DNA of 64,000 bases. It comes from a virus (lineage: Duplodnaviria > Caudoviricetes). Below the pieces are notes generated by a model. It did no database searches and had not been told where the DNA came from. It was given only the letters and a program-made list of their open reading frames with translations. Shown piece by piece: positions 1 to 64,000 of the stretch (positions within the stretch are counted from its first letter, which is position 1; each line of letters opens with the position of its first letter). The stretch lies in IMG/VR virus record IMGVR_UViG_3300025133_000020. The stretch is one strand, 5' to 3'. A program made the translations under genes and the position numbers.

Positions 1-265
1 TACCATTAATAGAGTTTTTGGTACCTTCAGCACCAATCTTCATTCTAAGGTCTTTAGGGTGCTTCGCTTTTTGTATTGAGCTACCCAGCGTATCATCAAT
101 CCACTTAAGCATTGCGGTATCACCATTATCCTTATCTTGCTTACCATCCAACTCAGATTTAATCTTCTTCATATTGGAATACGACAAAGATTTATTACCC
201 TTAGCTAACATTACCAACTTCTCTGGAACAGGGAAGGATTTATTTTGTAAGTCTAGATTCGGCAT
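1..265 (-). CDS. Hypothetical protein, partial (runs off window start)
   Basis: Manual translation from ATG at 265 (MPNLDLQNKSFPVPEKLVML...) is open to position 1. It overlaps the end of the 240..869 ORF and is not in the ORF track. Confidence 0.7.
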   Translation of the reverse strand, partial: MPNLDLQNKSFPVPEKLVMLAKGNKSLSYSNMKKIKSELDGKQDKDNGDTAMLKWIDDTLGSSIQKAKHPKDLRMKIGAEGTKNSING

Positions 266-869
266 CTGATAGCAGTTTTTCTAATTTCTTCTTAGCGTCT
301 GGGTCTAAATCTTTTATCTTATCTATAAGGTCATCGATATGAGCTTTCTTACTTAAGTCTAAATCGACCTTCTTAATTGAAATCTCATCATCTTTCTTGG
401 TAAGCATCTTTTCAACCATTTTGGTCATAGCCTCTTCCAGACCTTCACCAATACCTACACCACCTTCAGGAGTTTCTAAGTCCATATCACCAACTAAACC
501 GTGTGAGCCACCTACCCATGGAACCCATGAGCCTGTATTCACTCGTCTACCGTGACTGTAGTATGTACCACCAAGACCACCATAAGCAGCTTGCCAGTCA
601 GGTCCTTGGCTGGTTTTAGCACGAACATCATCAGTTGTTGTCGCAATACCCTTCACATAATTCGAAGTCTTCTGCGCCTTCTTAGGTTTTTGTATGGGTC
701 CTGTCTGAATATTAGCTTCATTACCATCTGGTACCGAACCACCAATTGGGGTAGCATCAGCGTTTACCAATTCTTCTATAGTTTCCTCATCCTCAATACC
801 TTCACACGCACATTCGATTAATGGTGTCTTATATTCTTCCAAAAAATTACTTTTCTTAAAGGTTCTCAT
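240..869 (-). CDS. Hypothetical phage protein, probably late/virion-associated
   Basis: 209 aa ORF with phage-like codon usage; TATTTAT motif on the minus strand at 887-893. Confidence 0.75.
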   Translation of the reverse strand: MRTFKKSNFLEEYKTPLIECACEGIEDEETIEELVNADATPIGGSVPDGNEANIQTGPIQKPKKAQKTSNYVKGIATTTDDVRAKTSQGPDWQAAYGGLGGTYYSHGRRVNTGSWVPWVGGSHGLVGDMDLETPEGGVGIGEGLEEAMTKMVEKMLTKKDDEISIKKVDLDLSKKAHIDDLIDKIKDLDPDAKKKLEKLLSDAESRLTK

Positions 870-886
870 TTAATTTCGTCTTTATT

Positions 887-916
887 ATAAATATACCGCT
901 AATCCCCAATATTTAT
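887..916. promoter_or_regulatory. Back-to-back divergent TATTTAT late-promoter-like motifs
   Basis: TATTTAT on minus at 887-893 (before the 869 start) and on plus at 910-916 (before the 933 start). Confidence 0.6.
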
Positions 917-932
917 TAGTAAATCTAATGTA

Positions 933-1973
933 ATGCCTTTTAGAACACAACTAGACTTATCAAATAACCGTCAAGCTAAGGAACGACAAAGAACTATCAC
1001 CCAATTATCGGGTGCTACTATATTCGGAGTTCCATTCAGCGCGATGACTTCAGGTCCTGACTATCAGAACGAAGTCATCACCTCAAGCGTAAGCGGTTTA
1101 ACGAGTACTTTCACAGGTACGAGTGCTACCACAGTTTATACTTGGGCGCAACCTAATATGGTATTGGGAGAGCCTGTTTTAAGTGCTCTAACCCCTTCTA
1201 ATAGTGGTATCACTCAGAATACCGATAGCGTATTCTCAGCATGGACAACAACAACAATAGATGGTAATACAGTGGTATTAACATACTCAGGGGTTAGCTT
1301 TGACGTTAAACCTAATCAAATGGTGCAGTTAGCACCTAACTTATTTAGTGGTAATACCAATACGAATGTGTTAAATTACCTATCGGCTGGTACATTGGAC
1401 TTCACAGGAAGAACGATATGGGCTGATAATCCAGAAATAACAAGGACAGATAGACTGATTGTTAGTAGAAACCCAACAATTGGGTACGTTCTTACATGTA
1501 TTGATAATGAGGGTATGGTCGGGTGGTTCCCATCTTCTGGTGGAACCACTGGTGGAACAAGTACGGACGTATTCGTTACTGGTGGTACTTGTAGTGGATT
1601 AGAGATGACATTCACCAATAATACGGGTGGAACGTTCACCGTAACTGGTTGTACCTCAAGTGGTGGTACACCATCTAGTGCCGCAACGATTGATTTAATT
1701 GCTTCTACGACCAGTAGTGCTTATACAATGACTAATCTTGTTGATACGGTATTTATAGACTGTACCACTACTAATATTACAGCTACATTACCATCAATGA
1801 TTGGTAATGGTGGTAGAGTTTTAACGGTGGTTAGAACTGATAATACCGTTAACACTGGTACACTATCGGTAGGTGGGGTAGGATTTGTACAGGGAGCAGC
1901 ATCAGTGAACGTAGCAGCACAATCATCAATAACAGTAGTTTGTGACGGGGTTACTGGGTGGTGGATTAAATAA
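933..1973 (+). CDS. Ser/Thr/Gly-rich virion structural protein
   Basis: 346 aa; DVFVTGGT module shared with the fibre genes; 11 [ST]GxT motifs; beta-rich C-terminal domain. Confidence 0.7.
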   Translation: MPFRTQLDLSNNRQAKERQRTITQLSGATIFGVPFSAMTSGPDYQNEVITSSVSGLTSTFTGTSATTVYTWAQPNMVLGEPVLSALTPSNSGITQNTDSVFSAWTTTTIDGNTVVLTYSGVSFDVKPNQMVQLAPNLFSGNTNTNVLNYLSAGTLDFTGRTIWADNPEITRTDRLIVSRNPTIGYVLTCIDNEGMVGWFPSSGGTTGGTSTDVFVTGGTCSGLEMTFTNNTGGTFTVTGCTSSGGTPSSAATIDLIASTTSSAYTMTNLVDTVFIDCTTTNITATLPSMIGNGGRVLTVVRTDNTVNTGTLSVGGVGFVQGAASVNVAAQSSITVVCDGVTGWWIK

Positions 1974-1994
1974 TGAATAATAAAACAAAAGATA

Positions 1995-3671
1995 ATGACT
2001 TACATACCTAACGAAATTAATAGAATATCAACACTGAACTCACTAACAGGTGGGACGATGGCTGTTGATGGTGGTTACACTGGGACTTCGGAAAATATAT
2101 CTAACTATACCACACTTTCCGTGTCAGTATACACCCCCTTTGGTACCAACTTAAATGGTACCGTATGGTTGGAAGTGTCAAGAGATGATGTAAATTGGAA
2201 TACTATTCCTAGAACACTTCGAAATTCGTCTGTAGCACAACCTATAACATTTTTAGTAGCCGAGGAATACTTCAGATTAAGGTTTGAGAATGGGCAAGAC
2301 GGAGGTGGAAATCCTATCGATACTGTCTCAGCATCTACTATGCAAATGCAAACGATGTTCTCCACCACAAGACCTATGTTTATTGGTCACGAAATGGGTG
2401 AAACTATATACGATTGGACTGGTGGTGTGGTTAGTAAATCAGTCCTAACTGGTAGTTTACCATCAGGTAACTACGCTAACGTGAAGGTTAATTCTGAAGG
2501 TTCTTTGAACACTAGTATTACTAGCCCAAGAACCGCATTCGGTGAGTTACAAATGGCACAATTTACCCCAGCAATTCAAGTATCTTTCCAATATGATGTG
2601 GTCAACACTGATATTATCTCCAGTGGTGATACTGGTGGTGGTGGAACTATTAGTCAAGCTAACGGATTAATGACGTGTAGTACTGGTGCTAATACTGACG
2701 CAATCGGTAGTGCGGAGAGCATTAGGAAATTAAAGTATAGAGCTGGTCAAGGAGTAATGGCTAGATTTACCGCTATTTTTACAAGCGGTGTTACTGGTAG
2801 CCTACAAAAAATAGGTATAGGTAATGAGGTTGATGGGTTCACCTTTGCGTATTCTGGAGAAACGTTTGGGGTGATAAGGACTGATAGCGGTACCGAATAT
2901 TTTACACCACAATCGGCTTGGACTATTGACGTATGTGATGGTAGCGGTTCTGTTATGAATCCAAGTAATATTCTATTAGACCAAACAAAGGGTAATGTTT
3001 ATCAAATACAATTCCAGTGGTTAGGTTTTGGTTCTATCAAATACTTCATAGAAAAACCATCTTCGGGTGATTTTACTTTAGTACATGTGGATGAATACTC
3101 TAATAATCACACAAGACCTTCAGTACATAACCCAACGTTGCCACTCCATTTACATGCGGAGAATACCACAAACAATACTGATATAACCCTTCAATGTTCT
3201 AGTATGGGGGCATTTGTAGAGGGGGAAGAAGCGTTCTTAGGTCCTACCAACGCTTTTGAAAATACTAAAGGTGTGAATACCGAGACTTCAATATTCTCAC
3301 TATCTGGTAAAACAAGTTATGGTGGTCAAGTAAATTTAGTTGAAGCTATCGTACAAATGTTATCTGTAGGTAATGAGACTAATAAGAACGCTATCTTTAG
3401 AATTTGGGAGGATTGTACTTTGGGTGGTTCACCTTCATATCAAGATATTAATACCAACAACTCTATTGTTCAAGTGGACACGTCTGGAACAACGGTATCT
3501 GGCGGTAAATTAGTTTACGCAGTTGTGGTAGGAAAAGATAGTGGTGAAGGGTTTAACCTAAAGGAATTAGATATTAGGTTAAGACCAGGACACACCCTAA
3601 CATTCACATGTTCAACGGTTGGTGGTACAGATGATAAAAATATTGCCGTAGTTTGGATTGAAGATTTCTAA
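1995..3671 (+). CDS. Putative virion structural protein with lectin-like beta domain
   Basis: 558 aa; contains a phage-family-like block (RTAFGEL...KYRAGQG...YQIQFQWLGFG). Function inferred from position and composition. Confidence 0.6.
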   Translation: MTYIPNEINRISTLNSLTGGTMAVDGGYTGTSENISNYTTLSVSVYTPFGTNLNGTVWLEVSRDDVNWNTIPRTLRNSSVAQPITFLVAEEYFRLRFENGQDGGGNPIDTVSASTMQMQTMFSTTRPMFIGHEMGETIYDWTGGVVSKSVLTGSLPSGNYANVKVNSEGSLNTSITSPRTAFGELQMAQFTPAIQVSFQYDVVNTDIISSGDTGGGGTISQANGLMTCSTGANTDAIGSAESIRKLKYRAGQGVMARFTAIFTSGVTGSLQKIGIGNEVDGFTFAYSGETFGVIRTDSGTEYFTPQSAWTIDVCDGSGSVMNPSNILLDQTKGNVYQIQFQWLGFGSIKYFIEKPSSGDFTLVHVDEYSNNHTRPSVHNPTLPLHLHAENTTNNTDITLQCSSMGAFVEGEEAFLGPTNAFENTKGVNTETSIFSLSGKTSYGGQVNLVEAIVQMLSVGNETNKNAIFRIWEDCTLGGSPSYQDINTNNSIVQVDTSGTTVSGGKLVYAVVVGKDSGEGFNLKELDIRLRPGHTLTFTCSTVGGTDDKNIAVVWIEDF

Positions 3672-5338
3672 TGGGCGCTAACATACATAATTACGATTTA
3701 AACAACCTCAAGTTGAGAGTATCCAATAAGGATTATTGGGACTTTAATCTTGTTGATGGAGATGTTCTGGGTTCCGCATATACTGGGGTTACATCGGGTT
3801 CATGCTTCATAACTCATTTCGACTTCAATAACCCTAACATCTATTCAACTGGTTCAACATCTGCCGACACTATCTATTCACTTAGAAGCTGGGAAGATGC
3901 TGTTAACACTGGGTATACACTTACCACTATTGGTATCACAGGAATCGATAATGGTCTGGTCACATTCGATAAAGCTACTGGCGATACGAGCAATACCGCC
4001 TTATTATCAGCCTTAACTGGTACAACGTTAGTTATACCTTCAGGTGATAGTAGATTCATAATGAATCGTGTTACTGGTATGACAGAACAATACATTTACC
4101 CTATCGATATTATGTCAGGTTCAAGTGGTAATCACGCAAGATTGTGTGGTGGGTTCTATCAAGGATACTACAAGTTGGATGGATACAACTATGAGGTGCT
4201 ACCTAACAGAGTACCTAAAGGGTGGACAGCCGAACTATGGGTCAATAAGTCAGATACGGTTTGTAGTGGCTATACGGGCACGACATTGAATGACGACTTC
4301 CCAGATAATAAAGGGTTCTTCTTCTACATGGGTACCAGAGCAGAAAATAAATTCTGGACAGTATTCGGTGGGGTGGATTCTGGTTGCACAAGTGCGTGTA
4401 CCGTACCTTTAGGATGTGTGGATACGGTAACAGAATGGTGTACAGTACCTAAAGAAACAAACATAACATTAGCTGATGGTCACGCTCTAAGCCCACCACC
4501 AACCAGATTCATTACCGTTACAAACGGATTCTTGATTTATGGTAATGGTGCTGGAGGTACTAACCATTACGGTGTTACATATCCTGAAGGTAAAATGGCT
4601 AGAAGCTTTACTGGAGATAGTGTGACTTATATAGCTCGTTCTCAGACGGTTACGGATTTTAGAAATCCATTCTCAATTTATTGCGAATCGTGTAGAAACA
4701 GTAATTGTAATAATGGTTGCGAGACTGTTCAAACATATTCTGGCGCTACTACGAGTGAATTAACTTTAGATGTTGATGCTGATATTATAGATAACGCTAT
4801 AGGGTTCAGGGTGAAGGATGACGGTAGTATTGGGTATAGATTGCTTAGTGTTACTGGTGCGTGTTCTGGTGATACATACACATCTGGTGTTACCGTAACG
4901 GAAGATTATTCGGTTAGTGGTACTGTAAGTGGTGATGTATGGACTAACATAGCTGTTAGGTTCTTCGCGTATGAGACCTATGATGATGATGAATTGGCTT
5001 GTAGTGCAAGACGATTGGGTAGGTTAAGTATATATGTGAATGGTAAGTTGAAGTTATGGGTGGATGACTTCTTAGAGATAGTACCAAGGCGACTTGAAGA
5101 GGATAAGTCTAAACAGGTCGCGGTACCGTATAACATAAGTGTAGGTGGTGGTTCTCAGGGATTATTGGAGAGTATGACGTTTGATGGTCAAGACCCAAGC
5201 GATTTAGGGTTAAATATAGAACAGAATTTTGCTGGAACCTTCGTTGGTGACATCTCACAATTCAAGTTCTATGCCTGTGATTTGAGTTGGGTTGACATCC
5301 AGAACGATTTTAATCAAGAATTATCTAGATATAGCTAA
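3671..5338 (+). CDS. Virion protein with LamG/concanavalin-A-like domain and Cys-rich inserts
   Basis: GWTAELW...WTNIAV...LSIYVNGKL...FVGDISQFKFY pattern typical of LamG folds; TAATG overlap with the upstream gene. Confidence 0.6.
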   Translation: MGANIHNYDLNNLKLRVSNKDYWDFNLVDGDVLGSAYTGVTSGSCFITHFDFNNPNIYSTGSTSADTIYSLRSWEDAVNTGYTLTTIGITGIDNGLVTFDKATGDTSNTALLSALTGTTLVIPSGDSRFIMNRVTGMTEQYIYPIDIMSGSSGNHARLCGGFYQGYYKLDGYNYEVLPNRVPKGWTAELWVNKSDTVCSGYTGTTLNDDFPDNKGFFFYMGTRAENKFWTVFGGVDSGCTSACTVPLGCVDTVTEWCTVPKETNITLADGHALSPPPTRFITVTNGFLIYGNGAGGTNHYGVTYPEGKMARSFTGDSVTYIARSQTVTDFRNPFSIYCESCRNSNCNNGCETVQTYSGATTSELTLDVDADIIDNAIGFRVKDDGSIGYRLLSVTGACSGDTYTSGVTVTEDYSVSGTVSGDVWTNIAVRFFAYETYDDDELACSARRLGRLSIYVNGKLKLWVDDFLEIVPRRLEEDKSKQVAVPYNISVGGGSQGLLESMTFDGQDPSDLGLNIEQNFAGTFVGDISQFKFYACDLSWVDIQNDFNQELSRYS

Positions 5339-5396
5339 GTATTTCACTATTTACTAATAAATAACGTATCGACCTGCGCTTGTCGTGGGTCAGATA

Positions 5397-5403
5397 TATT
5401 TAT
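5397..5403 (+). promoter_or_regulatory. TATTTAT late-promoter-like motif
   Basis: Exact motif 14 nt before the fibre A start; variant TATTTAC at 5348. Confidence 0.55.
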
Positions 5404-5417
5404 AAAAGAAACGATAG

Positions 5418-8400
5418 ATGGCAACTAATAGATTGAAATTAAGAAGCACCGCAAGTCCCTATACTTTCCCACAACCAGATACAGTAAAGGGGTCGGTATT
5501 AAGTTGGGGCGAAGTTGACAACAACTTCATATTCCTTAAGGGTCTTAACATAAAGAACGGTGTGTATGATAGTGGTACTTCTACTATCACTCTTAATCGA
5601 ATAGATGGTACTACAGTTAGCATATCTGGTATTACTGCTGGTGGTGGTGGTACTGGGAATACTGCATACTCATCTATCGATAACTACGTTTCTGCCGTAA
5701 CTAAAACAATTACTCACAATCTTGGAACTACAAGTATCGTTGCTCAATTGGTTGACACTGGGGCTAACGAACAAATCGTAGGTTACCTTAATAACTACCA
5801 ACTTAATTCTGTAGATGTTCTACTTAGTGATACAATACCTGACGTTGAGATATCAATCGTAAGTGTTGGTGGTAGTGGAGCTACTGTTGGTGGTGTGGAT
5901 GTTTTCGTAACAGGTGGTACATACAGTGGTAGTAATATATTATTCGTTAATAATACTGGTGGTACGTTCTCAGTAAGTGGTATTACTGGTGGTGGTGGTT
6001 CTGGTGCTACAATGTTCACATCTACCGATAACTACGTTTCTGGTGTAACTAAAACAATTACTCACAACTTAGGTACTGATGGTGTTATGGTTCAATTGAA
6101 CTACAATAACGAATTGGTGGTTGGTGAGGTAAATAATTATCAAACCAATTCTGTTGATGTGACGATGAGTCAGACCTTGAATAACGTTAAGACGTTAGTT
6201 CTTGGAGGACCTATTACAAGTGGTGGTACTGGTGGTACGGATGTTTTCGTAACTGGTGGTACATATACAGGTACAACAATCATATTCACAAATAACTCAG
6301 GTGGTACATTCAGTGTTAGTGGTATTACTGGTGGTGGTGGTACAGGTACAACTGTATATGAATCAACAGATAATTACATCTCTGGTGTAACTAAAACAAT
6401 TACTCACAGTCTTGGAACGACAAGCATCCTATCACAATTAATTGATACTGGAGCTAATGAAATGATTGATGGGTTCATAGATAACTATCAAACCAATTCT
6501 GTTGATGTTACGTTAAGTCAAACTCTGAACGGTGTTAAGATAGTAGCTGCAAGTATTGGTGGTTCTGGTAGTACTTCACCTGCTGGTTCAGATACATGGG
6601 TTCAATATAATGATAGTGGTTCATTTGGAGCCACAAGTGGTTTTACTTGGGATGGAAGTGAAAAATTAGATGTAACTTCAAACTACAGTGGTTCAACTCA
6701 AAAATTAGTTATCGGTAACCCTAATTTAGCTGGATTAGCTGATTATGATGGTGTGAGTATGACATATAGGAATCCTTTATCTGGTGGAACAAGTGTTATC
6801 ACAGCAGGTAATTTATCTGGTCTTAGTGGGGAAGATAACCATACTGTAGTGGGTTACGTTGATTTTCTGGGTAGTGTGCAACACATGATTACCGCAAGTC
6901 CAGTTACTGGTCTAGATATGTCATCTGAGGTTGGTAGTGATACCGCTAAATTCAACTTAGAAGCTGGTGAAAATGTTAGAGTTGATGTAAATAGTACTGC
7001 CACTACCGCATTCCAAGTTTACGATGGTAATACTGGTACTATCAGATTTGCTGTTGACGTTAACGGTGGTGGTGTTACAATTAATGATTCATTCACATTC
7101 CCTAACGGTGATGGTAATAATGGGCAAGTATTACAAACAGACGGAGTAGGAAACGTAACATGGGAAGATGTTAGTGGTGGTACGGGTAGTACTTCACCTG
7201 CTGGGTCTGATACTCAAATACAATTCAACGATAGTGGTTCATTCGGAGCCAATACTGGTTTTACATTCAGCCCTTTGAGTGGTAACGTGTTATCAGTACA
7301 ATCAGGTTACGGTACAAGTGGTAGTACCACTAAAATGTCCAGACAATTTGTGGGTATAGACTCATTATCATCAATTGAGGGTGCTGGTACACTGTATACC
7401 AATAGTGACGCACCTAATTACGCAACTATAAACGCTATAGGTAATTTGAATACTTTAGGTTTAAGTGATAATGGTGTCGTAGTAGGTAACTTTAATTTCG
7501 GTGGTGGTAGAGTAGGTTTATTTGCTGAGACTGGCGCTACTCAAATGGCGTTAGTAGACAACAACGCTAATTATAATTCTAATGTTTTAGTCGATTATAT
7601 TGGGATAGGATTGAACTATGTTAGTGGTAATACCGAATCATCATTACAAGTTGGTAATGGTGGTGTTCAAGCTCATTTGAATCCAGTATCTGGCGACACA
7701 AAACAATTTGCCGTAACTAATGGTAGTGGTGTTAATTATTTTTCAGTAGATTATAGTCCACAGTATGGTTATAGTGGTATCACATTCTTTGAAGCATACA
7801 CGTTCCCAACAACTGATGGGTCTGCTAACCAAGTACTGGAAACAAATGGTGTCGGTGAATTATCGTGGGTTAGTGTATCAGGTGGTGGTTCATCAATAAT
7901 GGTAGTTGGTGGTGGAAGTAATTCTACAGTTAGAGACGGTGTTGGTAACCAAGCTACAAGTGACCGTTCAGCCGCATTAGGTGGTGGTGGTAATACTGCT
8001 TCTGGTTATTACTCAACTATTGCTGGTGGTAGTACTAATGAAGCTGGTGGTAATTGTTCATTCGTAGGTGGTGGACAAAGTAACAGTGGTACCACGGAAT
8101 ACTCAACTATTGGTGGTGGTTGTGGTAATACCGCTTCAGGTACTTATGCAACGATTGCTGGTGGTGGTGGAATGATGGGTGGTAACTGCGCTACTGGTTG
8201 CGCTTCATTCATTGGTGGTGGTGGTGCTAATACAGCATCTGGATATTATTCAGTAGTTGCTGGTGGTGGTGGAATGGGTGGTAGTAATTCCGCTTCAGGT
8301 AACTACTCTGCCGTTTTAGGTGGTTATGGTAATACCGCTATTGCTCATGGTTCAACAGTTGGTGGTGGGTATAATAACACAGCTTCAGGTTATTATTCAG

Positions 8401-8726
8401 TAGTAGCTGGTGGTAATGGTAATACCGCTTCAGGTTTCTGTTCAACGATTGTTGGTGGGCAAGATAATACTGCTGGTGGAGCTAAGGCTGCCATTGTTGG
8501 TGGTTTAAATAATACAGCATCGGGTGATTACTCATTCGTTGGTAATGGTAATAATAATACTGATAGTGGGTGCTCATGCGCAATGATTGTTGGTAGTAAT
8601 ATAACCGCAGATAGAGCTTGTACAACATTCATGAATAACCTATCAGTAAAGAATATTCCAACAAGCGCTGCTGGATTACCTTCAGGTTCTGTATGGAGTT
8701 CTGGTGGAACATTAATGATAGTATAA
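5418..8726 (+). CDS. Tail fibre/adhesin-like protein A
   Basis: 1102 aa. N-terminal KGSVLSWGEVDNNF attachment-type motif; 3x ITH(N/S)LGT repeats; 2x FP..DG.NGQVL.T.G.G...W; about 13 copies of a 15-aa xSxIGGGxxNxASG repeat. Confidence 0.8.
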   Translation: MATNRLKLRSTASPYTFPQPDTVKGSVLSWGEVDNNFIFLKGLNIKNGVYDSGTSTITLNRIDGTTVSISGITAGGGGTGNTAYSSIDNYVSAVTKTITHNLGTTSIVAQLVDTGANEQIVGYLNNYQLNSVDVLLSDTIPDVEISIVSVGGSGATVGGVDVFVTGGTYSGSNILFVNNTGGTFSVSGITGGGGSGATMFTSTDNYVSGVTKTITHNLGTDGVMVQLNYNNELVVGEVNNYQTNSVDVTMSQTLNNVKTLVLGGPITSGGTGGTDVFVTGGTYTGTTIIFTNNSGGTFSVSGITGGGGTGTTVYESTDNYISGVTKTITHSLGTTSILSQLIDTGANEMIDGFIDNYQTNSVDVTLSQTLNGVKIVAASIGGSGSTSPAGSDTWVQYNDSGSFGATSGFTWDGSEKLDVTSNYSGSTQKLVIGNPNLAGLADYDGVSMTYRNPLSGGTSVITAGNLSGLSGEDNHTVVGYVDFLGSVQHMITASPVTGLDMSSEVGSDTAKFNLEAGENVRVDVNSTATTAFQVYDGNTGTIRFAVDVNGGGVTINDSFTFPNGDGNNGQVLQTDGVGNVTWEDVSGGTGSTSPAGSDTQIQFNDSGSFGANTGFTFSPLSGNVLSVQSGYGTSGSTTKMSRQFVGIDSLSSIEGAGTLYTNSDAPNYATINAIGNLNTLGLSDNGVVVGNFNFGGGRVGLFAETGATQMALVDNNANYNSNVLVDYIGIGLNYVSGNTESSLQVGNGGVQAHLNPVSGDTKQFAVTNGSGVNYFSVDYSPQYGYSGITFFEAYTFPTTDGSANQVLETNGVGELSWVSVSGGGSSIMVVGGGSNSTVRDGVGNQATSDRSAALGGGGNTASGYYSTIAGGSTNEAGGNCSFVGGGQSNSGTTEYSTIGGGCGNTASGTYATIAGGGGMMGGNCATGCASFIGGGGANTASGYYSVVAGGGGMGGSNSASGNYSAVLGGYGNTAIAHGSTVGGGYNNTASGYYSVVAGGNGNTASGFCSTIVGGQDNTAGGAKAAIVGGLNNTASGDYSFVGNGNNNTDSGCSCAMIVGSNITADRACTTFMNNLSVKNIPTSAAGLPSGSVWSSGGTLMIV
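5684..6550 (+). repeat. Three ~60-codon ITH(N/S)LGT repeat units in fibre A (fourth copy in fibre C, ~13655-13850)
   Basis: Units start near 5684, 6021 and 6363; the DNA gtaactaaaacaattactcaca is shared by all three. Confidence 0.85.
7950..8600 (+). repeat. 45-nt degenerate coding tandem repeat (beta-solenoid), about 13 units
   Basis: Consensus xxSxIxGGxxNxASG; Gly almost always encoded by GGT. Confidence 0.85.
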
Positions 8727-8750
8727 ATAATATAGAATAAAAACAATAAA

Positions 8751-11669
8751 ATGGCAGCAAGAAATAATATTTATGGTAACCTAGCGGTTAGAGGAACATT
8801 AAGTTTGAGAAACTTCGAGTTCCCAACATCAGATGGGACAAACGGTCAAGTAATGGTAACCGATGGTGGTGGTGGCTTATCGTGGGTTAACATGTCAGGT
8901 GGAACGTCAGGTTGCTGCTTAGACGTATTCGTAACGGGTGGTACTTATAGTGGTGATACAATCATATTAACTAATACCACAGGTGGTACAGTTAGTATAA
9001 CGGGAATCACAGGTGGTGGCTCTGGTAGCACAAATCCAGGTGGTAATGATTATGCTGTTCAGTTTAATAACACTAATACTTTTGACGGTAACGATGATTT
9101 CACTTGGAATCACGTAGATGGAATCCTTAATGTAACAAGTAGTGCTGGAACTGGTGTTAACAGATTCAGTGTTGGTTCTGCGGTAATAGCGCCAATGATA
9201 GATATTAGCGGTGTTACCTCAAATATTTATGAGAATCCACTATCAGGTGGTAGTTTACACACAGTATCCCTCCAAGGGGACTTAAGTGGGGTTGGCATGG
9301 GTGATAATGGTACCTTTATAGGTAACGTATCTTTAATGGGTGATGATACTGCAACTATAGGTCTAAGTCAAGAAAGGGTTCAATTAAGACATAATGACGG
9401 AACCTACGGTAATAATAACACCACTATTTATCTTGCTAATGGTATACAAATGGAATTACCAGATACTAGTGGTAATACTCTATTTGACCTCAGAAATAGT
9501 AATCATGACCAACTAATTCGAATCCGTAGTTGTGGTGATATAACATTTAATAATTCATATACATTCCCTAATTCCGATGGTAATAACGGGCAAGTATTGC
9601 AAACAGACGGTGGTGGTGTTTTATCATGGGAAGATGCCGCTTCAGGTGGTACATCAGGTGGTTCATCGACATCAATTATAATAACTGGCACTGGTGTGAA
9701 CTCTACAATGCGATGCGGTAATAATAATAGCGCAACGGGTGACTATTCAACCGCTTTTGGTAGGAATAGTATAGCTTCGGGTAATTGTTCAACAGTGAGT
9801 GGTGGATATAATAATAGTGCTGAGGTTAATGGTGATTTTTCCACCATCGGTGGTGGTGCTAGTAATGCGACAACTTGTTGGTTTACGACCATTGGTGGTG
9901 GTAGACAGAATACTGCATCTAACTATTACGCAACCGTAGCTGGTGGTGACCAAAATAACGCTACTGGTAATAATGCAGCCATTGGTGGTGGTGCTAATAA
10001 TACCGCTTCAGGTAATTATTCATTCATAGGTGGTGGTAATAATAACGTGGCTACAGTTGCTAGGGCAGTTGTTGTTAGTGGACAAGAAAATTGCGCTAAC
10101 GGTGACCAATCTTTCATTGGTAGTGGTTATCAAAATATAACTTCTGGTAATCATACAGCAATTGTAGCTGGTTGGGATAATACGGCATCAGCCAATTACT
10201 CATCTATAGGTGGTGGTGCCCATAATACCACATCTGGCGGTACTTATGCGTCAATTGGTGGTGGTCAGAGTAATACGTCAAACGCTGCTAACACAACCGT
10301 TGCTGGTGGTAGTGGTAATACGGCTTCAGGATATGCGGCATTTATTGGAGGTGGAGCATATAATACCGCTAGTGATGCTGCATCAACCGTAGCTGGTGGT
10401 GTAAATAATGTTGGTTCGTGTGTTTATTCAACTATAGCTGGTGGTAAAGATAATATCGCTTCAGGTAATTCAACCACGATTGCTGGTGGAGAAAATAACA
10501 CTGCTGGTGATGACTACACAACCATTGCTGGTGGTAAAGATAATGTCAGTAATTATTACGCATCATTCGTTGGTGGTGGGTGTGGCAATGCCGCTACTTG
10601 TACTTATTCGACAATTGCTGGTGGTAGTGGAAATACAGCATCTGGTGGTTATTCATTCGTTGCTGGTGGTTTGGGTAATACCAATAGTGGTACTGGTTCA
10701 ACGATTGCTGGTGGTATATATAATATCATTAATAGTGATGCTGCTGCATCTACGATAGGTGGTGGATATAATAACACTATTCCGACAGGAACTACTGTGA
10801 CTATTGGTGGTGGGCAATATAACACAGCATCTGCAAATAGAGCAACAATTGCTGGTGGTAGTGGTAATACAGCGTCTTGTCATGGTTCAACAGTAGGTGG
10901 TGGTAAGATGAACAACTCAAGTGGTGATTATGGTACAATCAGTGGTGGTTGGATAAATAATGGTTCAGGTAATTGTTCTGTAATAGGTGGTGGTAGTGAA
11001 AATACTGCCTCTGGTACAATATCCTTCATCGGTGGTGGTAGAGCTAACAGTGCAACTACAACATACTCAACAATCGTTGCTGGGTGTAACCACTTAGCGT
11101 CTGGTCTATATTCATTCATTGGTGGTGGTCAAGATAATACTGCTACAGGTAATCACTCAACCATAAGTGGTGGGTACGATAATGACGCTACAGGTGATTG
11201 TTCTACAATCGGTGGTGGTAAGGATAATATCGCAGAGCAAAACGCAACAATCGGTGGTGGTATTGATAACACCGCATCAGGTTATTACGCGGTTATTGGA
11301 GGTGGTACAAATAATACTGCTAATTCTGGTTGGCACGTAACTATTGCTGGTGGTAATAGGAATACTGGTTCAGGTAACTATGCAACCATAGGTGGTGGTT
11401 GGAGGAATGATGCTTCAGGTGAGTATACAACCGTTGCTGGTGGTAGGTGTAATGTGGTAGACGGAGACGGTTCTGGTATTCTTGGAGGGTATAATAATAG
11501 TATTACTGGTACATCAAAAACGTTTATCGTTGGGGATAATATTACAGCTAATAGAACTTGTGCAACATTCGTTAACAACTTATCCATTACGGATATACCA
11601 ACTAGTGCTGCTGGCTTACCTTCAGGTTCGGTTTGGCGTAGTGGTACTACTTTACAAATTGTAGTATAA
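8751..11669 (+). CDS. Tail fibre/adhesin-like protein B
   Basis: 972 aa; about 39-40 copies of the 15-aa repeat; C-terminal cap (IPTSAAGLPSGSVW) nearly identical to fibre A. Confidence 0.8.
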   Translation: MAARNNIYGNLAVRGTLSLRNFEFPTSDGTNGQVMVTDGGGGLSWVNMSGGTSGCCLDVFVTGGTYSGDTIILTNTTGGTVSITGITGGGSGSTNPGGNDYAVQFNNTNTFDGNDDFTWNHVDGILNVTSSAGTGVNRFSVGSAVIAPMIDISGVTSNIYENPLSGGSLHTVSLQGDLSGVGMGDNGTFIGNVSLMGDDTATIGLSQERVQLRHNDGTYGNNNTTIYLANGIQMELPDTSGNTLFDLRNSNHDQLIRIRSCGDITFNNSYTFPNSDGNNGQVLQTDGGGVLSWEDAASGGTSGGSSTSIIITGTGVNSTMRCGNNNSATGDYSTAFGRNSIASGNCSTVSGGYNNSAEVNGDFSTIGGGASNATTCWFTTIGGGRQNTASNYYATVAGGDQNNATGNNAAIGGGANNTASGNYSFIGGGNNNVATVARAVVVSGQENCANGDQSFIGSGYQNITSGNHTAIVAGWDNTASANYSSIGGGAHNTTSGGTYASIGGGQSNTSNAANTTVAGGSGNTASGYAAFIGGGAYNTASDAASTVAGGVNNVGSCVYSTIAGGKDNIASGNSTTIAGGENNTAGDDYTTIAGGKDNVSNYYASFVGGGCGNAATCTYSTIAGGSGNTASGGYSFVAGGLGNTNSGTGSTIAGGIYNIINSDAAASTIGGGYNNTIPTGTTVTIGGGQYNTASANRATIAGGSGNTASCHGSTVGGGKMNNSSGDYGTISGGWINNGSGNCSVIGGGSENTASGTISFIGGGRANSATTTYSTIVAGCNHLASGLYSFIGGGQDNTATGNHSTISGGYDNDATGDCSTIGGGKDNIAEQNATIGGGIDNTASGYYAVIGGGTNNTANSGWHVTIAGGNRNTGSGNYATIGGGWRNDASGEYTTVAGGRCNVVDGDGSGILGGYNNSITGTSKTFIVGDNITANRTCATFVNNLSITDIPTSAAGLPSGSVWRSGTTLQIVV
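9730..11510 (+). repeat. 45-nt degenerate coding tandem repeat, about 39-40 units
   Basis: Counted by eye from the translation; units are 14-17 aa. Confidence 0.85.
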
Positions 11670-11717
11670 GACTTTACAATTAAAAGGTCTTACTTATATT
11701 TATCAAAACGATGAATC

Positions 11718-12608
11718 ATGAGTAAGACCTTTTCAATTTTCCACATAGAGGGTGGACTAGGAAAACATATTGCTGCTACCGCAGTAGCCGAAGCAATTAA
11801 AAAGAATCACCCAGATAGGGAACTGATAGTAGTTTGTGCCTACCCAGAGATATTTTTGAACTTGGGATTTATAGATAGGGTATACCGTTTAGGTATGGTT
11901 CCATATTTCTATAGAGATTTCATTGACGGGAAGGATTCGCTCATCTTTAAACATGAGCCTTATTTCACCACAGACCACATCCATAAGAGATTACCATTGA
12001 TTGAAAATTGGTGTAAATTATATGATTTGGATTACGGTGGTGAAACCCCGTCACTGGTGTTTAATAGGCGACAACAGGAATTTGGTTACAACAAATGGAA
12101 TAGGGATAAACCTATCGTGGTGATACACACCAATGGAGGACCGATGGATGAACAACCATATCCATATTCTTGGTGTAGGGATATACCAAAAGATTTAGCT
12201 CAATCTATAGTTGATTATTATAGTGTAAGTGGTCATCATGTGATACAGATATGTAGAAACCAAGTCAACGCTTTAAATAACGTTGAAGTGGTCACTGAGT
12301 CAATGGGTAATATGGAGCTATTATCGTTATTATTACTATCACAGAAGAGGATTTTAATAGACTCATCATTACAACACGCAGCCGCAGCCTTAGAATTACC
12401 TTCAACGGTATTATGGGTGGCAACCTCACCAAATATATTCGGATACAGCATTCATAGTAACGTTCAAGCGAATTTACCAGAGACGGTTAAATTACCAGAT
12501 AGTTACCTATTCGACTATAATTTCAATGGTCTAATTCATGAGTGTCCAATATTAGATGAGCCAATTTTCAATTACGATGAAGTTATGGATGTAATACATG
12601 GCACCTAA
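11718..12608 (+). CDS. GT-B fold glycosyltransferase (GT9/heptosyltransferase-like)
   Basis: N-terminal GGLGKHIAATA...HPDRELIVV and C-terminal IDSSLQHAAAALELPSTVLW..TSP..FGY match the GT9-like pattern. Confidence 0.75.
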   Translation: MSKTFSIFHIEGGLGKHIAATAVAEAIKKNHPDRELIVVCAYPEIFLNLGFIDRVYRLGMVPYFYRDFIDGKDSLIFKHEPYFTTDHIHKRLPLIENWCKLYDLDYGGETPSLVFNRRQQEFGYNKWNRDKPIVVIHTNGGPMDEQPYPYSWCRDIPKDLAQSIVDYYSVSGHHVIQICRNQVNALNNVEVVTESMGNMELLSLLLLSQKRILIDSSLQHAAAALELPSTVLWVATSPNIFGYSIHSNVQANLPETVKLPDSYLFDYNFNGLIHECPILDEPIFNYDEVMDVIHGT

Positions 12609-13416
12609 GATATATTTTCAAAGTTCATTACCGAGAGCTGGTTCTACATTACTTCAAAACGTTGTAGGTCAAAACCCAGAGTTCTACGTTACACCAACAT
12701 CTGGCGTATTAGAGCTTGTATATGCTGCCAGAGCCAATTACAGCTCTTCTCCCGAATTTAAAGCCCAAGATGGTGAGTTGATGAAGGAAGGGTTCCTATC
12801 GTTCTGTAAAGGTGGTGTAGAGGGTTTTTTCAAGGCTATCACTGATAAACCATTCGTATTAGATAAGAGTAGAGGTTGGGGTGTCCATTATGGTTTCCTA
12901 AATTCTTTCTACCCAGACCCTAAAATCGTATGTATGATTAGAGACCCTAGAGATATATTCACTTCGATGGAAAAGAACTTCAGGAAGAATCAACATCAAG
13001 ATTCTGGTATAGTGAATCACGCTGAGATGAAGGGAACTACCACTGAGAAACGCATCGATACTTGGGTTAACAGTCAACCAGTAGGATTAGCCATGGAAAG
13101 GTTACAACAAATAGTTAAAGAAGGTATCGATAATAAGATGTTATTCATCAAATTCGAAGACCTTTGTAGTAGACCAGACGTAGAAATGAAACGTATGTAC
13201 AACTACTTAGAATTACCCGAATTTAAGCACGATTTCAATAATGTGGAACAGATAACCATGGAAGATGATTCGGTATACGGTATCTATGGTGACCACAACA
13301 TCAAAACTAAAATTTCCCCACAACCAAGTAAGTATAATGAAATATTGGGTAAGGGTGCATCTGATTGGATTCGAAACCATTATGGATGGTTTTACGATAA
13401 TTTCGGATACGCTTAG
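12598..13416 (+). CDS. PAPS-dependent sulfotransferase
   Basis: 5'-PSB loop SLPRAGSTLL, 3'-PB motif IRDPRDIFTS, and later IKFEDL motif; overlaps the GT gene by 11 nt. Confidence 0.85.
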   Translation: MAPKIYFQSSLPRAGSTLLQNVVGQNPEFYVTPTSGVLELVYAARANYSSSPEFKAQDGELMKEGFLSFCKGGVEGFFKAITDKPFVLDKSRGWGVHYGFLNSFYPDPKIVCMIRDPRDIFTSMEKNFRKNQHQDSGIVNHAEMKGTTTEKRIDTWVNSQPVGLAMERLQQIVKEGIDNKMLFIKFEDLCSRPDVEMKRMYNYLELPEFKHDFNNVEQITMEDDSVYGIYGDHNIKTKISPQPSKYNEILGKGASDWIRNHYGWFYDNFGYA

Positions 13417-13435
13417 ATTTTATCCTTAGTCGGTA

Positions 13436-13442
13436 TATTTAT
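13436..13442 (+). promoter_or_regulatory. TATTTAT late-promoter-like motif
   Basis: Exact motif 28 nt before the fibre C start. Confidence 0.55.
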
Positions 13443-13470
13443 AGTTAGAGATAAAATACTATAAATAATC

Positions 13471-15345
13471 ATGGCTAATTCAAAAATATTTAACGGTGTA
13501 ACCATATATGGTAATCTAGATGTTGGTGGTAACTATACCTTACCGTCTGTAGATGGTAGTAACGGACAAGTACTTCAAACCGATGGTGGTGGTACTGTGA
13601 CATGGCAAGCAGTATCAGGTGGTACTGGTGGTGGCTCAGGTTCAACATACTCATCAACCAATGATTACATATCTGGTGTAACTGGAACAATCACACACAA
13701 CCTTAATTCTATTGACGTTATAGTTCAATTAATTGATACTGATAATAACGAGCAGATTGAGGGTTATATAAACAACTTCCAACTTAATTCTGTTGACGTT
13801 ACCTTAAATGATACACTAACCAACGTAACAACTGTTGTGGCTGGTGGTATATTCGTAAGCGTTTCGGGAGCGACTGGTAGCACAAGTCCAGGTGGTTCAG
13901 ACCAAGATATTCAATATAATAGTAGTGGCTCATTTGCTGGTGATAGTAATTTCACTTGGGATAATGCCATGTCCAACTTTAGTGTTGATAGTACCACTGG
14001 TTATAATAGTATCATAACCAATATTGGTGAGGGTGATGCAACTAATGTTGGTGGTAATACGTTTAGAGGTGCTAGTATGGTATACAATAACACCCTATCT
14101 GGCGCTAGCGCTACCACATCAATCATGATTGGTGACTTAGATGGTTTCTTAGGTGATAATACAGTATTTATGGGTTACGCTAGTACGGGTAAAACTCACG
14201 CTATATTCACGACACCCTTTATAGCGCAGATGGTGGCAACAGATAGTACTACTAATGATAACTCTGTCATCAATGCCACCGTAGATAGGGGTATTACTTT
14301 ATCATCCGATTATCTTGGTCGTCAGGCTCAACTAACCGTATACAATGATGTTAACGCATTTGTACATACTGGTGGCACATTCAACGTGAATAGTAGCTCA
14401 GGTAACCCATTCAAAGTAAATAATGATGGTACTGTAGAGTTTAATAACGCTTTCACCTTCCCTAATTCAGGTGGGACTAACGGACAAGTATTGCAAACCG
14501 ATGGTGGTGGAAACGTAACATGGGCTAACGTATCAGGTGGTGGTTCATCAATCATGGTAGTTGGTGGTGGTGGTGATTCAACGATGAGGTGTGGTGTTTC
14601 GAATGCGTCAAATGGTAATTACGCTGCCGCTTTGGGTGGTTGTGATAACACAGCATCAGGTAATTACTCAGTGATTGGTGGTGGTCCAAGTAATACAGCT
14701 TCAGGTAATACATCTACTATTGCTGGTGGTGCAAATAACTGTACATATGCACCTTATTCAACCATTGGTGGTGGATGGGAGAATACAGCATCAGGTAACT
14801 ATTCAGTTATTGCTGGTGGTGGTGGTATGGGTCAAGGTAATACGGCAAGTGCTTATCACTCTACTATTGGTGGTGGTGGTTATAACGTAGCTAATAAATG
14901 TTTCACAACCGTAGGTGGTGGTGCCGCTAATACAGCTTCAGGGTATTATTCAACCGTTGCTGGTGGTAGTAATAACATCTCAAGTGGTCTCTATTCATCC
15001 GTTATTGGTGGATGGGAGAATACAGCTTCAGGGTATTATTCAACCGTTGCTGGTGGATTCTACAATAGAGCATCTGGTAACACATCAGCCATAATAGGTG
15101 GTTGTGGTAATACTGTGAGTGGTAATTACTCAGCAATCATTGCTGGAGAATCATTCTCATTATCAGCTAATAGTACTGTGATGGTACCAAACCTGATTGT
15201 TAATGATGAGCTTACATTCAATAACATAACAACCACATCTGGTGCGACACTGGGTGCTGGTGGCGGATTACCAGCGATAAACGAAGGGTTTATATCCGTA
15301 GCTATAGGTGGTACAACATATAAAATACCATATTACAACAACTAA
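13471..15345 (+). CDS. Tail fibre/adhesin-like protein C
   Basis: 624 aa; one ITHNL unit, two GQVLQTDGGG modules, about 12 beta repeats; C-cap type 2 (IGGTTYKIPYY). Confidence 0.8.
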   Translation: MANSKIFNGVTIYGNLDVGGNYTLPSVDGSNGQVLQTDGGGTVTWQAVSGGTGGGSGSTYSSTNDYISGVTGTITHNLNSIDVIVQLIDTDNNEQIEGYINNFQLNSVDVTLNDTLTNVTTVVAGGIFVSVSGATGSTSPGGSDQDIQYNSSGSFAGDSNFTWDNAMSNFSVDSTTGYNSIITNIGEGDATNVGGNTFRGASMVYNNTLSGASATTSIMIGDLDGFLGDNTVFMGYASTGKTHAIFTTPFIAQMVATDSTTNDNSVINATVDRGITLSSDYLGRQAQLTVYNDVNAFVHTGGTFNVNSSSGNPFKVNNDGTVEFNNAFTFPNSGGTNGQVLQTDGGGNVTWANVSGGGSSIMVVGGGGDSTMRCGVSNASNGNYAAALGGCDNTASGNYSVIGGGPSNTASGNTSTIAGGANNCTYAPYSTIGGGWENTASGNYSVIAGGGGMGQGNTASAYHSTIGGGGYNVANKCFTTVGGGAANTASGYYSTVAGGSNNISSGLYSSVIGGWENTASGYYSTVAGGFYNRASGNTSAIIGGCGNTVSGNYSAIIAGESFSLSANSTVMVPNLIVNDELTFNNITTTSGATLGAGGGLPAINEGFISVAIGGTTYKIPYYNN

Positions 15346-15362
15346 TAAATAAGAAAAAAAAA

Positions 15363-16994
15363 ATGGCAGGTACTAAAAAAATATACACAGACTTATACGT
15401 AAAGGGCACACTTAACAACAACGGATTCTCATTCCCAGAAAGTGATGGGACGAATGGTCAAGCATTACTAACAACTGGTACAGGAAGTACTGTTTGGGGT
15501 AATATCTCAGGCGCAACGTCAGGTTGCTGCTTAGACGTATTCGTTACAGGTGGTACTTATACAGGTACAACAATCGTATTAACTAATACCACAGGTGGTA
15601 CAGTTAGTATAACTGGAATCACAGGTGGTGGAACAGGTAGTACATTTCCTGGTGGAAATAATACCCATGTTCAATGGAATAATGGTGGTTTATTTGATGG
15701 TACCAGTGGATTAACTTGGGATGGAAGTGAGCAATTCAACGTAGTTTCAGATTACAGTGGTTCAACCCAAAAATTAAGTATTGGTAAGGCTAATTTAGCT
15801 GGATTAGCTGATTACGATGGTGTGGGAATGTCCTATAAGAATCCTTTATCTGCTGGAACAAGTGGTTTATGGAGTGGTAATTTATCTGCCGTTAGTGGTC
15901 AAGATAACCATTCAGTTTTAGGTTATGCAGATTTGATGAGTAATACTCAGAACCTTTTGAGTATTAGCGCTTCTGAGGTAGGAATACAATCTACAACCCC
16001 TAGTGAAAGTTCTTCATTCTCTATGCTGGCTGGTGATGACACTCAAATACAATTAGAAAGTACGGGAACAACAGCTTTTATAGTAAGAGATGGGATTGGA
16101 AACCGTATGTTACAAGTTAATACTGCTGGTGACATCATATTTAACGATAATTATACATTCCCACAAGGTGATGGTTCAAATGGTCAAGTATTATCCACAG
16201 ACGGTGGTGGAAACGTATCATGGGAAAATGCCGCTTCAGGTGGGACGGGTGGTACCTCAATTATGATTGTAGGTGTTGGTTCCAACTCAACAATTAGAGA
16301 TAATGTAGGTAATACTGCTTCAGGTTATTATTCAGCCGCTTTAGGTGGTGGTGGTAATGTCGCTTCAGGTAATTATTCATTCGTTGGTGGTGGGCATGAT
16401 AATACAGCTTCAAATTATTGTGCAACAGTGGGTGGTGGTAAATGTAATATTGCTTCAGGTAATACTTCAACCGTATCTGGTGGGTATCAGAATACTGCTG
16501 GTAATAGTAACTCAGCAGTCGGTGGTGGTATTGATAACACCGCATCAGGTTATTACGCGGTTATTGGAGGTGGAGCATATAATACCGCTAGTGGTGCTGC
16601 ATCAACCGTAGCTGGTGGTAGTAATAACGCCTCTTCGGGTCAAGGGTCATTCATAGGTGGTGGATGGGAGAATACAGCTTCTGGTGCTTATTCAGTAATT
16701 GGTGGTGGTTTGGGTAATACCGCTTCGGGTTGTTACACATCCGTATTGGGTGGGCAGGGTAACACGGCTTCAGGTAACTATTCATCCGTATTGGGTGGGC
16801 AAGGATTATCTGCTGGAACAAATACATCGGCAGTACCTAACTTAGATATTAACGGTGATATTAGATTAATCGGAACATCAACAGCAACAGAAGCCTTTAA
16901 TGGTTCTGCTGGTGCAGTACCTTCAAGTGCGGCAACTTATGTAACAATAACATTGGATGGGTCAGATTATCTACTCCCATTATTTAGTATTTAA
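15363..16994 (+). CDS. Tail fibre/adhesin-like protein D
   Basis: 543 aa; shares the TSGCCLDVFVTGG block with B and the NLAGLADYDGV block with A; about 11 beta repeats; C-cap type 2 (LDGSDYLLPLF). Confidence 0.8.
   Translation: MAGTKKIYTDLYVKGTLNNNGFSFPESDGTNGQALLTTGTGSTVWGNISGATSGCCLDVFVTGGTYTGTTIVLTNTTGGTVSITGITGGGTGSTFPGGNNTHVQWNNGGLFDGTSGLTWDGSEQFNVVSDYSGSTQKLSIGKANLAGLADYDGVGMSYKNPLSAGTSGLWSGNLSAVSGQDNHSVLGYADLMSNTQNLLSISASEVGIQSTTPSESSSFSMLAGDDTQIQLESTGTTAFIVRDGIGNRMLQVNTAGDIIFNDNYTFPQGDGSNGQVLSTDGGGNVSWENAASGGTGGTSIMIVGVGSNSTIRDNVGNTASGYYSAALGGGGNVASGNYSFVGGGHDNTASNYCATVGGGKCNIASGNTSTVSGGYQNTAGNSNSAVGGGIDNTASGYYAVIGGGAYNTASGAASTVAGGSNNASSGQGSFIGGGWENTASGAYSVIGGGLGNTASGCYTSVLGGQGNTASGNYSSVLGGQGLSAGTNTSAVPNLDINGDIRLIGTSTATEAFNGSAGAVPSSAATYVTITLDGSDYLLPLFSI
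16519..16619 (+). repeat. Chimeric copy of two fibre-B segments
   Basis: 16519-16573 is identical to 11251-11305 (55/55); 16561-16619 matches 10342-10400 (58/59). Confidence 0.95.
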
Positions 16995-17078
16995 CAAATA
17001 AAAAAGGTAGACTATTTATAATAAGACGGTACCGAAAAATTGTTACCACATTATAACACATTAAAAAAACAAGAAAAA

Positions 17079-17453
17079 ATGGCAGATAGCGGAGCAACAA
17101 GCGGAGACACAGTAACAAGTGGAGACACAGTAACAAGTGGGGATACAGTACTGGTTACTGGGGTAACCTTAGATGAGCAAAGTAGAATCGATTTATCGGG
17201 TACAACTAGAATCATAATAAGAGAACCAAAAACGAGAGTTGTGGATAAAATCACTATAAATAGTATAGTAGATTCACCACTAAAACAGCGACTATTCGTT
17301 ATTATAGCAGAGGTCGGTCAGCTTACAATAGCTGAAGGTGTAGACTATATTGCTTTAGGTGATTGGTCAAGGTCTTATGTATATGATTACGTGTATAATT
17401 ACTACAAGACTTTTAAAGGTGATAGCCTTGTAGACGAAGGACTCCCAAAGTAA
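17079..17453 (+). CDS. Small protein after the fibre genes, possible fibre assembly chaperone
   Basis: Likely start is ATG 17079 after an A-rich leader (track start is TTG 17040). The N-terminus is an SGDTVT repeat. The role is inferred from position only. Confidence 0.5.
   Translation: MADSGATSGDTVTSGDTVTSGDTVLVTGVTLDEQSRIDLSGTTRIIIREPKTRVVDKITINSIVDSPLKQRLFVIIAEVGQLTIAEGVDYIALGDWSRSYVYDYVYNYYKTFKGDSLVDEGLPK
17097..17150 (+). repeat. 18-bp tandem repeat x3 (TSGDTV)
   Basis: acaagcggagacacagta / acaagtggagacacagta / acaagtggggatacagta. Confidence 0.95.
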
Positions 17454-17462
17454 GATAATTAA

Positions 17463-17846
17463 ATGGATTTCTTTATAAATAAAGATGCAACCTTACCAGT
17501 TCTAAGAATGGAACTGATTCAGGATGGTAGGTATGAGTGGAGTAGCTTTTTTGATAAGCTACAGAATTCTACTATGTACTTCACCATGTCCAATTTAGAA
17601 ACTGGTGTCAAAAAGATAGGTAAGAAAGTTACAACAGCGTTACTCAAAGAGGAATGTCCAGATTGTGATGATTGTCTTGGTGATGAGTATTACCTATCGT
17701 ACAATTTTACCGCCAGAGATACAAACAAAGAAGGTGTTTATATTGGTAAATTCATTATCGAATTCGATGATGGTTCTGGAACTCTGATTGTACCTCTGCG
17801 TGAGGAACTACGCATCAATGTTATTGGTGGGTCAATCAAGAAATAA
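17463..17846 (+). CDS. BppU-like (baseplate upper/Ig-like) small structural protein
   Basis: FFINKDATLPVL...YxFTARDT..EGVYIGKFIIEF..GxLIVP pattern. Confidence 0.5.
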   Translation: MDFFINKDATLPVLRMELIQDGRYEWSSFFDKLQNSTMYFTMSNLETGVKKIGKKVTTALLKEECPDCDDCLGDEYYLSYNFTARDTNKEGVYIGKFIIEFDDGSGTLIVPLREELRINVIGGSIKK

Positions 17847-17856
17847 GTCCATAGGG

Positions 17857-17887
17857 TTGACACTCTCAATTTTTTTCAGTATGTTCG
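17857..17887 (+). promoter_or_regulatory. Host-RNAP-type (early/middle) promoter of the DNA polymerase
   Basis: TTGACA-N17-TATGTTCG. Confidence 0.7.
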
Positions 17888-17923
17888 TGTTATAATTTTA
17901 CGACCTTATCTATGTTGGATAGG

Positions 17924-17933
17924 TGTTCGAACA
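17924..17933. promoter_or_regulatory. Palindromic operator candidate TGTTCGAACA
   Basis: Perfect 10-bp palindrome in the polymerase leader; identical copy at 52679-52688 in the ssb leader. Confidence 0.5.
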
Positions 17934-17949
17934 ACAAATTAACAACATC

Positions 17950-20900
17950 ATGGCAAACATCAATTCCGAGACCATCGAGAAATTTCTCGCTGGCAAAAAC
18001 CAACAATCTTACATCACATCAATAGAAGTCCCTTATTATTCGAATGAGGCTTCAGTGATAGTAAATCACCCTGAAAGAGGGAAATCAATAGAAAAACATA
18101 AATTCAGACCGTTCGTATGGATGAGACATGACGTTTCAGGTATCCTATACGGTGGTAATAGACTTCTAATCAAACGTGCCATGAACGAATATGGCGTCAA
18201 GATTAAAGAGTTGAAGGTGACGGATGAGACTGGCTTCACCCCAGATAGAATGAAGAACGGTTTTAAATACCTTGCTTCAACAGATAGGAGTTATTCCAAG
18301 TTATTAGAATTCTTCGAGAATGGTGGTATAAAGGTTTATAACGACCCTAACTATTCTCGAATGTTCCAAGCATTCTCACCTACAGAACAATTCATGATAC
18401 AGACTGGTAAGCGTCTGTTCAAAGGTATGGAAGATTACGACCATATCCACAGGTTCCAGTTTGACCTTGAAACGAAAGGGCTTATAGCTGAGGAACATGA
18501 GATATTCCAAATAGGTATGAGTGATAATAAGGGTTGGTCAAAAATCCTTACGACAACTGGCGATACACTACAAGAGCGTAGAGATTCTGAACGACTGAAT
18601 ATTCAAGAGTTCTTCCGAGAAATCATAAGAAAGAAACCAGATACGATTGCAGGGTATTACTCTGAGAATTTCGACTGGGACTTCATCGAGAAAAGATGTA
18701 AGAGGTTAGGGGTACCAATGGAAAATTTGGCTATAACCCTTAACGGTAAGGATAAAATTAAGCGTAGACCTTCTTCTGTTAAGTTAGGTGCCAAGAGTGA
18801 ACATTACGTACAAACGTACTTATGGGGTTTCAACGTATTGGATATCTCTCACGCAGTAAGACGAGCAATGGAGATTAACTCCAACATCAAATCTTGGGGT
18901 CTTAAATATATTACCCAATTCTCTAAAGTACACAAGGAAAACCGTGTGTATGTTCCTGGTAAAGATATCTACAAAACGTGGGCTGATAAGGGAACCGATT
19001 ACTGGTTTTGTGATGAAGATGGTTCTTGGGGGAAGATAAAGCCTGATAGTAAGTTAGAACACAACATGGAGATTGTGTCTGGTTCTTACATTGTAGAGCG
19101 ATACCTTCTTGATGACCTTTGGGAAACTGAAAAGGTTGATGCTATCTACAATCAAGCGTCTTTCCTATTAGCTAAGATTTTACCTACGGGTTACATGCGT
19201 AGCTCTACTATGGGTACCGCAGGTCAATGGACACTTCTATTGGCTGCTTGGTCTTACGAAAATAATCTTGGAATACCTGAATATGGTGAAAAAGAAGACT
19301 TTACGGGTGGTCTTTCACGATTATTAGAGACTGGATATGCTACCAGAGTGGTCAAGCTTGACTTCGCGGCACTTTACCCTAAAACTACTTTGACTTGGGA
19401 TATATTCCCAGATTTGGATATCTCTCACGTTATGAAAGGTCTATTGACCTATGTTGTGGATACCCGTGATAAATACAAATTCCTTACTGCTGAATACTAT
19501 GAGGAAGTTGATAAGCTTAAAGAAACACTTGAAGGGTTGGAGCCTAACACCCCTGATTATCAATTAATTAGCGATGAAATAACTAGGAAAACTAGGTTAG
19601 CATCTGATGCGGATAAGAAGCAGTTACCACTTAAGATATTGGCTAACTCATTCTTTGGTTCTTATGGTGCGCCACACATCTTCCCATGGGGTGATGTTAA
19701 GTGTGCTGAGAGGATTACATGTATGTCAAGACAAAACCTTAGACTTATGGTTACCTTCTTCAAGGATAGAGGGTTCCGACCATTGGTTGGTGATACTGAT
19801 GGTTTCAACTTTGCGGTATTGGATGAAGTGGATGAGTATACTTATACTCCTACTTGTGAGCATAGTTTGACTAAGAAGTATGATGGTACTGAATTGAAAG
19901 GTGTTGAAGCTGTTGTAGCAGAGTTCAACGAAACCCTAATGACTGGGTGGATGGGACTTGATGTGGATGATATTTGTGAAGCCACTATCAACTTTAAGAG
20001 GAAGAACTATGCTAACCTTATCAATGGTAAGGTCAAGTTGGTCGGTAACTCTATCAAGTCTAAGAAGATGCCTACATACATTGAGGAATTCCTTAATATC
20101 GGTATCCCATTATTACTGCATGGTAAAGGTCATGAATTCATTCAAGAGTATTACAAAGAGGTTGATAAGATTTTCAACTACGAGATACCTATTGTGAAGA
20201 TTGCTTCCAAAGGTAAGGTTAATGAGACTTTAGAGTCGTATGAGAGAGATTGTAAGACCAAAACGAAGTCTGGTAGCTATAAAGCTAGAAAGGCTCATAT
20301 GGAGCTTGTTAAGCATCATGAGTTGACTGTTAACATGGGTGATGTAATCCATTATGTTAATACGGGTCAAGCAAAATCTACTGGTGATGTTTCGGTTAAG
20401 ACTGAGAAAGAGAGTGGTAAGAGAACCGTAACCATCAATTGCAAGTACATACCTGAAAGTATGTTAGAGGATAATCCAGACCTTGTTACTGAAGAATATA
20501 ATGCTGCGAGATATATCACAGCACTTAATAAGAAAGTAGTACCGTTATTGGTTTGTTTCGATAAGGAAATACGTGATGAAATTATCATTGAAACTGTTAA
20601 GGATAGAAAGCTTAAAGAATACGTTCTTAAGCCTAGAAGTATGTTCACCGAGAACCAGTGTAAATTGGTTAATAATCAACCTATCGAAGAGAAAGACCAA
20701 GATGATTTCCAGACAGCCCTTATGACTATGGAAGATAAGGAAATCAGATTCTGGGATAAGGTGGATGAAGTACCTCACCTTATGGAAAGTACCGAATGGG
20801 AAGTCCTTAAGCATGACTACCAAGAGCGTAAGCGTATTGAACGTAGAGAAAGCATCAATGCTGAAATCAGTCACATACATCAAGTAGCTAGAAGCTTTGA

Positions 20901-21507
20901 ATTGAAGGATATAACCAATATGGAGTTATACGGTAAGATTCCTCACGATATACTTAAGATGTCTACCATTGACGCTAAGAACCGTAAACTACGGTCAATC
21001 AAGTGGGATGTGTCATTAACTGACCTGACAGTCTTATTTGACTATAAGGAAGATGCTCAGATACGTGATAAGTTCTACACCAAAGCACTCCTATATCTTA
21101 CCAGAGATAGGAAACACACTCCTATGCATTACTGGGTTGAGTTCCAAGATTATATCAGGGACGTTAGATTCCAAGGTATAGATAAAAATCATAGAATTCA
21201 GAACTACTGGATTGATATCGCTGAAGAAATCGGTTACGATACCTTAATGGCGCTTGAACCTGATAAGTTATACGAATACTGGTTGAAGTGTGAAGAGAAG
21301 TTCCCAACGGCTCGTAAACCTATGTCTCAAGAAGAAGCGTATGCTGACATGCGACCAACGTTTGATGAGATGGAATCCGCAGTAGAGGATTATCAAAGCC
21401 AACGTATGGTTAGTAAAGGTATTATGACGCAAGAGGAAGCTGACCAACGTAAAGATGAGATAGCTAAGACTAAAGCCGAGGAAGAGGATGTGGACTGGGG
21501 ATTTTAA
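17950..21507 (+). CDS. polB: Family B DNA polymerase (T4 gp43-like) with C-terminal extension
   Basis: ExoI FDLET, ExoII NFDWDFI, ExoIII YLLDD; polymerase motifs DFAALYP, KILANSFFG, GDTDG. Likely start is ATG 17950 (track start is GTG 17923). Confidence 0.95.
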   Translation: MANINSETIEKFLAGKNQQSYITSIEVPYYSNEASVIVNHPERGKSIEKHKFRPFVWMRHDVSGILYGGNRLLIKRAMNEYGVKIKELKVTDETGFTPDRMKNGFKYLASTDRSYSKLLEFFENGGIKVYNDPNYSRMFQAFSPTEQFMIQTGKRLFKGMEDYDHIHRFQFDLETKGLIAEEHEIFQIGMSDNKGWSKILTTTGDTLQERRDSERLNIQEFFREIIRKKPDTIAGYYSENFDWDFIEKRCKRLGVPMENLAITLNGKDKIKRRPSSVKLGAKSEHYVQTYLWGFNVLDISHAVRRAMEINSNIKSWGLKYITQFSKVHKENRVYVPGKDIYKTWADKGTDYWFCDEDGSWGKIKPDSKLEHNMEIVSGSYIVERYLLDDLWETEKVDAIYNQASFLLAKILPTGYMRSSTMGTAGQWTLLLAAWSYENNLGIPEYGEKEDFTGGLSRLLETGYATRVVKLDFAALYPKTTLTWDIFPDLDISHVMKGLLTYVVDTRDKYKFLTAEYYEEVDKLKETLEGLEPNTPDYQLISDEITRKTRLASDADKKQLPLKILANSFFGSYGAPHIFPWGDVKCAERITCMSRQNLRLMVTFFKDRGFRPLVGDTDGFNFAVLDEVDEYTYTPTCEHSLTKKYDGTELKGVEAVVAEFNETLMTGWMGLDVDDICEATINFKRKNYANLINGKVKLVGNSIKSKKMPTYIEEFLNIGIPLLLHGKGHEFIQEYYKEVDKIFNYEIPIVKIASKGKVNETLESYERDCKTKTKSGSYKARKAHMELVKHHELTVNMGDVIHYVNTGQAKSTGDVSVKTEKESGKRTVTINCKYIPESMLEDNPDLVTEEYNAARYITALNKKVVPLLVCFDKEIRDEIIIETVKDRKLKEYVLKPRSMFTENQCKLVNNQPIEEKDQDDFQTALMTMEDKEIRFWDKVDEVPHLMESTEWEVLKHDYQERKRIERRESINAEISHIHQVARSFELKDITNMELYGKIPHDILKMSTIDAKNRKLRSIKWDVSLTDLTVLFDYKEDAQIRDKFYTKALLYLTRDRKHTPMHYWVEFQDYIRDVRFQGIDKNHRIQNYWIDIAEEIGYDTLMALEPDKLYEYWLKCEEKFPTARKPMSQEEAYADMRPTFDEMESAVEDYQSQRMVSKGIMTQEEADQRKDEIAKTKAEEEDVDWGF

Positions 21508-22655
21508 TAAACCCAGAAGCCTAACGGTCTGAAGCCTAGATGTTTATTTAGGTCTTCAGATTCTTTAGCTGCACGTTCTATTTGTGCTGTGGAAGATAAT
21601 CTTGCCAGCCATTCATCTAAACGTTCCAACACTTCCCTTCTTTCATCGTTACCTTCAGAAATAAGAGTTTCGTAATCCATTGTACGTTCAGCTTCTGGCG
21701 GACCTACAATACCACCGAATTTACCTCTGGTTCTACCCAAAGCTCGTTTAGATTCAGCTACGAATAACTTACGAACCAACACCTTAGTAGGCTCATTGAA
21801 ATCGGCAAAGTCTAACTTAGCCAAAGGAACCTCATTAGGTAGTTTGATGATGTCTGGGTTATCCAGTCTACATTCATCCACGTTCTCTGGAGTTGTATCG
21901 TAATAGTGGTACCACACTTGACACCCAGTCATATTGATTGAGCTTGATGTTGAACCACCAATTCCGTGACCAAATGATAGCTTAGAACCAGGAGTCGACA
22001 TTAGATGTAATAGTCTTGTTCCATCAGGTCCCGCAGTGATTTTATACACCAATTCACTTCTAAGAATTCTATTTTTAAGGTTGAAGTCTGATGCTGTTAA
22101 TAGAATGTCGTATGCTGGGGCGATGTAATATCCACCCGCACCACCTGCACCAGCAGCGTTGAAACCACCACCAGATGAACCAAGTTGTCCATAACCACCA
22201 CCGAAACCATAATCAATACCTGCATAGTTCGCCATAAGCGCCATGTCGGTTGTTGGTGGGGTCATCCATAATACTTCATTAATTTCACGACCAGCAGGTA
22301 TTTGATACACCTGTCTACCAGCTTCCAATTCTACATAATCCTTCTTAAGTTCCCAAGGACCTCTAGCTTGGTGTCCTACTTGCTTTGAATAAGCGTAGGT
22401 ATATTGTGTCATTAGGTCGAATGAGCGTACACTCATTGCGAATGCCATATCAGTAGTTGATATGCTGTCGCCCAATAATGATTGCCATTGGTGCTCGATT
22501 AACCATTCTTGAACGTATTGAGCGTAATCCTCAATAGCAATCTCAAGAAGAGTACACAGGGTCTCATCTTTTAATTCTATATTCCGTATCGGAGCACCCA
22601 TTTGTGCTCGGAATTGGTTAAATATTCTTTGTTTGTCTTCGTTTGATACTGCCAT
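21504..22655 (-). CDS. Neck protein (T4 gp13-like)
   Basis: MGAPIRNIEL...LLEIAIEDY N-terminal pattern and C-terminal RALGRTRGKF..IVGP motif; TATTTAT motif upstream at 22674-22680 (minus). Confidence 0.6.
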   Translation of the reverse strand: MAVSNEDKQRIFNQFRAQMGAPIRNIELKDETLCTLLEIAIEDYAQYVQEWLIEHQWQSLLGDSISTTDMAFAMSVRSFDLMTQYTYAYSKQVGHQARGPWELKKDYVELEAGRQVYQIPAGREINEVLWMTPPTTDMALMANYAGIDYGFGGGYGQLGSSGGGFNAAGAGGAGGYYIAPAYDILLTASDFNLKNRILRSELVYKITAGPDGTRLLHLMSTPGSKLSFGHGIGGSTSSSINMTGCQVWYHYYDTTPENVDECRLDNPDIIKLPNEVPLAKLDFADFNEPTKVLVRKLFVAESKRALGRTRGKFGGIVGPPEAERTMDYETLISEGNDERREVLERLDEWLARLSSTAQIERAAKESEDLNKHLGFRPLGFWVY

Positions 22656-22781
22656 TTTCGGTAGTGTTTAACTATAAATATCCAACAAATGGATAAACCG
22701 TACTAGTTATCTGACAATAATTTTTTGGTGATTATTTGGTACCAAATCGTTCTTTTTAGATTATAGTAGATATTTAATAGT

Positions 22782-23867
22782 ATGACTAAAACGATAAAAT
22801 TTGTAAATGAGTGTAAAGCTATATTTGGTGAAGAATACGATTACAGTAAAGTAGAATATACCAATCTTAAAACTAAAGTGGAAATTGTGTGTCCCACACA
22901 CGGCTCCTTTCATAAAACGCCACATCATCATAAAATTAGAAAACAAGGGTGTCCTAAATGTTCTAATGCAATTAAAAGTAAAAACAATACCAAGACCACC
23001 GAGAAATTCATAAAACAATCAATAGTGGTACATGGTGATAGATACGATTATTCAAAGGTTGCATACGAACATGCTAAACGTAAAGTGAGTATTATATGTC
23101 CAAAACACGGAGAATTCAGACAAACACCAGATAATCATTTACAAGGTAATAATTGCCCCAAATGCGTTGGTAAGTCTATGACTAATGAAGATATATTGAT
23201 TAAATTTAATGAAACTCATAGTAATAAGTATGATTATTCTAATGTATATTATGTTAACGGTAAAACTAAAGTTAAAATTATATGTCCAGAACATGGAGAA
23301 TTCAAGCAGTTGCCATACCCACACATAAATGGTCAAGGTTGTCCACGTTGCTTTGGACTAAACAAAACCAACGAGATTTTCATTAACGATTCCAAATTAA
23401 TTCATGGTGATAGATACGATTACTCCAAAATAGAATACATTAATAATAAATGTAAGGTTATTATTAAATGTCCAGAACATGGAGAATTCAAACAAACACC
23501 AAATATGCATCTACAGGGTAATGGTTGTCCTACTTGTAAAGAATCGGTAGGTGAGAAATTAGTGAGAGGTTACCTGATATGTAACAATATTAATTTTAGT
23601 CCCCAACATTCATTCAACGAATGTAAAAATGTTTGTGCTTTACCTTTTGACTTCTATTTACCAGAATATAATGTTTGTATTGAATATGATGGCATTCAAC
23701 ATTTTAAACCAATATCGTTTTTCGGTGGTATCGGAGGATTCAATAATAGGAAGCGTAACGATAACATTAAAAATAGGTTTTGTGAAAATAATAACATCGA
23801 TTTACTCCGAATACCCTATGATTCGGATGTGTTTGAATCGTTGAGTAACTTTTTTACCAATAAATAA
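22782..23867 (+). mobile_element. Free-standing putative homing endonuclease: tandem Zn-finger repeats plus PD-(D/E)XK/Vsr-like domain
   Basis: About 4-5 YDYSKV.Y.....KV.I.CP.HG.F.Q.P..HL.G.GCP.C repeats; C-terminal LPFDFYLPEYNVCIEYDGIQHF; visibly more AT-rich; antisense to both neighbours. Confidence 0.75.
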
Positions 23868-24091
23868 CCTTCCTTAATAGTCTTGAACGAACGCTCTGGT
23901 ATCAGTATCTTCTTACCGACAATAATAATAGGGACACTATCGGCTCCACTTATTTCAACTATTTTATTGAACTCCAGTTTGTTCTTGTTAAGCTCAACTT
24001 CCACTTCTTTAAATTCTACGCCACCTTCTGTGAAATATTTTTTCATCTCATCACAGAATGGACATTTCTTCATTGTGTATAATCGTACCAT
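23816..24091 (-). CDS. Glutaredoxin/NrdH-like redoxin
   Basis: YTMKKCPFC active site and the VP motif (DSVPIIIVG). Confidence 0.85.
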   Translation of the reverse strand: MVRLYTMKKCPFCDEMKKYFTEGGVEFKEVEVELNKNKLEFNKIVEISGADSVPIIIVGKKILIPERSFKTIKEGYLLVKKLLNDSNTSES

Positions 24092-25914
24092 TAGTCCTCT
24101 TCAATTATAAAATCCATAACGTCTTCCATTTTATCTTCGTTGACGCCAATTATCTGGTCAATAACATCTCTCTTTCTCAGAACCGTATACCACATTCTTG
24201 TAGTGATAGTTTCATCAAACAATTGATAGTACACGTTAACCGTGTTATCTTGACCAATCCTGTAACATCTATCCTCAGCTTGTTCGTTATTTCCTGGAAC
24301 CCAGTCAAATGAATTGAACACAACAACCGTACCTTCTGTTAGTGTTATACCAACTCCAGCAGATATGATGTTACCTATAAATACTTTCACACCAGCATTA
24401 TTTTGGAACCTGTCCACAGATTTTTGCTTTTCAGTAGCACTCATTGAACCATTATGACGCACACACTTCTTACCGAAATGTTCAGCCAATTCATTTTGTT
24501 CCTCATTGAATGTGGTGAATATTACAACCTTTTGGTTTTCCTCAATAGCATCTTCCACCATTTCTATAGTGTGAGGTATTGCAGACTGAGCGATGAATTT
24601 CCTAAGTAGGATAACTTCAACCAAATCTTTGTCTGGTGTACCTCTCTTCTTCTTCGCTCTCCTTTCTTCCAGATACTCTTCCCACAGGTATTCATATTCA
24701 GATTCTTGGGGTTTAGTGAGTTCGTGGTGAACTGGTGTTATAATCTTATCTGGCATATCTAATACATCGGTCTTAAGTCTACGCATAACGTAGTTCCTAG
24801 ACTTGATAGATAATTCACCCAGATTTGAGTCCCCATTGGCGATTAGAATCTTTCTGCTACCGTTGGCTGTCTTCTTGTAAATGGTCTTACCATCACAATA
24901 CCTTTTGATATAGAACGGATAATTGTCTGCCAGTGGGCTTTTAATCAGCTTTAAGAGGTTAAAGAAGTCTTTAGGTCTGTTGGCAACAGGTGTACCAGTT
25001 AATAACCACATACGCTTTGTCTCAGGATTCTTAGATAATTCTCCAACGATAGCCCCTCTCTTACTCTTATGGTCTTTAACCTTATGAGCTTCATCACATA
25101 TGATGATATCGAAGTTCTCGTCATAGATATCTCTCTTCCATAAATCTATAGCATCCCTATCCTTTTTAAGTCTTGGTGTGATGGTATGGAAATTCTTTAG
25201 AATATCATAGTTGATGATTGTCCACTTAGATGATGTCCATTGGTAGCTGTTCACGATAGAGATATCAGTCTCACCGAACATTTCAATTTCTCTTTTCCAG
25301 TTAATCTTAGTTGATGCTGGGCAGATAATAAGAATCTTCTTGGCACCAGTTTCCATTGCAGCGATAATAGATTGGTATGTCTTACCAAGACCCATATCAT
25401 CAGCAAGGATACCACCTTCCCTACTCAATAGGAACTTAATACCGCTTTCCTGATGCTTGAAAGGTATTCTGGATTTAGTATCCAATTCAAGATACTTACT
25501 GAAATCCACTTCAATATCCACAGGAACGAAGTATGGGTCTTCCATAACTTGCGTCTTTGGAATCCAATACATACCATTATCCTTCTGATTCTTCTTTAGT
25601 TTACCGTATACGTGATAAGACTTTTCAGTCTCAGCTAATACGAAACCAAAATACATACGTTCAGGGGTGAACGATAAGTTATATTTCTCCTTCAATTCTT
25701 CACCAATGTAAGAAGATAGGGTTACAACCCTATTTACCTTAACAGGCTCTTTATCGTGGTTATCTAGAATGTATGACTCTTGATTGTTAGTCAACGGCAC
25801 CTTCCCTTTAGTCTTCAATTGATGTTGTAGCTTAAGTAGGTACGGATTACGTCCCTTGTATAAGCCCAAATGAATTAAAGCTTTTCTTCCTTTAATATCT
25901 CCTAAGTCTATCAT
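24091..25914 (-). CDS. SNF2/SMARCAL1-like ATP-dependent helicase/translocase
   Basis: ILADDMGLGKT, DEAH, LLTGTP, SAGVGITL, QAEDRCYRIGQ. Confidence 0.95.
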   Translation of the reverse strand: MIDLGDIKGRKALIHLGLYKGRNPYLLKLQHQLKTKGKVPLTNNQESYILDNHDKEPVKVNRVVTLSSYIGEELKEKYNLSFTPERMYFGFVLAETEKSYHVYGKLKKNQKDNGMYWIPKTQVMEDPYFVPVDIEVDFSKYLELDTKSRIPFKHQESGIKFLLSREGGILADDMGLGKTYQSIIAAMETGAKKILIICPASTKINWKREIEMFGETDISIVNSYQWTSSKWTIINYDILKNFHTITPRLKKDRDAIDLWKRDIYDENFDIIICDEAHKVKDHKSKRGAIVGELSKNPETKRMWLLTGTPVANRPKDFFNLLKLIKSPLADNYPFYIKRYCDGKTIYKKTANGSRKILIANGDSNLGELSIKSRNYVMRRLKTDVLDMPDKIITPVHHELTKPQESEYEYLWEEYLEERRAKKKRGTPDKDLVEVILLRKFIAQSAIPHTIEMVEDAIEENQKVVIFTTFNEEQNELAEHFGKKCVRHNGSMSATEKQKSVDRFQNNAGVKVFIGNIISAGVGITLTEGTVVVFNSFDWVPGNNEQAEDRCYRIGQDNTVNVYYQLFDETITTRMWYTVLRKRDVIDQIIGVNEDKMEDVMDFIIEED

Positions 25915-25921
25915 AATGAGT

Positions 25922-25952
25922 TAAATATAATGAAAATAAATATAAAAATCAA
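25922..25952 (-). promoter_or_regulatory. Host-RNAP-type promoter of the SNF2 gene
   Basis: Minus strand TTGATT-N17-TATATTTA, ending 7 nt before the ATG. Confidence 0.55.
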
Positions 25953-25981
25953 GTGTTTCGCAGCTTTAATGAGTACAAAGA

Positions 25982-25988
25982 TATTTAT
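25982..25988 (+). promoter_or_regulatory. TATTTAT late-promoter-like motif
   Basis: Exact motif 11 nt before the 26000 start. Confidence 0.55.
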
Positions 25989-25999
25989 CTAAAAAAGAC

Positions 26000-26524
26000 A
26001 TGGCTAAACCTAACAAGATTGTACCTATAAATAGAATCAGTAAGTTTTTCTCTCAGGAAGATTTCGACTTGGAAATTGAGATGGGTAGAGAGGCTATCGA
26101 AGGTGATGGTAATTTCACGGTTATCTTATATCGGGTAGACCGAGAAATGACTAATACCGATATTTACAACGAAGCCCGAAAGGGTGATGTGGTGTATAAG
26201 GTACCTGTGGAGTTAAGTGTTATGCCTATAATTGATGAAGCTGAAAACTTAGCATTCAATACAACTGCTGGGTCATTACGGGATTTACAAGATGGTAATC
26301 TTAAGTTCCTTATATACCAAGCGCACTTGGATGAGCTTAATGTTGAGCTTACATTTGGTGATTACATAGGTTACCCAGTTACCGAAACTGAGGTTAGATT
26401 CTTTAGTATCGTAAATGATGGTGTTAAGAATTACGATAATGAACATACTATTATGGGATACAAAGGAGTGTATAAAGTGGTTAATTGTGCTCCAGTAGAC
26501 GAAAATGAATTTACTTCTGAATAA
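26000..26524 (+). CDS. Head-tail connector/neck protein (gp14-like)
   Basis: Position before tail completion and sheath genes; beta-barrel stopper-like pattern (VILYRVD...GDYIGY...FFSIVN). Confidence 0.55.
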   Translation: MAKPNKIVPINRISKFFSQEDFDLEIEMGREAIEGDGNFTVILYRVDREMTNTDIYNEARKGDVVYKVPVELSVMPIIDEAENLAFNTTAGSLRDLQDGNLKFLIYQAHLDELNVELTFGDYIGYPVTETEVRFFSIVNDGVKNYDNEHTIMGYKGVYKVVNCAPVDENEFTSE

Positions 26525-27960
26525 TGCCAAAAGGATTTAGAAAACAGTTAAAATTAACCTCTCAAAAGGTTGGGGTAGAACGTAGACAGGAACTGCTCGA
26601 TGGTATCGCTGATGGTAATGGTTTCCTACCTCAAGGTGTTCATATCCGAGATATGGATGCATCCTTCATTGATTTTGTTAATGAGAACCTTAAGATAGAG
26701 ATTGATGGTGAGCAAGTGCCTGTTATCTTCTTAACCATTCAAAGATACTCTGATTTCACCAAGACGTGGAAATTCACTGATGAGTACAAGAATATCAAGA
26801 TGCCTTTCATAACGATTGTTAGAAACCCTGACATTCAGAAAGGAACAAATCAAGCTGGATTAGCCAATATACCAGGACATCAACATTGGTCTTACTACAA
26901 AGTTCCATCTAATGATGGTGCCAGAGTTGGAGTGGATATCTATAAGATTCCACAACCTACTGCGGTGGATATCACCTATGAGGTTAGATTCTTCAGTAAT
27001 AAGATGTCTGACGTGAATGTCATTCACAATAAGGTTCAACGAGAATTCAACGCTATACAATCTTACATTTACCCAAAGGGGCATCCTATGCCTATTACGA
27101 TACCCACTATCAGTGATGAAAGTAATATTGAGGATTTTGAAAACAGACGTTTCTACGTTCAAACCTTCGAGATGCTATTGGCTGGTTATATCTTAGATGA
27201 GAATGATTTCGAGGTTCAACCAACGATTAATAGGGCGATGGTATTAAATGAGATTGCGATTGACCCTGAAACAGCCGAACCGTATCCAAACCAAAACAAG
27301 AGAACGCCTGTAATCAGAACCCAAGGTAATGTTATCATTCGTAACAGTGCTGGTCAGTTAATCAATTCAAGTGCGTGTGATACTTCATATGTGGTTGGAA
27401 ATTCAGAGATAATTAATTCTGGTGCGACATGGAGCGTAAGTGTTCCAGCAACCAGTGGTTATACATTAGAGAATGTGATTAACTATGATAGTGATGGTTC
27501 ACCAGTAGTAACACCTGCAATGGTAGGTTTTACCGCAACAACGTGTGACCCCGCTACCATTATTAATTCTGGTGCAACATATTCAGCTACAACGCCTGCT
27601 GGAAGCATATTCAATGTACCTAACACACCAATATTCAGTACGTCTTCAGGGTTTACTGATTCAACACCATCAGTTGCTACAGGTTATACGATAGGTGATG
27701 TGGCTTGGACAGATAGTGATGGGGTACCTAAGACAACCGAATACGGTCAACCTATCGCATGTATATTAGCATTAAAGGATGAGGTGGAACACGATTTTGT
27801 ACCACCAATGGATTATTTGGGTAGGGCACCTAATGGTACGTTGACCAGTGCTAGTGCTTGGACGATAACTAGGATTGAGGTATTCACTGGTGGTACCACT
27901 GATGTTAAATCAGCCACTAATGTAGCATGGGACGATAGGTATATCGTTATTTACTCATAA
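26524..27960 (+). CDS. Tail completion/terminator protein (gp15-like) with ~230 aa Ser/Thr-rich C-terminal extension
   Basis: N-terminal ~245 aa has a gp15-like pattern (KMPFITIVR...PTAVDITYEVRF...YVQTFEM); the C-terminus has an unrelated composition. Confidence 0.6.
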   Translation: MPKGFRKQLKLTSQKVGVERRQELLDGIADGNGFLPQGVHIRDMDASFIDFVNENLKIEIDGEQVPVIFLTIQRYSDFTKTWKFTDEYKNIKMPFITIVRNPDIQKGTNQAGLANIPGHQHWSYYKVPSNDGARVGVDIYKIPQPTAVDITYEVRFFSNKMSDVNVIHNKVQREFNAIQSYIYPKGHPMPITIPTISDESNIEDFENRRFYVQTFEMLLAGYILDENDFEVQPTINRAMVLNEIAIDPETAEPYPNQNKRTPVIRTQGNVIIRNSAGQLINSSACDTSYVVGNSEIINSGATWSVSVPATSGYTLENVINYDSDGSPVVTPAMVGFTATTCDPATIINSGATYSATTPAGSIFNVPNTPIFSTSSGFTDSTPSVATGYTIGDVAWTDSDGVPKTTEYGQPIACILALKDEVEHDFVPPMDYLGRAPNGTLTSASAWTITRIEVFTGGTTDVKSATNVAWDDRYIVIYS

Positions 27961-27987
27961 CACACATATTTATTAAAAAAGACTAAA

Positions 27988-28284
27988 ATGACATTAAATA
28001 ACCCATATGTAGGAGAAGATAGTAACGGAGACGAAAGAACGTTCGATAAATTCACCGTTCAATTCAGTACCGCACCTAGACTAAAGGCTGGTGAACTTAA
28101 GACTATTCTAAACATGAAATTCTTCGGAACGGTAGATGTTGACGGTAGTGTTGTTTTATCAAAAACCCCTTTTAAGCGGATAGTTCTTTCTGATGTTGCT
28201 GGTCAAGGTGATGTTGACGAATTGACCGCATTCGACACAATTCAAGTTGCGATACAGAATTACGTAAACGCTAAAAATATATAA
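27988..28284 (+). CDS. Hypothetical protein
   Basis: 98 aa ORF with TATTTAT at 27967-27973. Confidence 0.7.
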   Translation: MTLNNPYVGEDSNGDERTFDKFTVQFSTAPRLKAGELKTILNMKFFGTVDVDGSVVLSKTPFKRIVLSDVAGQGDVDELTAFDTIQVAIQNYVNAKNI

Positions 28285-28287
28285 TAA

Positions 28288-29304
28288 ATGGCTGAGAAAT
28301 ATGCAGTAGTAAATGGGCTTTGGAGTGCTACGGGTACTTGGGACGGTGGTGTTAAACCTGTCGGTGGTGATACTGTTCACGCCAATGGATTCAATGTAGA
28401 TATTGATGAAGACATCACGGTTGATAGTATCAGGACGGATGCAGGTGTAACTGCTAGTGCTGGTGGTAGCTTTGATTGGCTTGATGGGTGTGAAACAATT
28501 ACAGCCGATGCTATAGCTGGGAGTTCTTCTTGTTTATTGGTTAAATCCGTCTACACTAACACCAAATACTTCATAGGTGATGTTTATGGTGGTACTAATT
28601 CTGATAGGGGGATAGACATTCATTCGGTGACTACTGATATTGTAGGTGTGGGGGATTGTTATGGTGGTACATCTTCTTCTAGTGCTATCTACACAAATAA
28701 TATGTCCTCTTTTAATTGGACGGGTAATTTTTATGGGGGTACGAATGTAAATTCAGAAGGTATTAGAAATCAAGGCGCAACTAACCTGTTTATTACTGGT
28801 AACGTATATGGTAGTGCTACCTATACAAACGGACACGGTATCTATAATTACAATAGTGGAAGTGTCTATATTACAGGGATGGCTGTGGGTCGTCAGGGGT
28901 CAGGTTATTTCTCAAGGATAGCCTCTTACGCTGAAATAGATATTATTACAACAGATGTGGCGACTCAGTATGGGTATGGCGCTTTTGCGACAGTAATAGG
29001 GGCTAAAGTCGTTGTAAAGGAGATGGATTGGAACGGTTTTGATAGGTGCCCAGCACAGGGAAATATCGTATTTGATAACACCCCAGCAAATATTCAGGTT
29101 ACTGTTGAACAAGCAGATGGTTCAGAAGTTATTTTAACAGATGCGGCTAGCGCACCTGCTGATTATCCACCAGTAAGTGGTGTAAGTAAAAGTATAGTTT
29201 ACGCTTACGGTTCTAAGACTGGAACGGCTGTATTAACTCAAGGAGACGTTATCAACGCTGTAACTCAAGTAGTTGGAGACCAGATATCAGCAGCATTACC
29301 GTAA
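28288..29304 (+). CDS. Putative beta-helix virion protein
   Basis: G.WS..GTW.GG..P..GD.V N-terminus (G8-like) followed by G.xYGG repeats. Confidence 0.55.
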   Translation: MAEKYAVVNGLWSATGTWDGGVKPVGGDTVHANGFNVDIDEDITVDSIRTDAGVTASAGGSFDWLDGCETITADAIAGSSSCLLVKSVYTNTKYFIGDVYGGTNSDRGIDIHSVTTDIVGVGDCYGGTSSSSAIYTNNMSSFNWTGNFYGGTNVNSEGIRNQGATNLFITGNVYGSATYTNGHGIYNYNSGSVYITGMAVGRQGSGYFSRIASYAEIDIITTDVATQYGYGAFATVIGAKVVVKEMDWNGFDRCPAQGNIVFDNTPANIQVTVEQADGSEVILTDAASAPADYPPVSGVSKSIVYAYGSKTGTAVLTQGDVINAVTQVVGDQISAALP

Positions 29305-29768
29305 TGAATGAAGATACCCCTAAGAATATATTCTTCGGTTTTTTCATTCGAATAGTCGGGGGCTTATTTTTCACCTTATTGTGGATGGTGTTTCAATTCG
29401 TTAGTACCTTATACGTACTAATCACCAATTGGAAGGGCGCTAATTTGGAGATAGGTATGATGCAGTATAGAATGGCGCTATGTGATGACCAAAAAGCCAA
29501 TGTGGTACTAGGTCCTTTACTTAATGCGGCATTCGTTAAAAAAGCGGTGCCAAGCGAAATCAATGAGGTGAGAGTACTATATGGACATCAAGATGATACC
29601 ATTAGTGATATTACTGGTAGGTTGATGATAGTTGGAGGGCTTAACCGTTCTGGAGAAAGATTTAGAAAGGTGTTGAATAAGGTACTGGGCAAAGAACATT
29701 GCATCAAGAGCGTATCCCAAAGAAATGTGGATATTCTTAAAATGGGGGATACTTCTACAGTCTTTTGA
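29304..29768 (+). CDS. Membrane-anchored hypothetical protein
   Basis: Hydrophobic N-terminal segment (FFGFFIRIVGGLFFTLLWMVFQFV); G..DDTISDI.G...LN..G..F...LN.V...HC..S motif; TAATG coupling. Confidence 0.6.
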   Translation: MNEDTPKNIFFGFFIRIVGGLFFTLLWMVFQFVSTLYVLITNWKGANLEIGMMQYRMALCDDQKANVVLGPLLNAAFVKKAVPSEINEVRVLYGHQDDTISDITGRLMIVGGLNRSGERFRKVLNKVLGKEHCIKSVSQRNVDILKMGDTSTVF

Positions 29769-29779
29769 CTTTTCCTTCA

Positions 29780-29786
29780 TATTTAT
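29780..29786 (+). promoter_or_regulatory. TATTTAT late-promoter-like motif (sheath)
   Basis: Exact motif in the gap before the sheath gene. Confidence 0.55.
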
Positions 29787-29838
29787 TAAGTAGATAATCA
29801 AGATATTATAATAAAGACACACAAAAAAATAAAGTTAA

Positions 29839-32733
29839 ATGGCTGAAAATAGAGTATTCGTTAGTCCAGGTGTATATACCTCAGAAAGAGATTTAAGTTT
29901 CGTTACCCGTCAAGTCGGTGTAACAACATTGGGATTGGTAGGTGAAACCGTAAAAGGACCTGCATTTCAACCCGTATTCATATCAAATTATGACGAGTTT
30001 ACAACCTTCTTCGGAGGTCAAAATGCTACAAAATTCAAAGATGGTGGGTACCCTAAATATGAGTTGCCATACATCGCAAAATCATATTTGACACAATCAA
30101 ATCAATTATTCGTAACAAGGGTCTTAGGATTCTCAGGTTATGATGCTGGTGAAGCATGGGGTATTACCCTTGATGCCGCATTAGACCCAAGTACAGTTGC
30201 TACCGTTTCAGGTGCGACTTATTCTGGATTCTCAGGTGATTCATTAGTTACTTATACCACAACAACTGGTGGTACATTCACAACTACCGCTAACGTAGGT
30301 GAGCCAGCGATTCAACAATTAATCGATGATGGTTTACTTACAACTGAATTAGCATTCTTAGAGACTGCGGCTGTAAGTGCTACAACTACTGTGGCTTGTA
30401 CATACTATAAGGTTGGAAGTACCTTTATTGGTAGCTCCTTCAACTTGTACGTAACTGATATTGTAACAGGTCTTAGTGGTTCAACCACAGGTTACACTTC
30501 TGGTGTAACTACAAGTTGTTCAGGTACATCTTATTCAGATGTTGAAAACCAAATTGTAGCGTTATTACGTTCAAGAGGTGAGTATGACGGTGATGAATAC
30601 TTGATTCCTGAAGTAACAGGTTCAACAACAACAGATACGACATATGTTGAATTTGGTGCTACACCAACTGATGCTGAAACAGACCCAATGGGTAACTTCT
30701 CATTAAGTGGTCTTGCAACCACATTGGGTGCGTTCGATTACAACCTATCATTTGATGTTACAAAGAGAAATTACTTAGGTAAAGTTCTTGGTAGAGGTGA
30801 GAAAGATGGTAAGACAGCAATCTTTGTCGAGGAACTATATCAAAATATGATGGATAAGGCAGTCGAGGATGAAAAAGTAAGAGGTGTGAACCTTTCACTT
30901 ATTGACTATGCTAGTCCACTTGGGCTTAAGCCATTTGATGATTACAAAGAAGAATACGCACCTGCGGTATCTCCGTATGTCGTATCCGAACTTCGTGGTA
31001 CCAACTTACTTAGATTGTTCAGATTCTGGACAATTGCTGATGGTAATGCGGCTAACCACCAAATTAAGATTTCAATCATAAACATAAAACCAGACGATAA
31101 AACTTTCGATTTAGAAATTAGAAGTTTCTTCGATACTGACTCTAATAAAGTGGTTCTTGAAAAATTCGCAAGATTGACGATGGACCCAACATCAAACAAC
31201 TACATTGCCAAGAAGATTGGTACGTTGGATGGTGATTACGCTTCAAACTCTTCTTACGTATTAGTTGAATTGGATGATACATCCGATACTAGTGATGCGT
31301 TCCCAGCAGGTATGCTTGGAGTTCCGTTAAGGGATTACCATGAGGCTATTGCGGCTAACACTGGTGTGACTTACCCAACAATCTGTTACAACCAAACATA
31401 CGGGGCTTTCGAAAATAAGAGAAAAGTTTATTTAGGTCTTTCTGATACTGTAGGTATTGACCAAGACTTCTTAGATTACAAAGGTGTACCTAACGATACA
31501 GACCTTTCAATGTGGACTGGTCTTACTAAAGGTTTCCACATGGATGTTGACGCCACTGGCGCAACTATCGATGGTGTGGAAGTTGTTTACAACTCATCAG
31601 GTGATACATACTCACCAGTATTCTTGTTTGATACAGGATGCTGCGAGTTCAGAACTGATGCTGGAATAGCAGACACAGCTTACGACAAGATTTATGCTCG
31701 TAAATTCACATTTGCACCTTACGGTGGTTTCGATGGTTGGGATATCTACAGAGATAGAAGAACTAACAGAGACAACTATAGAATAGGTCAAAGTAAGAGT
31801 GATGCCGCATTACTTTCTACTGCAATTGCAAATAGAGCATTAACAAACGGTGATAATGGTACGAGTGCCGATTACTACGCTTACTTAGAAGCTATCTGGA
31901 CATTCAATAACCCTGAATCAGTAAACATTAACTTGTTTGCAACTCCTGGTATTGACGGTTTAGAAAACACTAATTTGGTGGAAGAAACAATCGAAATGAT
32001 TGAAGAGGACAGAGCCGATTCACTATACGTTATGACATTACCAGATGTTGATTCTGGTGGTCAAATACTAACACCAGAGGATATCTCAAGTGACCTAGAT
32101 GGTATGTACGATAGCAGTTATACTGCAACGTTCTTCCCGTGGGTTCAAGTGAGTGATACTGAGAACAACGTTTACATCTGGTTACCTGCAACAAGGGACT
32201 GGGTACGAAACGCAGCTTTGACTGACAATATCGCATTCCCATGGTATGCGGTTGCAGGTATTCAAAGAGGTGACGTGGCAGCTATTAAAGCGAGAACTAA
32301 ACTTACTCAAACTAATAGAGACACACTATATGAAGCAAGAATCAACCCAGTAACTACCTTCGCATCAGATGGTATTAAGATTTGGGGTAACAAGACTCTT
32401 CAAGTTAAGGAAACAGCACTTGATAGAATCAACGTTAGAAGATTGCTACTACAAGCAAGAAAACTTATTTCTGCTGTATCTATCAGATTGTTATTCGAGC
32501 AAAACGATGACATCGTAAGGAACCAATTCCTTGGACTGGTTAATCCTATCTTGGATAACATCAGGTCAGAAAGAGGTCTTACAGACTTCCGTGTGGTATT
32601 GGATGACAGCCCAGAATCTAGAGATAGAAATGAGCTTTGCGGAAGAATATTCATCAAACCAACAAGAGCACTTGAGTTTATCTGCGTTGAATTCAACGTT
32701 ATGAACACTGGAGCATCGTTCGAAGATGTTTAA
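29839..32733 (+). CDS. Contractile tail sheath protein (gp18-like)
   Basis: N-terminal SPGVYTSERDLS...GETVKGPAF; C-terminal RINPV...GIKIWGNKTL...RINVRRLL...LLFEQND...IFIKPTRALEFI. Confidence 0.97.
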   Translation: MAENRVFVSPGVYTSERDLSFVTRQVGVTTLGLVGETVKGPAFQPVFISNYDEFTTFFGGQNATKFKDGGYPKYELPYIAKSYLTQSNQLFVTRVLGFSGYDAGEAWGITLDAALDPSTVATVSGATYSGFSGDSLVTYTTTTGGTFTTTANVGEPAIQQLIDDGLLTTELAFLETAAVSATTTVACTYYKVGSTFIGSSFNLYVTDIVTGLSGSTTGYTSGVTTSCSGTSYSDVENQIVALLRSRGEYDGDEYLIPEVTGSTTTDTTYVEFGATPTDAETDPMGNFSLSGLATTLGAFDYNLSFDVTKRNYLGKVLGRGEKDGKTAIFVEELYQNMMDKAVEDEKVRGVNLSLIDYASPLGLKPFDDYKEEYAPAVSPYVVSELRGTNLLRLFRFWTIADGNAANHQIKISIINIKPDDKTFDLEIRSFFDTDSNKVVLEKFARLTMDPTSNNYIAKKIGTLDGDYASNSSYVLVELDDTSDTSDAFPAGMLGVPLRDYHEAIAANTGVTYPTICYNQTYGAFENKRKVYLGLSDTVGIDQDFLDYKGVPNDTDLSMWTGLTKGFHMDVDATGATIDGVEVVYNSSGDTYSPVFLFDTGCCEFRTDAGIADTAYDKIYARKFTFAPYGGFDGWDIYRDRRTNRDNYRIGQSKSDAALLSTAIANRALTNGDNGTSADYYAYLEAIWTFNNPESVNINLFATPGIDGLENTNLVEETIEMIEEDRADSLYVMTLPDVDSGGQILTPEDISSDLDGMYDSSYTATFFPWVQVSDTENNVYIWLPATRDWVRNAALTDNIAFPWYAVAGIQRGDVAAIKARTKLTQTNRDTLYEARINPVTTFASDGIKIWGNKTLQVKETALDRINVRRLLLQARKLISAVSIRLLFEQNDDIVRNQFLGLVNPILDNIRSERGLTDFRVVLDDSPESRDRNELCGRIFIKPTRALEFICVEFNVMNTGASFEDV

Positions 32734-32754
32734 TATCCAATGATTATCTATTTG

Positions 32755-32780
32755 AAAAGCGATGCTTCAGCATCGCTTTT
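32755..32780 (+). terminator. Intrinsic terminator after sheath
   Basis: aaaagcgatgc-ttca-gcatcgctttt perfect stem. Confidence 0.8.
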
Positions 32781-32805
32781 CTTGTTTTAGAGATATTTAT
32801 AGTAA

Positions 32806-33180
32806 ATGAAGAAAAGGATAAGAGTACGTGAAAGCCAACTACAAATGATTGTGGAGCAGATGGCGCTTAGAGAAAGTGCTGAGAACGTTGGTATGGACGT
32901 TTTAATGGGTACTGCTGTCCTTATGGGTTACAAGCTTAGTGGTTTTAACGATAAGACCGCTAAAGACGCTCTAAGCTCTCCTGAGAGCCTTAATAAGATT
33001 AAGGATTATCTTGAGGATGAGGATATACAATATTTAGCTAAGAGCTTGGCAGATATCGGAATGACTGACGCCATGGATAAAATAGAAGCTAAAAGACACG
33101 ATATTCAGGCAAGGTTTAATGATATAGCATTTGACACTGAAGGGGTTAGTGGGGGTCTTGTAATAAATATTGACGAGTAA
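32806..33180 (+). CDS. Hypothetical late protein with MKKRIRVRESQL N-terminal motif
   Basis: 124 aa; own TATTTAT at 32794; N-terminal motif shared with 35577. Confidence 0.7.
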   Translation: MKKRIRVRESQLQMIVEQMALRESAENVGMDVLMGTAVLMGYKLSGFNDKTAKDALSSPESLNKIKDYLEDEDIQYLAKSLADIGMTDAMDKIEAKRHDIQARFNDIAFDTEGVSGGLVINIDE

Positions 33181-33252
33181 TCGACATTTTTTAAGTTACC
33201 CCATATTTATAAACGTAGACAATAATAATACAATTTAAAAGAAAAAGATATA

Positions 33253-33741
33253 ATGGCTGATTTACTAATGAAAATGCCCGTCCCTTATGAACCGAAAAGG
33301 AAGAATAGGTGGATGTTACGATTCCCATCAGATTTGGGTATTCAAGAATGGTGGTTATCATCAGCCGCTAGACCTTCAATTACTCAGAACGAAGTTCCAA
33401 TTCCATTCCTTAACACGGAAACTTACGTTGTTGGACGTTTCAACTGGGAAGCAATTGATGTTACATTCAGAGATGCTATCGGACCTTCCACAGCGCAAGC
33501 TATTATGGAATGGGTTAGATTACAATCTGAATCTATCACAGGACGACAAGGTTATGCCGCAGGTTACAAGAAAGACATCGAAATTGAGATGCTTGACCCT
33601 GCTGGTGTAGTAATTGAGAAATGGGTTCTTCAAGGAACAATGCTTACTAACGTGAACTTCGGTGACCTTAGTATGGATGATGACGCTATCGCTGATATCG
33701 TTGCAACATTGAGATTTGACAGAGCAATCCTTCTTTTCTAA
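33253..33741 (+). CDS. Tail tube protein (gp19-like)
   Basis: YEPKRKNRW...SAARPSI...GRFNWEAIDVTFRD...EWV...GYAAGYKKDI...IEKW.L.G...FGDL; TATTTAT at 33204. Confidence 0.92.
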   Translation: MADLLMKMPVPYEPKRKNRWMLRFPSDLGIQEWWLSSAARPSITQNEVPIPFLNTETYVVGRFNWEAIDVTFRDAIGPSTAQAIMEWVRLQSESITGRQGYAAGYKKDIEIEMLDPAGVVIEKWVLQGTMLTNVNFGDLSMDDDAIADIVATLRFDRAILLF

Positions 33742-33765
33742 TAACATTCGGAATATGAATCATGG

Positions 33766-33792
33766 AACCTCACTTTTACGTGGGGTTTTTTT
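33766..33792 (+). terminator. Intrinsic terminator after tube
   Basis: aacctcac-ttttac-gtggggtt followed by a T-run. Confidence 0.75.
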
Positions 33793-33869
33793 GTGGTTTA
33801 GAGCGAAAAACTTGAAAAACTTGACTGTAAACTATTTACTATTACATAAAATGAACTAAAATTAACTTT

Positions 33870-34229
33870 ATGGAGAGATATAAACAACTAACCCTTGAGC
33901 AAATATATGAGCGATTTGACATAGCCCATATTAGAAGACTTATCGCGTACAGTGATAAAAAGAATCCAATCAACTTGGACAACGTATCAATGCACCAACC
34001 ATTATATGAGATGATGCCAGATGAGGTAACATTAAGTGATGACGCACCAATAGATTATAAAACTAAGGTGGCGTTACTTGAAGCTCAGTTAGAAGCGGAT
34101 AGAGCTAAACGATTAAATGAAGCTCAATTTGTGGTGGCAAATACTGACGACAATAATGAAACTGTCGAAGTACCTATGAATCTGTTAAAGCAGATTATGA
34201 CAGTTTTGAATAATAACAATAAGAAATAA
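33870..34229 (+). CDS. Hypothetical protein
   Basis: 119 aa ORF; TATTTAC at 33833. Confidence 0.6.
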   Translation: MERYKQLTLEQIYERFDIAHIRRLIAYSDKKNPINLDNVSMHQPLYEMMPDEVTLSDDAPIDYKTKVALLEAQLEADRAKRLNEAQFVVANTDDNNETVEVPMNLLKQIMTVLNNNNKK

Positions 34230-34240
34230 GTTTTACAAAA

Positions 34241-35293
34241 ATGGCTGATAAAAAACCAAATGTTTTCCCAACAACGGAGACAACTCCAGTAGAAACACCT
34301 GAAGCTCCAACACAACATGTATCTGACGCAGAAATGAGCGCATCTCAAGAGATGCTTAAGCGTACTGAACAACAATTAAAAGAACGTGAAGCAGCGTTGA
34401 ACACACCAAAGATTGATGCGGCACCTATTGAAGCTCTAAATTATAATCAATTGGCTGACCTGTCACAAAAAGTGACAAAAGAAGCTATGGCTAATCATCC
34501 AGCAATGCAAACTGCCGTGGTTCCAGAACCAGTTGATACCGAATTAAGTAGCCTGTTAAGCCCTAAATGGGATTCAGCTTATGATATGATTCCACTACCA
34601 TCAAAGGCTAAAACCTATAAAGGTGTGAAGTCTAGCGTTAAGGTGGCTTATATGACAGGTTCTGATGAGAATATTCTAACTTCAGCTAACCTATTGGAGA
34701 GTGGTGACTTCCTTAAAGTTCTGGTTAGTAGAAACCTATTAGAACCAAACCTTAAATATGAGGATTTATTGGTTGGCGATAGAAACGCAATCATGATTTG
34801 GTTAAGAGGTAGTTCATTCGGAAATATGTACCCAATCACTATTATAAACGATGACGGTGTGGCTGAAGAAGTAGAGTATGATTTGAATGGTTTGAAATAC
34901 ATATACATGGATATTGACCCAGATGAAAATGGTTACTTTGATTTTACGTGCCCACAGAGTGGTGATGTTCTTAAGTATCGATACCTAACAGTTCGTGACG
35001 AAGACGCTATCGAAGCTCAAATAGAGGAAGATGATGAAAACGGTGTTCAAGTTAACCGTAGGGCAACCTATAGATTACAACGACAAATCGTAACGATTAA
35101 TGATAATTCAGACGTTACATACATATCCAAACGTATTGACGATATGAGATTGGGTGATATTAGAGCTTTTAGGAAGTTCTATGACGAAAATGAATCAGGA
35201 GTGGATTTAAAAATTGAAGTATTGACGGCTGGGGGTAAGTCCGTCAAGACGTTTCTTCCGTTTAACTTCAACTTTTTTTGGTCTAAGTCATGA
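34241..35293 (+). CDS. Tail assembly chaperone/baseplate hub assembly protein (gp26-like)
   Basis: IPLPSK...MTGSDENIL...LLVGDRNAIMIWLR..SFG...PFNFNFFW; lies between tube and tape measure. Confidence 0.75.
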   Translation: MADKKPNVFPTTETTPVETPEAPTQHVSDAEMSASQEMLKRTEQQLKEREAALNTPKIDAAPIEALNYNQLADLSQKVTKEAMANHPAMQTAVVPEPVDTELSSLLSPKWDSAYDMIPLPSKAKTYKGVKSSVKVAYMTGSDENILTSANLLESGDFLKVLVSRNLLEPNLKYEDLLVGDRNAIMIWLRGSSFGNMYPITIINDDGVAEEVEYDLNGLKYIYMDIDPDENGYFDFTCPQSGDVLKYRYLTVRDEDAIEAQIEEDDENGVQVNRRATYRLQRQIVTINDNSDVTYISKRIDDMRLGDIRAFRKFYDENESGVDLKIEVLTAGGKSVKTFLPFNFNFFWSKS

Positions 35294-35534
35294 GTACCGT
35301 AATTGGTTAGAAGAAGAGTTTTTCGTTTGCACTAAACATATCGGATATTCTTATGCCGACCTATTGATGATGCCTACTTCAACTAGAAGGTATCAACTAC
35401 ACCTACTTATGAATGAAAACCGAGCTAAACAAGAACATTACGACAAGTTGAGGGAGAAGAACTCTGGTGGTAAAAATACCATTAGCGGTGACGCATTAAA
35501 GTCTAAGATGAAATCAGGTGAAATCAATACTTAA
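35274..35534 (+). CDS. Frameshift-accessed chaperone extension (gp51/T-like), +1 frame
   Basis: The +1 frame is open 35226-35534 and encodes FFGLSHEYRNWLEEEFFVCTKHIGYSYADLLMMPTSTRRY... The T7 run at 35273-35279 lies just before the frame-0 stop. Missed by the ORF track. Confidence 0.7.
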   Translation, partial: FFGLSHEYRNWLEEEFFVCTKHIGYSYADLLMMPTSTRRYQLHLLMNENRAKQEHYDKLREKNSGGKNTISGDALKSKMKSGEINT

Positions 35535-35576
35535 TGTTTCCGACCTTAAGGATATTTATTACTATAACCTTTAGCA

Positions 35577-36914
35577 ATGAAAAGAAGAGTAAAGATAACT
35601 GAGAGTCAATTCGATAGATTATTCGAAGATGATACTGACCCTATGCTGATATTCCAGAACTTGGAAGTGGGTGATAGTATCTATACCAAAGAGACAGATG
35701 GGTCACACTCATTCCAAGTAATAGATGATTTAGGTAACGCCCTTAAGTTGGCTAGCTTAGACCAAAAATCAACCAAAACAGGTTGGAATTATATCGTATC
35801 TAAGGTTGAAGGTATCCAAGATGATGATATTAAACTACAACTAATATCTAAGAAGAACCCAGACGCTGCTCCGCGTAATCATACAATAAAAGGTGTTTTA
35901 AGTGTTAAGACATTCGATAAGAATAACACCGAAAAAGATTCCGTTACTGTAGGGGAACCACCAAAACCAAAACCAGACCCAAACTCACCAACTAACGCTA
36001 CAAATATAGCTACGGATGATATTGATGATGAGGATACAAGACGTAAAACATTAGAAGATGTACTTAGACAATTAAAGGAATTAAAGGAAGGTAGGTATTA
36101 CATTTTCAAAGTAGAAGAGACTACCAGCATCATATTCAAAGTTAATAATAATGATGGGTCTAACCTAAATGTTACCATAGTATCATCAACTGGTGCTGAA
36201 AAGGATAAGTATTTAGCACTTAAAGGTGATGAATATACTATACCATTAACCATGGAGAATTTAAGTATATCGGATATGGGTCATGGTTGGTTTAATATGG
36301 GTATGATTGGTGGTGGAAATACCAATACCTTATCAGATATTTCAAATATCAGCGACTTTGTTGAATATAGTGGTGAAGATGATAATGACGACCAAGCTGA
36401 CGACCAAGCTGACGACCAAGTTGATATTAAAAAACCTAATAAGAATAAGATGTTAAACTTTTTGAAAAAAAATCCAGACATCGCTTCCGCGTTACACCAC
36501 CAACCAAAATTATTTGGTATGTTTGATGCTGGTGAACCAGTTGGTTTAGCTGCTCTTAATAACGTACTAAACAGTTATGAAGATAGAACAGAGGCTGGCG
36601 AACAATTCGAAAATAACCGTCAAGTTAAATTTACAATACAAAGTCACGATATCCAACTTAAGGTTGGTGCCACTAACACCGATAGGTATAAGAGGGGTGC
36701 TAATATGAGAGCTATAACAAGAAAAAATGATAGGGGTATTGTAATGTTATTTATTGGGGAGGGCACCAGAAATGAGCTTACCATAAAAATCTTAGACCTT
36801 GTAGATGATGATACATATAAGGTTAAATTCATCCTAACTAAAATCATAAATAAGGTGGAAGAGACTGATAGCAAATATGGCGTGATAAAAATAACTGATT
36901 ATAATAATAAGTAA
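35577..36914 (+). CDS. Hypothetical late protein with MKRRVKITESQF N-terminal motif
   Basis: 445 aa; own GATATTTATTACTA at 35551; acidic/Pro linkers separating beta-rich modules. Confidence 0.7.
   Translation: MKRRVKITESQFDRLFEDDTDPMLIFQNLEVGDSIYTKETDGSHSFQVIDDLGNALKLASLDQKSTKTGWNYIVSKVEGIQDDDIKLQLISKKNPDAAPRNHTIKGVLSVKTFDKNNTEKDSVTVGEPPKPKPDPNSPTNATNIATDDIDDEDTRRKTLEDVLRQLKELKEGRYYIFKVEETTSIIFKVNNNDGSNLNVTIVSSTGAEKDKYLALKGDEYTIPLTMENLSISDMGHGWFNMGMIGGGNTNTLSDISNISDFVEYSGEDDNDDQADDQADDQVDIKKPNKNKMLNFLKKNPDIASALHHQPKLFGMFDAGEPVGLAALNNVLNSYEDRTEAGEQFENNRQVKFTIQSHDIQLKVGATNTDRYKRGANMRAITRKNDRGIVMLFIGEGTRNELTIKILDLVDDDTYKVKFILTKIINKVEETDSKYGVIKITDYNNK
36387..36420 (+). repeat. 12-bp tandem repeat x2.8 (DDQA)
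   Basis: gacgaccaagct repeated. Confidence 0.9.
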
Positions 36915-36916
36915 TT

Positions 36917-39376
36917 ATGGCTGATGGAAGTAGAGAATTAAGAGAACATTTAGCCTTACTAAAGAAGATAGCCAAATATCAAAAAGATATGGGGTCTGGC
37001 TTCGATGGGTACTTAGATGGTATAAAGAAGCTTGGTATGCAGCAAGCTCAAATAGAACATCTATTAACCAGTCAGTACCAGCTACATGAAAAAATTATAG
37101 ACCTTGAACTTAGGAAAAGTAGAGCCACTGGAGTAGTGGCAGATGATTTACAAGACCAAATAGATGCGGCTATAGAGCTTAATGATGCTTACGAAGAGGG
37201 TATAGCCTTCGAACAACAACATTTAGACCTACTTAGGGAGAGTACTCAACAAGTAAGTTTACTTAATGTGGGTTATAAATCCATGGGTAAAGCTTGGAAT
37301 AAAATTCCAGGTCAAGCCAAGAAAATGTATGGTTGGGTTTCCAGCATGGCTGCTTTGGATATGTCCAAAGATATTAAGCAAGCCGAGCTTAGTATGGGTG
37401 TACTATCCAACCAATCCAAGTTCTTCTCTAAAACAATGTCCGATGCTTCCAAGTCCACCATTCAAATTGGTATTGGCGTATCCGACTTAGCGAAATCACA
37501 AGCTGAATACTCCGAGAGTATCGGTAGAAATATGATGCTTTCGGAAGACCAGTATCAAGCTATGGCTGAAATGGCTAAGGGTACTGTTCTGGGTGTTCAA
37601 GGTGCAGCAGAGATGGCAGCATCTATGGAAACCTTCGGGTTAAGTGTTGAAGGTTCTCGTGATATGATTCAGGAGACCGTGGATGCGGCTCAGAGTATGG
37701 GTACAAATACCTCTAAGACCATCAAAGAGCTTAGTAACGCTCTTAAATTGGCTCAGAGGTATCATTTCAAGGGTGGTATTAAAGGAATGGCTAGTATGGC
37801 TTCCTACGCAGCCAAAATGGGTATGGATATGGCTAATGTGGCTGGAATGGCTGAAAAGGTATTCAGACCAGAAGGTGCTGTTGAAATGTCAGCTAGATTG
37901 GCTACCATGGGTGGTCAAATGGCAAGACTTGGTGACCCGTTCACTTTGATGTTCAAGGCACGTAACGATTTAGAAGGCTTCATGAAAGATGTTGGGGCTG
38001 CGGCAGAAGAATTCGCTCAATTCAATGAGAAGACTGGTGAGTTCGATATTACTGGTCTACAATTAGATAGAATGCGAGAGTTAGCTGATATTACAGGACT
38101 TAGCGTTGAAGAGATGTCCAAATTAGCTAGGGAAGGTGCCAAATTCAGTAAAATAGAAAGATTAATACCAGCATCAATTGTGAGTGATGAAGATAGAGAT
38201 TTAATATCATCAATGGCTAGCTATGATGCAAAATCTAAGCAATGGGAAGTAACCATAAACGGTGACACCAAATTCCTTAGTGATTTAGACCAGACAGAAT
38301 TAGATATATATAAAAGAGACCAAGAAAGCCTTAAAGAACGAGCAAAACAAGCACAAACGTTTGATGATGCGTTTAATAATCTTGTTATGCAATTCAAGAC
38401 GGTTGGTTTACCATTCGTTGAAGCGTTGAATGAGCATTTCGTACCAGCACTAATTGAGTTCCAAAAGAAATTAATTGATGAGGGTTGGATTGATAAACTA
38501 AAGGAAGTTGCTGAAGATGTGGCGAGTTTTGTAGTAGGGGTAGGAAAAGTAGCTAAAACATTCATTGATATCTTTGGTATTAAAGGTACCGCTATAGCTC
38601 TTGGGTTAACGACAGTATTCTTCAATGCGGCTCAGTGGTACGCCAATGGTGTGGCATTAGCTAAAGGATTCAATATGGCTAGTGGTGAAGGTGGTGGATT
38701 ATTTGACATGTTTACTGGTGGTGGTAAAAAAGGTAAGAAAGGTAAAAGCAAGATACCCAAGATGGGTAAAATGGGTAAGCTGAGTAAGCTAGGTAAATTC
38801 GCAGCACCGTTAGCCCTTCTAGGTGCTGGTATGGATGGTATAACAAATGCTGGTGATGATTCATTAACTGGTGGTCAAGCTGTTGGGAAAACCTTAGACC
38901 AAAATAAATTTATGGGTATGGGTGCAGGTTTAGGCTTGCTTGGCGGTCCTTTTGCACCTCTTACTGTAGCTGGTGGTGCTGGTATTGGTGCAATAATAGA
39001 TTTAATAGCTAATAACATGTTAGGTGATGATGCGTTAATAGGTCACCACATGGGGCAATACAACATGGATGATGGTATCATCAAATTTAACCCACAAGAT
39101 AAATTCCTTCAAATGGATGATGGGATGGTTGCATCAACTGATAAAGGAAAAATTGATGACATCGCTAAGACTTCAAAAGATTCTGGTGGAAAAACTAAAG
39201 TCGAATTTGGTGATTTGAATATTAAAGGTGAAATCACTTTGAAGGATAATAACGGAAATAAGATTAATAGTAACCTACTTAAAGACCCATTCTTCATTAA
39301 AGAAATCACAAGTATGATACAACAACAGTTGAGTATAAATCTATCAGGTGGAAAATTAAATCCTAACCCTGCGTAA
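36917..39376 (+). CDS. Tape measure protein
   Basis: 819 aa, helical and Ala/Met-rich with a Gly-rich hydrophobic C-terminal region; follows tube and chaperone. Confidence 0.8.
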   Translation: MADGSRELREHLALLKKIAKYQKDMGSGFDGYLDGIKKLGMQQAQIEHLLTSQYQLHEKIIDLELRKSRATGVVADDLQDQIDAAIELNDAYEEGIAFEQQHLDLLRESTQQVSLLNVGYKSMGKAWNKIPGQAKKMYGWVSSMAALDMSKDIKQAELSMGVLSNQSKFFSKTMSDASKSTIQIGIGVSDLAKSQAEYSESIGRNMMLSEDQYQAMAEMAKGTVLGVQGAAEMAASMETFGLSVEGSRDMIQETVDAAQSMGTNTSKTIKELSNALKLAQRYHFKGGIKGMASMASYAAKMGMDMANVAGMAEKVFRPEGAVEMSARLATMGGQMARLGDPFTLMFKARNDLEGFMKDVGAAAEEFAQFNEKTGEFDITGLQLDRMRELADITGLSVEEMSKLAREGAKFSKIERLIPASIVSDEDRDLISSMASYDAKSKQWEVTINGDTKFLSDLDQTELDIYKRDQESLKERAKQAQTFDDAFNNLVMQFKTVGLPFVEALNEHFVPALIEFQKKLIDEGWIDKLKEVAEDVASFVVGVGKVAKTFIDIFGIKGTAIALGLTTVFFNAAQWYANGVALAKGFNMASGEGGGLFDMFTGGGKKGKKGKSKIPKMGKMGKLSKLGKFAAPLALLGAGMDGITNAGDDSLTGGQAVGKTLDQNKFMGMGAGLGLLGGPFAPLTVAGGAGIGAIIDLIANNMLGDDALIGHHMGQYNMDDGIIKFNPQDKFLQMDDGMVASTDKGKIDDIAKTSKDSGGKTKVEFGDLNIKGEITLKDNNGNKINSNLLKDPFFIKEITSMIQQQLSINLSGGKLNPNPA

Positions 39377-39398
39377 AAAAATTATTTTCTGGAAACCC

Positions 39399-39429
39399 TT
39401 GACTTTTCGAAAAAAAAGTTGTTTATTTG
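39399..39429 (+). promoter_or_regulatory. Orphan host-RNAP-type promoter
   Basis: TTGACT-N17-TTTATTTG; no long ORF follows until 39650, which has its own TATTTAT (39623). Confidence 0.6.
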
Positions 39430-39434
39430 TATCT

Positions 39435-39590
39435 CATGGGGGATTATAGGGGGTTTGGTATATCCCTTCGGGACAAAACAAAAAAACAAGAAAACAAAAA
39501 ATAAGGCTGAAAGCCAAGAGCCTGAAGGCCCTAATATAATAGATTATATAACTATTATATCAAGAGTGTGGTCGGTGAGACCCTTTTTCT
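39435..39590 (+). other. Candidate short transcript unit (origin primer RNA, ncRNA or 22-aa leaderless peptide)
   Basis: G5-N6-G5 tracts, A-rich tract, four or five small hairpins, then GGTC-ggtga-GACC plus T5. Confidence 0.35.
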
Positions 39591-39649
39591 TATTTACTTC
39601 GTGAAAAATTCCATTAAAATAGTATTTATATACAAACGTATGTATTACT

Positions 39650-42600
39650 ATGGATATCAATAGCACAGCACCAAGCTTAAGAGAAATATTATTAGGTAGA
39701 AACATCATTAGCGATAGTATTACCAACAATGGGTTGGCAGCTTTGGTTGAAGGTATTAGTAGTTTAGTTTCTATTGGACACCATACGCCAAATGTTCAAC
39801 CATCAGAAGACATAGAGCTTTTAGGTGAACTATATCGGGATTTACTAATAGTGAATAATAAGCACCAAGGGTCACTTGATGACCATAGGCGAATATCTAT
39901 CATCACTTTACCAAATGATGAAACAGGAGAAGAACCATACAACCCAACTCACGCTGATTTAATTGAGGATAGTCTACTACGTGGAGACTTAAACCTTATT
40001 AACAACAAATATAGAAATGTATTGGGTGAAACCCAAATAATTGATGTCAAGTTCGTACCACAGGATATAACAACTGTTAGCGAATATGGTTCAACTTCAG
40101 GTAAGCTTGGACATGACGAAGACTCAGAGCAATACAGGAAGGATAATACTACCAAATCTAAGTACTTAGATTGGGATGCTCAATTACTCAAAGATATCAT
40201 AACCACACCAGTGGTAACAGATAAGAACCTACCCAACTATAAGACCCGTATGGAAGGTATCTTAGGTAAAGGTGATGGTTCGGTTGCTTCTGCTGCCGCC
40301 AGCGTAATGGGTAAACTATTAGGTGGTACTCAACCCAATTATTCAGTAGGTGAACCAAACCCAGTATTCGATATCCAAGGTATTCTATCCAATTCAGATA
40401 TTGATGAAACACCACTTGGTGTTAATGCTGCTGAAGGATTGAATAATGCAATCTTAGCCAACATAGGTGCCAACCTATACGAAGAAACTATTGGTAATAT
40501 AAACACCAACCCACTTAGTGTGTTGATGGGGAATGATATAATTGTTCCCAACTACAGTATAACTGTTGCCAAGGGTACATTCGGGGGGCTTTTGGACTAT
40601 TCAGAGAAAATTCTTGGGTTACAAGTACCTGTAAGTCTATTATCTCAATCATCTTCCATATTTCAATCGGAAAACCCAGTACCTAACGTTCAAAGAGCTA
40701 ATAGCTTGATTGAAAACACAGGTAAAGGTCAAATACTTAGTCTATTTGCCAATTTGAGAGCAAGTTTATTGAACTCAAATAGTGTGAAAAGTGGATATGC
40801 TCCTGGTTTTGTGGACAAACGTGACCCAAATGGTGGGATAAATCCAAATATATACGCTTTCGCAGATAATGAAGGTGGTGTTATAGACTTCCTACATGGT
40901 ACTGAAAGTAACCCAATAGCTCAATCCAACTATAATGATAAATTAGCGGCTAACTCTGGGTTTAAGGGTATAGAAAACGTTAAAAGTGAGGTATTGGATG
41001 GTACTGCTGGTCAAGTAGATTTCACTTGGTCTGACCAATACTTAGGTGTTTACACCAACACTGATTTCGAAAAGAAGAGCATCCTATGGAAAACACAAAA
41101 CCTGTTCAATCAAGCGGATAGGATGGTTAACCTTACTACTGGTAAGTATGCTAAAGCTACTCAAGGTGAAACTAACACAACGGTTGATTCTGCTGCTGGT
41201 ACTATAATTTCAAAGGGTAGTGCGGTACGTAGATTTAACGATAGATTACCTGAAACAGACCCTGACAGAATGTTCAATAGAGCTTGGACTACTTTTGATA
41301 GGTATGACAGAGTTGAGAACTTACAAAAACATGCAACATTGGATTATAAGGCTGGTGTTAACGAAAGAAGCCTAAGAGGTGAATCGGTATTAGATGATAA
41401 TGGTTTTGTTAAGATAAGTGATTATGGTGATATAGATGGTGAAGCTACTGTTGCTAACTTAAGAGGTCATATGTTTTCAATTGAAAACTTGGCTTGGGCT
41501 GATGACCTAACTAAACTAATGCCAAGTGAAATTGGTAGAGGTGATACGGTAACTGGTAAGAAAGGTAGGGTGATGTGGTTCCCACCATACGAGATGAATT
41601 TTAATGATAATACCAGCGTTAACTGGGAGTCTACAGACTTCATTGGTAGAGGGGAACCAATATACACATACAACAATACTACTAGAATCGGTACGTTACA
41701 GTTTAAGATAATAATTGACCATCCATCATACATGAATAACCTTAAAGGTGAAAGCGACCAATTGATTGATTCGTTCTTTGCTGGTGAGTTTGATGTTGAT
41801 GATAGAGTTAAAAGTAAACTAAGCGCTGATGAGATTGCTACTGTTGAAGTTAAGAGGAATCAAGAAATTGATGATGTTAACCATACACCAACAGCGACAC
41901 CTGAACCTTTTAGTGTTTTCTTCCCGTATAATTCAAATACGATACAACCAGTAAACGTTGGTTATGAGGAAGGAGCTAATTTCAACTTCGTAACTAACCC
42001 ACAGGGGATTGATGAAGGTCTGGGTACTTATACTGATATGGATGGTATAACCAGAAACGATAACACTAACTTCACCCAGAATGATATTTATTGGGAAGTT
42101 ATAGAGGACATAGGAGATAAACTAAAAGAGTGTCCCGCTTGTAAGATTACTATAACAACTTATGGTGCTACAAACGAGAACAACTTAGCCAGATTCCAAA
42201 GGGCACAAGTTATTTATAATGAAATGGTCGCATTTAACGACCCTAACGACCCTGTAAAGGAAAAACGATATGAGTTAGTGGATGGTGGAGTATTACCAGT
42301 TCAACTATTTATGGTAAACCCAAGTACGGGTATTCCATCACCTTTACCGTTGGACACTGAGTCGGTTAAAAGTAAGATAAAGGTGAGCGTTAAGTTCCAA
42401 TTCGATGCTAAATTAGCGGAAGAACTTAACCCACAAAAGAAACGAGCAATACCTCAAGCGGATTCATTATTGAATCAAGGTCTTAAAAATAGGTTCTACA
42501 ATGAACTTGGGTTTTTTAAGAAATTACAACAGGATGATAAAGTCGTGTATGATAGTATTAGTGAGAAGATTGGTTTCTTCCACCCAGCTTTCCACTCTAT

Positions 42601-43588
42601 AACACCTGAAGGGTTTAACTCAAGATTGACCTTCCTACAGCAATGTACTAGACAAGGACCCACCCTAAGTGATAATCATGAGCGACCAGATAACCTTGCG
42701 TTTGGTAAGCCACCAGTATGTATACTTAGAATTGGTGACTTTTATCACACCAAGATTGTGATAGATAACTTGAGTTTTTCATATGAACCATTGGTTTGGG
42801 ATTTAAACCCTGAAGGTGTAGGTGTTCAACCAATGATTTGTACAGTGGATATGCAATTTGCCTTTATAGGTGGTTCAAGTATGAAAGGACCCATTAACAA
42901 ATTACAAAATGCGGTTAGTTTTAACTTCTTCGCTAATACTGAAATATATGACCCACGAGCCGATTGGATTTCTGGTGATGAAGTTATCAGTGGTGTTTCA
43001 CCTGATGAAACAGGTAAAGCTGCTGCTAGTAGTACTAATGGTGGTGGAAATACTAACGCACCTGTAACTAATCAAGCGGCAACGGCTGCTGCGGCTGTGG
43101 GTCCTACACAACCACCAACCGCACCAACGGGTACTGCTGCTGTTGCTACAACAGCCGCTACTGCAACTGTACCAACTATAACAGGATTTGACGGTATCCA
43201 ACTTCAATTAATGGCTGATGGTGCTCATCAACAAACTTATGGTGTTAGGGTTAGTGTTAAAACTGAAGCTATCTATAGTGGAAGTACATTACTACTAACT
43301 ACTCAAGAGTTAAATGATTTCGTTGGTAAGGGCGTTAAACTTACGTTGATTAGTCCAGCAGGTACCCTTAAAGCTAATGAGGTGGTTCCGTTAACTGGTA
43401 GTGATGGTAAGAGTTGGAACTTCTTGAGTGGTGGTCTAGGTTATCCGTTAGGTGAGACAGTACAAAGTGGTATTGGTATCCGAGGTATGTTTACTGGAGA
43501 CTACCAACTTAAGCTTGAATATAATGGTCAGACTATAGCCAATAAGGTTATAAATATACATGGTCAAACTAGTGAATATATAACATAA
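39650..43588 (+). CDS. Large baseplate protein (gp48/gp54-like tube-initiator fold plus degenerate OmpA-like domain)
   Basis: MWFPPY..F.DNTSVNW..TDFIGRGEPIYTY.NT.R.G.L.F tube-like motif; second block CILRIGDFYHTKIVIDNLSFSYE; OmpA-like segment at ~41900-42400. Confidence 0.65.
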   Translation: MDINSTAPSLREILLGRNIISDSITNNGLAALVEGISSLVSIGHHTPNVQPSEDIELLGELYRDLLIVNNKHQGSLDDHRRISIITLPNDETGEEPYNPTHADLIEDSLLRGDLNLINNKYRNVLGETQIIDVKFVPQDITTVSEYGSTSGKLGHDEDSEQYRKDNTTKSKYLDWDAQLLKDIITTPVVTDKNLPNYKTRMEGILGKGDGSVASAAASVMGKLLGGTQPNYSVGEPNPVFDIQGILSNSDIDETPLGVNAAEGLNNAILANIGANLYEETIGNINTNPLSVLMGNDIIVPNYSITVAKGTFGGLLDYSEKILGLQVPVSLLSQSSSIFQSENPVPNVQRANSLIENTGKGQILSLFANLRASLLNSNSVKSGYAPGFVDKRDPNGGINPNIYAFADNEGGVIDFLHGTESNPIAQSNYNDKLAANSGFKGIENVKSEVLDGTAGQVDFTWSDQYLGVYTNTDFEKKSILWKTQNLFNQADRMVNLTTGKYAKATQGETNTTVDSAAGTIISKGSAVRRFNDRLPETDPDRMFNRAWTTFDRYDRVENLQKHATLDYKAGVNERSLRGESVLDDNGFVKISDYGDIDGEATVANLRGHMFSIENLAWADDLTKLMPSEIGRGDTVTGKKGRVMWFPPYEMNFNDNTSVNWESTDFIGRGEPIYTYNNTTRIGTLQFKIIIDHPSYMNNLKGESDQLIDSFFAGEFDVDDRVKSKLSADEIATVEVKRNQEIDDVNHTPTATPEPFSVFFPYNSNTIQPVNVGYEEGANFNFVTNPQGIDEGLGTYTDMDGITRNDNTNFTQNDIYWEVIEDIGDKLKECPACKITITTYGATNENNLARFQRAQVIYNEMVAFNDPNDPVKEKRYELVDGGVLPVQLFMVNPSTGIPSPLPLDTESVKSKIKVSVKFQFDAKLAEELNPQKKRAIPQADSLLNQGLKNRFYNELGFFKKLQQDDKVVYDSISEKIGFFHPAFHSITPEGFNSRLTFLQQCTRQGPTLSDNHERPDNLAFGKPPVCILRIGDFYHTKIVIDNLSFSYEPLVWDLNPEGVGVQPMICTVDMQFAFIGGSSMKGPINKLQNAVSFNFFANTEIYDPRADWISGDEVISGVSPDETGKAAASSTNGGGNTNAPVTNQAATAAAAVGPTQPPTAPTGTAAVATTAATATVPTITGFDGIQLQLMADGAHQQTYGVRVSVKTEAIYSGSTLLLTTQELNDFVGKGVKLTLISPAGTLKANEVVPLTGSDGKSWNFLSGGLGYPLGETVQSGIGIRGMFTGDYQLKLEYNGQTIANKVINIHGQTSEYIT

Positions 43589-43905
43589 TGGCAGAATATT
43601 TCGATAGATACGCAGAATTCAGAACTAATGGTGGGGTAACCCCACTTCCTGGAATTAAATTACCTGAAGTTACCACGGATAAAGCGGTGGTATATAAAGT
43701 TGGTGAAACAAGGCTTGACATCTTAAGTCAGAAGTATTATAATAACCCTTATAGTGGGTTCTTAATCATGCTAGCCAATCCACGATATGGTGGGCTGGAG
43801 TTTGATATTAAGGATAGAGATGTTATAAGAATACCCTTTCCGTTCGAAAGTGCGGCTGAGAGATATGTCACAGGGGTAAAAGAATATAAGAGGTTATATG
43901 GTTAA
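43588..43905 (+). CDS. Baseplate wedge protein (gp53/LysM-like)
   Basis: YKVGETRLDILSQKYYNNP...IMLANP.....F.I.....IRIP. Confidence 0.75.
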   Translation: MAEYFDRYAEFRTNGGVTPLPGIKLPEVTTDKAVVYKVGETRLDILSQKYYNNPYSGFLIMLANPRYGGLEFDIKDRDVIRIPFPFESAAERYVTGVKEYKRLYG

Positions 43906-46900
43906 GAAAATACAAAACGTACCGCCAGAGTGTGGGAGAATTTTATATCACGACCCCAACCCTGCTGGGTCTACAATAGTACCACTTGAGAATCTATCAA
44001 TTGATGTTAATCTTGAGGTGAGTAAGAAGTCGCGTAGTATTATCACGAGTGGTAATGATTCTACGTTCTCATCATCGAGTAGTGGTACTAATGGTAAAAT
44101 ATCATTTCTTGATGGTAGTCCTTATGGTAGTGAAGGTAAGAGAGCATTAACTACCAGCTACACGAATATAGGAACCACATTCAACACATCAGGTGATGCG
44201 GATATGGAAGGGTTCGGTATGACCGATATTCAGATTGAATTTGATACTTCATATACACCTATGATTAAGATTAAGTTCGTTGATATTCGTGGTGGAATGC
44301 TAAGTAGACAATCAACGGCACCAGACCTTAATAGGTATAACCTATTCTTCGATTTACCTTACCCTATGTTCAGTTTAACTGTTAATGGGTATTACGGTAA
44401 AGCCGTAACATACTGCTTACACCTTATTAGATGGAATGCATCATTCAACACCGAAACTGGTAACTTCGAAATTGACGCTGAATTCATTGGTTATACTTAT
44501 GCTATTTTGACGGATATGTTAATGGGGTACCTTAAAGCTGTACCTAAGACTGCCATAGGTTCAATTAAATACAAAAAATTGGCTGATGAGTATAAGGATA
44601 GTGGTATACCCGTATACACAATAGATGAAATGCTGTATAACATTTCCAAACTTAATGATAACTTAAATGAGTTCAAATCGACCAACGAGGATTATGGTAA
44701 AATAGTCGCTATTGGTGAATCTATAGCTGTGGTTAAAGAAATGAAAGAGGCTATAGAGAACCTATTTTTTAGAATATCGATTAATAGGGAAAAACTTGCT
44801 GGTGACGACACATATCAAGTATATAGTGAGGACTTACAATATAGAGATTTAGGTCCCCCTGTAAGTACAGATGCGGTACTTACCGAAGAAGATGTTAATA
44901 ACCTTAAAGCTAATAATGAGGCTACTAAGAAGCAATCTGATAGTATTAGAGAAGTTGATAAGATTATTGATGATTATAACGTAACCATTGAGGATTTAGT
45001 TGATAAGTTATTGGCTATTAAAAACTCAGGTAATCCTGACCCAGAATTATTCAAGATTATACACACGTTCCCTATTAGTTATGATGATATCAGTAACGAA
45101 CCAACCAGTGGTAGTACTAGTGCCAAGGAACCTTTAGATGTATTCTTAAAGAATGATAAATACGTTGACCCAACAGAGAGAAAGAGGGCTAATGAGATTA
45201 GGGTTAAAATGCTCAATAAAATAAGAACTATAAAGAGTAAAGAGGATTTAACCTACCAAGTTTTAGATGCGTATAGAGCCGTATTGGAGATAAATCGATT
45301 AATAGATTTTTACTGTGATGAACAAAAAAGGCTTGAGGCTAGTTTATCCGAAAAGGTAAGGAAGTTTGTTGATGACGGGTTAGAATTCAAACCAACCATA
45401 AAATCGCTGGTGAGGACTCTTACGATGCATTGTGAGGTATTGTTAGAGACAATTATGGAAGTGTCTCATAAGGCTGAAGGCTCCGACATAAGGAGAACTG
45501 AACTAATTGAAAAACTTGGTATTGAGAATCTGGATGTTAAGGTACCACCAAAGCCTGCCAAAACTAAGGATAACAAAGGAACGGACGCTCCAATATACCC
45601 ATTCCCTATGTATAATGACGAGAATGGTGATGAAAAATGGATAGGTGATGAGGTGGAAAAAGGGACTGTTGATGAGGTGGATTTCACTATAGACTTATTG
45701 GATGCTCTTATACAGAGTAAAGAGTTTGATATAAAATTAGAAGCTCTGACCAACAGTGGTAAGGTGGATTGGTTTGCATTAACACCGTTGGATACTAAAG
45801 GTAGGTTACTGGGTGGTTTAGCTCTTAACCCATATAAGAATCCTGAACCAATACATCCAGATGAGACTATGCGTATTCTTATGTATAGAATGTTCTTATA
45901 TCTTGGTGTTGGTAACACTAAAGTGGACGATGAATTATTGACGTATATTGCTAAATTTGAGGCTCACAACTTATTCGATGGGGTTAACACAAAAACTGGT
46001 GAAATGCGTAAGCTACTTAACGCTAGTTATAATTCTGGTTCTGATATTATAACTCACTTCCTTAAGGGGTCGGATAATATTAAAAATCGTAACGGTTATA
46101 ATTCAGCCCAAGCCTATATGTTTGGGTCGGATGGTGATTATGTTTATTCATATATCACAGAGACAGCCAGCGTTATAGATAGAAGGGCTTATATACCTGT
46201 TAGTGATGGTTGGTCTGGAGAAAGATTCTACAATGGTAATGAGTTGAAGAATGAAAATGATTTAGCGCTACTGGGTGCTGGGGATAATAGGCTGACATTT
46301 ATTGGTAATTACATCAACGGAACTACTGGTACAACCAAACCATATGACGGTGCTCAATATCTTAAGATACTAGGGGCTAACAATTACAGTACAACACCTT
46401 TCACTAAACCTACCACTCTAACACCGAAATTGTATAAGAGTTATACTGAAAAATACACACCAGTAACCATAAGACCAACACAAAATAGTATAGTTAATTC
46501 CTTGGAAGATGATAAAGCTATCAAGAATTTAAACCCTATTTCTGGTAAATTTGGTACTACAGAATTCTTCGAAATTAATGCGGATAATTCTATAAGTGGT
46601 GATGGTAACATATCTGAACTGACCAAACTTAGTAACGGTAATACTAAAACAACCCCACTATTCTATGTGGATTGTAATAGAGGTTCTATATTGGGTAGTG
46701 GTAGTAAGGCTAAAACTATTGAAGGGCTTACCAGAATAGGTGAGAACAAAGCATTAGTGAATGAAGGTATATTAGGCTCCCCAAAAGAGTTGGTAGTACC
46801 AAGAGTTGAATTAGGTTGGGTAGATAGAACTGTTGGTTCTCAAAATGTGGTATACGCTAGTTTATTTGGTGTACCACTATATTACGCTCAAATAGCAGCA

Positions 46901-49900
46901 AAAGATGATGTTGTCGATTTGGCTAAAGCGTATCTATTTGTTAATACCTTCCCATTAGCTGGTACAAAAAATAATGACGAAGAAGTAAGGCACCAACCAT
47001 TGGATACCATTTTTGGTGATTCACATGAGGATATGGACACTATAAACGCTTTATTCTCAAGTAACGCTGGATTCATTAAATCACCAACACTGTGGTGTTA
47101 TTGGATGGGTAGTGTTCTGTGGAGACGTAGATATTTTGAGGTTAATGGTGTAGACCCGATAGTTACATCAGGTGTAAGCAGCAACCAAAGTATTAATCTT
47201 ATACCTTTGGTTACAACGTACCCTAAAACCGATGAATTATTCTTCGCCATAACTAGTTTAAATACGGATAAAAGAACTCCTATGTTATTAGCTGGAGATT
47301 CCCCTTCTTCACAAGAAGCGGCTATATATGAAAAGGTTGATAGTACGGTGTTAAAATTACCTGAACAAGTTAAGGATGAGTTTATAAACTTATTTACGAA
47401 TTGGGTTGAAAAAGAGTTTAAAGAGTTGACTGAAAATCTTGAAATGTCAGCAGGTATTGGTGTAACAAAGGTATCTGACGGGGTTGCTAACATAACCAAC
47501 TGGGAAACAATTTTAACATTTAATTATCAGACTTATTCTGGTGATACTGAAGGTGTGATACCACAAACTGAGTTAACCTCTACGGAAAGGAAAAATTACA
47601 GCGAGGTTGTGGTAGCGGCAGCTACATATACTGGTAACCCCGTAATATACAAACCATATTTCTATCAGCTAACCAACGGGTTCAACACCAAAGCCAACAA
47701 ATATCTTGTTCAATTAATGTTACAAGAATCTGTGATAGCAAATTATAGTCCTAATACGTTCAGGAAAAGCGAATTAGGTTACACTAATGCTAATATTAGG
47801 ATACCTACAAGTACTGTTGATACTTACTTGGATGTGTTATGGGAAGAGTATAAGAAATTATACAAGGAGAACGAGGAATCCATCAAAGATAAAAAGAAAA
47901 CTAAGGATGCGATATTCAAATCGGTGGATAACGATGTTATCCTATTGAATATTTATAGATACTTATCATCATTGAATAACAAGTGGGTAGGTGAGTATAC
48001 TCCTGACGATAATAGGTTATTCTTTCCATGTACCCCACAATCGTCAAATGATGATGTTATAGCGGAAGGTGAGAATAGAACTAGAACCAGATTAATTGAT
48101 TCTTTTAGGTTCCTAAATAAGTCATTTACCAGCATTGGAGACGAGTTCCTTATTAACCCTAGAATTATCTATGATATGATTACCAGTAACTATAATCAAA
48201 GCTTCTTCGATTATATCAATAGAATATTAGCGGATAACAATTTTAATTTCATTCCGTTACCATCATACGTTGACTTTAAAGATGGGGCATCGGTTGCGGA
48301 GATATTTGAACCTATACCATTTAATCAAGTAGTATCCAACATTGGTCCTACCTTCTTATGTGTATACATTGGTCAACCGTCAACACATTTGGATTTAGGT
48401 AAAGCGTCAGCATATGCTGACGATGGGTTAGATTTAAGATGTGAACAAGCTAGAAAGAGTGGTGATTGGACTATAGAGCCAGATTTGGCGAAGGGTGAGA
48501 AATATGTGCCAGTATTTGAGGTTAATTACGCACAACAAAACCAAAGCTACTTCAAGAATATTAAGTTAGACCAAAGAGAGTTTACGGAAACTGAAGAATC
48601 ATTGGTAATCATTGATGAGTTGAGTAAGTCTGGGGATAAGAATAAAGCGGCTTCCGTGGGGCAAAACTTATTCAATATTTATCAGACTAGAGCTTATAGT
48701 GCTGAGGTTGAGGCGATGGGTATGCCGTTAATACAACCTATGATGTACTTCCAACTTAATAATATCCCTATGTTCCATGGAGCGTACATGATTATTAAGA
48801 CATCACATCATATCACACCTAACCATATGGATAGTAAATTCACAGGTATTAGAATACGTGATGTTAATACGCCACTATACAAATCGTCATTCCAAATAAT
48901 GAGTTTGATTAGTGATGCTGAAACATGTGATACGAAGTTAAAATACAAGATAAAAGGGGAAGAACAGTATGAGGATGTAGTTAAGGATGATAAAGTTACG
49001 CCTGACCCTACACCTATTGTAGATATGGATGGTGTTAGTGACTATTATAAGCATGGTTATACTGTTGGATATAACTTTAAGCTTTCTGATTATGATGCTC
49101 AATCTAACACTAAGAAAAATGGTGTATATATGACTTATAATGAAATCATTAATGAGGTTAATGATATAACCAACGTACCGATAAACACGTTAAAACTGAT
49201 GATGCTATGTGAGTCCACTATTGGCACCAATAAGGATGGTAAGGGTAATAAAACAACCACATTTACTTACGAAGGTTCCAGTGTAACGCTACCAAAAGAT
49301 ATGAATGGTGGTGGTTATGTTGGGTTGATGCAATTCGGTAAATTAGCAACCTTAGATGTTAGGAGTAACGTACAAGATGCGGTGTTCATACCAAATAATG
49401 GTTTAGAATTTTATGCCAATACTGATGCGGCAAATAATAAGATAATCTTCCCAAGTGACTGGAACGGGAATTCAAGTACGAATAATAAATTCACTAACTC
49501 ATTATTCGATGATTATATCAATGTAATGGCTGGTGCTTATTATGCTATTCAGAACATGGGTATAACTCCAGAAAAGATAACCAACACCAAGGATGTATAC
49601 TTATCCCACCAACAAGGTAGAGGCGGATTAAACACTATTAAAAAGAACCCTTTAGACCAAGTAGACGAAAACAGTGGTAGGATACCAACTAACATGAAGG
49701 GTAATAAACCACCACTTAAAGATGTAAGCGAATTAACTAACGGTACCTTAACCAATGGTGATTGGTATGCAGCTTGGGCAGGTAGAATAGATTCAGCAGC
49801 AGTAGAGTTGGATAATAATTACGTTTCCAATGTGAATGATAAGTACCCTAATGCCAATAAATTCAGAAGGGTACTGAATCAATTGGGTTATAGTGAGAAG

Positions 49901-50428
49901 GGTAGTAGCTTAACAGAAGCTGGCGATATTAGTGAGAATATAGAAAAGGTAGCTTCATCTGTGATGAAGAAAATCAAAGAGTTACACCCTAATTTGGTAA
50001 TTATCGTTACCGCAGGTAACGATAATCTACACTCTAATAGTCAGTACAGTAGACATGCTGCTCACCCACCAACTACTACTAAAGGTAACGCTATTGACTT
50101 TACTGTTATGAACAGTAATGGTACTAAGATAGTAGCTATAAATTCACCATACAGGAAACTACAGACTACTCAACCACCATTAGAAAACGAGTATAATTCG
50201 GATGATAGAATTAAGTTAACACAAGTCTTAAAAATTCTACAAGGATTTACAGCAGGTGGTATACCAGATGTTGGTTATTTGGATGAATATACTTTAGGTA
50301 GTGAAACAGCGACAGGACCCCACTTCCACTTATCATACTTTAAGGGTGGTGGTTCTGAAGGTGTAGAGGAAAGAGAAGAAGCCTACGCTTTAGCTGATAC
50401 AAACGATATTACTGAATATACTGTATAA
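43898..50428 (+). CDS. Giant baseplate hub/spike protein with SLT-like transglycosylase and M15 peptidase domains
   Basis: Hub-like N-terminus (GMTDIQIEFDTSYTP.IKIKFVDIRG); LCES...GLMQFG at ~49170-49650; SRH...AIDF...GPHFHLSY at ~49900-50345. Confidence 0.7.
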   Translation: MVKKIQNVPPECGRILYHDPNPAGSTIVPLENLSIDVNLEVSKKSRSIITSGNDSTFSSSSSGTNGKISFLDGSPYGSEGKRALTTSYTNIGTTFNTSGDADMEGFGMTDIQIEFDTSYTPMIKIKFVDIRGGMLSRQSTAPDLNRYNLFFDLPYPMFSLTVNGYYGKAVTYCLHLIRWNASFNTETGNFEIDAEFIGYTYAILTDMLMGYLKAVPKTAIGSIKYKKLADEYKDSGIPVYTIDEMLYNISKLNDNLNEFKSTNEDYGKIVAIGESIAVVKEMKEAIENLFFRISINREKLAGDDTYQVYSEDLQYRDLGPPVSTDAVLTEEDVNNLKANNEATKKQSDSIREVDKIIDDYNVTIEDLVDKLLAIKNSGNPDPELFKIIHTFPISYDDISNEPTSGSTSAKEPLDVFLKNDKYVDPTERKRANEIRVKMLNKIRTIKSKEDLTYQVLDAYRAVLEINRLIDFYCDEQKRLEASLSEKVRKFVDDGLEFKPTIKSLVRTLTMHCEVLLETIMEVSHKAEGSDIRRTELIEKLGIENLDVKVPPKPAKTKDNKGTDAPIYPFPMYNDENGDEKWIGDEVEKGTVDEVDFTIDLLDALIQSKEFDIKLEALTNSGKVDWFALTPLDTKGRLLGGLALNPYKNPEPIHPDETMRILMYRMFLYLGVGNTKVDDELLTYIAKFEAHNLFDGVNTKTGEMRKLLNASYNSGSDIITHFLKGSDNIKNRNGYNSAQAYMFGSDGDYVYSYITETASVIDRRAYIPVSDGWSGERFYNGNELKNENDLALLGAGDNRLTFIGNYINGTTGTTKPYDGAQYLKILGANNYSTTPFTKPTTLTPKLYKSYTEKYTPVTIRPTQNSIVNSLEDDKAIKNLNPISGKFGTTEFFEINADNSISGDGNISELTKLSNGNTKTTPLFYVDCNRGSILGSGSKAKTIEGLTRIGENKALVNEGILGSPKELVVPRVELGWVDRTVGSQNVVYASLFGVPLYYAQIAAKDDVVDLAKAYLFVNTFPLAGTKNNDEEVRHQPLDTIFGDSHEDMDTINALFSSNAGFIKSPTLWCYWMGSVLWRRRYFEVNGVDPIVTSGVSSNQSINLIPLVTTYPKTDELFFAITSLNTDKRTPMLLAGDSPSSQEAAIYEKVDSTVLKLPEQVKDEFINLFTNWVEKEFKELTENLEMSAGIGVTKVSDGVANITNWETILTFNYQTYSGDTEGVIPQTELTSTERKNYSEVVVAAATYTGNPVIYKPYFYQLTNGFNTKANKYLVQLMLQESVIANYSPNTFRKSELGYTNANIRIPTSTVDTYLDVLWEEYKKLYKENEESIKDKKKTKDAIFKSVDNDVILLNIYRYLSSLNNKWVGEYTPDDNRLFFPCTPQSSNDDVIAEGENRTRTRLIDSFRFLNKSFTSIGDEFLINPRIIYDMITSNYNQSFFDYINRILADNNFNFIPLPSYVDFKDGASVAEIFEPIPFNQVVSNIGPTFLCVYIGQPSTHLDLGKASAYADDGLDLRCEQARKSGDWTIEPDLAKGEKYVPVFEVNYAQQNQSYFKNIKLDQREFTETEESLVIIDELSKSGDKNKAASVGQNLFNIYQTRAYSAEVEAMGMPLIQPMMYFQLNNIPMFHGAYMIIKTSHHITPNHMDSKFTGIRIRDVNTPLYKSSFQIMSLISDAETCDTKLKYKIKGEEQYEDVVKDDKVTPDPTPIVDMDGVSDYYKHGYTVGYNFKLSDYDAQSNTKKNGVYMTYNEIINEVNDITNVPINTLKLMMLCESTIGTNKDGKGNKTTTFTYEGSSVTLPKDMNGGGYVGLMQFGKLATLDVRSNVQDAVFIPNNGLEFYANTDAANNKIIFPSDWNGNSSTNNKFTNSLFDDYINVMAGAYYAIQNMGITPEKITNTKDVYLSHQQGRGGLNTIKKNPLDQVDENSGRIPTNMKGNKPPLKDVSELTNGTLTNGDWYAAWAGRIDSAAVELDNNYVSNVNDKYPNANKFRRVLNQLGYSEKGSSLTEAGDISENIEKVASSVMKKIKELHPNLVIIVTAGNDNLHSNSQYSRHAAHPPTTTKGNAIDFTVMNSNGTKIVAINSPYRKLQTTQPPLENEYNSDDRIKLTQVLKILQGFTAGGIPDVGYLDEYTLGSETATGPHFHLSYFKGGGSEGVEEREEAYALADTNDITEYTV

Positions 50429-50431
50429 GGG

Positions 50432-50462
50432 TTGAAACTCTCAGGTTAATTCTATATATTCG
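50432..50462 (+). promoter_or_regulatory. Host-RNAP-type promoter, probably giving a leaderless mRNA
   Basis: TTGAAA-N17-TATATTCG, ending 4 nt before ATG 50467. Confidence 0.65.
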
Positions 50463-50466
50463 TAGA

Positions 50467-51090
50467 ATGATACTTGGGAGAATCATATCTGATACTGAAA
50501 TCGAGGTGGGAGACCACTTCGAATGTGTTACTGATGCTACTGATGCGACCATGGAACCAACAATTCCTACCATATACATTGGGATGACCAAGACCAATGA
50601 GTTACTTGATGGTAGGTTTGATATTGATTTAGACATATTGACCAGACGAATAAGTGATACTGAATTCTGGACGTTCACCAGAAAGGAACAACGAACTATT
50701 CACGCTAATGACCTTATGGACTTCAAAACCTACTGTTTCAATAGGTTGGTTGAGAACGTTAAATACGAGTTTATTGACCCATTACTATTATCGGATGAGG
50801 AACACACCAGAGCCTTTAGTAAGATTAAAGATTTCGGCATTAAGGTGACCTATATTGCTGGTGATATGGTTTACATCTACAATGGATTGGTAACATATGG
50901 TATTAATTTGATGTTCTACCAATACATGGGTGCCGATAGAACCAAACTATTAAAGAGAATTGAGAGGATTTCTTCAGTCGTTCTTGACACGGAGAAGATA
51001 CTTATAGAATATAACGATTTTATGGAAGAGTACAACAATGATAAGATGTACATTCCGTATCTATATTCTATAATTAACGATGCCCCTTAG
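50467..51090 (+). CDS. Hypothetical protein
   Basis: 207 aa ORF immediately after a promoter. Confidence 0.8.
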   Translation: MILGRIISDTEIEVGDHFECVTDATDATMEPTIPTIYIGMTKTNELLDGRFDIDLDILTRRISDTEFWTFTRKEQRTIHANDLMDFKTYCFNRLVENVKYEFIDPLLLSDEEHTRAFSKIKDFGIKVTYIAGDMVYIYNGLVTYGINLMFYQYMGADRTKLLKRIERISSVVLDTEKILIEYNDFMEEYNNDKMYIPYLYSIINDAP

Positions 51091-51484
51091 ACACATACTT
51101 TTAGCTTCATTTATAGCCTCAGATAGGGCAGAATGGTACTATGGGTATATGGAAGGGAAGCACGATATCAAAGCACGAGAGATTTTCAAGTATCGACAGA
51201 TAGAAGACCCAGATACCTTTATCTTTACCTTCAGATTCACGATTGATACCAACGATAATCTCAACTTCGGTAAGATGTTTCCAAACGCTATGTTGATTCA
51301 TAAAAAGGGTGATGCGTTATATACTATTAATGGACTCAATTTATTGATAGATGAGGAAAATGTTGACGGTATCGGAAACCTTAATCACAGTGATATTAAG
51401 ATAGATTGGTCTAAGTATCAGAACCGAATGATACTGGCAGATGGAGAAAATCTAGCTATAAATGAGATAGAACGCATATTTTAG
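51080..51484 (+). CDS. Hypothetical protein
   Basis: 134 aa; overlaps the upstream gene by 11 nt. Confidence 0.75.
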   Translation: MPLRHILLASFIASDRAEWYYGYMEGKHDIKAREIFKYRQIEDPDTFIFTFRFTIDTNDNLNFGKMFPNAMLIHKKGDALYTINGLNLLIDEENVDGIGNLNHSDIKIDWSKYQNRMILADGENLAINEIERIF

Positions 51485-51535
51485 CTAAGTTTCTGATATT
51501 TATTACTATATAACACGAACAAAAAATAGATTATC

Positions 51536-51718
51536 ATGAAAGATGAACTAATAAATAAAGACCTAGACAAGAAGCTTGACGACTTCTTAGGAGAGGATAA
51601 GGAAAATGAAACCATCGAATGTAAAGACGATGTGTGCATTATCAAGAACGATAAGAGTATCGTTGAAAGAGAACACAAGAAAGTAATTACCCAAGATGGG
51701 AGACAACTATTAATGTAA
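51536..51718 (+). CDS. Small hypothetical late protein
   Basis: 60 aa; GATATTTATTACTA at 51495. Confidence 0.7.
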   Translation: MKDELINKDLDKKLDDFLGEDKENETIECKDDVCIIKNDKSIVEREHKKVITQDGRQLLM

Positions 51719-51726
51719 TCAAACCG

Positions 51727-52479
51727 ATGACTGAGAAAAAAGACTTAGAGAAATTACTTAAGGAAGAAGCGAAGCGAATGGTAAATATCGTTGAGTATAC
51801 ATTCCATGGTATTGTTGATGAAGATGACGAAGAGCCAGCCGACATGGAAGGTGAACCAGAACTTGATGGTGGTGAAGATTTAGGTGGTGAAGAAGGTACA
51901 GGAGATGAAGAGCTTGATGGTGAAATCGGTGACTTAGAAGATGAGTTAGGTTTGGGAGACGAGCCAGCACCAGAGGATGATTTTGGTGGTGAGGAACCAG
52001 CAATGGATGAACCAGATATTAGTATGGATGAACCAGTCGAAGATGAGGTTGAATTGGATGTAACGGAATTGGTTACCAGTACTGAAGAAGCTAAAGAATC
52101 ATCTGACGCAGCAAACGCTAAATTGGAAGACCTTATTAACGGTTTTGCCCAACTACAGGGTCAATTAGGTGCTATGCAACAAACTAGCGCTAAGATTGAT
52201 GAGCTTGGTAATAAAGTAACCGAATTGGAACACGATATCGAAAGACGTAACCCAACTCCAGAGGAACAAATTGAAATGCGTTCACTTGATTCATATCCAT
52301 ATAACCTTAAACTTACAGATTACTGGTCTGACAAAGAAGATAAATTGGACATTCCTTCATCTGAACAAGATGGTGGGACAAAAGAATATACATTGACCAA
52401 ACAAGACGTTGATGACTATTCACCGTCAGATATCAAAAAAAGTTTTAACCAATTTGATGAAGACGAGGTGGATTACTAA
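51727..52479 (+). CDS. Highly acidic coiled-coil protein (scaffold/core-like)
   Basis: D/E/G/P-rich tract followed by a heptad region; role inferred. Confidence 0.55.
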   Translation: MTEKKDLEKLLKEEAKRMVNIVEYTFHGIVDEDDEEPADMEGEPELDGGEDLGGEEGTGDEELDGEIGDLEDELGLGDEPAPEDDFGGEEPAMDEPDISMDEPVEDEVELDVTELVTSTEEAKESSDAANAKLEDLINGFAQLQGQLGAMQQTSAKIDELGNKVTELEHDIERRNPTPEEQIEMRSLDSYPYNLKLTDYWSDKEDKLDIPSSEQDGGTKEYTLTKQDVDDYSPSDIKKSFNQFDEDEVDY

Positions 52480-52502
52480 GTAATCAGCATAACATAGCAT
52501 AG

Positions 52503-52532
52503 AAAAAAAAAGTGAGATTTTCTCACTTTTTT
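52503..52532. terminator. Bidirectional intrinsic terminator
   Basis: A9-gtgaga-ttt-tctcac-T6. Confidence 0.8.
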
Positions 52533-52543
52533 CGTTTTAGGGG

Positions 52544-52574
52544 TTGACAAGTCGGAAATTTAGTAGTATATTTG
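52544..52574 (+). promoter_or_regulatory. Host-RNAP-type promoter of ssb
   Basis: TTGACA-N17-TATATTTG, an exact TAnnTTTG box; a TATTTAT motif also occurs at 52669. Confidence 0.75.
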
Positions 52575-52678
52575 TATCAGTTAATCCAACAACAATTATG
52601 ATGGATTTCGACAAGAAAAAAAGGTTAAAAAAGTGACGACTTTTAGGTCTTTTTGGGTGGTAGAATGATATTTATATA

Positions 52679-52688
52679 TGTTCGAACA
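52679..52688. promoter_or_regulatory. Palindromic operator candidate TGTTCGAACA
   Basis: Identical to 17924-17933; both are followed by A-N2-3-ATTAACAA. Confidence 0.5.
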
Positions 52689-52744
52689 AAGATTAACAAA
52701 ACAACTAACAAAGTAACAAATTAAACAAAAACAATTAAACAACA

Positions 52745-53722
52745 ATGAGTAATTTAGATGCAATTTTAAACCAGTACGAGAAGTCTACCGCACAGAACAC
52801 GAATTCAGGCGGCAAAACGTTCAACTTAAACAACTACTTCACAACATTCCTACAAAAAGGGGTTAACACAGCCACAAGAACTATCCGATTATTGCCATCA
52901 GCTACGGAAGGTGAATCACCTTTTATTGAGATGTATGGACACAACTATCAGCTTGCTGATGGGAGTTGGAAAACGTTCGCATGTTTGAAGCATGAGAATG
53001 ATGAGGATTGTCCATTTTGTGATACCAGAGCAGGGTTACTTGCAGATGGTACAGAAGACGCTAAGGAAGCAGCGAAAAAGTTCCGACCAAGAAAATTTTA
53101 CATCTGCAAGGTTATTGACCGAGAGAATGAAGACCATGGGGTTAAGTTCTGGAGATTCCGTGACAACTGGCAGAAGCAAGGTACGCTTGACAAGATTGTT
53201 AACGTAATGAAGCTTGTAGAAGGTGACATGTCTGATGCTACGGCAGAGCATGGTCAAGACTTGGTAATCGATATCGCAAGAAATTCTAACCAAGTACCTA
53301 TCGTACAATCAATCCTACCTGCAAACGGTAAGAGTAGATTGTCTGAGGATGCGGCTCTTGAAAAAGAGTGGTTGGATGATAAGTCCGTATGGAAAGAAGT
53401 TTATAGCGTAAAGCCATATGCTTATCTTGAAATCGTAATCAAAGGTGGAATCCCTACTTACGACAAAGTAAACGAGTGCTGGGTTGATAAAGACACCCTA
53501 GAAGCGGATACCACTAAGGCTCCGAGCACTTCTGAGAGTTTAGATAGCGAATTAGCAGTGGGTAACGCTAATACAGGTTTAGTAGCCGAAACAACAACCC
53601 CAGTTGCAGAAACACCTGTGAAGACTGAAGCAATAGCTGAAGTTCCAGCAAGTGAGCCAGAGTTGGCGACTGCAACCACAACAACTACTACTGACGATGA
53701 GGATGACGACATGCCATTCTAA
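52745..53722 (+). CDS. ssb: Single-stranded DNA-binding protein (T4 gp32-like)
   Basis: RLLP...PF....H...C...EDCPFC Zn site; YICKVIDR...GVKFWRF; acidic tail DDEDDDMPF. Confidence 0.85.
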   Translation: MSNLDAILNQYEKSTAQNTNSGGKTFNLNNYFTTFLQKGVNTATRTIRLLPSATEGESPFIEMYGHNYQLADGSWKTFACLKHENDEDCPFCDTRAGLLADGTEDAKEAAKKFRPRKFYICKVIDRENEDHGVKFWRFRDNWQKQGTLDKIVNVMKLVEGDMSDATAEHGQDLVIDIARNSNQVPIVQSILPANGKSRLSEDAALEKEWLDDKSVWKEVYSVKPYAYLEIVIKGGIPTYDKVNECWVDKDTLEADTTKAPSTSESLDSELAVGNANTGLVAETTTPVAETPVKTEAIAEVPASEPELATATTTTTTDDEDDDMPF

Positions 53723-53740
53723 GTAGTAACAACAAGGATG

Positions 53741-53772
53741 AAAAGAAAGTGGCTTCGTGCCACTTCTTTTTT
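53741..53772 (+). terminator. Intrinsic terminator after ssb
   Basis: aagtggc-ttcgt-gccactt plus T-run. Confidence 0.75.
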
Positions 53773-53809
53773 ACCCTATTTATAATAACGACAAACAAAC
53801 ACAACAACA

Positions 53810-54925
53810 ATGGCAAAACGACCAAAGAAAAATAGCGGGTCAGGAAATACCGCTAACCAAACCTTCGATTTAGATGCGTTTTTAGCTGATGAGAATATAT
53901 CATCAGAACCTCAAGATAAAGACCTTACATGGGTACCACTATCAAAAGCGTGGCACGATGCTATTAAACTTCCTGGATTTCCAAGAGGTTATGTTAGTTT
54001 AGTAAGGGGTTATTCCAACACAGGTAAATCAACCGCTTTCTATGAAGCCATTTCTGGCGCACAGAAGATTGGTGATATTCCAGTAGTGATGGAAACTGAA
54101 GGTAACTGGAGTTGGGAGCATGCCGAACAATGTGGGGTTCAATTCACAGAGATTGTTAATAAGGATACTGGTGAGATAACCAGAAAACCAAAAGGTTTCA
54201 TCTTAATGCGTGGTAAGGACTTCTACGAGAAGTATAAACTATACGACCATAAAGATAGTAAGTGGGCTAAGAAGCCTACACGAAGAGAGCCTGTTATTGA
54301 GGACGTATCATTCTTTATGGGTGAGATGTTAGATAAGCAAGCGGAAGGTAAACTTCCACACAACCTATGTTTCCTATGGGATTCAATAGGTACACTGAAC
54401 TGTTATAAGTCAGCCACATCCAATACCAGTAACAACATGTGGAATGCTGGTGCCATGGGTGTATTCCAATCATTGGTTAACTATAAGATTCCTTCAAGTA
54501 GGGATATTACTTCACCATTCACTAATACATTTATCTCCGTACAGAAGATTTGGTTGGATAGTATGAACGGTACTGTTATACGACATAGAGGTGGTGACTT
54601 CATGTTCTATAATTCAAGACTGATTGTACACTTGGGTGGAATCCTTACACACGGTACGCATAAATTGCATGCTGAGTCGCTAGGTCAAAAGTTCCAATAT
54701 GGTACCAGATGTGATATCAAATGTGAGAAGAACCACATTACAGGTATCGAAAGAAAAGGTAAGATTGCCTCAACACCACATGGTTATATAAACCCTGATG
54801 AAGAAGCTCAATATAAAGCTAAACACAGAGCGTTTATTCATGCCGCTATGAACGTACCTTATGATGCTGTAGTTGACTACAGTGAAATAGAAGGTGAGTT
54901 AGAGGCTGAGGACAAAAAAGGATAG
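53810..54925 (+). CDS. recA: RecA/UvsX-like recombinase
   Basis: Walker A GYSNTGKS; METEG; WDSIG; CEKNH; TATTTAT at 53777. Confidence 0.85.
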   Translation: MAKRPKKNSGSGNTANQTFDLDAFLADENISSEPQDKDLTWVPLSKAWHDAIKLPGFPRGYVSLVRGYSNTGKSTAFYEAISGAQKIGDIPVVMETEGNWSWEHAEQCGVQFTEIVNKDTGEITRKPKGFILMRGKDFYEKYKLYDHKDSKWAKKPTRREPVIEDVSFFMGEMLDKQAEGKLPHNLCFLWDSIGTLNCYKSATSNTSNNMWNAGAMGVFQSLVNYKIPSSRDITSPFTNTFISVQKIWLDSMNGTVIRHRGGDFMFYNSRLIVHLGGILTHGTHKLHAESLGQKFQYGTRCDIKCEKNHITGIERKGKIASTPHGYINPDEEAQYKAKHRAFIHAAMNVPYDAVVDYSEIEGELEAEDKKG

Positions 54926-54959
54926 GAAAAAGAGTTATTAACCGCATAATTAAAATGCG

Positions 54960-56021
54960 ATGCCTAAGTTACCACCCAAGAAGGGTGTCCGTATAGACAG
55001 AATTAATACGTTGCTAATCGATGGTAATGCCTTGTTCAAACGAGGTTACCACGGTAGCCATAACGCTTACAATAAAAATCGTGAGCATGTTGGTGGCATC
55101 TATCAATTCGTTACGGTACTTAGAATGTTACTCAAAGAGAACGTATTCCATAGAGTGTACGTTACTTGGGATGGTAGATTCAGTGGTAAATTAAGGTGGG
55201 AATTATACAAGGATTACAAGTCTGGTCGAGGTAAGAATTACATCGAAGGAACAGAGCCAGACGATGTGAACGAGAAGCTTCAACAGTTTAAAGTGAAGCA
55301 ATATCTCTATCACTTATCAATCCGACAAGTTGAAGATAAGGTAGTCGAAGCCGATGACTACATAGCTTATTATACCAACAACAAAGAAGACAATGAGGAC
55401 ATCACTATTTGCACCAGTGATAGAGACCTATGTCAACTAATTAACGAAGACGTTAAGATATGGTTATTGGATAAGAAGGAATATGTTACGCTTGAGAATT
55501 ATAACACATTCTTCGAACATCACCAAAGTAATGTAGCTTTGATAAAGCAAATAGCGGGTGATAATTCCGATAGTATTGTGGGTATTAAGAGGATTAAAGA
55601 GCCTACGTTATTAACCCACTTTCCAATGCTTAAGGAGAAGAAATGTTCGTTATTGGAAATTCTGGAAGAGGCGCTACGAATGCAAGAACTTAGAATTACT
55701 GAAAAGAAGAAGCCGTTAATCGCTCTCACCAACATATTAACTGCCACTACTGATGGTATACAAGGTGATAGGATATACGAAATTAATAGAAAATTGGTCG
55801 ACTTGACAACTCCCTTGATGACCGATTCTAGTGTTCAACATCTGTATGATGTGATTGACACACCACTAAGCACAGACCGTAACCTTAAAGAGGTTTACAA
55901 GATGCTTAAGAGAGATGGGGTTGACGATATGATTCTTGAGTATCGTATGACAGATTACTTCTTACCCTTCAAAAAACTAATAGATAGGGAAAGAAGAATG
56001 AGTAAACAACAAACAGCATGA
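54960..56021 (+). CDS. 5'-3' exonuclease/RNase H (FEN-like)
   Basis: LLIDGNAL, EADDYIA, TSDRDLCQL, AGDNSDSIVGIKRI. Confidence 0.93.
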   Translation: MPKLPPKKGVRIDRINTLLIDGNALFKRGYHGSHNAYNKNREHVGGIYQFVTVLRMLLKENVFHRVYVTWDGRFSGKLRWELYKDYKSGRGKNYIEGTEPDDVNEKLQQFKVKQYLYHLSIRQVEDKVVEADDYIAYYTNNKEDNEDITICTSDRDLCQLINEDVKIWLLDKKEYVTLENYNTFFEHHQSNVALIKQIAGDNSDSIVGIKRIKEPTLLTHFPMLKEKKCSLLEILEEALRMQELRITEKKKPLIALTNILTATTDGIQGDRIYEINRKLVDLTTPLMTDSSVQHLYDVIDTPLSTDRNLKEVYKMLKRDGVDDMILEYRMTDYFLPFKKLIDRERRMSKQQTA

Positions 56022-56497
56022 CAACAGAAACAAAAACTAACACGACAAGAGAAAGGGTCAATGACGACAATAGGTTCGAGTTTAATCTAACGATTAACGA
56101 TAACCTGATATGTCAAAGATTCTTCGCTATCAACTACTTCAAAAAGAAGAATATGCGTTTGGACAACGTAAAACCTTTGATGGATAGTTTGGTAGGGATG
56201 AACATCGACAAGTATGGTCGACATGGTATGATACCAACCTATCTTAGAGATAGGTCTAATGACTACCTATGGGGTAATTACCGATATTATGATGTGCAGA
56301 CTCCAGAGCAGATTGATAGGAGAAATGTATTTGAGAATGAAGATATAATAGGCTTCGAAATACGTTTTGATGATAAATTGGTTGCTAAGAGCGCTTTCAG
56401 TGGAAATTATTTCCCACCAAAGGTTCGATATAATATCGATATCAGAGGTATGATTCCTCAAATATTACATGAGATAAGGAAATCCTTCTCTCAATAG
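56018..56497 (+). CDS. Hypothetical protein in the replication cluster
   Basis: 159 aa; ATGA overlap with the exonuclease gene. Confidence 0.75.
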   Translation: MTTETKTNTTRERVNDDNRFEFNLTINDNLICQRFFAINYFKKKNMRLDNVKPLMDSLVGMNIDKYGRHGMIPTYLRDRSNDYLWGNYRYYDVQTPEQIDRRNVFENEDIIGFEIRFDDKLVAKSAFSGNYFPPKVRYNIDIRGMIPQILHEIRKSFSQ

Positions 56498-56526
56498 AAT
56501 AATGGCTACTAAACAAACAACAATAG

Positions 56527-58011
56527 ATGACAAAACAGAAAGATGGGTTCAACTACCTTGGATTGGAATTCCAAGAGAGATTACTAAAACAATTCTTAGA
56601 GGATAGAAAGTTCACTGAGCGTATAGTCGATATCATCGACCCTAATTACTTCACAGATGACCACTTAAGACTTATTGCGGTTACGATTAAGAATGCTCAC
56701 GAGCAACATGAGGCTATACCTGATGTTGGTAGTTTGAAAATGCGTATCAGCGCTAAGGTGGGGAGTGAGAGTACGCAGAAGATTATAATAGGTCAGATTG
56801 ACCGTGTAGTAGGCGCCAATGAAAATGATGCTCTATTCGTTCAGGATATGGCAGTTAAGTTCTGTAAACAACAGGAGTTAGTAAAGTCGGTAAGAGATAT
56901 TCAGAAGATTATTGATAGAGGTGATTTGGAAGATTATGACCAATGTGCTGACCTTATTAGACGAGCGTTGGAAGCTGGAGATTTAACTGAGGATGATACA
57001 AATGTGTTAGATGGGTTGGCAGAAGTGTTGTCAGCAGACTACAGGAAGCCCATATCTACGGGTATACTGGGACTTGACGAGTTAATGGATGGTGGACTAT
57101 CCAGAGGTGAGTTAGGTCTTATACTGGCTCCGTTTGGCGTTGGGAAGACCACAATGATTACCAAATTGGCTTCTGCGGCTAAAGAAGGTGGTAATAACGT
57201 ACTTCAGATTATTTTTGAGGATAACCCTAAAGTAATCAAGCGTAAGCACTTATCATGTTGGACTAAGATACCACTGAACGAGTTAGCTGATGAGCAATGG
57301 CGACCAAGACTGGAAGAGGAAATTAAGAGGCAGACCGAAAGTAAGGGTACTATCTTGATTAAGAAGTTCTCAAGTGATGGTATTACCATTCCTAAGATAC
57401 GTCAATATATCAAGAAGAAGATTTCACAAGGCTTCAGACCTGATATGATATTATTGGATTACATTGATTGCGTTCAACCATCCAAGGAGTTCAAGGATGT
57501 GTATGCTGGTGAGGGTAACGTGATGAGACAATATGAAACGTTATTGAGTGATTTCGATGTTGCTGGGTGGACTGCGGTTCAAGGTAATAGAAGCTCTATC
57601 GGTGCCGAAGTAGTTGAAGCTGACCAAATGGGTGGCTCAATCAAGAAAGGACAGATAGGTCACTTCATTGTGAGTATAGCAAAAACTAATATTCAGAAAG
57701 AAACGGGCACAGCAACTATGGCAATCCTTAAATCTAGGTTTGGTAAGGATGGTATCATATTCCACGATATTACGTTTGATAACGCCACTATTCAAATTGA
57801 CGTTACTAAAAATAATAGTGGTCAGTCATTCATGCAAAATAACGTAGAAAAAGCTGCCGATGCTCAAGATAAAATCAGTGCTGTTATGACAGCCGTTAGC
57901 GATAGGAAAAGAGAAGAGGATAGAGTGAAGATGGAAGAGGATAGGGTGAAGATGAGGGCTGACGAAAATAATATTGGGGTTGACCAACCTGAGACTGAGG
58001 ACGTTACATAA
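56527..58011 (+). CDS. dnaB: Replicative DNA helicase (DnaB/gp41-like)
   Basis: APFGVGKTT, LLDYIDC, WTAVQGNR, ILKSRFG. Confidence 0.93.
   Translation: MTKQKDGFNYLGLEFQERLLKQFLEDRKFTERIVDIIDPNYFTDDHLRLIAVTIKNAHEQHEAIPDVGSLKMRISAKVGSESTQKIIIGQIDRVVGANENDALFVQDMAVKFCKQQELVKSVRDIQKIIDRGDLEDYDQCADLIRRALEAGDLTEDDTNVLDGLAEVLSADYRKPISTGILGLDELMDGGLSRGELGLILAPFGVGKTTMITKLASAAKEGGNNVLQIIFEDNPKVIKRKHLSCWTKIPLNELADEQWRPRLEEEIKRQTESKGTILIKKFSSDGITIPKIRQYIKKKISQGFRPDMILLDYIDCVQPSKEFKDVYAGEGNVMRQYETLLSDFDVAGWTAVQGNRSSIGAEVVEADQMGGSIKKGQIGHFIVSIAKTNIQKETGTATMAILKSRFGKDGIIFHDITFDNATIQIDVTKNNSGQSFMQNNVEKAADAQDKISAVMTAVSDRKREEDRVKMEEDRVKMRADENNIGVDQPETEDVT
57913..57954 (+). repeat. 21-bp tandem duplication (EEDRVKM x2)
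   Basis: gaagaggatagagtgaagatg / gaagaggatagggtgaagatg. Confidence 0.95.
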
Positions 58012-58026
58012 GATAGGAAAATAATG

Positions 58027-58057
58027 GGGTGGTTTAATGTCGAGCCACCCTATTTAT
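58027..58057 (+). promoter_or_regulatory. Hairpin abutting a TATTTAT motif before gp25
   Basis: gggtggtt...agccaccc stem (58027-58050) followed directly by TATTTAT (58051-58057). Confidence 0.5.
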
Positions 58058-58074
58058 ATTAAAGACATTCAAAA

Positions 58075-58461
58075 GTGGCACAAGGCAAATATATAAATAT
58101 CGATTATCCGTTTAAGGATAGTGACAAGGGGTTTTTACTGCAACTGAACGATACAGATTCAGGGGCGATTAAAGCTGACTTAATGCACTTAATTCTGACC
58201 CAGAAGGGTCAACGGTTATATATGCCTGATTTTGGTACTGATTTAATGAAGTATATTTTTGAACCTAACGATGCTAAAACATTATCGGAGATAAAATTGG
58301 ATATTCAACAAACTGTAAAAAAGTACATTCCCAACCTTACTGTTAACGAGGTTGAGGTCAATCAAGAAACCAATAACGAACACAAAGCTACTATAAGAAT
58401 CGATTATACAATCACCGAAGATGTCTTCGTTGAAACAGACTTTGTGGTCATAAATATTTAA
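58075..58461 (+). CDS. Baseplate wedge/sheath initiator (gp25-like)
   Basis: IKADLMHLILTQKGQRLYMPDFGT.L..YIFEP...YIP. Confidence 0.92.
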   Translation: MAQGKYINIDYPFKDSDKGFLLQLNDTDSGAIKADLMHLILTQKGQRLYMPDFGTDLMKYIFEPNDAKTLSEIKLDIQQTVKKYIPNLTVNEVEVNQETNNEHKATIRIDYTITEDVFVETDFVVINI

Positions 58462-58559
58462 GTAAAAACCCTATATCTCTTTGATATAGCTATGTCTTAT
58501 TGTTTCCACTAAGTCCATTAAATTAGAAAGTTAAAAAAGTTAAAAAAATAGAATTAAAC

Positions 58560-60566
58560 ATGGATTTATCAAGTAGTATTATGTCCGACATTACAGTGTA
58601 TATGAAGTACGCTAAATATGTACCCCACTTACAGAGAAGAGAAACTTGGGAAGAGTTGGTAACAAGAAACAAAGAAATGCACCAACGCAAGTATTCTCAC
58701 ATCGCTGACGAAATAGAAGAAGCCTACAAGCTGGTGTACGACAAGAAAGTTTTACCTTCAATGAGAAGCTTACAGTTTGGCGGCAAGCCAATCGAAATCA
58801 GTCCTAACAGGATTTATAATTGTGCGTACCTGCCAATAGACCACTGGAAAGCATTCAGTGAAACAATGTTCCTATTATTAGGCGGCACAGGAGTAGGATA
58901 CTCAGTACAACGTCATCACGTTGAACGCCTACCAGAAATAAGAAAACCTAACGCTAACAGACGAAGACGCTACCTAATCGGAGATTCGATAGAAGGATGG
59001 GCTGACGCAATCAAAATATTAATGAGAGCATACTTTGAAGGTATGTCAACTCCAGATTTTGATTTCTCAGATATACGTAAGAAAGGTGCCGCATTGGTTA
59101 CCAGTGGTGGCAAAGCGCCAGGACCGCAACCATTAAAGGATTGTGTTCACAACATCAGAAAGATTCTGGATACCAAAGAAGATGGTGACCAATTATCAAC
59201 ATTAGAGGTACATGATATTATCTGTTATATTGCTGATGCGGTATTGGCAGGTGGTATTCGTAGAGCAGCGTTGATTTCATTATTCTCAATGGATGATGAG
59301 GATATGCTTACCTGTAAATTCGGTAAGTGGTACGAGCTTAACCCACAAAGAGGTAGAGCAAATAATTCAGCAGTTATGCTTAGACATAAAATCACTGAAG
59401 ATAAGTTCTTCGATTTATGGAAGAAAGTAGAGGAAAGTGATGCTGGAGAACCAGGAGTTTACTTCTCAAACGATAAGGATTGGGGAACCAACCCATGTTG
59501 TGAAATAGGGCTAAGACCTAACCAATTCTGTAATTTGAACGAGATTAATGCTTCAAATATCACATCCCAAGCTGATTTGGAGAATAGAGTTAGAGTAGCA
59601 GCCTTCATAGGGACGTTACAAGCGGGTTACACGGACTTTCATTACTTACGTGATGTCTGGAAGCGTACAACAGAAAAGGATGCCTTAGTGGGTGTAGGAA
59701 TGACTGGTATCGGTTCAGGTGAAGTTCTTAAGTATGACTTAGCACTTGCGGCTGAGGCAGTTAAGGGAGAAAATGCTAGAGTCGCTAAGTTGATTGGTAT
59801 CAATCCAGCAGCTAGAACTACAACAGTTAAACCATCTGGAACCAGTTCATTGGTTCTTGGTACCTCTTCAGGTATTCACGCTTGGCACAATGATTATTAC
59901 ATTCGTAGAATCAGAGTAGGTAAGAATGAGTCAATTTATACGTATCTTCAGATATATCACCCAGAGTTGATTGAGGATGAGTACTTTAGACCGAACGACC
60001 AAGCTGTTATTTCTGTTCCTCAGAAAGCACCAGAGGGTTCAATCTTCCGACATGAATCACCAATGGATTTACTCAATAGAGTTAAGAAGTTCAATACTGA
60101 ATGGGTAGCTAATGGTCATATAGATGGTCAGAATACTCATAACGTATCGGTAACGGCATCCATCAAGAAAGAACCTGAGATGATTTCTGTTAAGGGTGAA
60201 GACGGTAAACCTATTAAGGGAGCCGAAGGTAAGGTTATTCTTGAACCTAAGAAGGATGAAGAGGGTAATATCATTTACAGAGTCAACGAGTGGGGCGCTG
60301 TAGGAGAATGGATGTGGGCTAACCGTGATACTTTCAATGGTATAGCAGTTCTTCCGTTCAATGGTGGAAGTTATATTCAAGCCCCTTTTGAGGACTGTAC
60401 CAAGGAAGTATACGAAGAAATGAGTAAGTCACTTCATAGTGTAGACCTTAGTAAAGTAATCGAGATTGACGACAACACAGATTTATCTGGAGAATTAGCT
60501 TGCAGTGGTGGTGGCGGTTGTGAGGTAGATATCGACATGTCTTCATTGTTAGAGGATAACTCATAG
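58560..60566 (+). CDS. nrdJ: Class II (B12-dependent, monomeric RTPR-type) ribonucleotide reductase
   Basis: IYNCAY, GGTGVG, GGIRRAA, TNPCCEI, FCNL.E, KPSGT; C-terminal Cys pair ACSGGGGCE. Confidence 0.93.
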   Translation: MDLSSSIMSDITVYMKYAKYVPHLQRRETWEELVTRNKEMHQRKYSHIADEIEEAYKLVYDKKVLPSMRSLQFGGKPIEISPNRIYNCAYLPIDHWKAFSETMFLLLGGTGVGYSVQRHHVERLPEIRKPNANRRRRYLIGDSIEGWADAIKILMRAYFEGMSTPDFDFSDIRKKGAALVTSGGKAPGPQPLKDCVHNIRKILDTKEDGDQLSTLEVHDIICYIADAVLAGGIRRAALISLFSMDDEDMLTCKFGKWYELNPQRGRANNSAVMLRHKITEDKFFDLWKKVEESDAGEPGVYFSNDKDWGTNPCCEIGLRPNQFCNLNEINASNITSQADLENRVRVAAFIGTLQAGYTDFHYLRDVWKRTTEKDALVGVGMTGIGSGEVLKYDLALAAEAVKGENARVAKLIGINPAARTTTVKPSGTSSLVLGTSSGIHAWHNDYYIRRIRVGKNESIYTYLQIYHPELIEDEYFRPNDQAVISVPQKAPEGSIFRHESPMDLLNRVKKFNTEWVANGHIDGQNTHNVSVTASIKKEPEMISVKGEDGKPIKGAEGKVILEPKKDEEGNIIYRVNEWGAVGEWMWANRDTFNGIAVLPFNGGSYIQAPFEDCTKEVYEEMSKSLHSVDLSKVIEIDDNTDLSGELACSGGGGCEVDIDMSSLLEDNS

Positions 60567-61506
60567 GGAAACCTAACAGTTAATAATGAGAAAGTGGTCA
60601 TCCGACCACTTTTTTTTTTGTCTTTTACTTTACTTCACACTATTTATAGTTATAATACTAAGATAAATGTGAAGTGATGAGTAAAAAAATAGATATGATA
60701 GATAAAAAATTTGGTAGGTTAACGGTTATTAGTGAGCATTCCAAAACTAGAAACGGGCATATACGATACGCTTGTGAATGTGAGTGTGGTAACAGTACCA
60801 ACGTATTAGGTACCCATCTTAGGCAAGGTAATACTATATCATGTGGGTGTGCTATACCTATAGGTAAAGCCAGAACTGATTGGACGGGGGTTGGTGAAAT
60901 GTCAGGCGCTTTTTGGGCTACGCATGTGGTTACTAGCGCTAGCGGTAATAAAGGTAGTAGGAGAGAATTACCATTAACGATAACAAAGGAAGATGCTTGG
61001 GATTTATTCTTAAAGCAGGGTAGAAAGTGTGCATTGAGTGGTATTGAATTGAAGTTTCCCGAAAGACATAATGATAGGTCGTGGACAGCTTCTTTGGATA
61101 GGATAGACTCGTCTGAGGGTTACATAGAAGGTAACGTTCAATGGTTACATAAGGACGTTAATATGATGAAACGCACCTACACCCAAGAACATTTTGTTAA
61201 AATGTGTGAATTGATTTCAGATAACTTAACTGACCTACCTGAAGAATCTAGCGTTAGAGGTAAATTAGTGCATCTTGCGTCAATCACGTATTTACATGGT
61301 TTAATATTTGAAAATTTCGAGGATTCGGATATGATAAAGGGTAAACTACAGAACGAATTGAATACACACTTAAATTTTGAGACTAAGATTGGTAATGTTA
61401 ATTGGGAAAATAGTATATTGAGTGGTGATATCTATTACAAACCAGTGGAAGGGGGTGAAAAATATATGGTATCAACGTTTACCGTTGTTAATACTGGGGT
61501 GATAGC
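60501..61506 (+). mobile_element. Homing-endonuclease insertion carrying a replacement nrdJ 3' end
   Basis: The unit is new nrdJ end, terminator, TATTTAT (60641), then the HNH ORF. The old nrdJ end resumes at 61507. The left boundary is approximate. Confidence 0.75.
60591..60619 (+). terminator. Intrinsic terminator after nrdJ (inside the element)
   Basis: aaagtggtc-atcc-gaccacttt plus T-run. Confidence 0.85.
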
Positions 61507-61510
61507 GTAG
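60674..61510 (+). CDS. HNH/His-Me finger homing endonuclease with extra C-terminal domain
   Basis: N-terminal KFGRLTV...CECECGN...SCGC; catalytic-type SLDRIDSSEGYIEGNVQWLHKDVNMMK. Confidence 0.8.
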   Translation: MMSKKIDMIDKKFGRLTVISEHSKTRNGHIRYACECECGNSTNVLGTHLRQGNTISCGCAIPIGKARTDWTGVGEMSGAFWATHVVTSASGNKGSRRELPLTITKEDAWDLFLKQGRKCALSGIELKFPERHNDRSWTASLDRIDSSEGYIEGNVQWLHKDVNMMKRTYTQEHFVKMCELISDNLTDLPEESSVRGKLVHLASITYLHGLIFENFEDSDMIKGKLQNELNTHLNFETKIGNVNWENSILSGDIYYKPVEGGEKYMVSTFTVVNTGVIA

Positions 61511-61565
61511 CGGTGGGGCTTGTGAGGTAGATGTTGATATGAGTTCTTTATTGGAAGGAGAGTAA
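61507..61565 (+). pseudogene. nrdJ: Orphaned original 3' end of nrdJ
   Basis: Encodes SGGACEVDVDMSSLLEGE*, versus the current end SGGGGCEVDIDMSSLLEDNS*; 13-bp exact match ttgtgaggtagat. Confidence 0.9.
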
Positions 61566-61585
61566 ATATAGTATCATATTAAGTG

Positions 61586-61612
61586 AAAGGTGGGCTTGTC
61601 CCACCTTTTTTT
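61586..61612 (+). terminator. Intrinsic terminator (probably the original nrdJ terminator)
   Basis: aaaggtggg-cttgt-cccaccttt plus T-run. Confidence 0.85.
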
Positions 61613-61679
61613 GTGTTCTAACTATTTAGTTTTCGTAAATAATGTGTTAATTGATATTTATTACTAAGAACGAAAAACT

Positions 61680-63500
61680 ATGGCTCGAAAAATACCTTAT
61701 TTTGCCCGAAACTTTGCCGACATTAGAACCGAACTGGTTAATTATGTTAGGCAATACTACCCAGATATATTCAATGACTTCAACGATGCGTCCGTTGGTA
61801 TGATGCTACTGGAATTGAACGCTGCTACTGGTGACATGTTATCATTTCACACGGACAGAATGTTCCAAGAAACTCAAATTAATTACGCACAAGAACGGTC
61901 AAGCGTATTATCAATGGCTCGTACATTCGGGCTTAAAATTCCAGGTAAAAGACCATCAGTAAGTATAGTAGATTTCAGTGTAACCGTTCCAGTATTGGGT
62001 GATACGTGGGATATTAGTTACGCACCAGTAATTAGAGAAGGGGCACAAGTATCTGGCGCTGGAAAGGTATTCGAAACCTCAGATGATATAGATTTCTCAT
62101 CTCCGTTTGCATCAGGTGGTATACCAAATAGGTTAATTATACCTAATTTGGATAGTTCAAACAATATAGTTAATTACACCATAACCAAACGAGAGATGGT
62201 TATTAATGGTGTGACTAAGATATTCAAACGAGTGATGACGGAAAATGATGTAAGACCTTTCTTCGAATTATTACTACCTGAGACAAACGTTATATCTATT
62301 AATTCGATTGTTACACTTGAAGGAACCGATTTTACTACCACACCTACCATTGACCAATTTTTGGATAGTGAGTTAAGGTGGTTTGAAATGAACGCACTGG
62401 CAGAAGATAAGGTTTTTGTTAAAGATAATACACTTACCAGCGATAACACTTCAGTTGAGGTTGGTAGATGGGTTAAGGTAGACCAGCGATTTATTCGTGA
62501 GTATACCGATAATGGTTTTACAAAATTGATTTTCGGTGGTGGTTCCCAAGATATAGGGTCATTATGTGATTTCGATGTTGACGCAGCGTTGGTAAGTAGA
62601 ATCGGGGACTTCATTAATAATCTAAGTATGGGTACAACACCAAGCCCAAGCACTACTATGTTCGTAAGTTATAGAGTTGGTGGTGGTGCCGATACAAACA
62701 TAGGACCTAACGTTCTAACTACAGTTAATAATGTTAATATGTCCGTAAATGGGGTCGACTCAACTATAAATCAAGCGGTTAGAGGTTCATTGGAAGTTAA
62801 TAACCCACTACCAGCTTTAGGTGGTAAAGACGAACCATCAGTAGAAGAGATACGTAACTTAACACGTTACAATTTCGCTTCACAGGAGAGATGTGTAACA
62901 ATCAAGGACTACCAATCAAGAATTGCCTTGATGGATGGTGAGTTCGGGGTACCGTTCAGAACAGGTGTATTGGAAAATCAGAATAAGGTTGCGATTTATA
63001 TACTATCATTAGGTAGTGATGGGACGTTGACTAATCAGTCCACTAGCACGTTAAGACGTAATATAGCCACTTATTTGAGTGATTATAGGATGATGAATGA
63101 TTATGTGGAAGTAACTAACGGTCAAGTCATTAACTTAGCATTCGAATTGGGGTTATACATAGACAAGGAGTTCCCCCAAAGTCAAATCATAGCGGAATCC
63201 ATTAGTCAAATACAAAATTATTTTGATATCGATAATTGGGATATGGGTCAGAACATCTACATGAGTCAACTGATTGAGAATATCAATAATGTTGGTGGTG
63301 TATTAAACGTTATGGAGTTGAAAGTTTTCAATAAGGTGGGTGATGGATATTCCTTGAATCAAATAGCTCAACCATTATTGGATGAAGCCACAAAAGAGAT
63401 TGATTTGGCGCCTAACTACGCATTAATGGGTAGCCCTATAAGTATGTTTGAGATTAAGAGACCTAGCGTGGATATTCGCGTCCGTGTCAAGACTAATTAA
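61680..63500 (+). CDS. Baseplate wedge subunit (gp6-like)
   Basis: RNFADIRTEL..Y...DFNDASVGMMLLEL.A..GD.LSF...YRVGGG...GGKDEPS.EEIR...Q.R.VT..DY; GATATTTATTACTA at 61653. Confidence 0.9.
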   Translation: MARKIPYFARNFADIRTELVNYVRQYYPDIFNDFNDASVGMMLLELNAATGDMLSFHTDRMFQETQINYAQERSSVLSMARTFGLKIPGKRPSVSIVDFSVTVPVLGDTWDISYAPVIREGAQVSGAGKVFETSDDIDFSSPFASGGIPNRLIIPNLDSSNNIVNYTITKREMVINGVTKIFKRVMTENDVRPFFELLLPETNVISINSIVTLEGTDFTTTPTIDQFLDSELRWFEMNALAEDKVFVKDNTLTSDNTSVEVGRWVKVDQRFIREYTDNGFTKLIFGGGSQDIGSLCDFDVDAALVSRIGDFINNLSMGTTPSPSTTMFVSYRVGGGADTNIGPNVLTTVNNVNMSVNGVDSTINQAVRGSLEVNNPLPALGGKDEPSVEEIRNLTRYNFASQERCVTIKDYQSRIALMDGEFGVPFRTGVLENQNKVAIYILSLGSDGTLTNQSTSTLRRNIATYLSDYRMMNDYVEVTNGQVINLAFELGLYIDKEFPQSQIIAESISQIQNYFDIDNWDMGQNIYMSQLIENINNVGGVLNVMELKVFNKVGDGYSLNQIAQPLLDEATKEIDLAPNYALMGSPISMFEIKRPSVDIRVRVKTN

Positions 63501-63551
63501 ATCAAACATTAATGTTGTTTTTAGTGATAACCACCTATTTATGATAAACGA

Positions 63552-64000
63552 ATGACGATGAATTGTATTAAATGTGGTGGTAAGGTAACGAAGTTTGGTA
63601 AAATAAATAAGAGGCAGAGGTATCGATGTGGTAATTGTGATATTACGTTTACCGATACCTCTTTGATTAAAATTAAGGAGCGAAAGCTTAAATATGAAAA
63701 AATTGTAGATATGTATACCATAAGTGGTATGTCAACAACTGAAATAGGTAAGGTGTTAGGTACTTCATCTACGGTACCACAAAGAATATTAAAAGGTATG
63801 GGTATTACTAGAACTATAAGTGAAGCTAAGAAGGGTAAGTTAAGGGGTACTTCATTACCCACAGATAAAATAATAAGATTGTATTGCGAGGGTACTCCAA
63901 CAACAAAAATAGCTAAAGATTTGGGTTATTCGAAGACTTCTATTTTAAAAGTGCTCATGAGTAATAATATACCTAGAGATAACGAGTATGAATATCACCA
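63552..64000 (+). CDS. Partial Zn-ribbon plus tandem HTH protein, probable selfish nuclease or transposase-like gene
   Basis: Manual translation MTMNCIKCGG...RYRCGNC...MSTTEIGKVLG...TTKIAKDLGYSKTSI, open to the window end; TATTTAT at 63536. Confidence 0.6.
   Translation, partial: MTMNCIKCGGKVTKFGKINKRQRYRCGNCDITFTDTSLIKIKERKLKYEKIVDMYTISGMSTTEIGKVLGTSSTVPQRILKGMGITRTISEAKKGKLRGTSLPTDKIIRLYCEGTPTTKIAKDLGYSKTSILKVLMSNNIPRDNEYEYH

Follow-up and report, generated by a model that had tools for sequence, protein, structure and literature searches.

An enriched Ser/Thr-Gly-x-Thr motif on the outer tail proteins of aquatic jumbo phages as a possible O-glycosylation tag

The four-residue motif [ST]-G-x-T occurs 4–8 times above chance in the outer tail, fibre, and sheath-decoration proteins of a marine jumbo phage and hundreds of its relatives. 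The patterns described below suggest that the motif is a selected, hydroxyl-specific tag of the acceptor type, probably for phage-encoded O-glycosylation, an interpretation that we put just short of an even chance. Ten proteins encoded in the window (the entire 64,000-nt stretch of DNA analysed) contain 121 copies by exact count, compared with ~27 expected. Shuffling confined to blocks of 10, 20, or 40 residues placed the expectation between 25.7 and 27.7 (z ~19), which rules out composition, including local composition, as the cause of the excess. Such composition-preserving shuffles had been proposed as a check in the original prediction, made from the same DNA, whose by-eye counts for the 933, 1995, 3671, 17079, and 26524 proteins, the sheath (Table 1), and the polymerase (2 motifs) were all reproduced exactly. 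The four fibres that start at 5418, 8751, 13471, and 15363 had been overlooked at that stage. Codon use is mixed at every position of the motif, which indicates that the signal resides in the protein and rules out a cause at the level of DNA. A search of the phage collection revealed no DNA near-identical to the window.

Table 1 Motif carriers and neighbouring features in the window.
Feature	Position	Strand	Basis
346-residue virion-type protein, 11 motifs	933..1973	+	motif counts; homologue comparison
558-residue virion structural protein, 6 motifs	1995..3671	+	phrog_1645
555-residue protein, C-terminal lectin/CBM40-like jelly roll, 12 motifs	3671..5338	+	
Fibre 1, 1102 residues, 30 motifs; C-terminal UspA1-like trimeric adhesin head	5418..8726	+	
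Fibre 2, 972 residues, 16 motifs	8751..11669	+	
GT9-like glycosyltransferase candidate, 296 residues	11718..12608	+	
Sulfotransferase	12598..13416	+	PF13469, E 1e-17
Fibre 3, 624 residues, 11 motifs	13471..15345	+	
Fibre 4, 543 residues, 13 motifs	15363..16994	+	
Small protein (ATG at 17079), 6 motifs at N-terminus	17040..17453	+	
Tandem repeat, 18 bp, 3.1 copies, encoding repeated S-G-D-T-V-T	17096..17150	+	
26524 protein, C-terminal extension (residues ~299–478) with all 6 motifs	27418..27960	+	
Tail sheath, insertion domains (residues 124–590) with all 10 sheath motifs	30208..31611	+	

The remaining 32 window proteins contain 7 motifs together (10.2 expected). Enzymes, the tail tube, the hub, and two giant tail proteins are non-carriers; the tube (33253) has no motif at all, and the tube, the hub-like protein, the 28288, 35577, and 36917 proteins, and the proteins of 1312 and 2176 residues sum to 4 motifs against 5.5 expected. 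The claim that the motif saturates virion proteins but not enzymes therefore holds for the enzymes and fails for virion proteins at large. Its assignment to accessory or surface-type segments was borne out, as the motifs of every carrier fall in accessory or outer parts. The conserved gp18-like core of the sheath (C-terminal residues 650–964) has none, and those of the 26524 protein all lie at residues 299–455, with zero in the first 298. The latter had been placed in the C-terminal extension of a gp15; their number and location were correct and the 254-residue homologue of a relative supports the extension, but the name gp15 was not confirmed by sequence, and BLAST against gp15 of HTVC008M gave no confirmation. 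All six motifs of the 17079 protein lie within its first ~40 residues if translation starts at the ATG at 17079. The data do not support a sulfated glycan coat over the whole virion: neither the tube and hub nor the large inner tail proteins have the motif, and no capsid gene is encoded in the window.

The carriers comprise six proteins or protein segments of one phage that share no detectable homology with one another. Paralogy is limited to the four fibres and the C-terminal part of the 933 protein, which have a module of ~35 residues in common, and a single mobile domain shared by all carriers is ruled out. A PDB sequence search with the 1995 protein gave no match.

An unbiased search of all gapped and ungapped tripeptides across the six non-homologous proteins ranked SG.T first (27 observed, 3.0 expected), SA.T second (14 observed, 1.5 expected), and TG.T third. 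The reversed order, T.G[ST], occurs at 0.81 times expectation in the carrier proteins, and the spacing variants [ST]GT and [ST]G..T at 0.94 and 0.65 times. At position 4, Thr is enriched 4.6-fold; the corresponding values are 0.82 for Ser ([ST]G.S) and 0.34 for Val or Ile ([ST]G.[VI]). Replacement of position 1 by Asn or Asp ([ND]G.T), the usual equivalents of Ser and Thr in turn and capping motifs, gives 0.55. A hydrophobic residue usually precedes the motif and often follows it as well. Glycosaminoglycan-type attachment has the core S-G-x-G, often with acidic neighbours. The analogy to such Ser-Gly sites, drawn in the original prediction, did not survive: SG.G is depleted (7 versus 17.6; 0.40-fold), and SG.G with an acidic residue upstream numbers 2 against 3.8 expected. 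Known sequons include N-x-S/T and, in Bacteroidota, D-[ST]-[AILVMT], both from systems that work outside the cytoplasm. Like these, the motif is short and of fixed order, leaves a middle position open, and has a hydroxyl residue C-terminal to the putative acceptor; neither known sequon is enriched in the carrier proteins (N.[ST], 122 versus 110.7, 1.1-fold; D[ST][AILVMT], 28 versus 29.4, 0.95-fold).

This specificity bears on an explanation that involves no reader, in which the β-rich, Gly/Ser/Thr-rich accessory domains assembled and shuffled by this lineage favour [ST]-G-x-T for entering a strand from a loop or for making a tight hairpin. We regard this structural explanation as a real possibility, although one that we doubt more than we believe. 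The hydrophobic residues in front of and often behind the motif agree with it. If the motif were a generic way to begin a strand or cap a turn, Val or Ile at position 4 and Asn or Asp at position 1 would also serve, yet they are depleted, and the tolerance of Ala at position 2 after Ser argues against a need for a positive-phi glycine. In two AlphaFold models (mean pLDDT of 70 and 68), 12 of the 22 motifs either place the Thr in a β-strand and the Ser/Thr-Gly in the preceding loop or form a two-residue hairpin. In both models, most motifs thus lie where a loop passes into a strand or in a hairpin, a placement that would fit a structural strand-entry idiom and an acceptor tag equally well. Shared modules and YadA/UspA1-like head repeats also supply part of the fibre count, with the head repeats accounting for a few fibre motifs only. 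The gaps between motifs lack periodicity in a test for fibre-shaft repeats, which does not favour a structural idiom, and the motif is present in globular domains too.

Relatives retain the excess at positions that are partly conserved and partly shifting. Homologues of the 933 protein at 47 related loci contain 486 motifs versus 138 expected. Six motif positions of the 3671 protein are kept in 70–100% of its 46 homologues, which contain 5.6 motifs per sequence in conserved columns and another 6.0 in variable columns (1.5 expected in total). Positions 1 and 4 of the motif are conserved above other Ser/Thr residues (0.75 versus 0.49 and 0.68 versus 0.37, respectively), and the x position is conserved below average. 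Retention of several positions over deep divergence is consistent with a structural role. However, new columns keep gaining motifs, and the residue at x differs among conserved sites, being hydrophobic at some and Gly, Asp, or Asn at others, which points to no single geometry. The most distant homologues (32% identity) have no motif at the conserved columns, indicating that the fold does not need it.

The complete 321-kb relative, G006, contains 170 motifs compared with 52.5 expected. The same excess and specificity recur in ~13 proteins (187 versus 29) of the 735-kb phage LR756501, which has zero structural genes in common with the window. Of three other short patterns counted in LR756501, DGY is not enriched (0.85-fold), and [ST]GS and T.SG occur at 1.4 and 1.8 times expectation, respectively. 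Our comparison set consisted of T4, two Kyanoviridae (S-MbCM6 and HTVC008M), the Microcystis phage Mel-JY01, and the 484-kb phage LR756508. The excess was absent in all of them, which rules out a general trait of phage fibres or sheath insertions. A purely structural origin is also difficult to reconcile with a motif common to unrelated proteins and to the unrelated 735-kb phage but missing from structural homologues in T4, the Kyanoviridae, Mel-JY01, and LR756508. Should the motif nevertheless prove structural only, it would still be a strikingly specific, lineage-restricted building idiom of two unrelated phage groups that needs explanation.

The original prediction held that the GT9-like enzyme (11718) and the sulfotransferase (12598) place a sulfated glycan on the motif. 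Both genes lie within the cluster of fibre genes, and the identification of the sulfotransferase is firm. The GT9-like protein has no Pfam match; PDB heptosyltransferases match it weakly (E=2), and its language-model neighbours include a cluster with PF01075 in 45% of members. The pair is as common beside motif-poor fibres (25/27 loci) as beside motif-rich ones (11/12 loci), and it was not found within 10 kb in 57 motif-rich relatives. No GT9-like gene was detected in five large motif-rich contigs, where a single distant homologue (29%) represents the sulfotransferase. Relatives without the two enzymes had been expected to lack the motif; instead, the complete 321-kb relative lacks both genes and keeps the excess. 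These comparisons rule out the pair as required writers, and we consider it highly improbable that the two enzymes sulfoglycosylate the motif. The notion of an O-glycosylation acceptor motif is supported insofar as a selected, hydroxyl-specific tag marks outward or accessory tail parts with phage glycosyltransferases nearby, but not in its choice of writers. In the window's phage, the pair could act on something else or add to the mark. Whichever reading holds, a sulfated coat made by these two enzymes can be set aside.

Precedent for a GT9-related writer comes from TibC and Aah, which O-heptosylate Ser residues that precede Gly or Ala within the β-helices of adhesins (PMC4358343). The sites mapped for TibC on TibA, Ser followed by Gly-Gly or Ala-Ala, resemble S-[GA]-x (PMC4358343). 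The TibC protomer has ~406 residues and forms a dodecamer, with an N-terminal β-barrel, a β-hairpin thumb, and a four-Cys iron finger (PMC4358343). The GT9-like protein, with 296 residues, is too short for the β-barrel, and its five Cys are scattered (40, 99, 153, 179, and 276) rather than clustered as in an iron finger. The glycosylation predicted for the window would resemble that of AIDA-I by Aah and TibA by TibC in being cytoplasmic O-glycosylation of many Ser in β-rich adhesins. It would differ in that Aah and TibC modify Ser only and do not require Thr at +3.

A better candidate writer is GT424, a clade-conserved GT-B glycosyltransferase encoded just upstream of the window beside the 933/3671 genes. 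Unlike the GT9-related Aah and TibC, GT424 is GT4/GT1-like. Its assignment as a glycosyltransferase comes from phrog_7162 (E 7e-37), language-model neighbours with Glycos_transf_1, and a weak Glyco_transf_4 match; the PDB contains no sequence match. GT424 occurs in >580 IMG/VR contigs and lies upstream of motif-rich genes at 46 of 57 loci. Contigs that encode a sulfotransferase also encode GT424 when they are motif-positive (5/5) but not when they are motif-negative (0/5). It alone, among 54 proteins tested, is common to the clade, G006, and LR756501 and missing from LR756508. A bifunctional GT2+GT4 protein (GT553) is also encoded upstream of 933/3671, but its absence from LR756501 rules it out as a universal partner, as does absence from G006 for DUF5662.

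The association between GT424 and the excess is largely confounded by shared ancestry, with LR756501 as the sole clearly independent lineage; the best 80 loci listed in an alignment search were all close relatives. An outgroup with a 42%-identical homologue has a weak excess only (12 versus 5), and two further, distant homologues (32%) adjoin fibre-like proteins whose motif counts exceed expectation slightly or not at all. Distant family members drawn from a library of 1.8 billion proteins lie on contigs too short or too poor in structural genes to bear on the association. GT424 could instead be a DNA glycosyltransferase, since its gene lies near a dUTPase/dCTP-deaminase-like gene.

From these observations, we infer that an enzyme, namely GT424, reads the motif and marks it with a sugar. 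In the most likely mechanism, a soluble phage-encoded glycosyltransferase, best represented by GT424 rather than the GT9-like/sulfotransferase pair, would O-glycosylate the Ser or Thr at position 1 in the cytoplasm. This enzyme would need a small residue at +1 and the Thr hydroxyl at +3. The proposed tag would take the form [ST]-G-x-T or, secondarily, S-A-x-T, usually preceded by a hydrophobic residue. Throughout a large clade of T4-like jumbo phages from aquatic habitats, it would mark parts that face outward or were added recently (fibres, baseplate-distal proteins, sheath insertions, and the extension of a neck or tail-terminator protein). The reader might also be something else: another kind of post-translational modification, a chaperone or assembly factor, or a ligand from the host or the environment. 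The statistical evidence for selection applies equally to such a reader, and the link to GT424 is correlative. However, no candidate gene for another reader was found, and glycosyltransferases are the sole modification enzymes that repeatedly adjoin motif-rich genes; we therefore view another reader as unlikely.

In mycobacteriophages, phage-encoded glycosyltransferases glycosylate virions (Freeman et al. 2023, Cell Host Microbe, as cited in PMC12619734). The portion of PMC12619734 that describes these glycans places them on C-terminal stretches of capsid and tail tube subunits and mentions no short sequon. Glycosylation by GT424 would resemble the process outlined there in that soluble phage-encoded glycosyltransferases near structural genes (GT424 and GT553 upstream of 933/3671, the GT9-like protein inside the fibre cluster) would act on virion proteins within the cytoplasm. 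In contrast to the capsid and tube C-termini reported in that account, the motif is carried here by fibres, sheath insertions, and baseplate-distal proteins, the tube has none, and the pattern is a sharp four residues. Modification is described as proven in mycobacteriophages, whereas in the window's phage it is predicted.

It is tempting to speculate that, in hundreds of jumbo phages from aquatic habitats and independently in a 735-kb megaphage, a conserved GT-B enzyme writes an S/T-(G/A)-x-T sequon on the outer tail proteins in the cytoplasm, a proposal that we hold with more reserve than conviction. Phage tails would then be sugar-coated, and the attachment sites would evolve much as glycan shields do in animal viruses. 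We know of no earlier defined sequon for glycosylation of tailed-phage particles. If the motif is an acceptor site, it would be the first, and it could be read directly from the sequences of a highly abundant clade of uncultured phages. Sugar-coated tail surfaces would become predictable, and effects of the coat on host recognition, stability, and grazing at sea would become testable. The enzyme and its tag would also provide a pair for cytoplasmic glycoengineering.

Finally, the motif is amplified in tandem within the 17079 gene, as the original prediction had noted at 17097; the repeat was found with a period of 18 (Table 1).

The motif [ST]-G-x-T occurs far more often in 10 proteins of the window than their local composition predicts. 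The original prediction had described this motif as saturating virion proteins, and all of its counts were reproduced exactly; the tandem repeat it described is also real and has an 18-bp unit. Four fibres that it overlooked add 70 motifs. The 10 proteins contain 121 motifs compared with 25.7–27.7 expected (z ~19) if shuffling is restricted to blocks of 10, 20, or 40 residues. The excess thus survives composition-preserving shuffles and is both stronger and wider than first described. The signal depends on residue order; the reversed pattern, Ser at position 4, and shorter or longer spacers all occur at or below expectation. Position 1 is depleted in Asn/Asp (0.55x), and position 4 in both Val/Ile (0.34x) and Gly (0.40x). 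The suggested analogy to glycosaminoglycan attachment sites is unsupported. A hydrophobic residue precedes the motif at six times the expected frequency. An unbiased search of every tripeptide, with or without a gap, across six non-homologous proteins ranked SG.T first, SA.T second, and TG.T third (dot, any residue); TA.T was checked and showed no enrichment. Codons are mixed at each motif position, and the signal therefore lies at the protein level.

All 10 sheath motifs fall within the insertion domains (residues 124–590), and all six in the 26524 protein (proteins are named by start coordinate) lie in a C-terminal extension that is missing from a 254-residue homologue. The 32 window proteins outside these 10 contain 7 motifs compared with 10.2 expected; for the tube, the hub-like protein, and the large inner tail proteins, the figures are 4 and 5.5. 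Common modules are confined to the four fibres and the C-terminus of the 933 protein, and UspA1/YadA-like head repeats are the source of some fibre copies. The 1995 protein, the 3671 protein, the small 17079 protein, the 26524 extension, and the sheath insertion have no mutual homology; therefore, the excess arose several times in one genome. Because its C-terminus is predicted to adopt a lectin-like fold, the 3671 protein is probably a carbohydrate-binding receptor-recognition protein; its conserved cysteines are unusually abundant.

Features of the window and of related sequences
Feature	Location	Observation
3671 protein	window 3671–5338	C-terminal ~190 residues fold like CBM40/concanavalin-type lectin domains (Foldseek E ~2e-4)
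Fibre 1	window 5418–8726	residues 853–1066 (C-terminus) match UspA1 trimeric autotransporter adhesin head (PDB 3pr7, E 2e-23)
GT9-like/sulfotransferase cassette	window 11718–13416	genes co-travel here and in loci L016–L080
Tandem repeat	window 17096–17150	18-bp unit
HNH/DUF723-type homing endonuclease gene	window 22782–23867	between neck-region gene and SNF2 helicase (phrog_559, E 3e-88)
GT424, 423-residue GT-B glycosyltransferase	upstream of window (L140:5193–7188 region)	phrog_7162 E 7e-37; Glycos_transf_1-bearing neighbours; weak Glyco_transf_4 match; homing endonuclease adjoins
Giant Ser/Thr/Gly-rich protein, LR756501	102894–111344	2816 residues; motif-depleted against local shuffles (74 vs 143 expected)
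Giant Ser/Thr/Gly-rich protein, LR756501	399879–410342	3487 residues; motif-depleted against local shuffles (107 vs 172 expected)

The source of the window is a distant T4-like jumbo myovirus (GC ~39%) that encodes a gp18-type sheath, a tail tube, a family B DNA polymerase, helicases, and recombination genes. The deposited phages searched include no near-identical record; their nearest sheaths belong to Microcystis phage Mel-JY01 and an uncultured 484-kb phage. A large clade of relatives is represented in IMG/VR. Motifs number 636 compared with 79.5 expected in homologues of the 3671 protein (57 loci, 32–67% identity), 486 compared with 138 in those of the 933 protein, and 489 compared with 147 in 79 sheath homologues. 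Six alignment columns of the 3671 family carry the motif in 70–100% of sequences, with Ser and Thr interchanging at position 1 and x nearly unrestricted, and variable columns add 6.0 motifs per sequence compared with 1.5 expected in total. Positions 1 and 4 are conserved above other Ser/Thr residues, and x is conserved below average. In the most distant 3671 homologues (32% identity), the motif is missing from the conserved columns; therefore, the fold is independent of it. G006, a complete 321-kb relative with terminal repeats and a 40% identical sheath, contains 170 motifs compared with 52.5 expected, and these cluster in about a dozen proteins. Its Gly/Ser/Thr-rich proteins also include tandem T-x-E-P/E-P-x-T repeats (85 compared with 7 expected) in at least one large protein.

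No excess was found in structural proteins of T4 (7 compared with 8.0 expected), Synechococcus phage S-MbCM6 (16 compared with 12.6), Pelagibacter phage HTVC008M, or Mel-JY01, and the whole 484-kb phage LR756508 contains 69 compared with 51 with no ORF enriched. These controls rule out a general property of Gly/Ser/Thr-rich fibres or sheath insertions. The best reading is that selection acts on a hydroxyl-specific tag in outer tail proteins, which is the part of the original interpretation that stands. The chance that this tag serves glycosylation is a little below even; recognition by some other reader appears unlikely.

A purely structural idiom is a serious rival, with a substantial if minority probability. 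In AlphaFold models (mean pLDDT 70 for the 3671 protein and 68 for the sheath), Thr lies within a β-strand in 12 of 22 motifs, usually with the Ser/Thr-Gly in the preceding loop, a context that fits a strand-entry element. One motif is a clear two-residue hairpin. The x residue is hydrophobic at some conserved sites and Gly, Asp, or Asn at others; therefore, no single geometry fits. Cytoplasmic adhesin glycosyltransferases use "strand, short loop, strand" acceptors, which the modelled context fits equally well.

The GT9-like and sulfotransferase genes, proposed as writers of the tag, fail the comparison with relatives suggested alongside them: G006 lacks both yet is motif-rich. The sulfotransferase assignment is solid (PF13469), and the 11718 protein is plausibly, on weak evidence, GT9-like; unlike TibC-type heptosyltransferases, it lacks both their size and their iron finger. 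The 57 motif-rich 3671 loci all lack both genes within 10 kb. The GT9-like gene is also missing from five large motif-rich contigs, only one of which encodes a sulfotransferase homologue, a distant one (29%). In the 57 loci of sufficient length for assessment, the GT9-like gene accompanies the sulfotransferase at 11 of 12 with motif-rich fibres and 25 of 27 with motif-poor fibres, some of which contain no motifs compared with 13 expected. Such Gly/Ser/Thr-rich fibres beside the pair (loci L073, L074, and L004; 0 compared with 13, 1 compared with 8) may reflect avoidance or a different repeat grammar. The pair is mobile and occurs on at least 170 phage contigs. Its presence in two or more distinct groups of T4-like phages points to horizontal spread, and its neighbours are often the same 246-residue, 302-residue, and ~150-residue proteins.

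GT424 is a better candidate writer than this pair. It lies on a 109.7-kb JGI metagenome contig (L140) that bears an identical 933 gene and covers 10 kb upstream of the window. Synteny between GT424 (42–68% identity) and the 933/3671 genes is seen at 46 of 57 loci. When sulfotransferase-bearing contigs were classed by motif beforehand, GT424 was present in 5/5 motif-positive and 0/5 motif-negative contigs; the motif-negative set includes one 95%-complete genome. Among deposited phages, a clear homologue occurs only in the 735-kb LR756501, which has a second record as LR756503; the match in a Klebsiella phage is weak (25%). LR756501 shares 6 of 54 tested proteins with the window, none structural, and ~13 of its proteins show the same excess and specificity (187 compared with 29 expected). 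LR756508 shares the sheath, tube, and hub and has neither GT424 nor the excess. GT424 alone among the 54 occurs in each of the three motif-positive lineages but not in LR756508. Shared ancestry accounts for most of the GT424-motif association. The excess is only weak in an outgroup whose homologue is 42% identical, and two 32% identical family members adjoin fibre-like proteins with little excess. A dUTPase/dCTP-deaminase-like gene lies near GT424, which might act on DNA. The GT424 family is large, with at least 584 IMG/VR loci and, from a separate search, 298 representatives at E 1e-30 or better. Many representatives are 560–830 residues long and match GT424 in two separated stretches (break near residues 172–312), a pattern suggesting that inteins, endonuclease fusions, or similar in-frame insertions are frequent.

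Follow-up and report, generated by a model that had tools for sequence, protein, structure and literature searches.

A GT9-like gene and a PAPS-type sulfotransferase gene kept beside the tail fibres of aquatic phages: a candidate system for decorating fibres with sulfated sugar

Why would a large uncultured marine phage keep a glycosyltransferase-like gene and a sulfotransferase gene together amid four of its tail-fibre genes? The window analyzed here, the whole 64-kb stretch of phage DNA, contains the following features at this locus.

5418-8726, plus strand: fibre 1, 1102 aa, with the promoter-like motif at 5396.
8751-11669, plus strand: fibre 2, 972 aa, with a long array of YadA-head-like beta-roll repeats of 14-15 residues.
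11696-11703, plus strand: promoter-like motif ATATTTAT, 15 nt 5' of the ATG of the GT9-like gene.
11718-12608, plus strand: ORF1, encoding the putative GT9-like GT-B transferase P0001, 296 aa.
12598-12608, plus strand: 11-nt overlap of the ORF1 stop and the ORF2 start, a likely means of translational coupling.
12598-13416, plus strand: ORF2, encoding the PAPS-type sulfotransferase P0002, 272 aa.
13471-15345, plus strand: fibre 3, 624 aa, with the motif at 13435 and beta-roll repeats in its C-terminal half.
15363-16994, plus strand: fibre 4, 543 aa, with beta-roll repeats.

Both ORFs and their overlap, as given in a preliminary description of this DNA, were re-derived exactly, the ATG of ORF2 at 12598 lying 11 nt before the end of the ORF1 TAA (12606-12608). 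The placement of the pair between two pairs of fibre genes likewise holds, with fibre-like flanks at 5418-11669 and 13471-16994. The fibre repeats are Gly-rich, with a consensus near S-T-I-G-G-G-x-x-N-T-A-S-G-x; Pfam matches are to LbR_Ice_bind (E 7e-10) and UspA1_rep, and neighbors in the ESM Atlas are of the YadA_head type. A tblastn search of fibre 3 against phages gave no match, probably from low-complexity filtering, and megablast of positions 11000-14000 found no match among GenBank phages. Hydrophobic segments are absent from both enzymes (maximum Kyte-Doolittle 19-residue mean 1.36 for ORF1 and 0.53 for ORF2), and both are predicted to be soluble.

The locus appears to fall into three units, fibre 1 with fibre 2, the GT9-like gene with the sulfotransferase gene, and fibre 3 with fibre 4, each behind the same promoter-like motif, such that the enzyme pair may form a late-type transcription unit of its own. 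The motif had been described as the pair's own, at 11697; it is real, at 11696-11703, and it is not private to the pair. The pattern [AC]TATTTAT occurs 34 times within the window, with 21 of the 34 copies in intergenic sequence, which makes up 6.2% of window bases (binomial P about 2e-17), and 18 copies are sense-oriented, 6-70 nt 5' of gene starts. Besides fibres 1 and 3, copies precede the tail sheath gene (29779), a baseplate wedge gene (61654), and SSB and UvsX-like genes, and the motif is a general promoter-like element of this phage. Because it also stands before replication and recombination genes, the late timing of the pair is not secured by the motif. Matches to sigma-70 and terminator consensus sequences across positions 5000-18000 were about as frequent as expected by chance, and no terminator bounds the pair.

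The product of ORF2 is clearly assigned by Pfam, cofactor motifs and predicted fold as a bona fide PAPS-type sulfotransferase, and the original assignment holds at the level of fold and family. P0002 exceeds the cut-offs of Sulfotransfer_3 (PF13469; 65.3 bits, cut-off 27) and Sulfotransfer_1 (PF00685; 48.7 bits, cut-off 22). It carries a 5'-PSB loop (P12-R13-A-G15-S16-T17) and the 3'-PB residues R115 and S123; L11, P12, R13, G15, S16, T17, R115 and S123 are invariant in 25 relatives of 25-83% identity. The model has a pLDDT of 93.5 and is nearest in fold to NoeE and TPST, and the fold search returned 64 PDB matches at E<=1e-3, nearly all of them sulfotransferases. Among solved structures TPST1 and TPST2 match best, both by sequence profile (E 1.3e-10) and by fold (Foldseek 3.6e-9): the PSB loop aligns with the GVPRSGTTL segment of TPST, R13 falls on the Arg of the TPST PSB, and K109 falls on the Lys preceding the RD motif. 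By these comparisons P0002 is equally close to protein-tyrosine sulfotransferases and to the carbohydrate enzyme NoeE.

As for ORF1, identification as a GT9-like GT-B protein stands in its fold and in its best profile and structure matches; the Pfam score is below cut-off and a key residue is replaced. P0001 scores 14.4 bits on Pfam GT9 (PF01075; E 0.025), under the gathering cut-off of 22, and 13.8 bits on the NCBIfam RfaC models, whose cut-offs are 185-437; a fused relative, P0371, reaches 22.9 bits on Pfam GT9, over the cut-off. The AF2 model is a confident GT-B fold (pLDDT 95.4). Its best 21 PDB fold matches are all GT9, including 1PSW (WaaF, 3.8e-11), 3TOV, 6DFE, 2H1F and 4RB4, and the best 16 Swiss-Prot fold matches are heptosyltransferase-type GT9 proteins; a Veillonella GT9 protein, WaaC and TibC are among these best matches. 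Alignment with E. coli WaaC/WaaF/WaaU by hhalign gave 93.5% probability (E 2.3e-7, 222 columns) and placed D215 and H220 on WaaC D261 and H266, which are invariant in the donor site of WaaC/WaaF/WaaU. K16 aligns with WaaC Asp13, of the G-D in the beta1-alpha1 loop, also invariant in these three enzymes; from the WaaC literature we take this Asp to be the catalytic base. Across 127 cluster representatives this column holds Lys in 114 (90%), Arg in 4 and Asp in 1. A Lys at this position leaves the canonical inverting GT9 mechanism unsupported, and P0001 could be non-catalytic. Together with K16, the other residues kept among the 127 representatives (E/D80 in 114, R154 in 117, D215 in 119, H220 in 121, N248 in 119) form an active-site-like set whose conservation argues for a working enzyme. 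The Lys-for-Asp branch is of interest to enzymology, as it would be a group of GT9 proteins that either catalyze in a new way or serve as pseudoenzyme adaptors. Two narrow-pattern scans found no relative in 185,579 prokaryote species genomes, an absence that is weakly supported by such patterns, and P0001 apparently belongs to an atypical, phage-only branch of GT9. Heptose-pathway genes were found neither in the window nor in the 19 kb upstream.

A non-catalytic P0001 would fit a scheme in which the sulfotransferase acts directly on fibre Tyr, as TPST and RaxST do, while the GT9-like protein serves as an adaptor or chaperone docking on the beta-roll. The rank of TPST1 and TPST2 among the P0002 matches, with R13 and K109 aligned, and the replacement of the catalytic Asp by Lys agree with this, as do the Tyr residues that recur in the fibre repeats (SGNYS, SGYYS). 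Inactive GT9-fold proteins are also among the fold matches of P0001, namely BimC, which Swiss-Prot names an inactive autotransporter heptosyltransferase, and NDH subunits such as plant PnsB1. We nevertheless consider direct Tyr sulfation improbable. Conservation of the donor-site Asp and His together with further polar residues would be unusual for a pseudoenzyme, the GT9-like gene is also found without a nearby sulfotransferase, and fusions and insertions pair its domain with sugar-acting enzymes. The fibre Tyr lack the acidic neighbors that are typical of TPST sites. Moreover, the C-G-E-E-T of TPST1 lies over V-T-P-T-S in the P0002 family, where T32, P33, T34 and S35 are invariant or nearly so and the nearest conserved acid is E39; the Glu-Glu position is thus Pro33/Thr34, and the Glu of the G-E-E that follows the PSB loop in TPST is catalytic, as reported with the TPST2 structure.

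The pair is found next to fibres in thousands of metagenomic sequences from related aquatic phages, and this points to decoration of fibres with sulfated sugar as its probable role. We examined synteny in 58 non-redundant relatives of the GT9-like gene. A sulfotransferase gene adjoins it in 40 of the 58 and lies no more than two genes away in 46, with none within two genes in the other 12; the link is kept whichever of the two genes comes first and across several genome contexts, and occurs also in a marine virus record labeled Kyanoviridae. The distance to a beta-roll fibre is four genes or fewer in 32/58, where the baseline is 5.6% (P about 5e-25), taken as the share of genes in a complete 304-kb relative that have such a fibre within four genes. 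In the other 26 no repeat-type fibre was detected within four genes by the regular expression used, some of these contigs being incomplete. The fibre linkage proposed at the outset therefore survives comparison across relatives, at about ten times baseline. In the 304-kb relative a fibre pair is bracketed by two sulfotransferase/GT9-like pairs, and a GT9-like gene without a nearby fibre can adjoin the tail sheath gene. One apparent relative, P0380 (2657 aa, 40 matched stretches), was rejected as an artefact, a tandem DNA repeat read as protein.

Further genes join the module in relatives, namely GT25, GT8, a second GT9-like gene, APS kinase and a small adenylyltransferase. The GT9-like domain is fused to an FkbM methyltransferase in P0257, P0341 and P0371 and to GT25 in P0262, P0298 and P0267; a GT25 gene stands between the GT9-like gene and the sulfotransferase in 8 loci, and GT8 with a second GT9-like gene precedes the GT9-like gene in many. 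These fusions and neighbors point to glycan chemistry. APS kinase adjoins the pair in many relatives, and the adenylyltransferase that accompanies the GT9-like gene is NMNAT-like.

The same glycan chemistry could be directed at the host. GT9 enzymes classically act on LPS cores, and the pair might alter an envelope glycan during infection (LPS core, O-chain or capsule intermediates on the cytoplasmic side of the membrane), for instance to keep competing phages from adsorbing, with the fibre neighborhood being a host-recognition island that collects cargo. In fold P0001 is nearest to the LPS heptosyltransferases WaaF and WaaC, with the autotransporter enzymes ranking lower; the loci of relatives also contain GT8, GT25 and HtrL/YibB-type genes, which are typical of LPS loci; and NoeE, the nearest characterized bacterial sulfotransferase, acts on a lipo-oligosaccharide. 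In pelagimyophages and cyanomyophages, which are aquatic T4-like phages, the host recognition cluster is a hypervariable island of tail fibres and LPS-type glycosyltransferases, which in the pelagimyophage clusters have been read as modifiers of the host O-chain (Zaragoza-Solas et al. 2020, PMC7029224). Host-envelope modification is accordingly a serious rival, if on balance an unlikely one. The P0001 family has lost the catalytic Asp that the LPS enzymes carry, the tight linkage to fibres survives rearranged contexts, with pairs even bracketing fibre genes, and the GT9-like gene can sit beside the sheath gene. The lack of relatives among the prokaryote genomes scanned, which is a weak test, provides no hint that the gene was captured recently from LPS loci of a host.

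Sulfotransferases have been annotated in marine phages, and acceptors of the Sulfotransfer_3 family are very diverse, with CurM, StaL and Stf9 also among the P0002 matches. The function of the phage enzymes was called unclear in a 2023 paper (PMC10580990). As the substrate is not readable from sequence, the two enzymes might act on an unrelated target, such as a small metabolite, a signaling glycolipid or phage DNA, their location being incidental. We regard this as the least probable of the readings, in view of the strong, rearrangement-proof linkage to fibres and to other glycosyltransferases. Glycosylation of DNA by the GT-B protein was set aside given this tight link to fibres and sugar-modifying enzymes and the absence of DNA-modification genes nearby.

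The reading that we prefer, tentatively and at somewhat less than an even chance, is that the pair builds a sulfated sugar on the fibres of the phage itself. Two soluble cytoplasmic enzymes would act in sequence, the GT9-fold transferase placing a sugar on the acceptor and the PAPS-dependent sulfotransferase then O-sulfating that sugar. We infer that P0001 is catalytic, that the reactions run in this order, that sulfate is placed on sugar rather than on protein, and that the acceptor is most likely the phage's YadA-head-like beta-roll fibres, which would receive the sugar in the cytoplasm prior to virion assembly. The PAPS used by this phage would be supplied by the host, or through a gene lying beyond the 83 kb examined. 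Structure prediction for a complex of the GT9-like protein and the sulfotransferase, each supplied as an alignment, scored 0.00, with no verdict either way. The fibre-operon interpretation of the preliminary description thus keeps its enzyme folds and families and its fibre linkage, and loses a canonical GT9 or Aah-type identity and a private motif. More broadly, and a shade more speculatively, a jumbo phage lineage that is abundant in aquatic settings may decorate the receptor-binding beta-roll heads of its fibres with sulfated sugar by means of the phage-only Lys-type GT9 protein and the sulfotransferase, often with PAPS fed by the phage. To our knowledge, sulfated sugar on fibres has not been demonstrated for any phage. 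The pair is a concrete candidate for sulfated-glycan decoration of virions, which would matter for host recognition, for the charge and stickiness of particles in seawater, for resistance to proteases and for viral use of sulfur; if the jumbo phage reading is correct, it would add the first system of protein glyco-sulfation encoded by a virus and a new means by which phages tune adsorption or stability.

Among known systems, the LPS heptosyltransferases (GT9; WaaC/RfaC and WaaF/RfaF; 2H1H, 6DFE, 1PSW) share the GT-B fold with P0001 at E 4e-11 to 4e-9, as well as the C-terminal D-x-x-x-x-H-x-x-A-A-L donor-site motif, a soluble or peripheral character and a length of about 300 aa. Unlike them, P0001 has only about 11-12% identity and is 20-50 residues shorter, carries a conserved Lys for Asp13 of WaaC and Lys192 aligned with its Tyr150, and belongs to a family known to date only from phage or metagenome contigs. 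The autotransporter enzymes of the BAHT type (Aah with AIDA-I, TibC with TibA, and BAHTCr; 4RAP, 4RB4) offer the analogy drawn originally. Aah and TibC modify the neighboring adhesin on Ser/Thr. The analogy holds insofar as a GT9 fold (E about 3e-8 to 1e-6, ranking under the LPS enzymes) is encoded beside a repetitive beta-solenoid protein, here the beta-roll fibres, that it could likewise modify. It fails for the Aah/TibC type as such: the N-terminal extension of ~90-100 residues, which is reportedly the iron-finger and dodecamer part of TibC, is absent, residue 2 of P0001 corresponding to residue 90 of Aah and 97 of TibC/BAHTCr (296 aa versus 391-409 aa), and the catalytic Asp is not conserved in the P0001 family. 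We know of no sulfotransferase partner for the BAHT enzymes.

P0002 resembles NoeE, the Nod-factor fucose sulfotransferase of Sinorhizobium fredii NGR234, and human TPST1/TPST2 (5WRJ, 3AP1) in fold (E about 4e-9) and in the PSB and 3'-PB motifs. It differs from them in its low identity (16-19%), from TPST1/2 in lacking the Glu-Glu pair, and from the NCBIfam NoeE family in scoring 36.7 bits (E 1.9e-9), far under the cut-off of 500.

Among viruses, capsids and fibrils of chloroviruses and mimiviruses are glycosylated by virus-encoded enzymes. The account of the pelagimyophage host recognition cluster cited above (PMC7029224) makes no mention of sulfotransferases (0 occurrences of 'sulf') or of the GT9-like family. 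Virion glycosylation in mycobacteriophages (Freeman et al. 2023, Cell Host Microbe), as cited in PMC12619734 and PMC12801897, involves other glycosyltransferase families, hosts and targets (capsid and tail tube C-termini), with no sulfation described in those accounts, whereas the present case consists of genes only. As presented in the same two papers, it shares with our pair the encoding of cytoplasmic glycosyltransferases beside structural genes, and its multi-domain GT-methyltransferase enzymes parallel the GT9-like-FkbM fusions found in relatives of P0001.

Two overlapping genes, encoding a GT9-like protein (ORF1, P0001) and a PAPS-type sulfotransferase (ORF2, P0002), lie between two pairs of fibre genes in a window from the genome of an uncultured marine jumbo myovirus. 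The window codes for tail sheath, a baseplate wedge protein, ribonucleotide reductase, DnaB-, UvsX- and SSB-like proteins, and a family B DNA polymerase whose ORF (17923-21507) is unusually long at 1194 aa from a GTG start; near it, between a neck-like and a helicase gene, is an HNH/homing-endonuclease gene (22782-23867). The window's proteins are present on a 212.8-kb metagenome contig, and a DNA-level comparison of 11000-14000 with GenBank phages gave no match. The locus is organized as follows.

5418-8726, + strand: fibre 1, beta-roll repeats, on one side of the enzyme pair
8751-11669, + strand: fibre 2, beta-roll repeats, on the same side as fibre 1
11718-12608, + strand: ORF1, GT9-like, 296 aa
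12598-13416, + strand: ORF2, PAPS-type sulfotransferase, 272 aa
13471-15345, + strand: fibre 3, beta-roll repeats, on the other side of the pair
15363-16994, + strand: fibre 4, beta-roll repeats, on the same side as fibre 3

ORF1 and ORF2 overlap by 11 nt on the same strand, and all four flanking proteins carry Gly-rich repeats of 14-15 residues of the YadA-head/beta-roll kind; the fibres match Pfam LbR_Ice_bind and UspA1_rep, with YadA_head in their ESM Atlas neighbours. The preliminary description of a two-enzyme unit between two fibre-gene pairs is thus borne out by coordinates and repeat type. Its proposal that ORF2 is PAPS-dependent likewise agrees with Pfam matches above cut-off (Sulfotransfer_3, 65.3 bits; Sulfotransfer_1, 48.7 bits), invariant cofactor motifs and a fold model. 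None of 25 ORF2 relatives (25-83% identity) departs from the 5'-phosphosulfate loop L11-P12-R13-x-G15-S16-T17 or from R115 and S123, the residues for the 3'-phosphate, and ORF2 also matches PHROG 27463 (function not annotated; E 5e-37). Closest to its confidently predicted structure (pLDDT 93.5) are human TPST1 and TPST2 (Foldseek 3.6e-9; profile E 1.3e-10), followed by CurM, HS 3-O-sulfotransferases and Stf9; among Swiss-Prot models NoeE comes first and the TPSTs next, and the NCBIfam NoeE match (E 1.9e-9) scores far below that model's cut-off. Because the nearest matches are TPSTs and NoeE, the acceptor class is not readable from similarity; we give a substrate unrelated to fibre or host glycan the slimmest chance of the readings considered. 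Where TPSTs have a G-E-E segment the ORF2 family has T-P-T-S, the closest conserved acid there being E39.

Sequence comparison by itself links ORF1 only weakly to GT9 (Pfam 14.4 bits, cut-off 22; 51-sequence profile against PDB, WaaF at E 0.035), and its fold is settled as GT9 type by the predicted structure (pLDDT 95.4). The best 21 PDB matches of the model are all GT9, including WaaF (1PSW, 3.8e-11), a Veillonella protein (3TOV), WaaC (6DFE/2H1F/2GT1) and TibC (4RB4/4RAP). Swiss-Prot models place heptosyltransferases I-IV on top, with Aah, TibC, BAHTCr, inactive BimC and plant PnsB1 lower. The suggested analogy to Aah and TibC therefore holds in part: TibC is among the fold matches but ranks below the LPS enzymes, and, since P0001 starts at residue 90-97 of the autotransporter enzymes, it lacks the N-terminal extension that Aah, TibC and BAHTCr possess. 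Against a profile built from the E. coli K-12 waaC, waaF and waaU products, the ORF1 profile aligned with 93.5% probability (E 2.3e-7; 222 columns, both domains). In this profile alignment, at about 15% identity and distinct from a residue-level superposition, D215 and H220 align with D261 and H266, invariant in WaaC, WaaF and WaaU; K192 aligns with Y150, and K16 with the G-D loop residue D13, which all three of those proteins share. Asp13 is the catalytic base of WaaC. Among 127 representatives of 50%-identity clusters this column holds Lys in 114, Arg in 4 and Asp in 1, and E/D80, P81, W98, P111, R154, D155, D215, S216, H220, Y243, H246 and N248 are also conserved. The GT-B assignment of the preliminary description stands for the fold, by model and profile; ORF1 is no canonical GT9 enzyme, given the sub-threshold Pfam score and the Asp13-to-Lys change. 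The retained donor site, lost base and own polar set mark ORF1, as judged from sequence and model, as a separate branch within the GT9 fold, and this pattern makes an active enzyme of altered chemistry more likely than a pseudoenzyme.

The upstream motif attributed to the pair exists (ATATTTAT, 11696-11703, ending 15 nt 5' of the ORF1 ATG) but is not private to it, as the window holds 34 copies of [AC]TATTTAT. Intergenic sequence, 6.2% of the total, contains 21 of the 34 (P about 2e-17), and 18 copies are sense-oriented, 6-70 nt 5' of genes. Example sites of [AC]TATTTAT(A) are 909, 5396, 11696, 13435, 17012, 25981, 29779, 32793, 33203, 35552, 52668, 53776, 58050, 60640 and 61654; at least 18 genes on both strands, structural and replicative, have it 6-70 nt upstream. 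Fibre 1, fibre 3, the GT9-like gene, the sheath gene and a baseplate gene have the motif in front of them, and fibre 2, fibre 4 and the sulfotransferase gene do not; the simplest reading is of three parallel units, fibres 1-2, GT9-like-sulfotransferase and fibres 3-4. Since SSB-, UvsX- and helicase-like genes are also preceded by it, it is a general promoter-like element, unlike the T4 late box TATAAATA and no proof of late timing. Scans for sigma-70 promoter and terminator consensus returned nothing useful.

Synteny was assessed in 80 IMG/VR loci with 10-kb flanks and 6 metagenome loci by ORF calling and custom HMM search, counting 58 GT9-like genes non-redundant at 95% identity. The sulfotransferase gene is directly adjacent in 40 of 58 (gap -11 to +6 nt), within two genes in 46 and not nearby in 12; gene order is reversed in 6, and in 8 loci a 211-aa GT25 gene is inserted between the two. 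The proposed linkage to fibre genes is upheld in these relatives: a beta-roll fibre, detected by one regular expression that misses other fibre types, lies within four genes in 32/58, against 21 of 372 genes (5.6%) in a complete 304-kb relative (P about 5e-25). In that genome (G001, 180202-191769) two sulfotransferase/GT9-like pairs bracket a beta-roll fibre pair, in the order sulfotransferase, 80-aa protein, GT9-like, fibre, fibre, 63-aa protein, GT8, GT9-like (302 aa), GT9-like, sulfotransferase, APS kinase; no such enzymes accompany its second fibre group (259-265 kb). Some loci without a fibre have the GT9-like gene beside the tail sheath gene.

Many relatives carry an extended module of GT8, second GT9-like (about 302 aa), GT9-like, sulfotransferase, APS kinase, NMNAT-like adenylyltransferase and DUF2061, and a search of five related phage records found APS kinase in three. 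GT8, the second GT9-like gene, APS kinase, adenylyltransferase and DUF2061 were not found in the window or 19 kb upstream. The last three sit beside the pair at L001:11717-13060, L036:8912-9992 and L083:6055-7092, and loci with APS kinase and adenylyltransferase beside the pair contain no CysDN or Sat. The adenylyltransferase (132-159 aa, HxGH-type, G-R-[YW]-Q-x-P-H-x-G-H) is far under all NCBIfam cut-offs and may act as a minimal ATP sulfurylase or supply an ADP-sugar donor; L046 has it after the GT9-like gene, with neither sulfotransferase nor APS kinase. The second paralogue (L038:1596-2504, L046:3932-4834, L001:9075-9983; Pfam 18.9 bits), immediately 5' of the GT9-like gene in many relatives, keeps a canonical C-L-G-D loop, as read from the sequence start, so those relatives pair an Asp-type with a Lys-type GT9 protein; at the ORF1-ORF2 locus of the window the Lys-type stands alone. 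At L008:10001-19941, about 9-19 kb 5' of the window in the same genome, a separate glycan island encodes a GT2/GT4 fusion, GT2, FkbM, GT11, GT10, a 211-aa faint sulfotransferase, methyltransferases and two sugar epimerase/dehydratases.

A word-indexed search (E<=1e-3) returned 2499 proteins for ORF1 and 2681 for ORF2, those among the matches listed having 66-89% identity and lying on marine and freshwater metagenome contigs of at most 311 kb. For ORF1, an exhaustive comparison with the 50% clusters gave 645 representatives, 134 below 1e-30. The sole GenBank phage record with an ORF1 relative (52% identity) is Marine virus AG-345-L05, labelled Kyanoviridae, with a divergent sulfotransferase two genes 5'. 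Two pattern scans of prokaryote species genomes found no relative of the GT9-like family. Our literature search found no published description of the pair; phage sulfotransferases are annotated without function, which "remains unclear" (PMC10580990).

The GT9-like domain is also found fused to an FkbM methyltransferase, at either end (P0257, P0341, P0371), or to GT25 (P0262, P0298 and the 1169-aa P0267, whose remainder is uncharacterised). Its partners are consistently sugar-acting (GT25, GT8, FkbM), and the sulfotransferase fills the slot held in fusions by a sugar methyltransferase; both observations favour a sugar, then a sulfate, over sulfation of the protein itself. With the catalytic Asp gone, ORF1 could be non-catalytic, an adaptor for tyrosine sulfation by ORF2, a reading that these partners make improbable. 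The GT9-like enzyme would instead transfer a sugar that the sulfotransferase would then sulfate. GT9 enzymes classically build LPS cores, so the pair may modify a host glycan, a reading we rate as a serious if less likely rival, better placed than the adaptor role. It accords with the published account of glycosyltransferases in fibre islands, which makes no mention of sulfation and takes them for modifiers of the host O-chain (PMC7029224). Three features favour the phage's own beta-roll fibres as acceptor: a distribution apparently confined to phages, the absence of membrane segments from both proteins, and a position beside or bracketing fibres that persists through rearrangement. Glyco-sulfation of fibres by the pair is accordingly our tentative preference, held at somewhat under an even chance. 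Such decoration would parallel the reported mycobacteriophage virion glycosylation and giant-virus fibril glycosylation, and a GT9-like gene beside beta-roll fibres recalls the Aah/AIDA-I and TibC/TibA systems.

Follow-up and report, generated by a model that had tools for sequence, protein, structure and literature searches.

The DNA analysed here is a stretch of 64 kb (the window) from an uncultured phage, for which a nucleotide search of cultured phages gave no match. Its products include a contractile-tail sheath, a baseplate-hub-like protein, a SNF2 helicase and a family-B DNA polymerase whose closest cultured relatives, with 24% identity, are found in Salinibacter phages. On the 3' side of the tail block follow genes for a gp32-like SSB, a UvsX-like recombinase, an exonuclease, a DnaB-like helicase and ribonucleotide reductase. 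Since a 162.5-kb contig of a relative was judged by CheckV to be 46% complete and a complete relative genome (L137) has a size of 362 kb, the window phage belongs to a clade of jumbo phages. The phages are uncultured and marine, and promoter type and leaders suggest hosts among the Bacteroidota. A/C-rich leaders without an SD precede highly expressed genes of the window, which would fit a host from this group.

Between an 819-aa ORF (36917-39376) and a 1312-aa ORF (39650-43588), both without a match in Pfam or PHROG, lies a gap of 273 nt (39377-39649). It is the second largest between long ORFs of the window and so had rightly been counted among the largest ORF-free gaps. A tRNA search found none, and blastn and tblastn searches with the gap region and the 1312-aa protein gave no match in cultured phages. 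All features listed in the original prediction are present at their coordinates, and the gap is organized as follows.

39380-39398, plus strand: A/T-run region upstream of the promoter, resembling an UP element (putative function); all relatives have a T-run in this position, such as the 'ttttttt(c)' that precedes 'aaagac TTGAC' in L006, L009 and L124.
39399-39404, plus strand: -33/-35 element TTGACT, with TTG at about -35 to -33; TTGACTTT is invariant in 8/8 lineages, and the same box is found at the SSB-gene promoter at 52544.
39422-39429, plus strand: -7 element TTTATTTG of the Bacteroidota type (consensus TAHHTTTG) with one mismatch, at A-11; T[A/T]HHTTTG is kept in all relatives.
39434-39436, plus strand: predicted transcription start, 4-5 nt past the -7 element.
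39438-39453, plus strand: twin G-runs GGGGG-ATTATA-GGGGG (39438-39442 and 39449-39453) on the non-template strand, at about +3 to +20; G5-6 N4-7 G5-6 in 8/8 lineages.
39457-39458, plus strand: GG that follows a TTT 3' of the second G-run.
39464-39472, plus strand: mini-hairpin CCC-TTC-GGG; in L004 this position is occupied by CCC-GAA-GGG, and the other lineages lack such a hairpin.
About 39473-39504, plus strand: A/C-rich tract, whose RNA would be purine/A-rich; L003 and L002 have an A-rich equivalent, and L006, L009, L124, L001 and L134 are pure A/T here.
39505-39529, plus strand: GC mini-hairpins GGC-TGAAA-GCC (39505-39515) and GCC-TGAA-GGC (39520-39529); equivalents with changed stems only in L002, L003 and L004.
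39526-39563, no strand assigned: AT-rich block with a 9-bp perfect palindrome (39534-39542 / 39552-39560), a candidate unwinding element.
39570-39588, plus strand: weak hairpin GGTC-GGTGA-GACC followed by C-TTTTT; below the threshold in the terminator scan and without a counterpart in relatives.
39622-39632, plus strand: GTATTTATATA, the phage-type (late-like) promoter motif that belongs to the 1312-aa gene and stands 27 nt ahead of its ATG (39650).
39436-39504, plus strand: 22-codon ORF MGDYRGFGISLRDKTKKQENKK, not conserved.

A host-type promoter had been predicted at 39399-39429. Its boxes, TTGAC and T[A/T]HHTTTG at a distance of about 17 nt, are conserved in all eight lineages that possess the element, with a variable spacer, but the downstream box is a -7 element of Bacteroidota and not a sigma-70 -10 box, and a sigma-70 scan did not list this promoter. 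Sigma-A promoters of Bacteroidota consist of a -33 element TTTG/TTG and a -7 element TAHHTTTG (Baez et al., 2019; PMC6847099). The -7 boxes of L001 and L134 fit this consensus exactly, and the window and the other lineages have a T for the A at -11. By its motifs, the gap promoter looks like a plain host sigma-A promoter of Bacteroidota. In Flavobacterium johnsoniae, transcription starts 4-5 nt past the -7 element (PMC6847099), and because of this spacing we predict a start at 39434-39436. Counted from there, the first G-run falls at about +3 in the window and at up to +9 in L006 and L009.

The pattern TTG-N20-TWHHTTTG has six matches in the window (1.6 expected), and besides the gap promoter the only intergenic one on the plus strand is TTGACA-N17-TATATTTG (52544-52574), which is located just 3' of a strong terminator (~52509-52533). 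This second host-type promoter is syntenically kept in four relatives, about 12-13 kb downstream and directly before the gp32-like SSB gene. The ATG at 52745 is separated from this promoter in the window by a 12-codon ORF, a T-run, another TATTTATA motif (52668) and an A/C-rich leader of about 65 nt. The promoter class of the gap also heads the genes for the gp32-like SSB, the UvsX-like recombinase, the exonuclease and the DnaB-like helicase. Since a promoter of the 52544 type precedes the SSB/UvsX module, the gap promoter can be assigned to the non-late class of replication and recombination genes. Minimal origins of the T4 type contain a non-late promoter, and judging from the motifs the gap would offer one.

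A second type of motif, TATTTAT, is found within 60 nt upstream of 17 of the 41 plus-strand genes of the window, the 1312-aa gene included. TATTTAT(A), the reverse complement of the T4 late-promoter word TATAAATA, is placed 12-59 nt before start codons, for example at 5397, 13436, 29780, 35553, 39623, 53777 and 63536. As it precedes virion genes and also some replication genes, the label 'late' is not established for it. That the gene downstream of the gap has a motif of its own proved correct, since a TATTTAT phage-type promoter stands 27 nt from its ATG and is conserved; a motif of this type is kept before the 1312-aa homologue even in the distant relatives L007, L011 and L022.

Syntenic gaps were found in IMG/VR and JGI contigs by means of the two flanking proteins and of DNA patterns. 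Eight lineages were distinguished: the window itself (WIN), L003, L004 (=L008), L006 (with the variants L160 and L195), L009, L075 (=L124=L212), L001 and L134. A further sequence, L002, is truncated within the element. The flanking proteins of the eight lineages are 50-72% identical to those of the window. The order of elements is shared and consists of a T-run, TTGACTTT, 13-14 variable nt, G-T-[A/T]-[A/T]-H-TTTG, 8-12 variable nt, a G5-6 run, a linker of 4-7 nt, a second G5-6 run, an A/T-rich stretch and, 12-27 nt ahead of the ATG in the 1312-aa homologue, a motif of the TATTTAT type. Mean pairwise identity amounts to 0.70 for the core of promoter and G-runs, to 0.63-0.65 for the coding flanks and to 0.52 for the rest of the gap, a value close to the level of unrelated AT-rich DNA. 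Conservation at the syntenic position was one of the points by which the original prediction was to be judged, and in eight lineages the sequence is indeed conserved there, in a layout of promoter, G-runs and A/T. As the eight lineages are one clade, few independent events lie behind this conservation.

Some sequences of the collection have peculiarities. Three contigs begin or end inside the element (L002 at position 1, L195 at its end and L010 at position 1), which is probably due to assembly failure at low-complexity sequence and possibly reflects a physical DNA end. A 50-codon ORF (MDKNIFNGG...) between the A/T block and the phage-type promoter occurs only in L001 (~8621-8773) and L134.

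On their own, the twin G-runs are not significant, because the pattern G5-N3-8-G5, which occurs once in 64 kb, appears at least once in 13 of 100 shuffled sequences. The observation is raised above chance by the fact that the promoter boxes and both G-runs are conserved at the syntenic gap in eight lineages. In the contigs of relatives (56-162 kb), G5-N2-8-G5 is a single-copy pattern. The linkers between the runs (ATTATA, ACAACA, ATAA or AATAAAA) are A-rich and measure 4-7 nt, and in all lineages the G-runs lie 10-13 bp apart from start to start, which is about one helical turn. The earlier claim that the promoter fires into G-tracts holds, and the tracts themselves are conserved. A pair of G-runs on the non-template strand characterizes CSB II-like sites (PMC3664831, PMC4176368), and G5-ATTATA-G5, like the G5-6 N4-7 G5-6 of all lineages, is such a pair.

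In order to follow the second G-run, a scan was performed with the promoter and the first G-run only. Every family match contained the second run as well; these matches comprised nine IMG/VR loci (seven distinct sequences, all already known) and eight metagenome contigs, mostly same-lineage copies. In contrast, a second G5 within about 10 nt was present in only one of the 60 unrelated metagenome matches, and most of the others have a G-run that resembles a ribosome-binding site in front of an ATG. A wide scan with TTGACTTT...G5N4-7G5 gave 77 matches, mostly unrelated, which by a rough estimate is about the chance level for a collection of this size. When IMG/VR was scanned with the -7 box plus twin G-runs and, as a control, with C-runs, there was no enrichment and no new family among the matches listed.

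Other close pairs of G-runs were encountered. The single G5-CT-G5 of the complete 362-kb relative L137 was discarded as unrelated, as it has neither promoter nor A/T block. The only other close G5 pair of the window, GGGGG-N10-GGGGG (3206-3225), lies inside the coding region 1995-3671. Four unrelated IMG/VR contigs (L081, at ~2628-2700, L082, L132 and L092) carry a sigma-70-type promoter TTGACTTT-N15-TATAAT, with GGGGGG-TA-GGGGGG or GGGGGG-ATTTA-GGGGGG about 8 nt further on. In these four, the second G-run makes up the 5' side of a hairpin whose other side is a C-run farther downstream, and a T-run follows this hairpin in L081, L082 and L132. Such loci could perhaps represent a different kind of G-headed short transcript. 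A few sigma-70-type promoters followed by G6-TA-G6 occur in other phages, perhaps no more often than by chance.

The A/T-rich block behind the G-runs was also compared. In the window (39526-39563) it is about 38 nt long, its longest pure A/T runs have about 10 nt, and it belongs to the least stable 0.1% of 40-nt windows in terms of duplex stability, but it is not the minimum of the window. In L006, L009, L124, L001 and L134, pure A/T sequence begins about 5-10 nt past the G-runs and extends over 30+30, 43, 57 or 62 nt; the blocks of relatives are rich in TA steps, direct repeats and palindromes. When runs of at least 40 pure A/T were searched for, the block adjoining the G-runs was the sole one in contigs of 92 kb and 56 kb and one of two in the 162-kb contig, where the other is an (AAT)n microsatellite. 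The latter, of about 49 nt, is situated near the contig end (161605-161653 in G001, the contig of L124). As the pair of G-runs is likewise single-copy in those contigs, the most G-clustered and the most A/T-pure sequence of these genomes stand side by side behind one promoter.

In the subclade of the window (WIN, L002, L003 and L004), an A-rich tract, two GC mini-hairpins of 3-4 bp and an AT palindrome take the place of part of the A/T block. Two AT hairpins had been expected at 39535-39560; there is one AT palindrome instead, and its 9 bp are kept in L003 by compensatory change (ATATAATAC / GTATTATAT). In general, the block downstream of the G-runs keeps its composition and not its sequence or fold (identity 0.52).

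More distant relatives (L022, L011/L012, L007, L025 and L026) possess a long A/T-repeat gap with tandem repeats and up to 127 nt of pure A/T, but no G-runs, and two of them (L022 and L011) also keep the TTGACA promoter. In L011, a 248-kb relative, the TTGACA promoter in the same syntenic gap stands before some 210 nt of tandem repeats made of A/T only (5685-5896, with an equivalent in L012), in which a 10-nt unit AACTATATAT is repeated five times and then a unit of about 12 nt, ATAAATAATAAT, nine times. In still more distant homologues the gap has only 38-60 nt. Since distant homologues are devoid of the G-runs or have only a short gap, the module is a derived feature of one clade.

How might such a module work? 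Our tentative first choice, to which we give a probability of about 0.37, is a transcription-primed R-loop origin of replication of the T4 oriF/oriG type with a CSB II-like G-run anchor. Host RNA polymerase would start at the strong, non-late promoter of the Bacteroidota type, around 39434-39436, and would transcribe within the first 20 nt the two G-runs of the non-template strand. An rG:dC hybrid, possibly a DNA:RNA hybrid G-quadruplex, would tether the nascent RNA to the DNA by its 5' end, and the RNA would stay hybridised over the easily melted A/T-rich block downstream. The 3' end of the RNA, perhaps after processing by RNase H, would then prime leading-strand synthesis by the T4-like replisome. 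An anchor made of rG:dC or of a quadruplex might offset the weakness of the rU:dA and rA:dT hybrid over the A/T block.

Several observations lead us to favour an origin. The boxes and both G-runs are kept while spacer, linker and flanks vary, and the second G-run accompanies every family match as compared to 1/60 among unrelated ones. In the contigs of relatives, the single-copy pair of G-runs adjoins a near-unique pure A/T run. The A/T block keeps composition only, a property stated for the unwinding elements of T4 (PMC3016281). Also, the phage has replication and recombination genes of the T4 type, and this non-late promoter is placed among its tail genes. Finally, the G-runs are unpaired in every predicted fold and therefore should be free for the formation of a hybrid or a quadruplex. 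The analogy with R-loop origins, drawn already in the original prediction, fits the conserved anatomy and the nearby T4-like replication genes; the origin itself is what we infer.

Other observations count against an origin. The A/T block of the window is short and is not the least stable DNA of the window. Given that no strong terminator precedes the 1312-aa gene, the promoter could just add early or middle transcription of the tail genes, and in L001 and L134, where the 50-codon ORF stands behind the block, it could serve a small gene. Furthermore, the lineages are phylogenetically dependent, and distant relatives keep promoter and A/T repeats without G-runs (L022, L011) or only the 38-60-nt gap. 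Cumulative GC skew, suggested earlier as a check, shows no inflection at 39.4 kb; the skew tracks gene orientation, so that this result is uninformative rather than refuting. Two origins of T4 also lie outside skew shifts (PMC3016281).

A more far-reaching version, which we regard as rather unlikely, is that the phage uses the very trick of CSB II. A hybrid G-quadruplex would clamp the transcript of the host polymerase on the AT-rich unwinding element, forming an R-loop origin in the late-gene block, and the 3' end of the RNA could double as a loading point for the sliding clamp that switches on the adjacent late promoter. If the CSB II-like reading were true, no primer site anchored by a G-quadruplex would have been described from a phage before, and a large clade of uncultured marine jumbo phages of Bacteroidota would gain a defined origin. 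In the open-access literature we found no description of a promoter-proximal pair of G-runs at a phage origin.

The main rival, which is ranked below the origin, is doubtful but deserves serious weight. It sees in the module a cis-acting tuner of transcription without any role in replication. An extra non-late promoter would read into the 1312-aa tail gene or, in L001 and L134, into the small ORF downstream of the A/T block, and the G-runs would modulate the output, either upwards by re-initiation assisted by an R-loop or G-quadruplex or downwards by early termination induced by a hybrid quadruplex. Effects of promoter-proximal quadruplexes in both directions are known from the literature: a G-quadruplex-forming non-template sequence just past the start raises RNA output in vitro via repeated R-loop formation (PMC7341879), and hybrid quadruplexes can also suppress transcription (PMC3664831). 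In favour of a tuner, ordinary genes such as that for SSB are driven by the same promoter class, and there is no canonical terminator between the promoter and the 1312-aa gene, although strong ones are used elsewhere. A terminator scan of the plus strand from 34000 to 45000 gave none, and the stem at 39570-39588 has 4 bp, compared to 7-9 bp plus long T-runs in the evident terminators that the phage has elsewhere. Transcripts of the gap would be expected to read on into the 1312-aa gene or to end by a non-canonical route. However, a tuner leaves unexplained that in relatives the longest pure A/T run of the contig lies right beside the G-runs and that only the composition of the A/T block is kept. 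Also, a conserved phage-type promoter of its own, 27 nt from the ATG, is already in place for the 1312-aa gene, and it is not obvious why a baseplate or tail protein should be needed early.

It is improbable that the product is a discrete small non-coding RNA, in which the unpaired, G-rich 5' head would be the functional part, as a sponge for protein or ribosomes or by pairing with C/U-rich targets, and the AT-rich tail would be loosely constrained. Such an RNA would agree with the fact that the conserved part consists of the promoter and the first ~20 transcribed nt, with the lack of a conserved ORF and with the hairpin followed by T5 at 39570-39588 in the window. However, RNAalifold analysis of the eight transcripts gave 0 conserved pairs, so that the check for covariation across relatives was negative and the covariation-backed fold typical of a structured non-coding RNA is absent. 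The putative RNA of 171 nt (39430-39600) has a fold energy like that of shuffled sequences (z = 0.04), the 5' heads of the transcripts fold no better than shuffles (z 0.5-1.1), and the pair of GC mini-hairpins (39505-39529) reaches -7.5 kcal/mol (z = -1.2). The hairpins of the cluster predicted earlier do exist at their coordinates, but they are no feature of the family, with GC mini-hairpins confined to WIN, L002, L003 and L004. In Rfam, nothing meaningful was retrieved at the gathering score or at E <= 1, the best hit having 16 bits versus a gathering score of 100. There is no conserved 3' end or terminator, and a GC-rich hairpin with a U-run at a conserved distance, as in intrinsically terminated small RNAs, is missing; the terminated RNA of about 155 nt envisaged before is doubtful, as its 4-bp hairpin lies below the threshold and is not conserved. 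Without a conserved fold or an Rfam match, and with a hairpin that is weak and not conserved, a discrete structured RNA of ~155 nt is unsupported. Also, the window contains no complementary C-rich target for the G head, with only three C5 runs in 64 kb.

Still less probable, in our view, is a protein-binding site at the DNA level with an incidental promoter, for example for the terminase small subunit at a G-run/AT/G-run signal resembling herpesvirus pac1, or for a factor of late transcription or clamp loading. The start-to-start spacing of 10-13 bp in all lineages would suit such a site, as would the contig of L002 that begins between the G-runs and those of L195 and L010 that terminate in the A/T block. 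However, most contigs run straight through, and breaks at G-runs and at A/T low-complexity DNA are common assembly artefacts. Moreover, the linker varies in length from 4 to 7 nt, and the strict orientation of the G-runs and their distance to the conserved promoter suggest a role linked to transcription.

That the leaderless or short peptide MGDYRGFGISLRDKTKKQENKK (39436-39504) is the product, an alternative raised earlier, is scarcely credible: the ORF exists and L003 has an ATG at the same place, but L004 has TTG and a stop after six codons, five lineages (L006, L009, L124, L001 and L134) have no start codon and have lost the frame, and the conserved letters are the G-runs themselves and not a reading frame, so that comparison effectively refutes it, and neither frame nor start is kept as it would be in a small or leaderless protein gene.

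Returning to the origin reading, its interest lies in the fact that hardly any uncultured jumbo phage has a known origin of replication. The module is compact (~250 bp), conserved and single-copy, and unites promoter, twin G-runs and A/T block. If an origin were confirmed, the mechanism of a G-run-anchored primer would extend from mitochondria and ColE1 to phages. If the module were only a transcription tuner or a small RNA, it would still be a new conserved regulatory element of a clade of marine phages, of modest general interest.

Among known systems, the primary origin of T7 consists of the promoters phi1.1A/B followed by an AT-rich region, and as in T7 the promoter of the gap fires into an AT-rich stretch. 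In contrast to the gap, T7 employs promoters of its own polymerase, and its origin has no G-runs. In ColE1, a host promoter gives rise to RNA II, which remains hybridised with the aid of an rG-run that pairs with a dC-run and is converted to a primer by RNase H; the RNA II primer is said to have been described by Masukata and Tomizawa in 1990. The gap resembles ColE1 in its host-type promoter and in an rG-run that could pair with a dC-run, as proposed here. It differs from ColE1, where RNA II has about 550 nt, a conserved fold and the antisense RNA I, whereas the gap has no conserved fold and no antisense partner was seen.

Human CSB II has roughly the sequence G6-A-G8 and is located some 100 nt or more from the promoter. 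Like the mitochondrial light-strand promoter with CSB II, the module consists of a promoter and two adjacent G-runs on the non-template strand, here G5-6 N4-7 G5-6. Whereas a single-subunit polymerase acts in mitochondria, a bacterial multi-subunit enzyme would act on the module, where the runs begin at about +3 to +9 and the linker is longer; the resemblance is one of design and not of homology. The G-runs of mitochondrial CSB II form a DNA:RNA hybrid G-quadruplex that makes the replication primer (PMC3488243, PMC4176368), and the hybrid G-quadruplex accounts for the stability of the R-loop primer (PMC3488243).

In T4, oriF (uvsY) and oriG (gene 34) have a minimal size of about 100 bp and consist of a middle promoter and an A+T-rich unwinding element, for which heterologous unwinding sequences can be substituted (Kreuzer and Brister, 2010; PMC3016281). 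Their transcript forms a persistent R-loop that is used as leading-strand primer (PMC3016281). In contrast to T4, where the G-run pair is absent and the middle promoters depend on MotA, the module has twin G-runs and a host-like sigma-A promoter of Bacteroidota; its A/T block is short in the window. As in oriF and oriG, the sequence of the candidate unwinding element seems to be free and composition alone to matter, and as with oriG in the tail-fibre gene 34 the module is placed among late virion genes. Also like T4, the phage encodes a T4-like polymerase, an SSB, a UvsX-like recombinase and a DnaB-like helicase.

Follow-up and report, generated by a model that had tools for sequence, protein, structure and literature searches.

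How can a gene that already ends in its own stop codon and terminator be followed, about one kilobase further on, by a second copy of its end? This question is raised by the 3' part of nrdJ in the 64,000-nucleotide stretch of marine phage DNA analyzed here (IMGVR_UViG_3300025133_000020; hereafter the window), in which an ORF for an HNH endonuclease lies between the two tail copies. The initial annotation had proposed that an element made of a recoded gene end, a terminator, a promoter and the HNH gene entered nrdJ at the redox cysteine pair of its C-terminus, displacing the original end, and that the HNH stop codon was formed at the junction with that remnant. All features it named were recovered at the positions it had given and confirmed to the base, including the stop codon, whose TAG overlaps the first codon of the second tail copy (AGC, 61509-61511) by two bases. 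The locus is laid out as follows:

58560-60566, + strand: nrdJ ORF, 668 aa, with the tail ...GELAC SGGGGCEVDIDMSSLLEDNS and the stop codon TAG at 60564-60566
58560-60503, + strand: nrdJ body through the codon of the first redox cysteine (60501-60503)
60504-60566, + strand: replacement nrdJ 3' end, very probably foreign, SGGGGCEVDIDMSSLLEDNS plus TAG, in frame, with both cysteines kept as CX5C
60588-60625, + strand: terminator 1, a stem-loop at 60588-60615 with a 12-bp stem and a T run, probably part of the cassette
60630-60677, + strand: predicted hairpin enclosing a promoter-like site (folding, conservation, promoter scan)
60677-61510, + strand: ORF of the putative HNH homing endonuclease, 277 aa, ATG at 60677 (alternative GTG at 60674), stop codon TAG at 61508-61510
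61509-61565, + strand: remnant of the native nrdJ 3' end, SGGACEVDVDMSSLLEGE plus TAA, promoterless and without a start codon
61566-61679, + strand: native 3'UTR, terminator 2 (stem-loop 61585-61609 plus T run) and gp6 promoter region
61680-63500, + strand: gp6-like baseplate wedge gene (PHROG 219 and 10646)

The likeness of the two tails was gauged by a six-frame scan of 11 kb with the last 16 aa of NrdJ. The best match outside nrdJ scores 59 (BLOSUM62) and lies 11 nt past the HNH stop, the runner-up place scores 25, and at the DNA level the tail pair scores 38 against a maximum of 30 among 200 shuffles.

The gene that carries the working tail encodes a class II, B12-dependent ribonucleotide reductase of the RTPR type (PHROG 367, E 2e-114; Pfam RNR-II_ins_dom; TIGR02505 RTPR at E 5e-72, which is below the curated cut-off). 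Its nearest INPHARED counterpart is the NrdJ of Microcystis phage Mel-JY01 (64%), and no close relative at the DNA level was found among INPHARED phages. In a phmmer alignment, the cysteine pair falls on C731/C736 (CEGGAC) of the Lactobacillus leichmannii RTPR (PDB 1L1L), with ACSGGGGC over DCEGG-AC of residues 731-736, and the one-residue HMMER gap at the pair means that the working tail of the window is CX5C, not CX4C. Both tail cysteines are kept in the 668-aa ORF, and a CX3-5C pair is retained in all alleles occupied by the HNH gene. Judged by sequence, nrdJ is complete with its functional residues despite the insertion.

Which of the two tails belongs to this genome can be read from its relatives. 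The predicted empty alleles, with nrdJ followed by gp6 and no HNH gene, exist: the order gp25-nrdJ-gp6 without HNH is found in contigs L149 and L150, which share 85% nucleotide identity with the window, and in L001, and gp6 is the right-hand neighbor of nrdJ in these alleles (directly 3' in L001 and L149). P0007, the NrdJ of L149 and L150, is 91% identical to the window across NrdJ residues 500-668 and ends in ...ELACSGGACEVDVDMSSLLEDES, directly followed by the remnant-type 3'UTR, terminator and gp6. The nrdJ tail of L149 reads ...ACSGGACEVDVDMSSLLEDES up to its stop, and then come the same 3'UTR and terminator as behind the remnant in the window. Alignment to L149 covers the window segments 56931-60556 and 61507-63500, whose matches share L149 positions 3573-3624 (52 nt), and L001 shows the same double alignment of both flanks. 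On the right, the blastn alignment restarts at 61507 with L149 and at 61512 with L001, and homology of the remnant to the empty alleles starts at about 61507 (GTAG). Since the two copies correspond to a single 52-nt stretch of L149 and the 3'UTR and terminator are common, the remnant is native, and the working tail, terminator 1, the promoter and HNH are the insert.

The cassette is missing from the closest relatives, and the sequence from the downstream tail copy onward is native. Of the two copies, the one upstream and in frame has diverged more, and it leaves nrdJ complete with both cysteines. Compared with the L149 tail, the remnant is identical at 16 of 16 amino acids; across 18 codons 11 of 54 nt differ, one of them non-synonymously, a divergence typical of the genome as a whole. 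Between the working tail and L149 there are 16-17 differences in 54 nt, 11-12 codons being changed synonymously, and a 3-nt insertion supplies the extra codon; nucleotide identity is 69% for the working tail versus 80% for the remnant. Within the window, synonymous differences separate the two copies at 8 of 18 codons, which implies that these diverged under selection in separate genomes. The left border of the replacement tail, a homologous crossover, can be located only approximately; a sliding comparison of identity with L001 and L149 revealed no clear step marking a co-conversion tract upstream of the tail. Occupied and empty forms also occur side by side: in run X2, from a second marine metagenome that differs in both sample and study from the probable source, HNH-identical contigs co-occur with a contig about 88-91% alike that skips the cassette, joining 60513 to 61584.

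These comparisons bear directly on the reverse assignment, in which the working CSGGGGC tail would be native and the downstream copy foreign, HNH having landed just past an intact nrdJ and brought along, on its right side, a piece of a donor nrdJ end. Phages that lack HNH and have CGGGGCEVDIDM tails do exist (L151), and the last residues of the window tails (MSSLLE) are nearer to each other than to L001. However, from the remnant through the 3'UTR and terminator 2 to the gp6 promoter region, the window is colinear at genome-wide identity with L149, L150 and L001, the region 61566-61679 aligning base for base, whereas these three empty alleles contain nothing that corresponds to terminator 1 or the promoter behind it, and every occupied relative carries a terminator at the place of terminator 1. 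Moreover, the L149 tail equals the remnant rather than the working tail, the same polarity is seen in a second occupied/empty pair (L083 versus L012 and L007), where the in-frame remnant of L083 again matches the tails of HNH-less kin, and no close HNH-less relatives with a CSGGGGC tail followed by terminator 1 were found. We regard the reverse assignment as very unlikely.

The insertion proposed at the outset is supported by the absence of the cassette from empty relatives, the native state of the downstream copy and its flank, and the divergence of the working tail: a free-standing HNH cassette very probably invaded nrdJ between the codons of the C-terminal redox cysteine pair. With similarly high confidence, the cassette of about 1.0 kb can be described as a foreign nrdJ tail with its stop codon, a terminator, a phage promoter embedded in a hairpin, and the HNH ORF. 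The presence or absence of the HNH gene at a fixed site among colinear relatives marks it as a probable free-standing homing gene.

A purely local origin would also yield two tails, either by tandem duplication through slippage or illegitimate recombination with HNH landing later, or as a vertical relic with an immobile HNH. Relative to L149, the last codon of the remnant is missing, which means that the event is not very recent, and the window HNH stops at the junction rather than reading into the remnant; both points would suit such an origin. Yet copies made in situ would start out identical and the dead one would drift, whereas the observed differences are mainly synonymous, and it is the dead copy that resembles the relatives. 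A local origin is also at odds with the patchy distribution among close relatives, the co-occurrence of empty and occupied forms in one sample, and an intact HNH ORF that has kept all family-invariant residues (S139, R142, S145, G148, Y149, N153, H158, K159, N162), and neither variant accounts for the recurrence of the layout in two further genes and in nrdJ genes that share only about 30% identity. A local origin is improbable, if somewhat less so than the reverse assignment.

The start of the remnant right after the first cysteine could in principle mark an exon junction, with the 1-kb insert as a group I intron, or the HNH as part of an intein, and the remnant as the true last exon; inteins do occur in related nrdJ (P0062, P0084 and P0088, about 1000 aa, with intein/LAGLIDADG domains). 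But nrdJ is already complete, its frame passing through an entire homologous tail to a stop codon and terminator, and HNH has an ORF to itself, which is preceded by a promoter-like site and lies in a frame different from that of the remnant. A search of Rfam at E<=1 returned no intron family, just two sub-threshold chance matches. We consider splicing of either kind hardly credible.

Expression of the inserted gene appears to have its own signals. A TATTTAT motif lies at 60642-60648 and the promoter scan places a sigma70-like TTTACT-16-TATAAT at 60629-60656; the hairpin around them has a 3' arm that covers the 9 nt before the HNH start plus the A of the ATG. Its folding energy is -15.4 kcal/mol (z -3.8; 1 of 200 shuffles as good), and the structure is kept in L083, L008, L027 and L058, with 88% of cells paired versus 28-45% in slid controls. 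Two compensatory pairs are present, a covariation that is not statistically strong with 7 sequences. TATTTAT stands upstream of 14 of 41 long plus-strand ORFs, structural genes included, and also 25 nt before the gp6 ATG; it is enriched when placed 10-60 nt before an ATG, and the simple motif ACTATTTAKW showed no enrichment. That the site before HNH acts as a 'late promoter' is plausible from these motifs. The post-terminator promoter region of the cassette resembles the nrdJ-gp25 intergenic region of phages with another gene order (L151), and L151, with its CGGGGCEVDIDM tail and no HNH, is possibly a donor-type lineage. A search of IMG/VR with a degenerate DNA pattern for CSGGGGCEVDIDM found no donor copy.

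The sequence of events that we infer for the window begins with co-infection, during which the nuclease would recognize and cut the conserved A-C-x-G-G-x-C-E codons in HNH-less phages. The break would be repaired from the occupied genome, with the nrdJ body as left homology arm and the leftover native tail and whatever follows it as right arm. The recipient would thereby gain the cassette together with a working replacement tail, and its own tail would stay behind as a remnant. The synonymous changes in the carried tail, together with the Gly codon added in the window, may protect the occupied allele from being cut again and may also lower the rate of deletion through recombination between the copies. 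The hairpin, finally, would limit HNH translation to transcripts from the internal promoter, as in T4 I-TevI and segB and Aeh1 mobE.

A possible protective role had been linked in the initial annotation to the recoded end with its extra Gly, and the GGGG-type end was expected to be absent from HNH-less relatives. This holds for the close relatives, none of which has C-S-GGGG-C, but not for the distant L151, where an HNH-less allele reads C-GGGG-CEVDIDM with normal CX4C spacing; 'GGGG' by itself is therefore not exclusive to occupied alleles. Furthermore, the extra Gly of the working tail is absent from most occupied alleles (e.g., L081, L083, L027 and L008), and among HNH-less alleles L045 and L062 are CX5C and L151 carries CGGGGC. 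As the extra residue is not general in occupied alleles, immunity through the extra Gly is only a guess.

Neither the insertion point nor the layout is peculiar to the window: both are found again in highly divergent nrdJ genes and in two further genes. Among 67 HNH homologues, 34 sit directly 3' of nrdJ, and the site between the two cysteine codons is occupied in nrdJ genes 24-80% identical to that of the window, some of them only about 30%. For the window and 11 relatives (12 loci), six-frame scans place the top match to the NrdJ tail at -32 to +11 nt relative to the HNH stop, scoring 33-59 over a background of 21-29; L083 and L110 add two remnant loci, so that a native-tail remnant is found at the HNH 3' end in at least 14 loci. 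The remnants are mostly read in frame by the HNH ORF, as in the L090, L092, L094-96, L105, L107, L146 and L083 lineages. Outside nrdJ, the HNH of L117 ends in ...GGPSQSLAF, as does its upstream vWA-like gene, and in L128, L129 and L142-144 the HNH ends in ...KxKW, as does the upstream gene of about 95 aa. In the occupied loci L008, L027, L058 and L084-89 no remnant was seen, which makes tail duplication frequent but not obligatory, and because many of the loci are related, independent insertion events are fewer than loci. L027 and L058 share the tail CANGSCE, unlike the CAGGACEIV of their HNH-less kin, which fits co-conversion.

Whether these loci reflect a phage nuclease family, built of a zinc finger and a PacI-like HNH, that is specialized for 'home-and-rescue' invasion of gene 3' ends is in our estimate an evenly balanced question. 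In such a scheme, an element lacking its own stop codon would enter in frame a few codons into a conserved tail, bring a recoded tail, terminator and promoter, and read out through the native tail. The leftover tail, as right arm, would allow homing into any target-bearing genome, whatever lies downstream, and at nrdJ the target would be the codons of the redox cysteine pair. If true, this would explain the spread across phages with NrdJ only about 30% identical, and the residue variation between the cysteines of occupied alleles would record an arms race over target-site immunity.

A close known parallel lies in fungal mitochondria, where mobile endonuclease ORFs (mORFs) make hybrid genes in Allomyces macrogynus (atp6), Glomus sp. 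(atp6, atp9, cox2, nad3), Rhizopus (atp9) and Mortierella (cox2) (PMC3630166 and work cited there). As in these, the endonuclease ORF is flanked by two copies of the C-terminal coding part of its target (PMC3630166), the upstream in-frame copy being foreign and mainly synonymously diverged and the downstream one native, matching an element-less relative; the ORF frequently shares the reading frame of the native tail, and the gene is functional without splicing. At the window locus, two flanking copies are found, the upstream one foreign and the downstream one native. Unlike the fungal mORFs, which encode LAGLIDADG or GIY-YIG enzymes, the element described here has a zinc-finger and HNH nuclease and a dsDNA phage as host, brings its own terminator and hairpin-embedded promoter, targets the redox cysteine pair of a class II RNR, and belongs to one nuclease family that enters many divergent nrdJ genes and other genes.

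Among phages, SegA-G and MobA-E of T4-type phages ('intronless homing') are likewise free-standing homing endonuclease genes beside or in essential genes, RNR included; they spread by double-strand-break repair with co-conversion of flanks, and occupied alleles are protected by differences in target sequence (PMC2988022, PMC2790892). Their expression is controlled by a late promoter within an RNA hairpin that hides the ribosome-binding site (PMC2988022). T4 Seg and Mob genes lie between genes or split a gene into two polypeptides (Aeh1 nrdA, T4 gene 60/39), whereas the insertion in the window is within coding sequence, made harmless by the carried tail, and yields no split protein. HomeR and cleave-and-rescue drives also cut a conserved site of an essential gene and supply a recoded, resistant 3' end in the element (PMC7968924); these are synthetic Cas9 systems in insects, and the resemblance is functional only. 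We found no published description of gene-end-replacing endonucleases in phage.

The window thus suggests that phage homing endonucleases can colonize the inside of an essential coding sequence without intron, intein or split protein, as a natural counterpart of engineered home-and-rescue drives that until now has been documented mainly in fungal mitochondria. It may account for orphan gene-tail fragments and odd C-terminal extensions on phage HNH ORFs, points to homing endonucleases as a force diversifying the functionally critical redox tail of class II RNRs, and is a caution to phage phylogenies, in which the C-termini of NrdJ can be chimeric. With empty and occupied alleles both in hand, the pair of enzyme and target is directly testable.

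The nuclease itself is predicted to consist of three modules. An N-terminal CxC...CxC zinc-finger DNA-binding module (residues ~9-59) has a weak Pfam CapR match, and CapR-type zinc-finger DNA-binding domains occur in phage homing endonucleases (PMC10448857). The nuclease core (residues ~95-185) is PacI-like and of the beta-beta-alpha-Me type. PHROG 3322, 374, 1035 and 3118 (HNH endonuclease or endonuclease VII) match the ORF at E 5e-21 to 2e-10, the 'HNH endonuclease' families 3322 and 374 at about 1e-20; no HNH model in Pfam or NCBIfam matched, nor did a PDB sequence search. The AlphaFold model (pLDDT 82) has strands at 138-142 and 154-158 and a helix at 159-167, its top Foldseek match is the PacI HNH (probability 1.0, E 9e-3), and VIA-align of the core gives Z 8.6 for PacI (residues 59-188, 20% identity), 7.1 for Gme HNH and 5.1 for McrA, so that the model predicts the beta-beta-alpha-metal fold of His-Me finger nucleases. 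Unlike PacI-type HNH nucleases, the protein lacks the canonical first histidine, its motif reading LDRID...N...H-K..N, as well as a Pfam HNH match, and it has an extra gp25-fold domain.

This third module, a C-terminal extension (residues ~184-277; 61226-61507), resembles T4 gp25 and the KP1 baseplate in its predicted fold (residues 183-277, VIA-align Z 9.3-10.3, versus Z 4.8 with a sheath protein). A profile-profile comparison favors gp25 weakly (probability 18%), and BLASTP of the extension against the window's own gp25 gave no match. A 'sheath fossil' was considered for its weak likeness to the C-terminus of the window sheath (3 of 2000 shuffles reach the score) and rejected, there being no Pfam sheath match and no sheath gene near homologues. 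As a separate observation, the homologue in L081 of the window's second endonuclease gene, which runs on past base 64000, does not end in the gp6 tail. The extension matches stand-alone phage ORFs of 86-91 aa, and the gp25-fold C-terminal domain occurs in the window HNH, L081 and P0002.

The 3' end of nrdJ occurs twice in the window, once in frame and once as a start-less copy behind an HNH-type ORF, and this arrangement is well supported as a real feature. The locus is a series of five genes, into which terminators and the second gene end are placed as follows.

before the gp25-like gene, plus strand: DnaB-like helicase gene, first of the series
58075-58461, plus strand: gp25-like gene
58560-60566, plus strand: nrdJ
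60588-60615 plus a T run, plus strand: terminator 1, after nrdJ
60677-61510, plus strand: HNH-type ORF
61509-61565, plus strand: second, start-less copy of the nrdJ tail (the remnant)
61585-61609, plus strand: terminator 2, after the remnant
61680-63500, plus strand: gp6-like baseplate wedge gene

The nrdJ product ends in SGGGGCEVDIDMSSLLEDNS, followed by terminator 1, and the remnant reads SGGACEVDVDMSSLLEGE up to its stop, its first codon being overlapped by the TAG stop of the HNH ORF (61508-61510). Coordinates and a six-frame scan, in which the remnant scored 59 vs 25 at the runner-up position, agree with the initial annotation, which had described two nrdJ tails, two terminators and an HNH stop at the junction and was right in each detail. 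The affected gene encodes an RTPR-type class II ribonucleotide reductase (PHROG 367, E 2e-114; TIGR02505, E 5e-72), whose C-terminal ACSGGGGC aligns to DCEGG-AC (C731/C736) of the Lactobacillus leichmannii enzyme, the Cys pair that is established to relay reducing equivalents to that enzyme's active site. Lengths of 966-1019 aa are found among related NrdJ proteins (P0062, P0067, P0080, P0084 and P0088), and P0062, P0084 and P0088 have precomputed intein/LAGLIDADG Pfam domains, so that inteins, too, invade this gene family.

Hundreds of loci with a related nrdJ are found in IMG/VR. The nearest, L001 (91% amino acid identity), has the order gp25-nrdJ-gp6 of the window and an nrdJ ending in ACGGGACEVDVDITELLK; terminator 2 and the sequence 3' of it have nearly identical counterparts in the terminator and gp6 upstream region of L001, and a single stretch of L001 is matched by both tail copies. 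A search of a large protein collection returned P0007 (667 aa, ending in ELACSGGACEVDVDMSSLLEDES), whose contigs L149 and L150 have the same gene order. The window aligns to L149 over 56931-60556 and 61507-63500 with 85% identity, and the two alignments share 52 nt of L149. The empty alleles for which a check among relatives had been suggested are therefore at hand: in L001, L149 and L150, nrdJ is followed by gp6 without the HNH gene.

An assignment in which the in-frame working tail is native and the remnant foreign is contradicted by these loci: over 18 codons, the remnant shows 11 differences from L149 in 54 nt, one of them changing an amino acid, and is colinear with the empty relatives through its 3'UTR and terminator 2 (L149 included), whereas the working tail shows 16-17 such differences and one additional codon, and terminator 1 lacks a counterpart in L149. 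The working tail is thus foreign and the remnant native. Between the two tails, 8 of 18 codons are changed synonymously; the tails therefore diverged as functional gene ends in separate genomes before being joined. Phages with another gene order (L151) have an nrdJ-gp25 intergenic promoter region that resembles the sequence 3' of terminator 1, a likeness that hints at the kind of donor. Upstream of the working tail, no long tract of co-conversion can be seen in the window.

The same construction recurs widely in the HNH family. An HNH homologue lies directly 3' of nrdJ in 34 of 67 IMG/VR loci, the nrdJ genes of which are 24-80% identical to that of the window. For the window and 11 relatives, 12 loci in total, the NrdJ-tail match that scores highest in the whole locus falls between -32 and +11 nt from the HNH stop, and most of these HNH ORFs have no stop of their own but run in frame into the native tail, as in an HNH end G-GSCEIVDLT next to ACVGSCEIVDLS. 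The junction always lies within one or two codons past the first Cys. In L083, the HNH ends in NN-AGGCEITTV next to a foreign SCGGNGCEIV, and remnant and downstream region match the HNH-less kin L012 and L007 (ACGAGGCEVTTA), providing a second occupied/empty pair. The occupied loci L027, L058 and L008 have no remnant, their right junction being at the nrdJ stop; L027 and L058 share a tail, CANGSCE, unlike that of their kin, as expected under co-conversion. Other genes are also affected: in L117 (2972-4558) the HNH ends in frame in GGPSQSLAF like the upstream gene for a vWA-like 257-aa protein, with nearly every codon synonymously changed, and in the group of L128 (335-1194) and L142 (1877-2627) it ends in KxKW, the recoded tail of the upstream gene, which encodes a basic protein of ~95 aa ending in AAYWS.R.KW. 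The architecture of the cassette, its polarity and its recurrence are shown. An in-situ duplication or immobile relic, as well as an intron or intein, are contradicted; like the reversed assignment of the tails, they run against the locus comparison, the recurrence data and an Rfam search, in which no intron family matched at E<=1.

The HNH gene is preceded by a promoter-like site of its own. The motif TATTTAT is found 10-60 nt before the ATG in 14 of 41 long plus-strand ORFs (among them sheath, gp6, other structural genes and the HNH) and in 3 of 8 minus-strand ORFs, for instance at 60642-60648, at 61655-61661 and upstream of 29839, 5418 and 39650. The plus strand has 30 copies in all; about one is expected by calculation at those pre-ATG positions. 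Judged from this distribution, TATTTAT very likely represents a phage promoter; it recalls T4 late TATAAATA, and the genes it precedes suggest a late promoter. Before the HNH, a hairpin (60630-60677; -15.4 kcal/mol, z -3.8) has the motif in its loop, and its 3' arm covers the HNH start region. L083, L008, L027 and L058 retain this hairpin, in which two pairs are compensatory; L113 has another stem at this position. In T4 I-TevI, segB and Aeh1 mobE, a promoter lies within a hairpin masking the ribosome-binding site (PMC2988022). An analogous effect in the window would keep the HNH from being translated off transcripts that read through from nrdJ.

The nuclease itself has no HNH hit in Pfam or NCBIfam, but it is matched at about 1e-20 by PHROG families that carry the annotation HNH endonuclease, and hundreds of cultured phages have homologues so annotated. 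An N-terminal CxC...CxC, in a part that weakly matches CapR, and a block S..R..S..GY...N....HK..N.MK are invariant across 23 aligned homologues. In the AlphaFold model (pLDDT 82), a beta-beta-alpha unit is predicted at residues 138-167, and PacI (Z 8.6) and Gme HNH (Z 7.1) can be superposed on residues 59-188; the customary first histidine is absent. Residues 184-277 (61226-61507) form an additional domain of predicted gp25-like fold (Z 9.3-10.3 to T4 gp25 and KP1 baseplate), which besides the window only L081/L082 and P0002 have as an extension and which is also found as free-standing ORFs of 86-91 aa (P0003-P0006) within arrays of small phage genes. A reading of this extension as a sheath remnant is not supported.

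The window stretch is present in marine metagenomes. One run, from another sample and study than the likely source, contains contigs identical to the HNH alongside a contig of ~88-91% likeness that skips the cassette, joining 60513 to 61584; occupied and empty relatives hence coexist, as homing requires, a co-occurrence seen in assembled contigs, from which allele frequencies are not readable. In the proposed mechanism, the nuclease would cleave at the Cys-pair codons, repair would copy the occupied genome, for which the native tail would act as right homology arm, and the recoded tail would confer immunity. The initial annotation suggested that immunity comes from the additional Gly, which is possible because its codon moves the downstream half-site into another register. 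Such a Gly is no general feature, as CX4C is kept in most occupied alleles and CX5C or CGGGGC occurs in some HNH-less ones.

The nearest described systems are the hybrid genes of fungal mitochondrial endonuclease ORFs (PMC3630166), which have every structural feature in common with the window element but involve different nuclease families and lack its terminator and promoter module. Free-standing T4-type homing endonuclease genes (PMC2988022, PMC2790892) follow the same homing logic and regulation, yet lie between genes or split genes. In the literature searched, the coverage of which is incomplete and no proof of absence, neither gene-end replacement by a phage homing endonuclease gene nor an HNH positioned at the Cys pair of nrdJ was found. 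The value of the finding lies in a strategy that spans the whole HNH family and in an empty/occupied pair available for direct assay.

The surrounding region varies in further ways. The order gp25-nrdJ-gp6 is shared by the window, L001, L149 and L081; most relatives (L002-L080 and L151 compared) have nrdJ-(small ORFs)-gp25-gp6. In L081, gp25 and gp6 are 76-78% identical to those of the window and the nrdJ at the same place only 36%, which indicates whole-gene replacement. L110 (1387-2730) has, between HNH and gp25, ~440 nt of non-coding DNA, a remnant of the native nrdJ tail (GGACEVDVDIKALSN) and a GIY-YIG-like endonuclease gene with a frameshift, so that several homing endonuclease genes have accumulated at one junction. 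Finally, an endonuclease gene 3' of gp6 (63552-64000, continuing past the window end), with a zinc ribbon, HTH repeats and a C-terminal HNH, is missing from that place in L001 and L149 and has a 70% identical homologue in L081 (6905-7801), which ends in KPINL, and thus represents a second patchy homing endonuclease gene.
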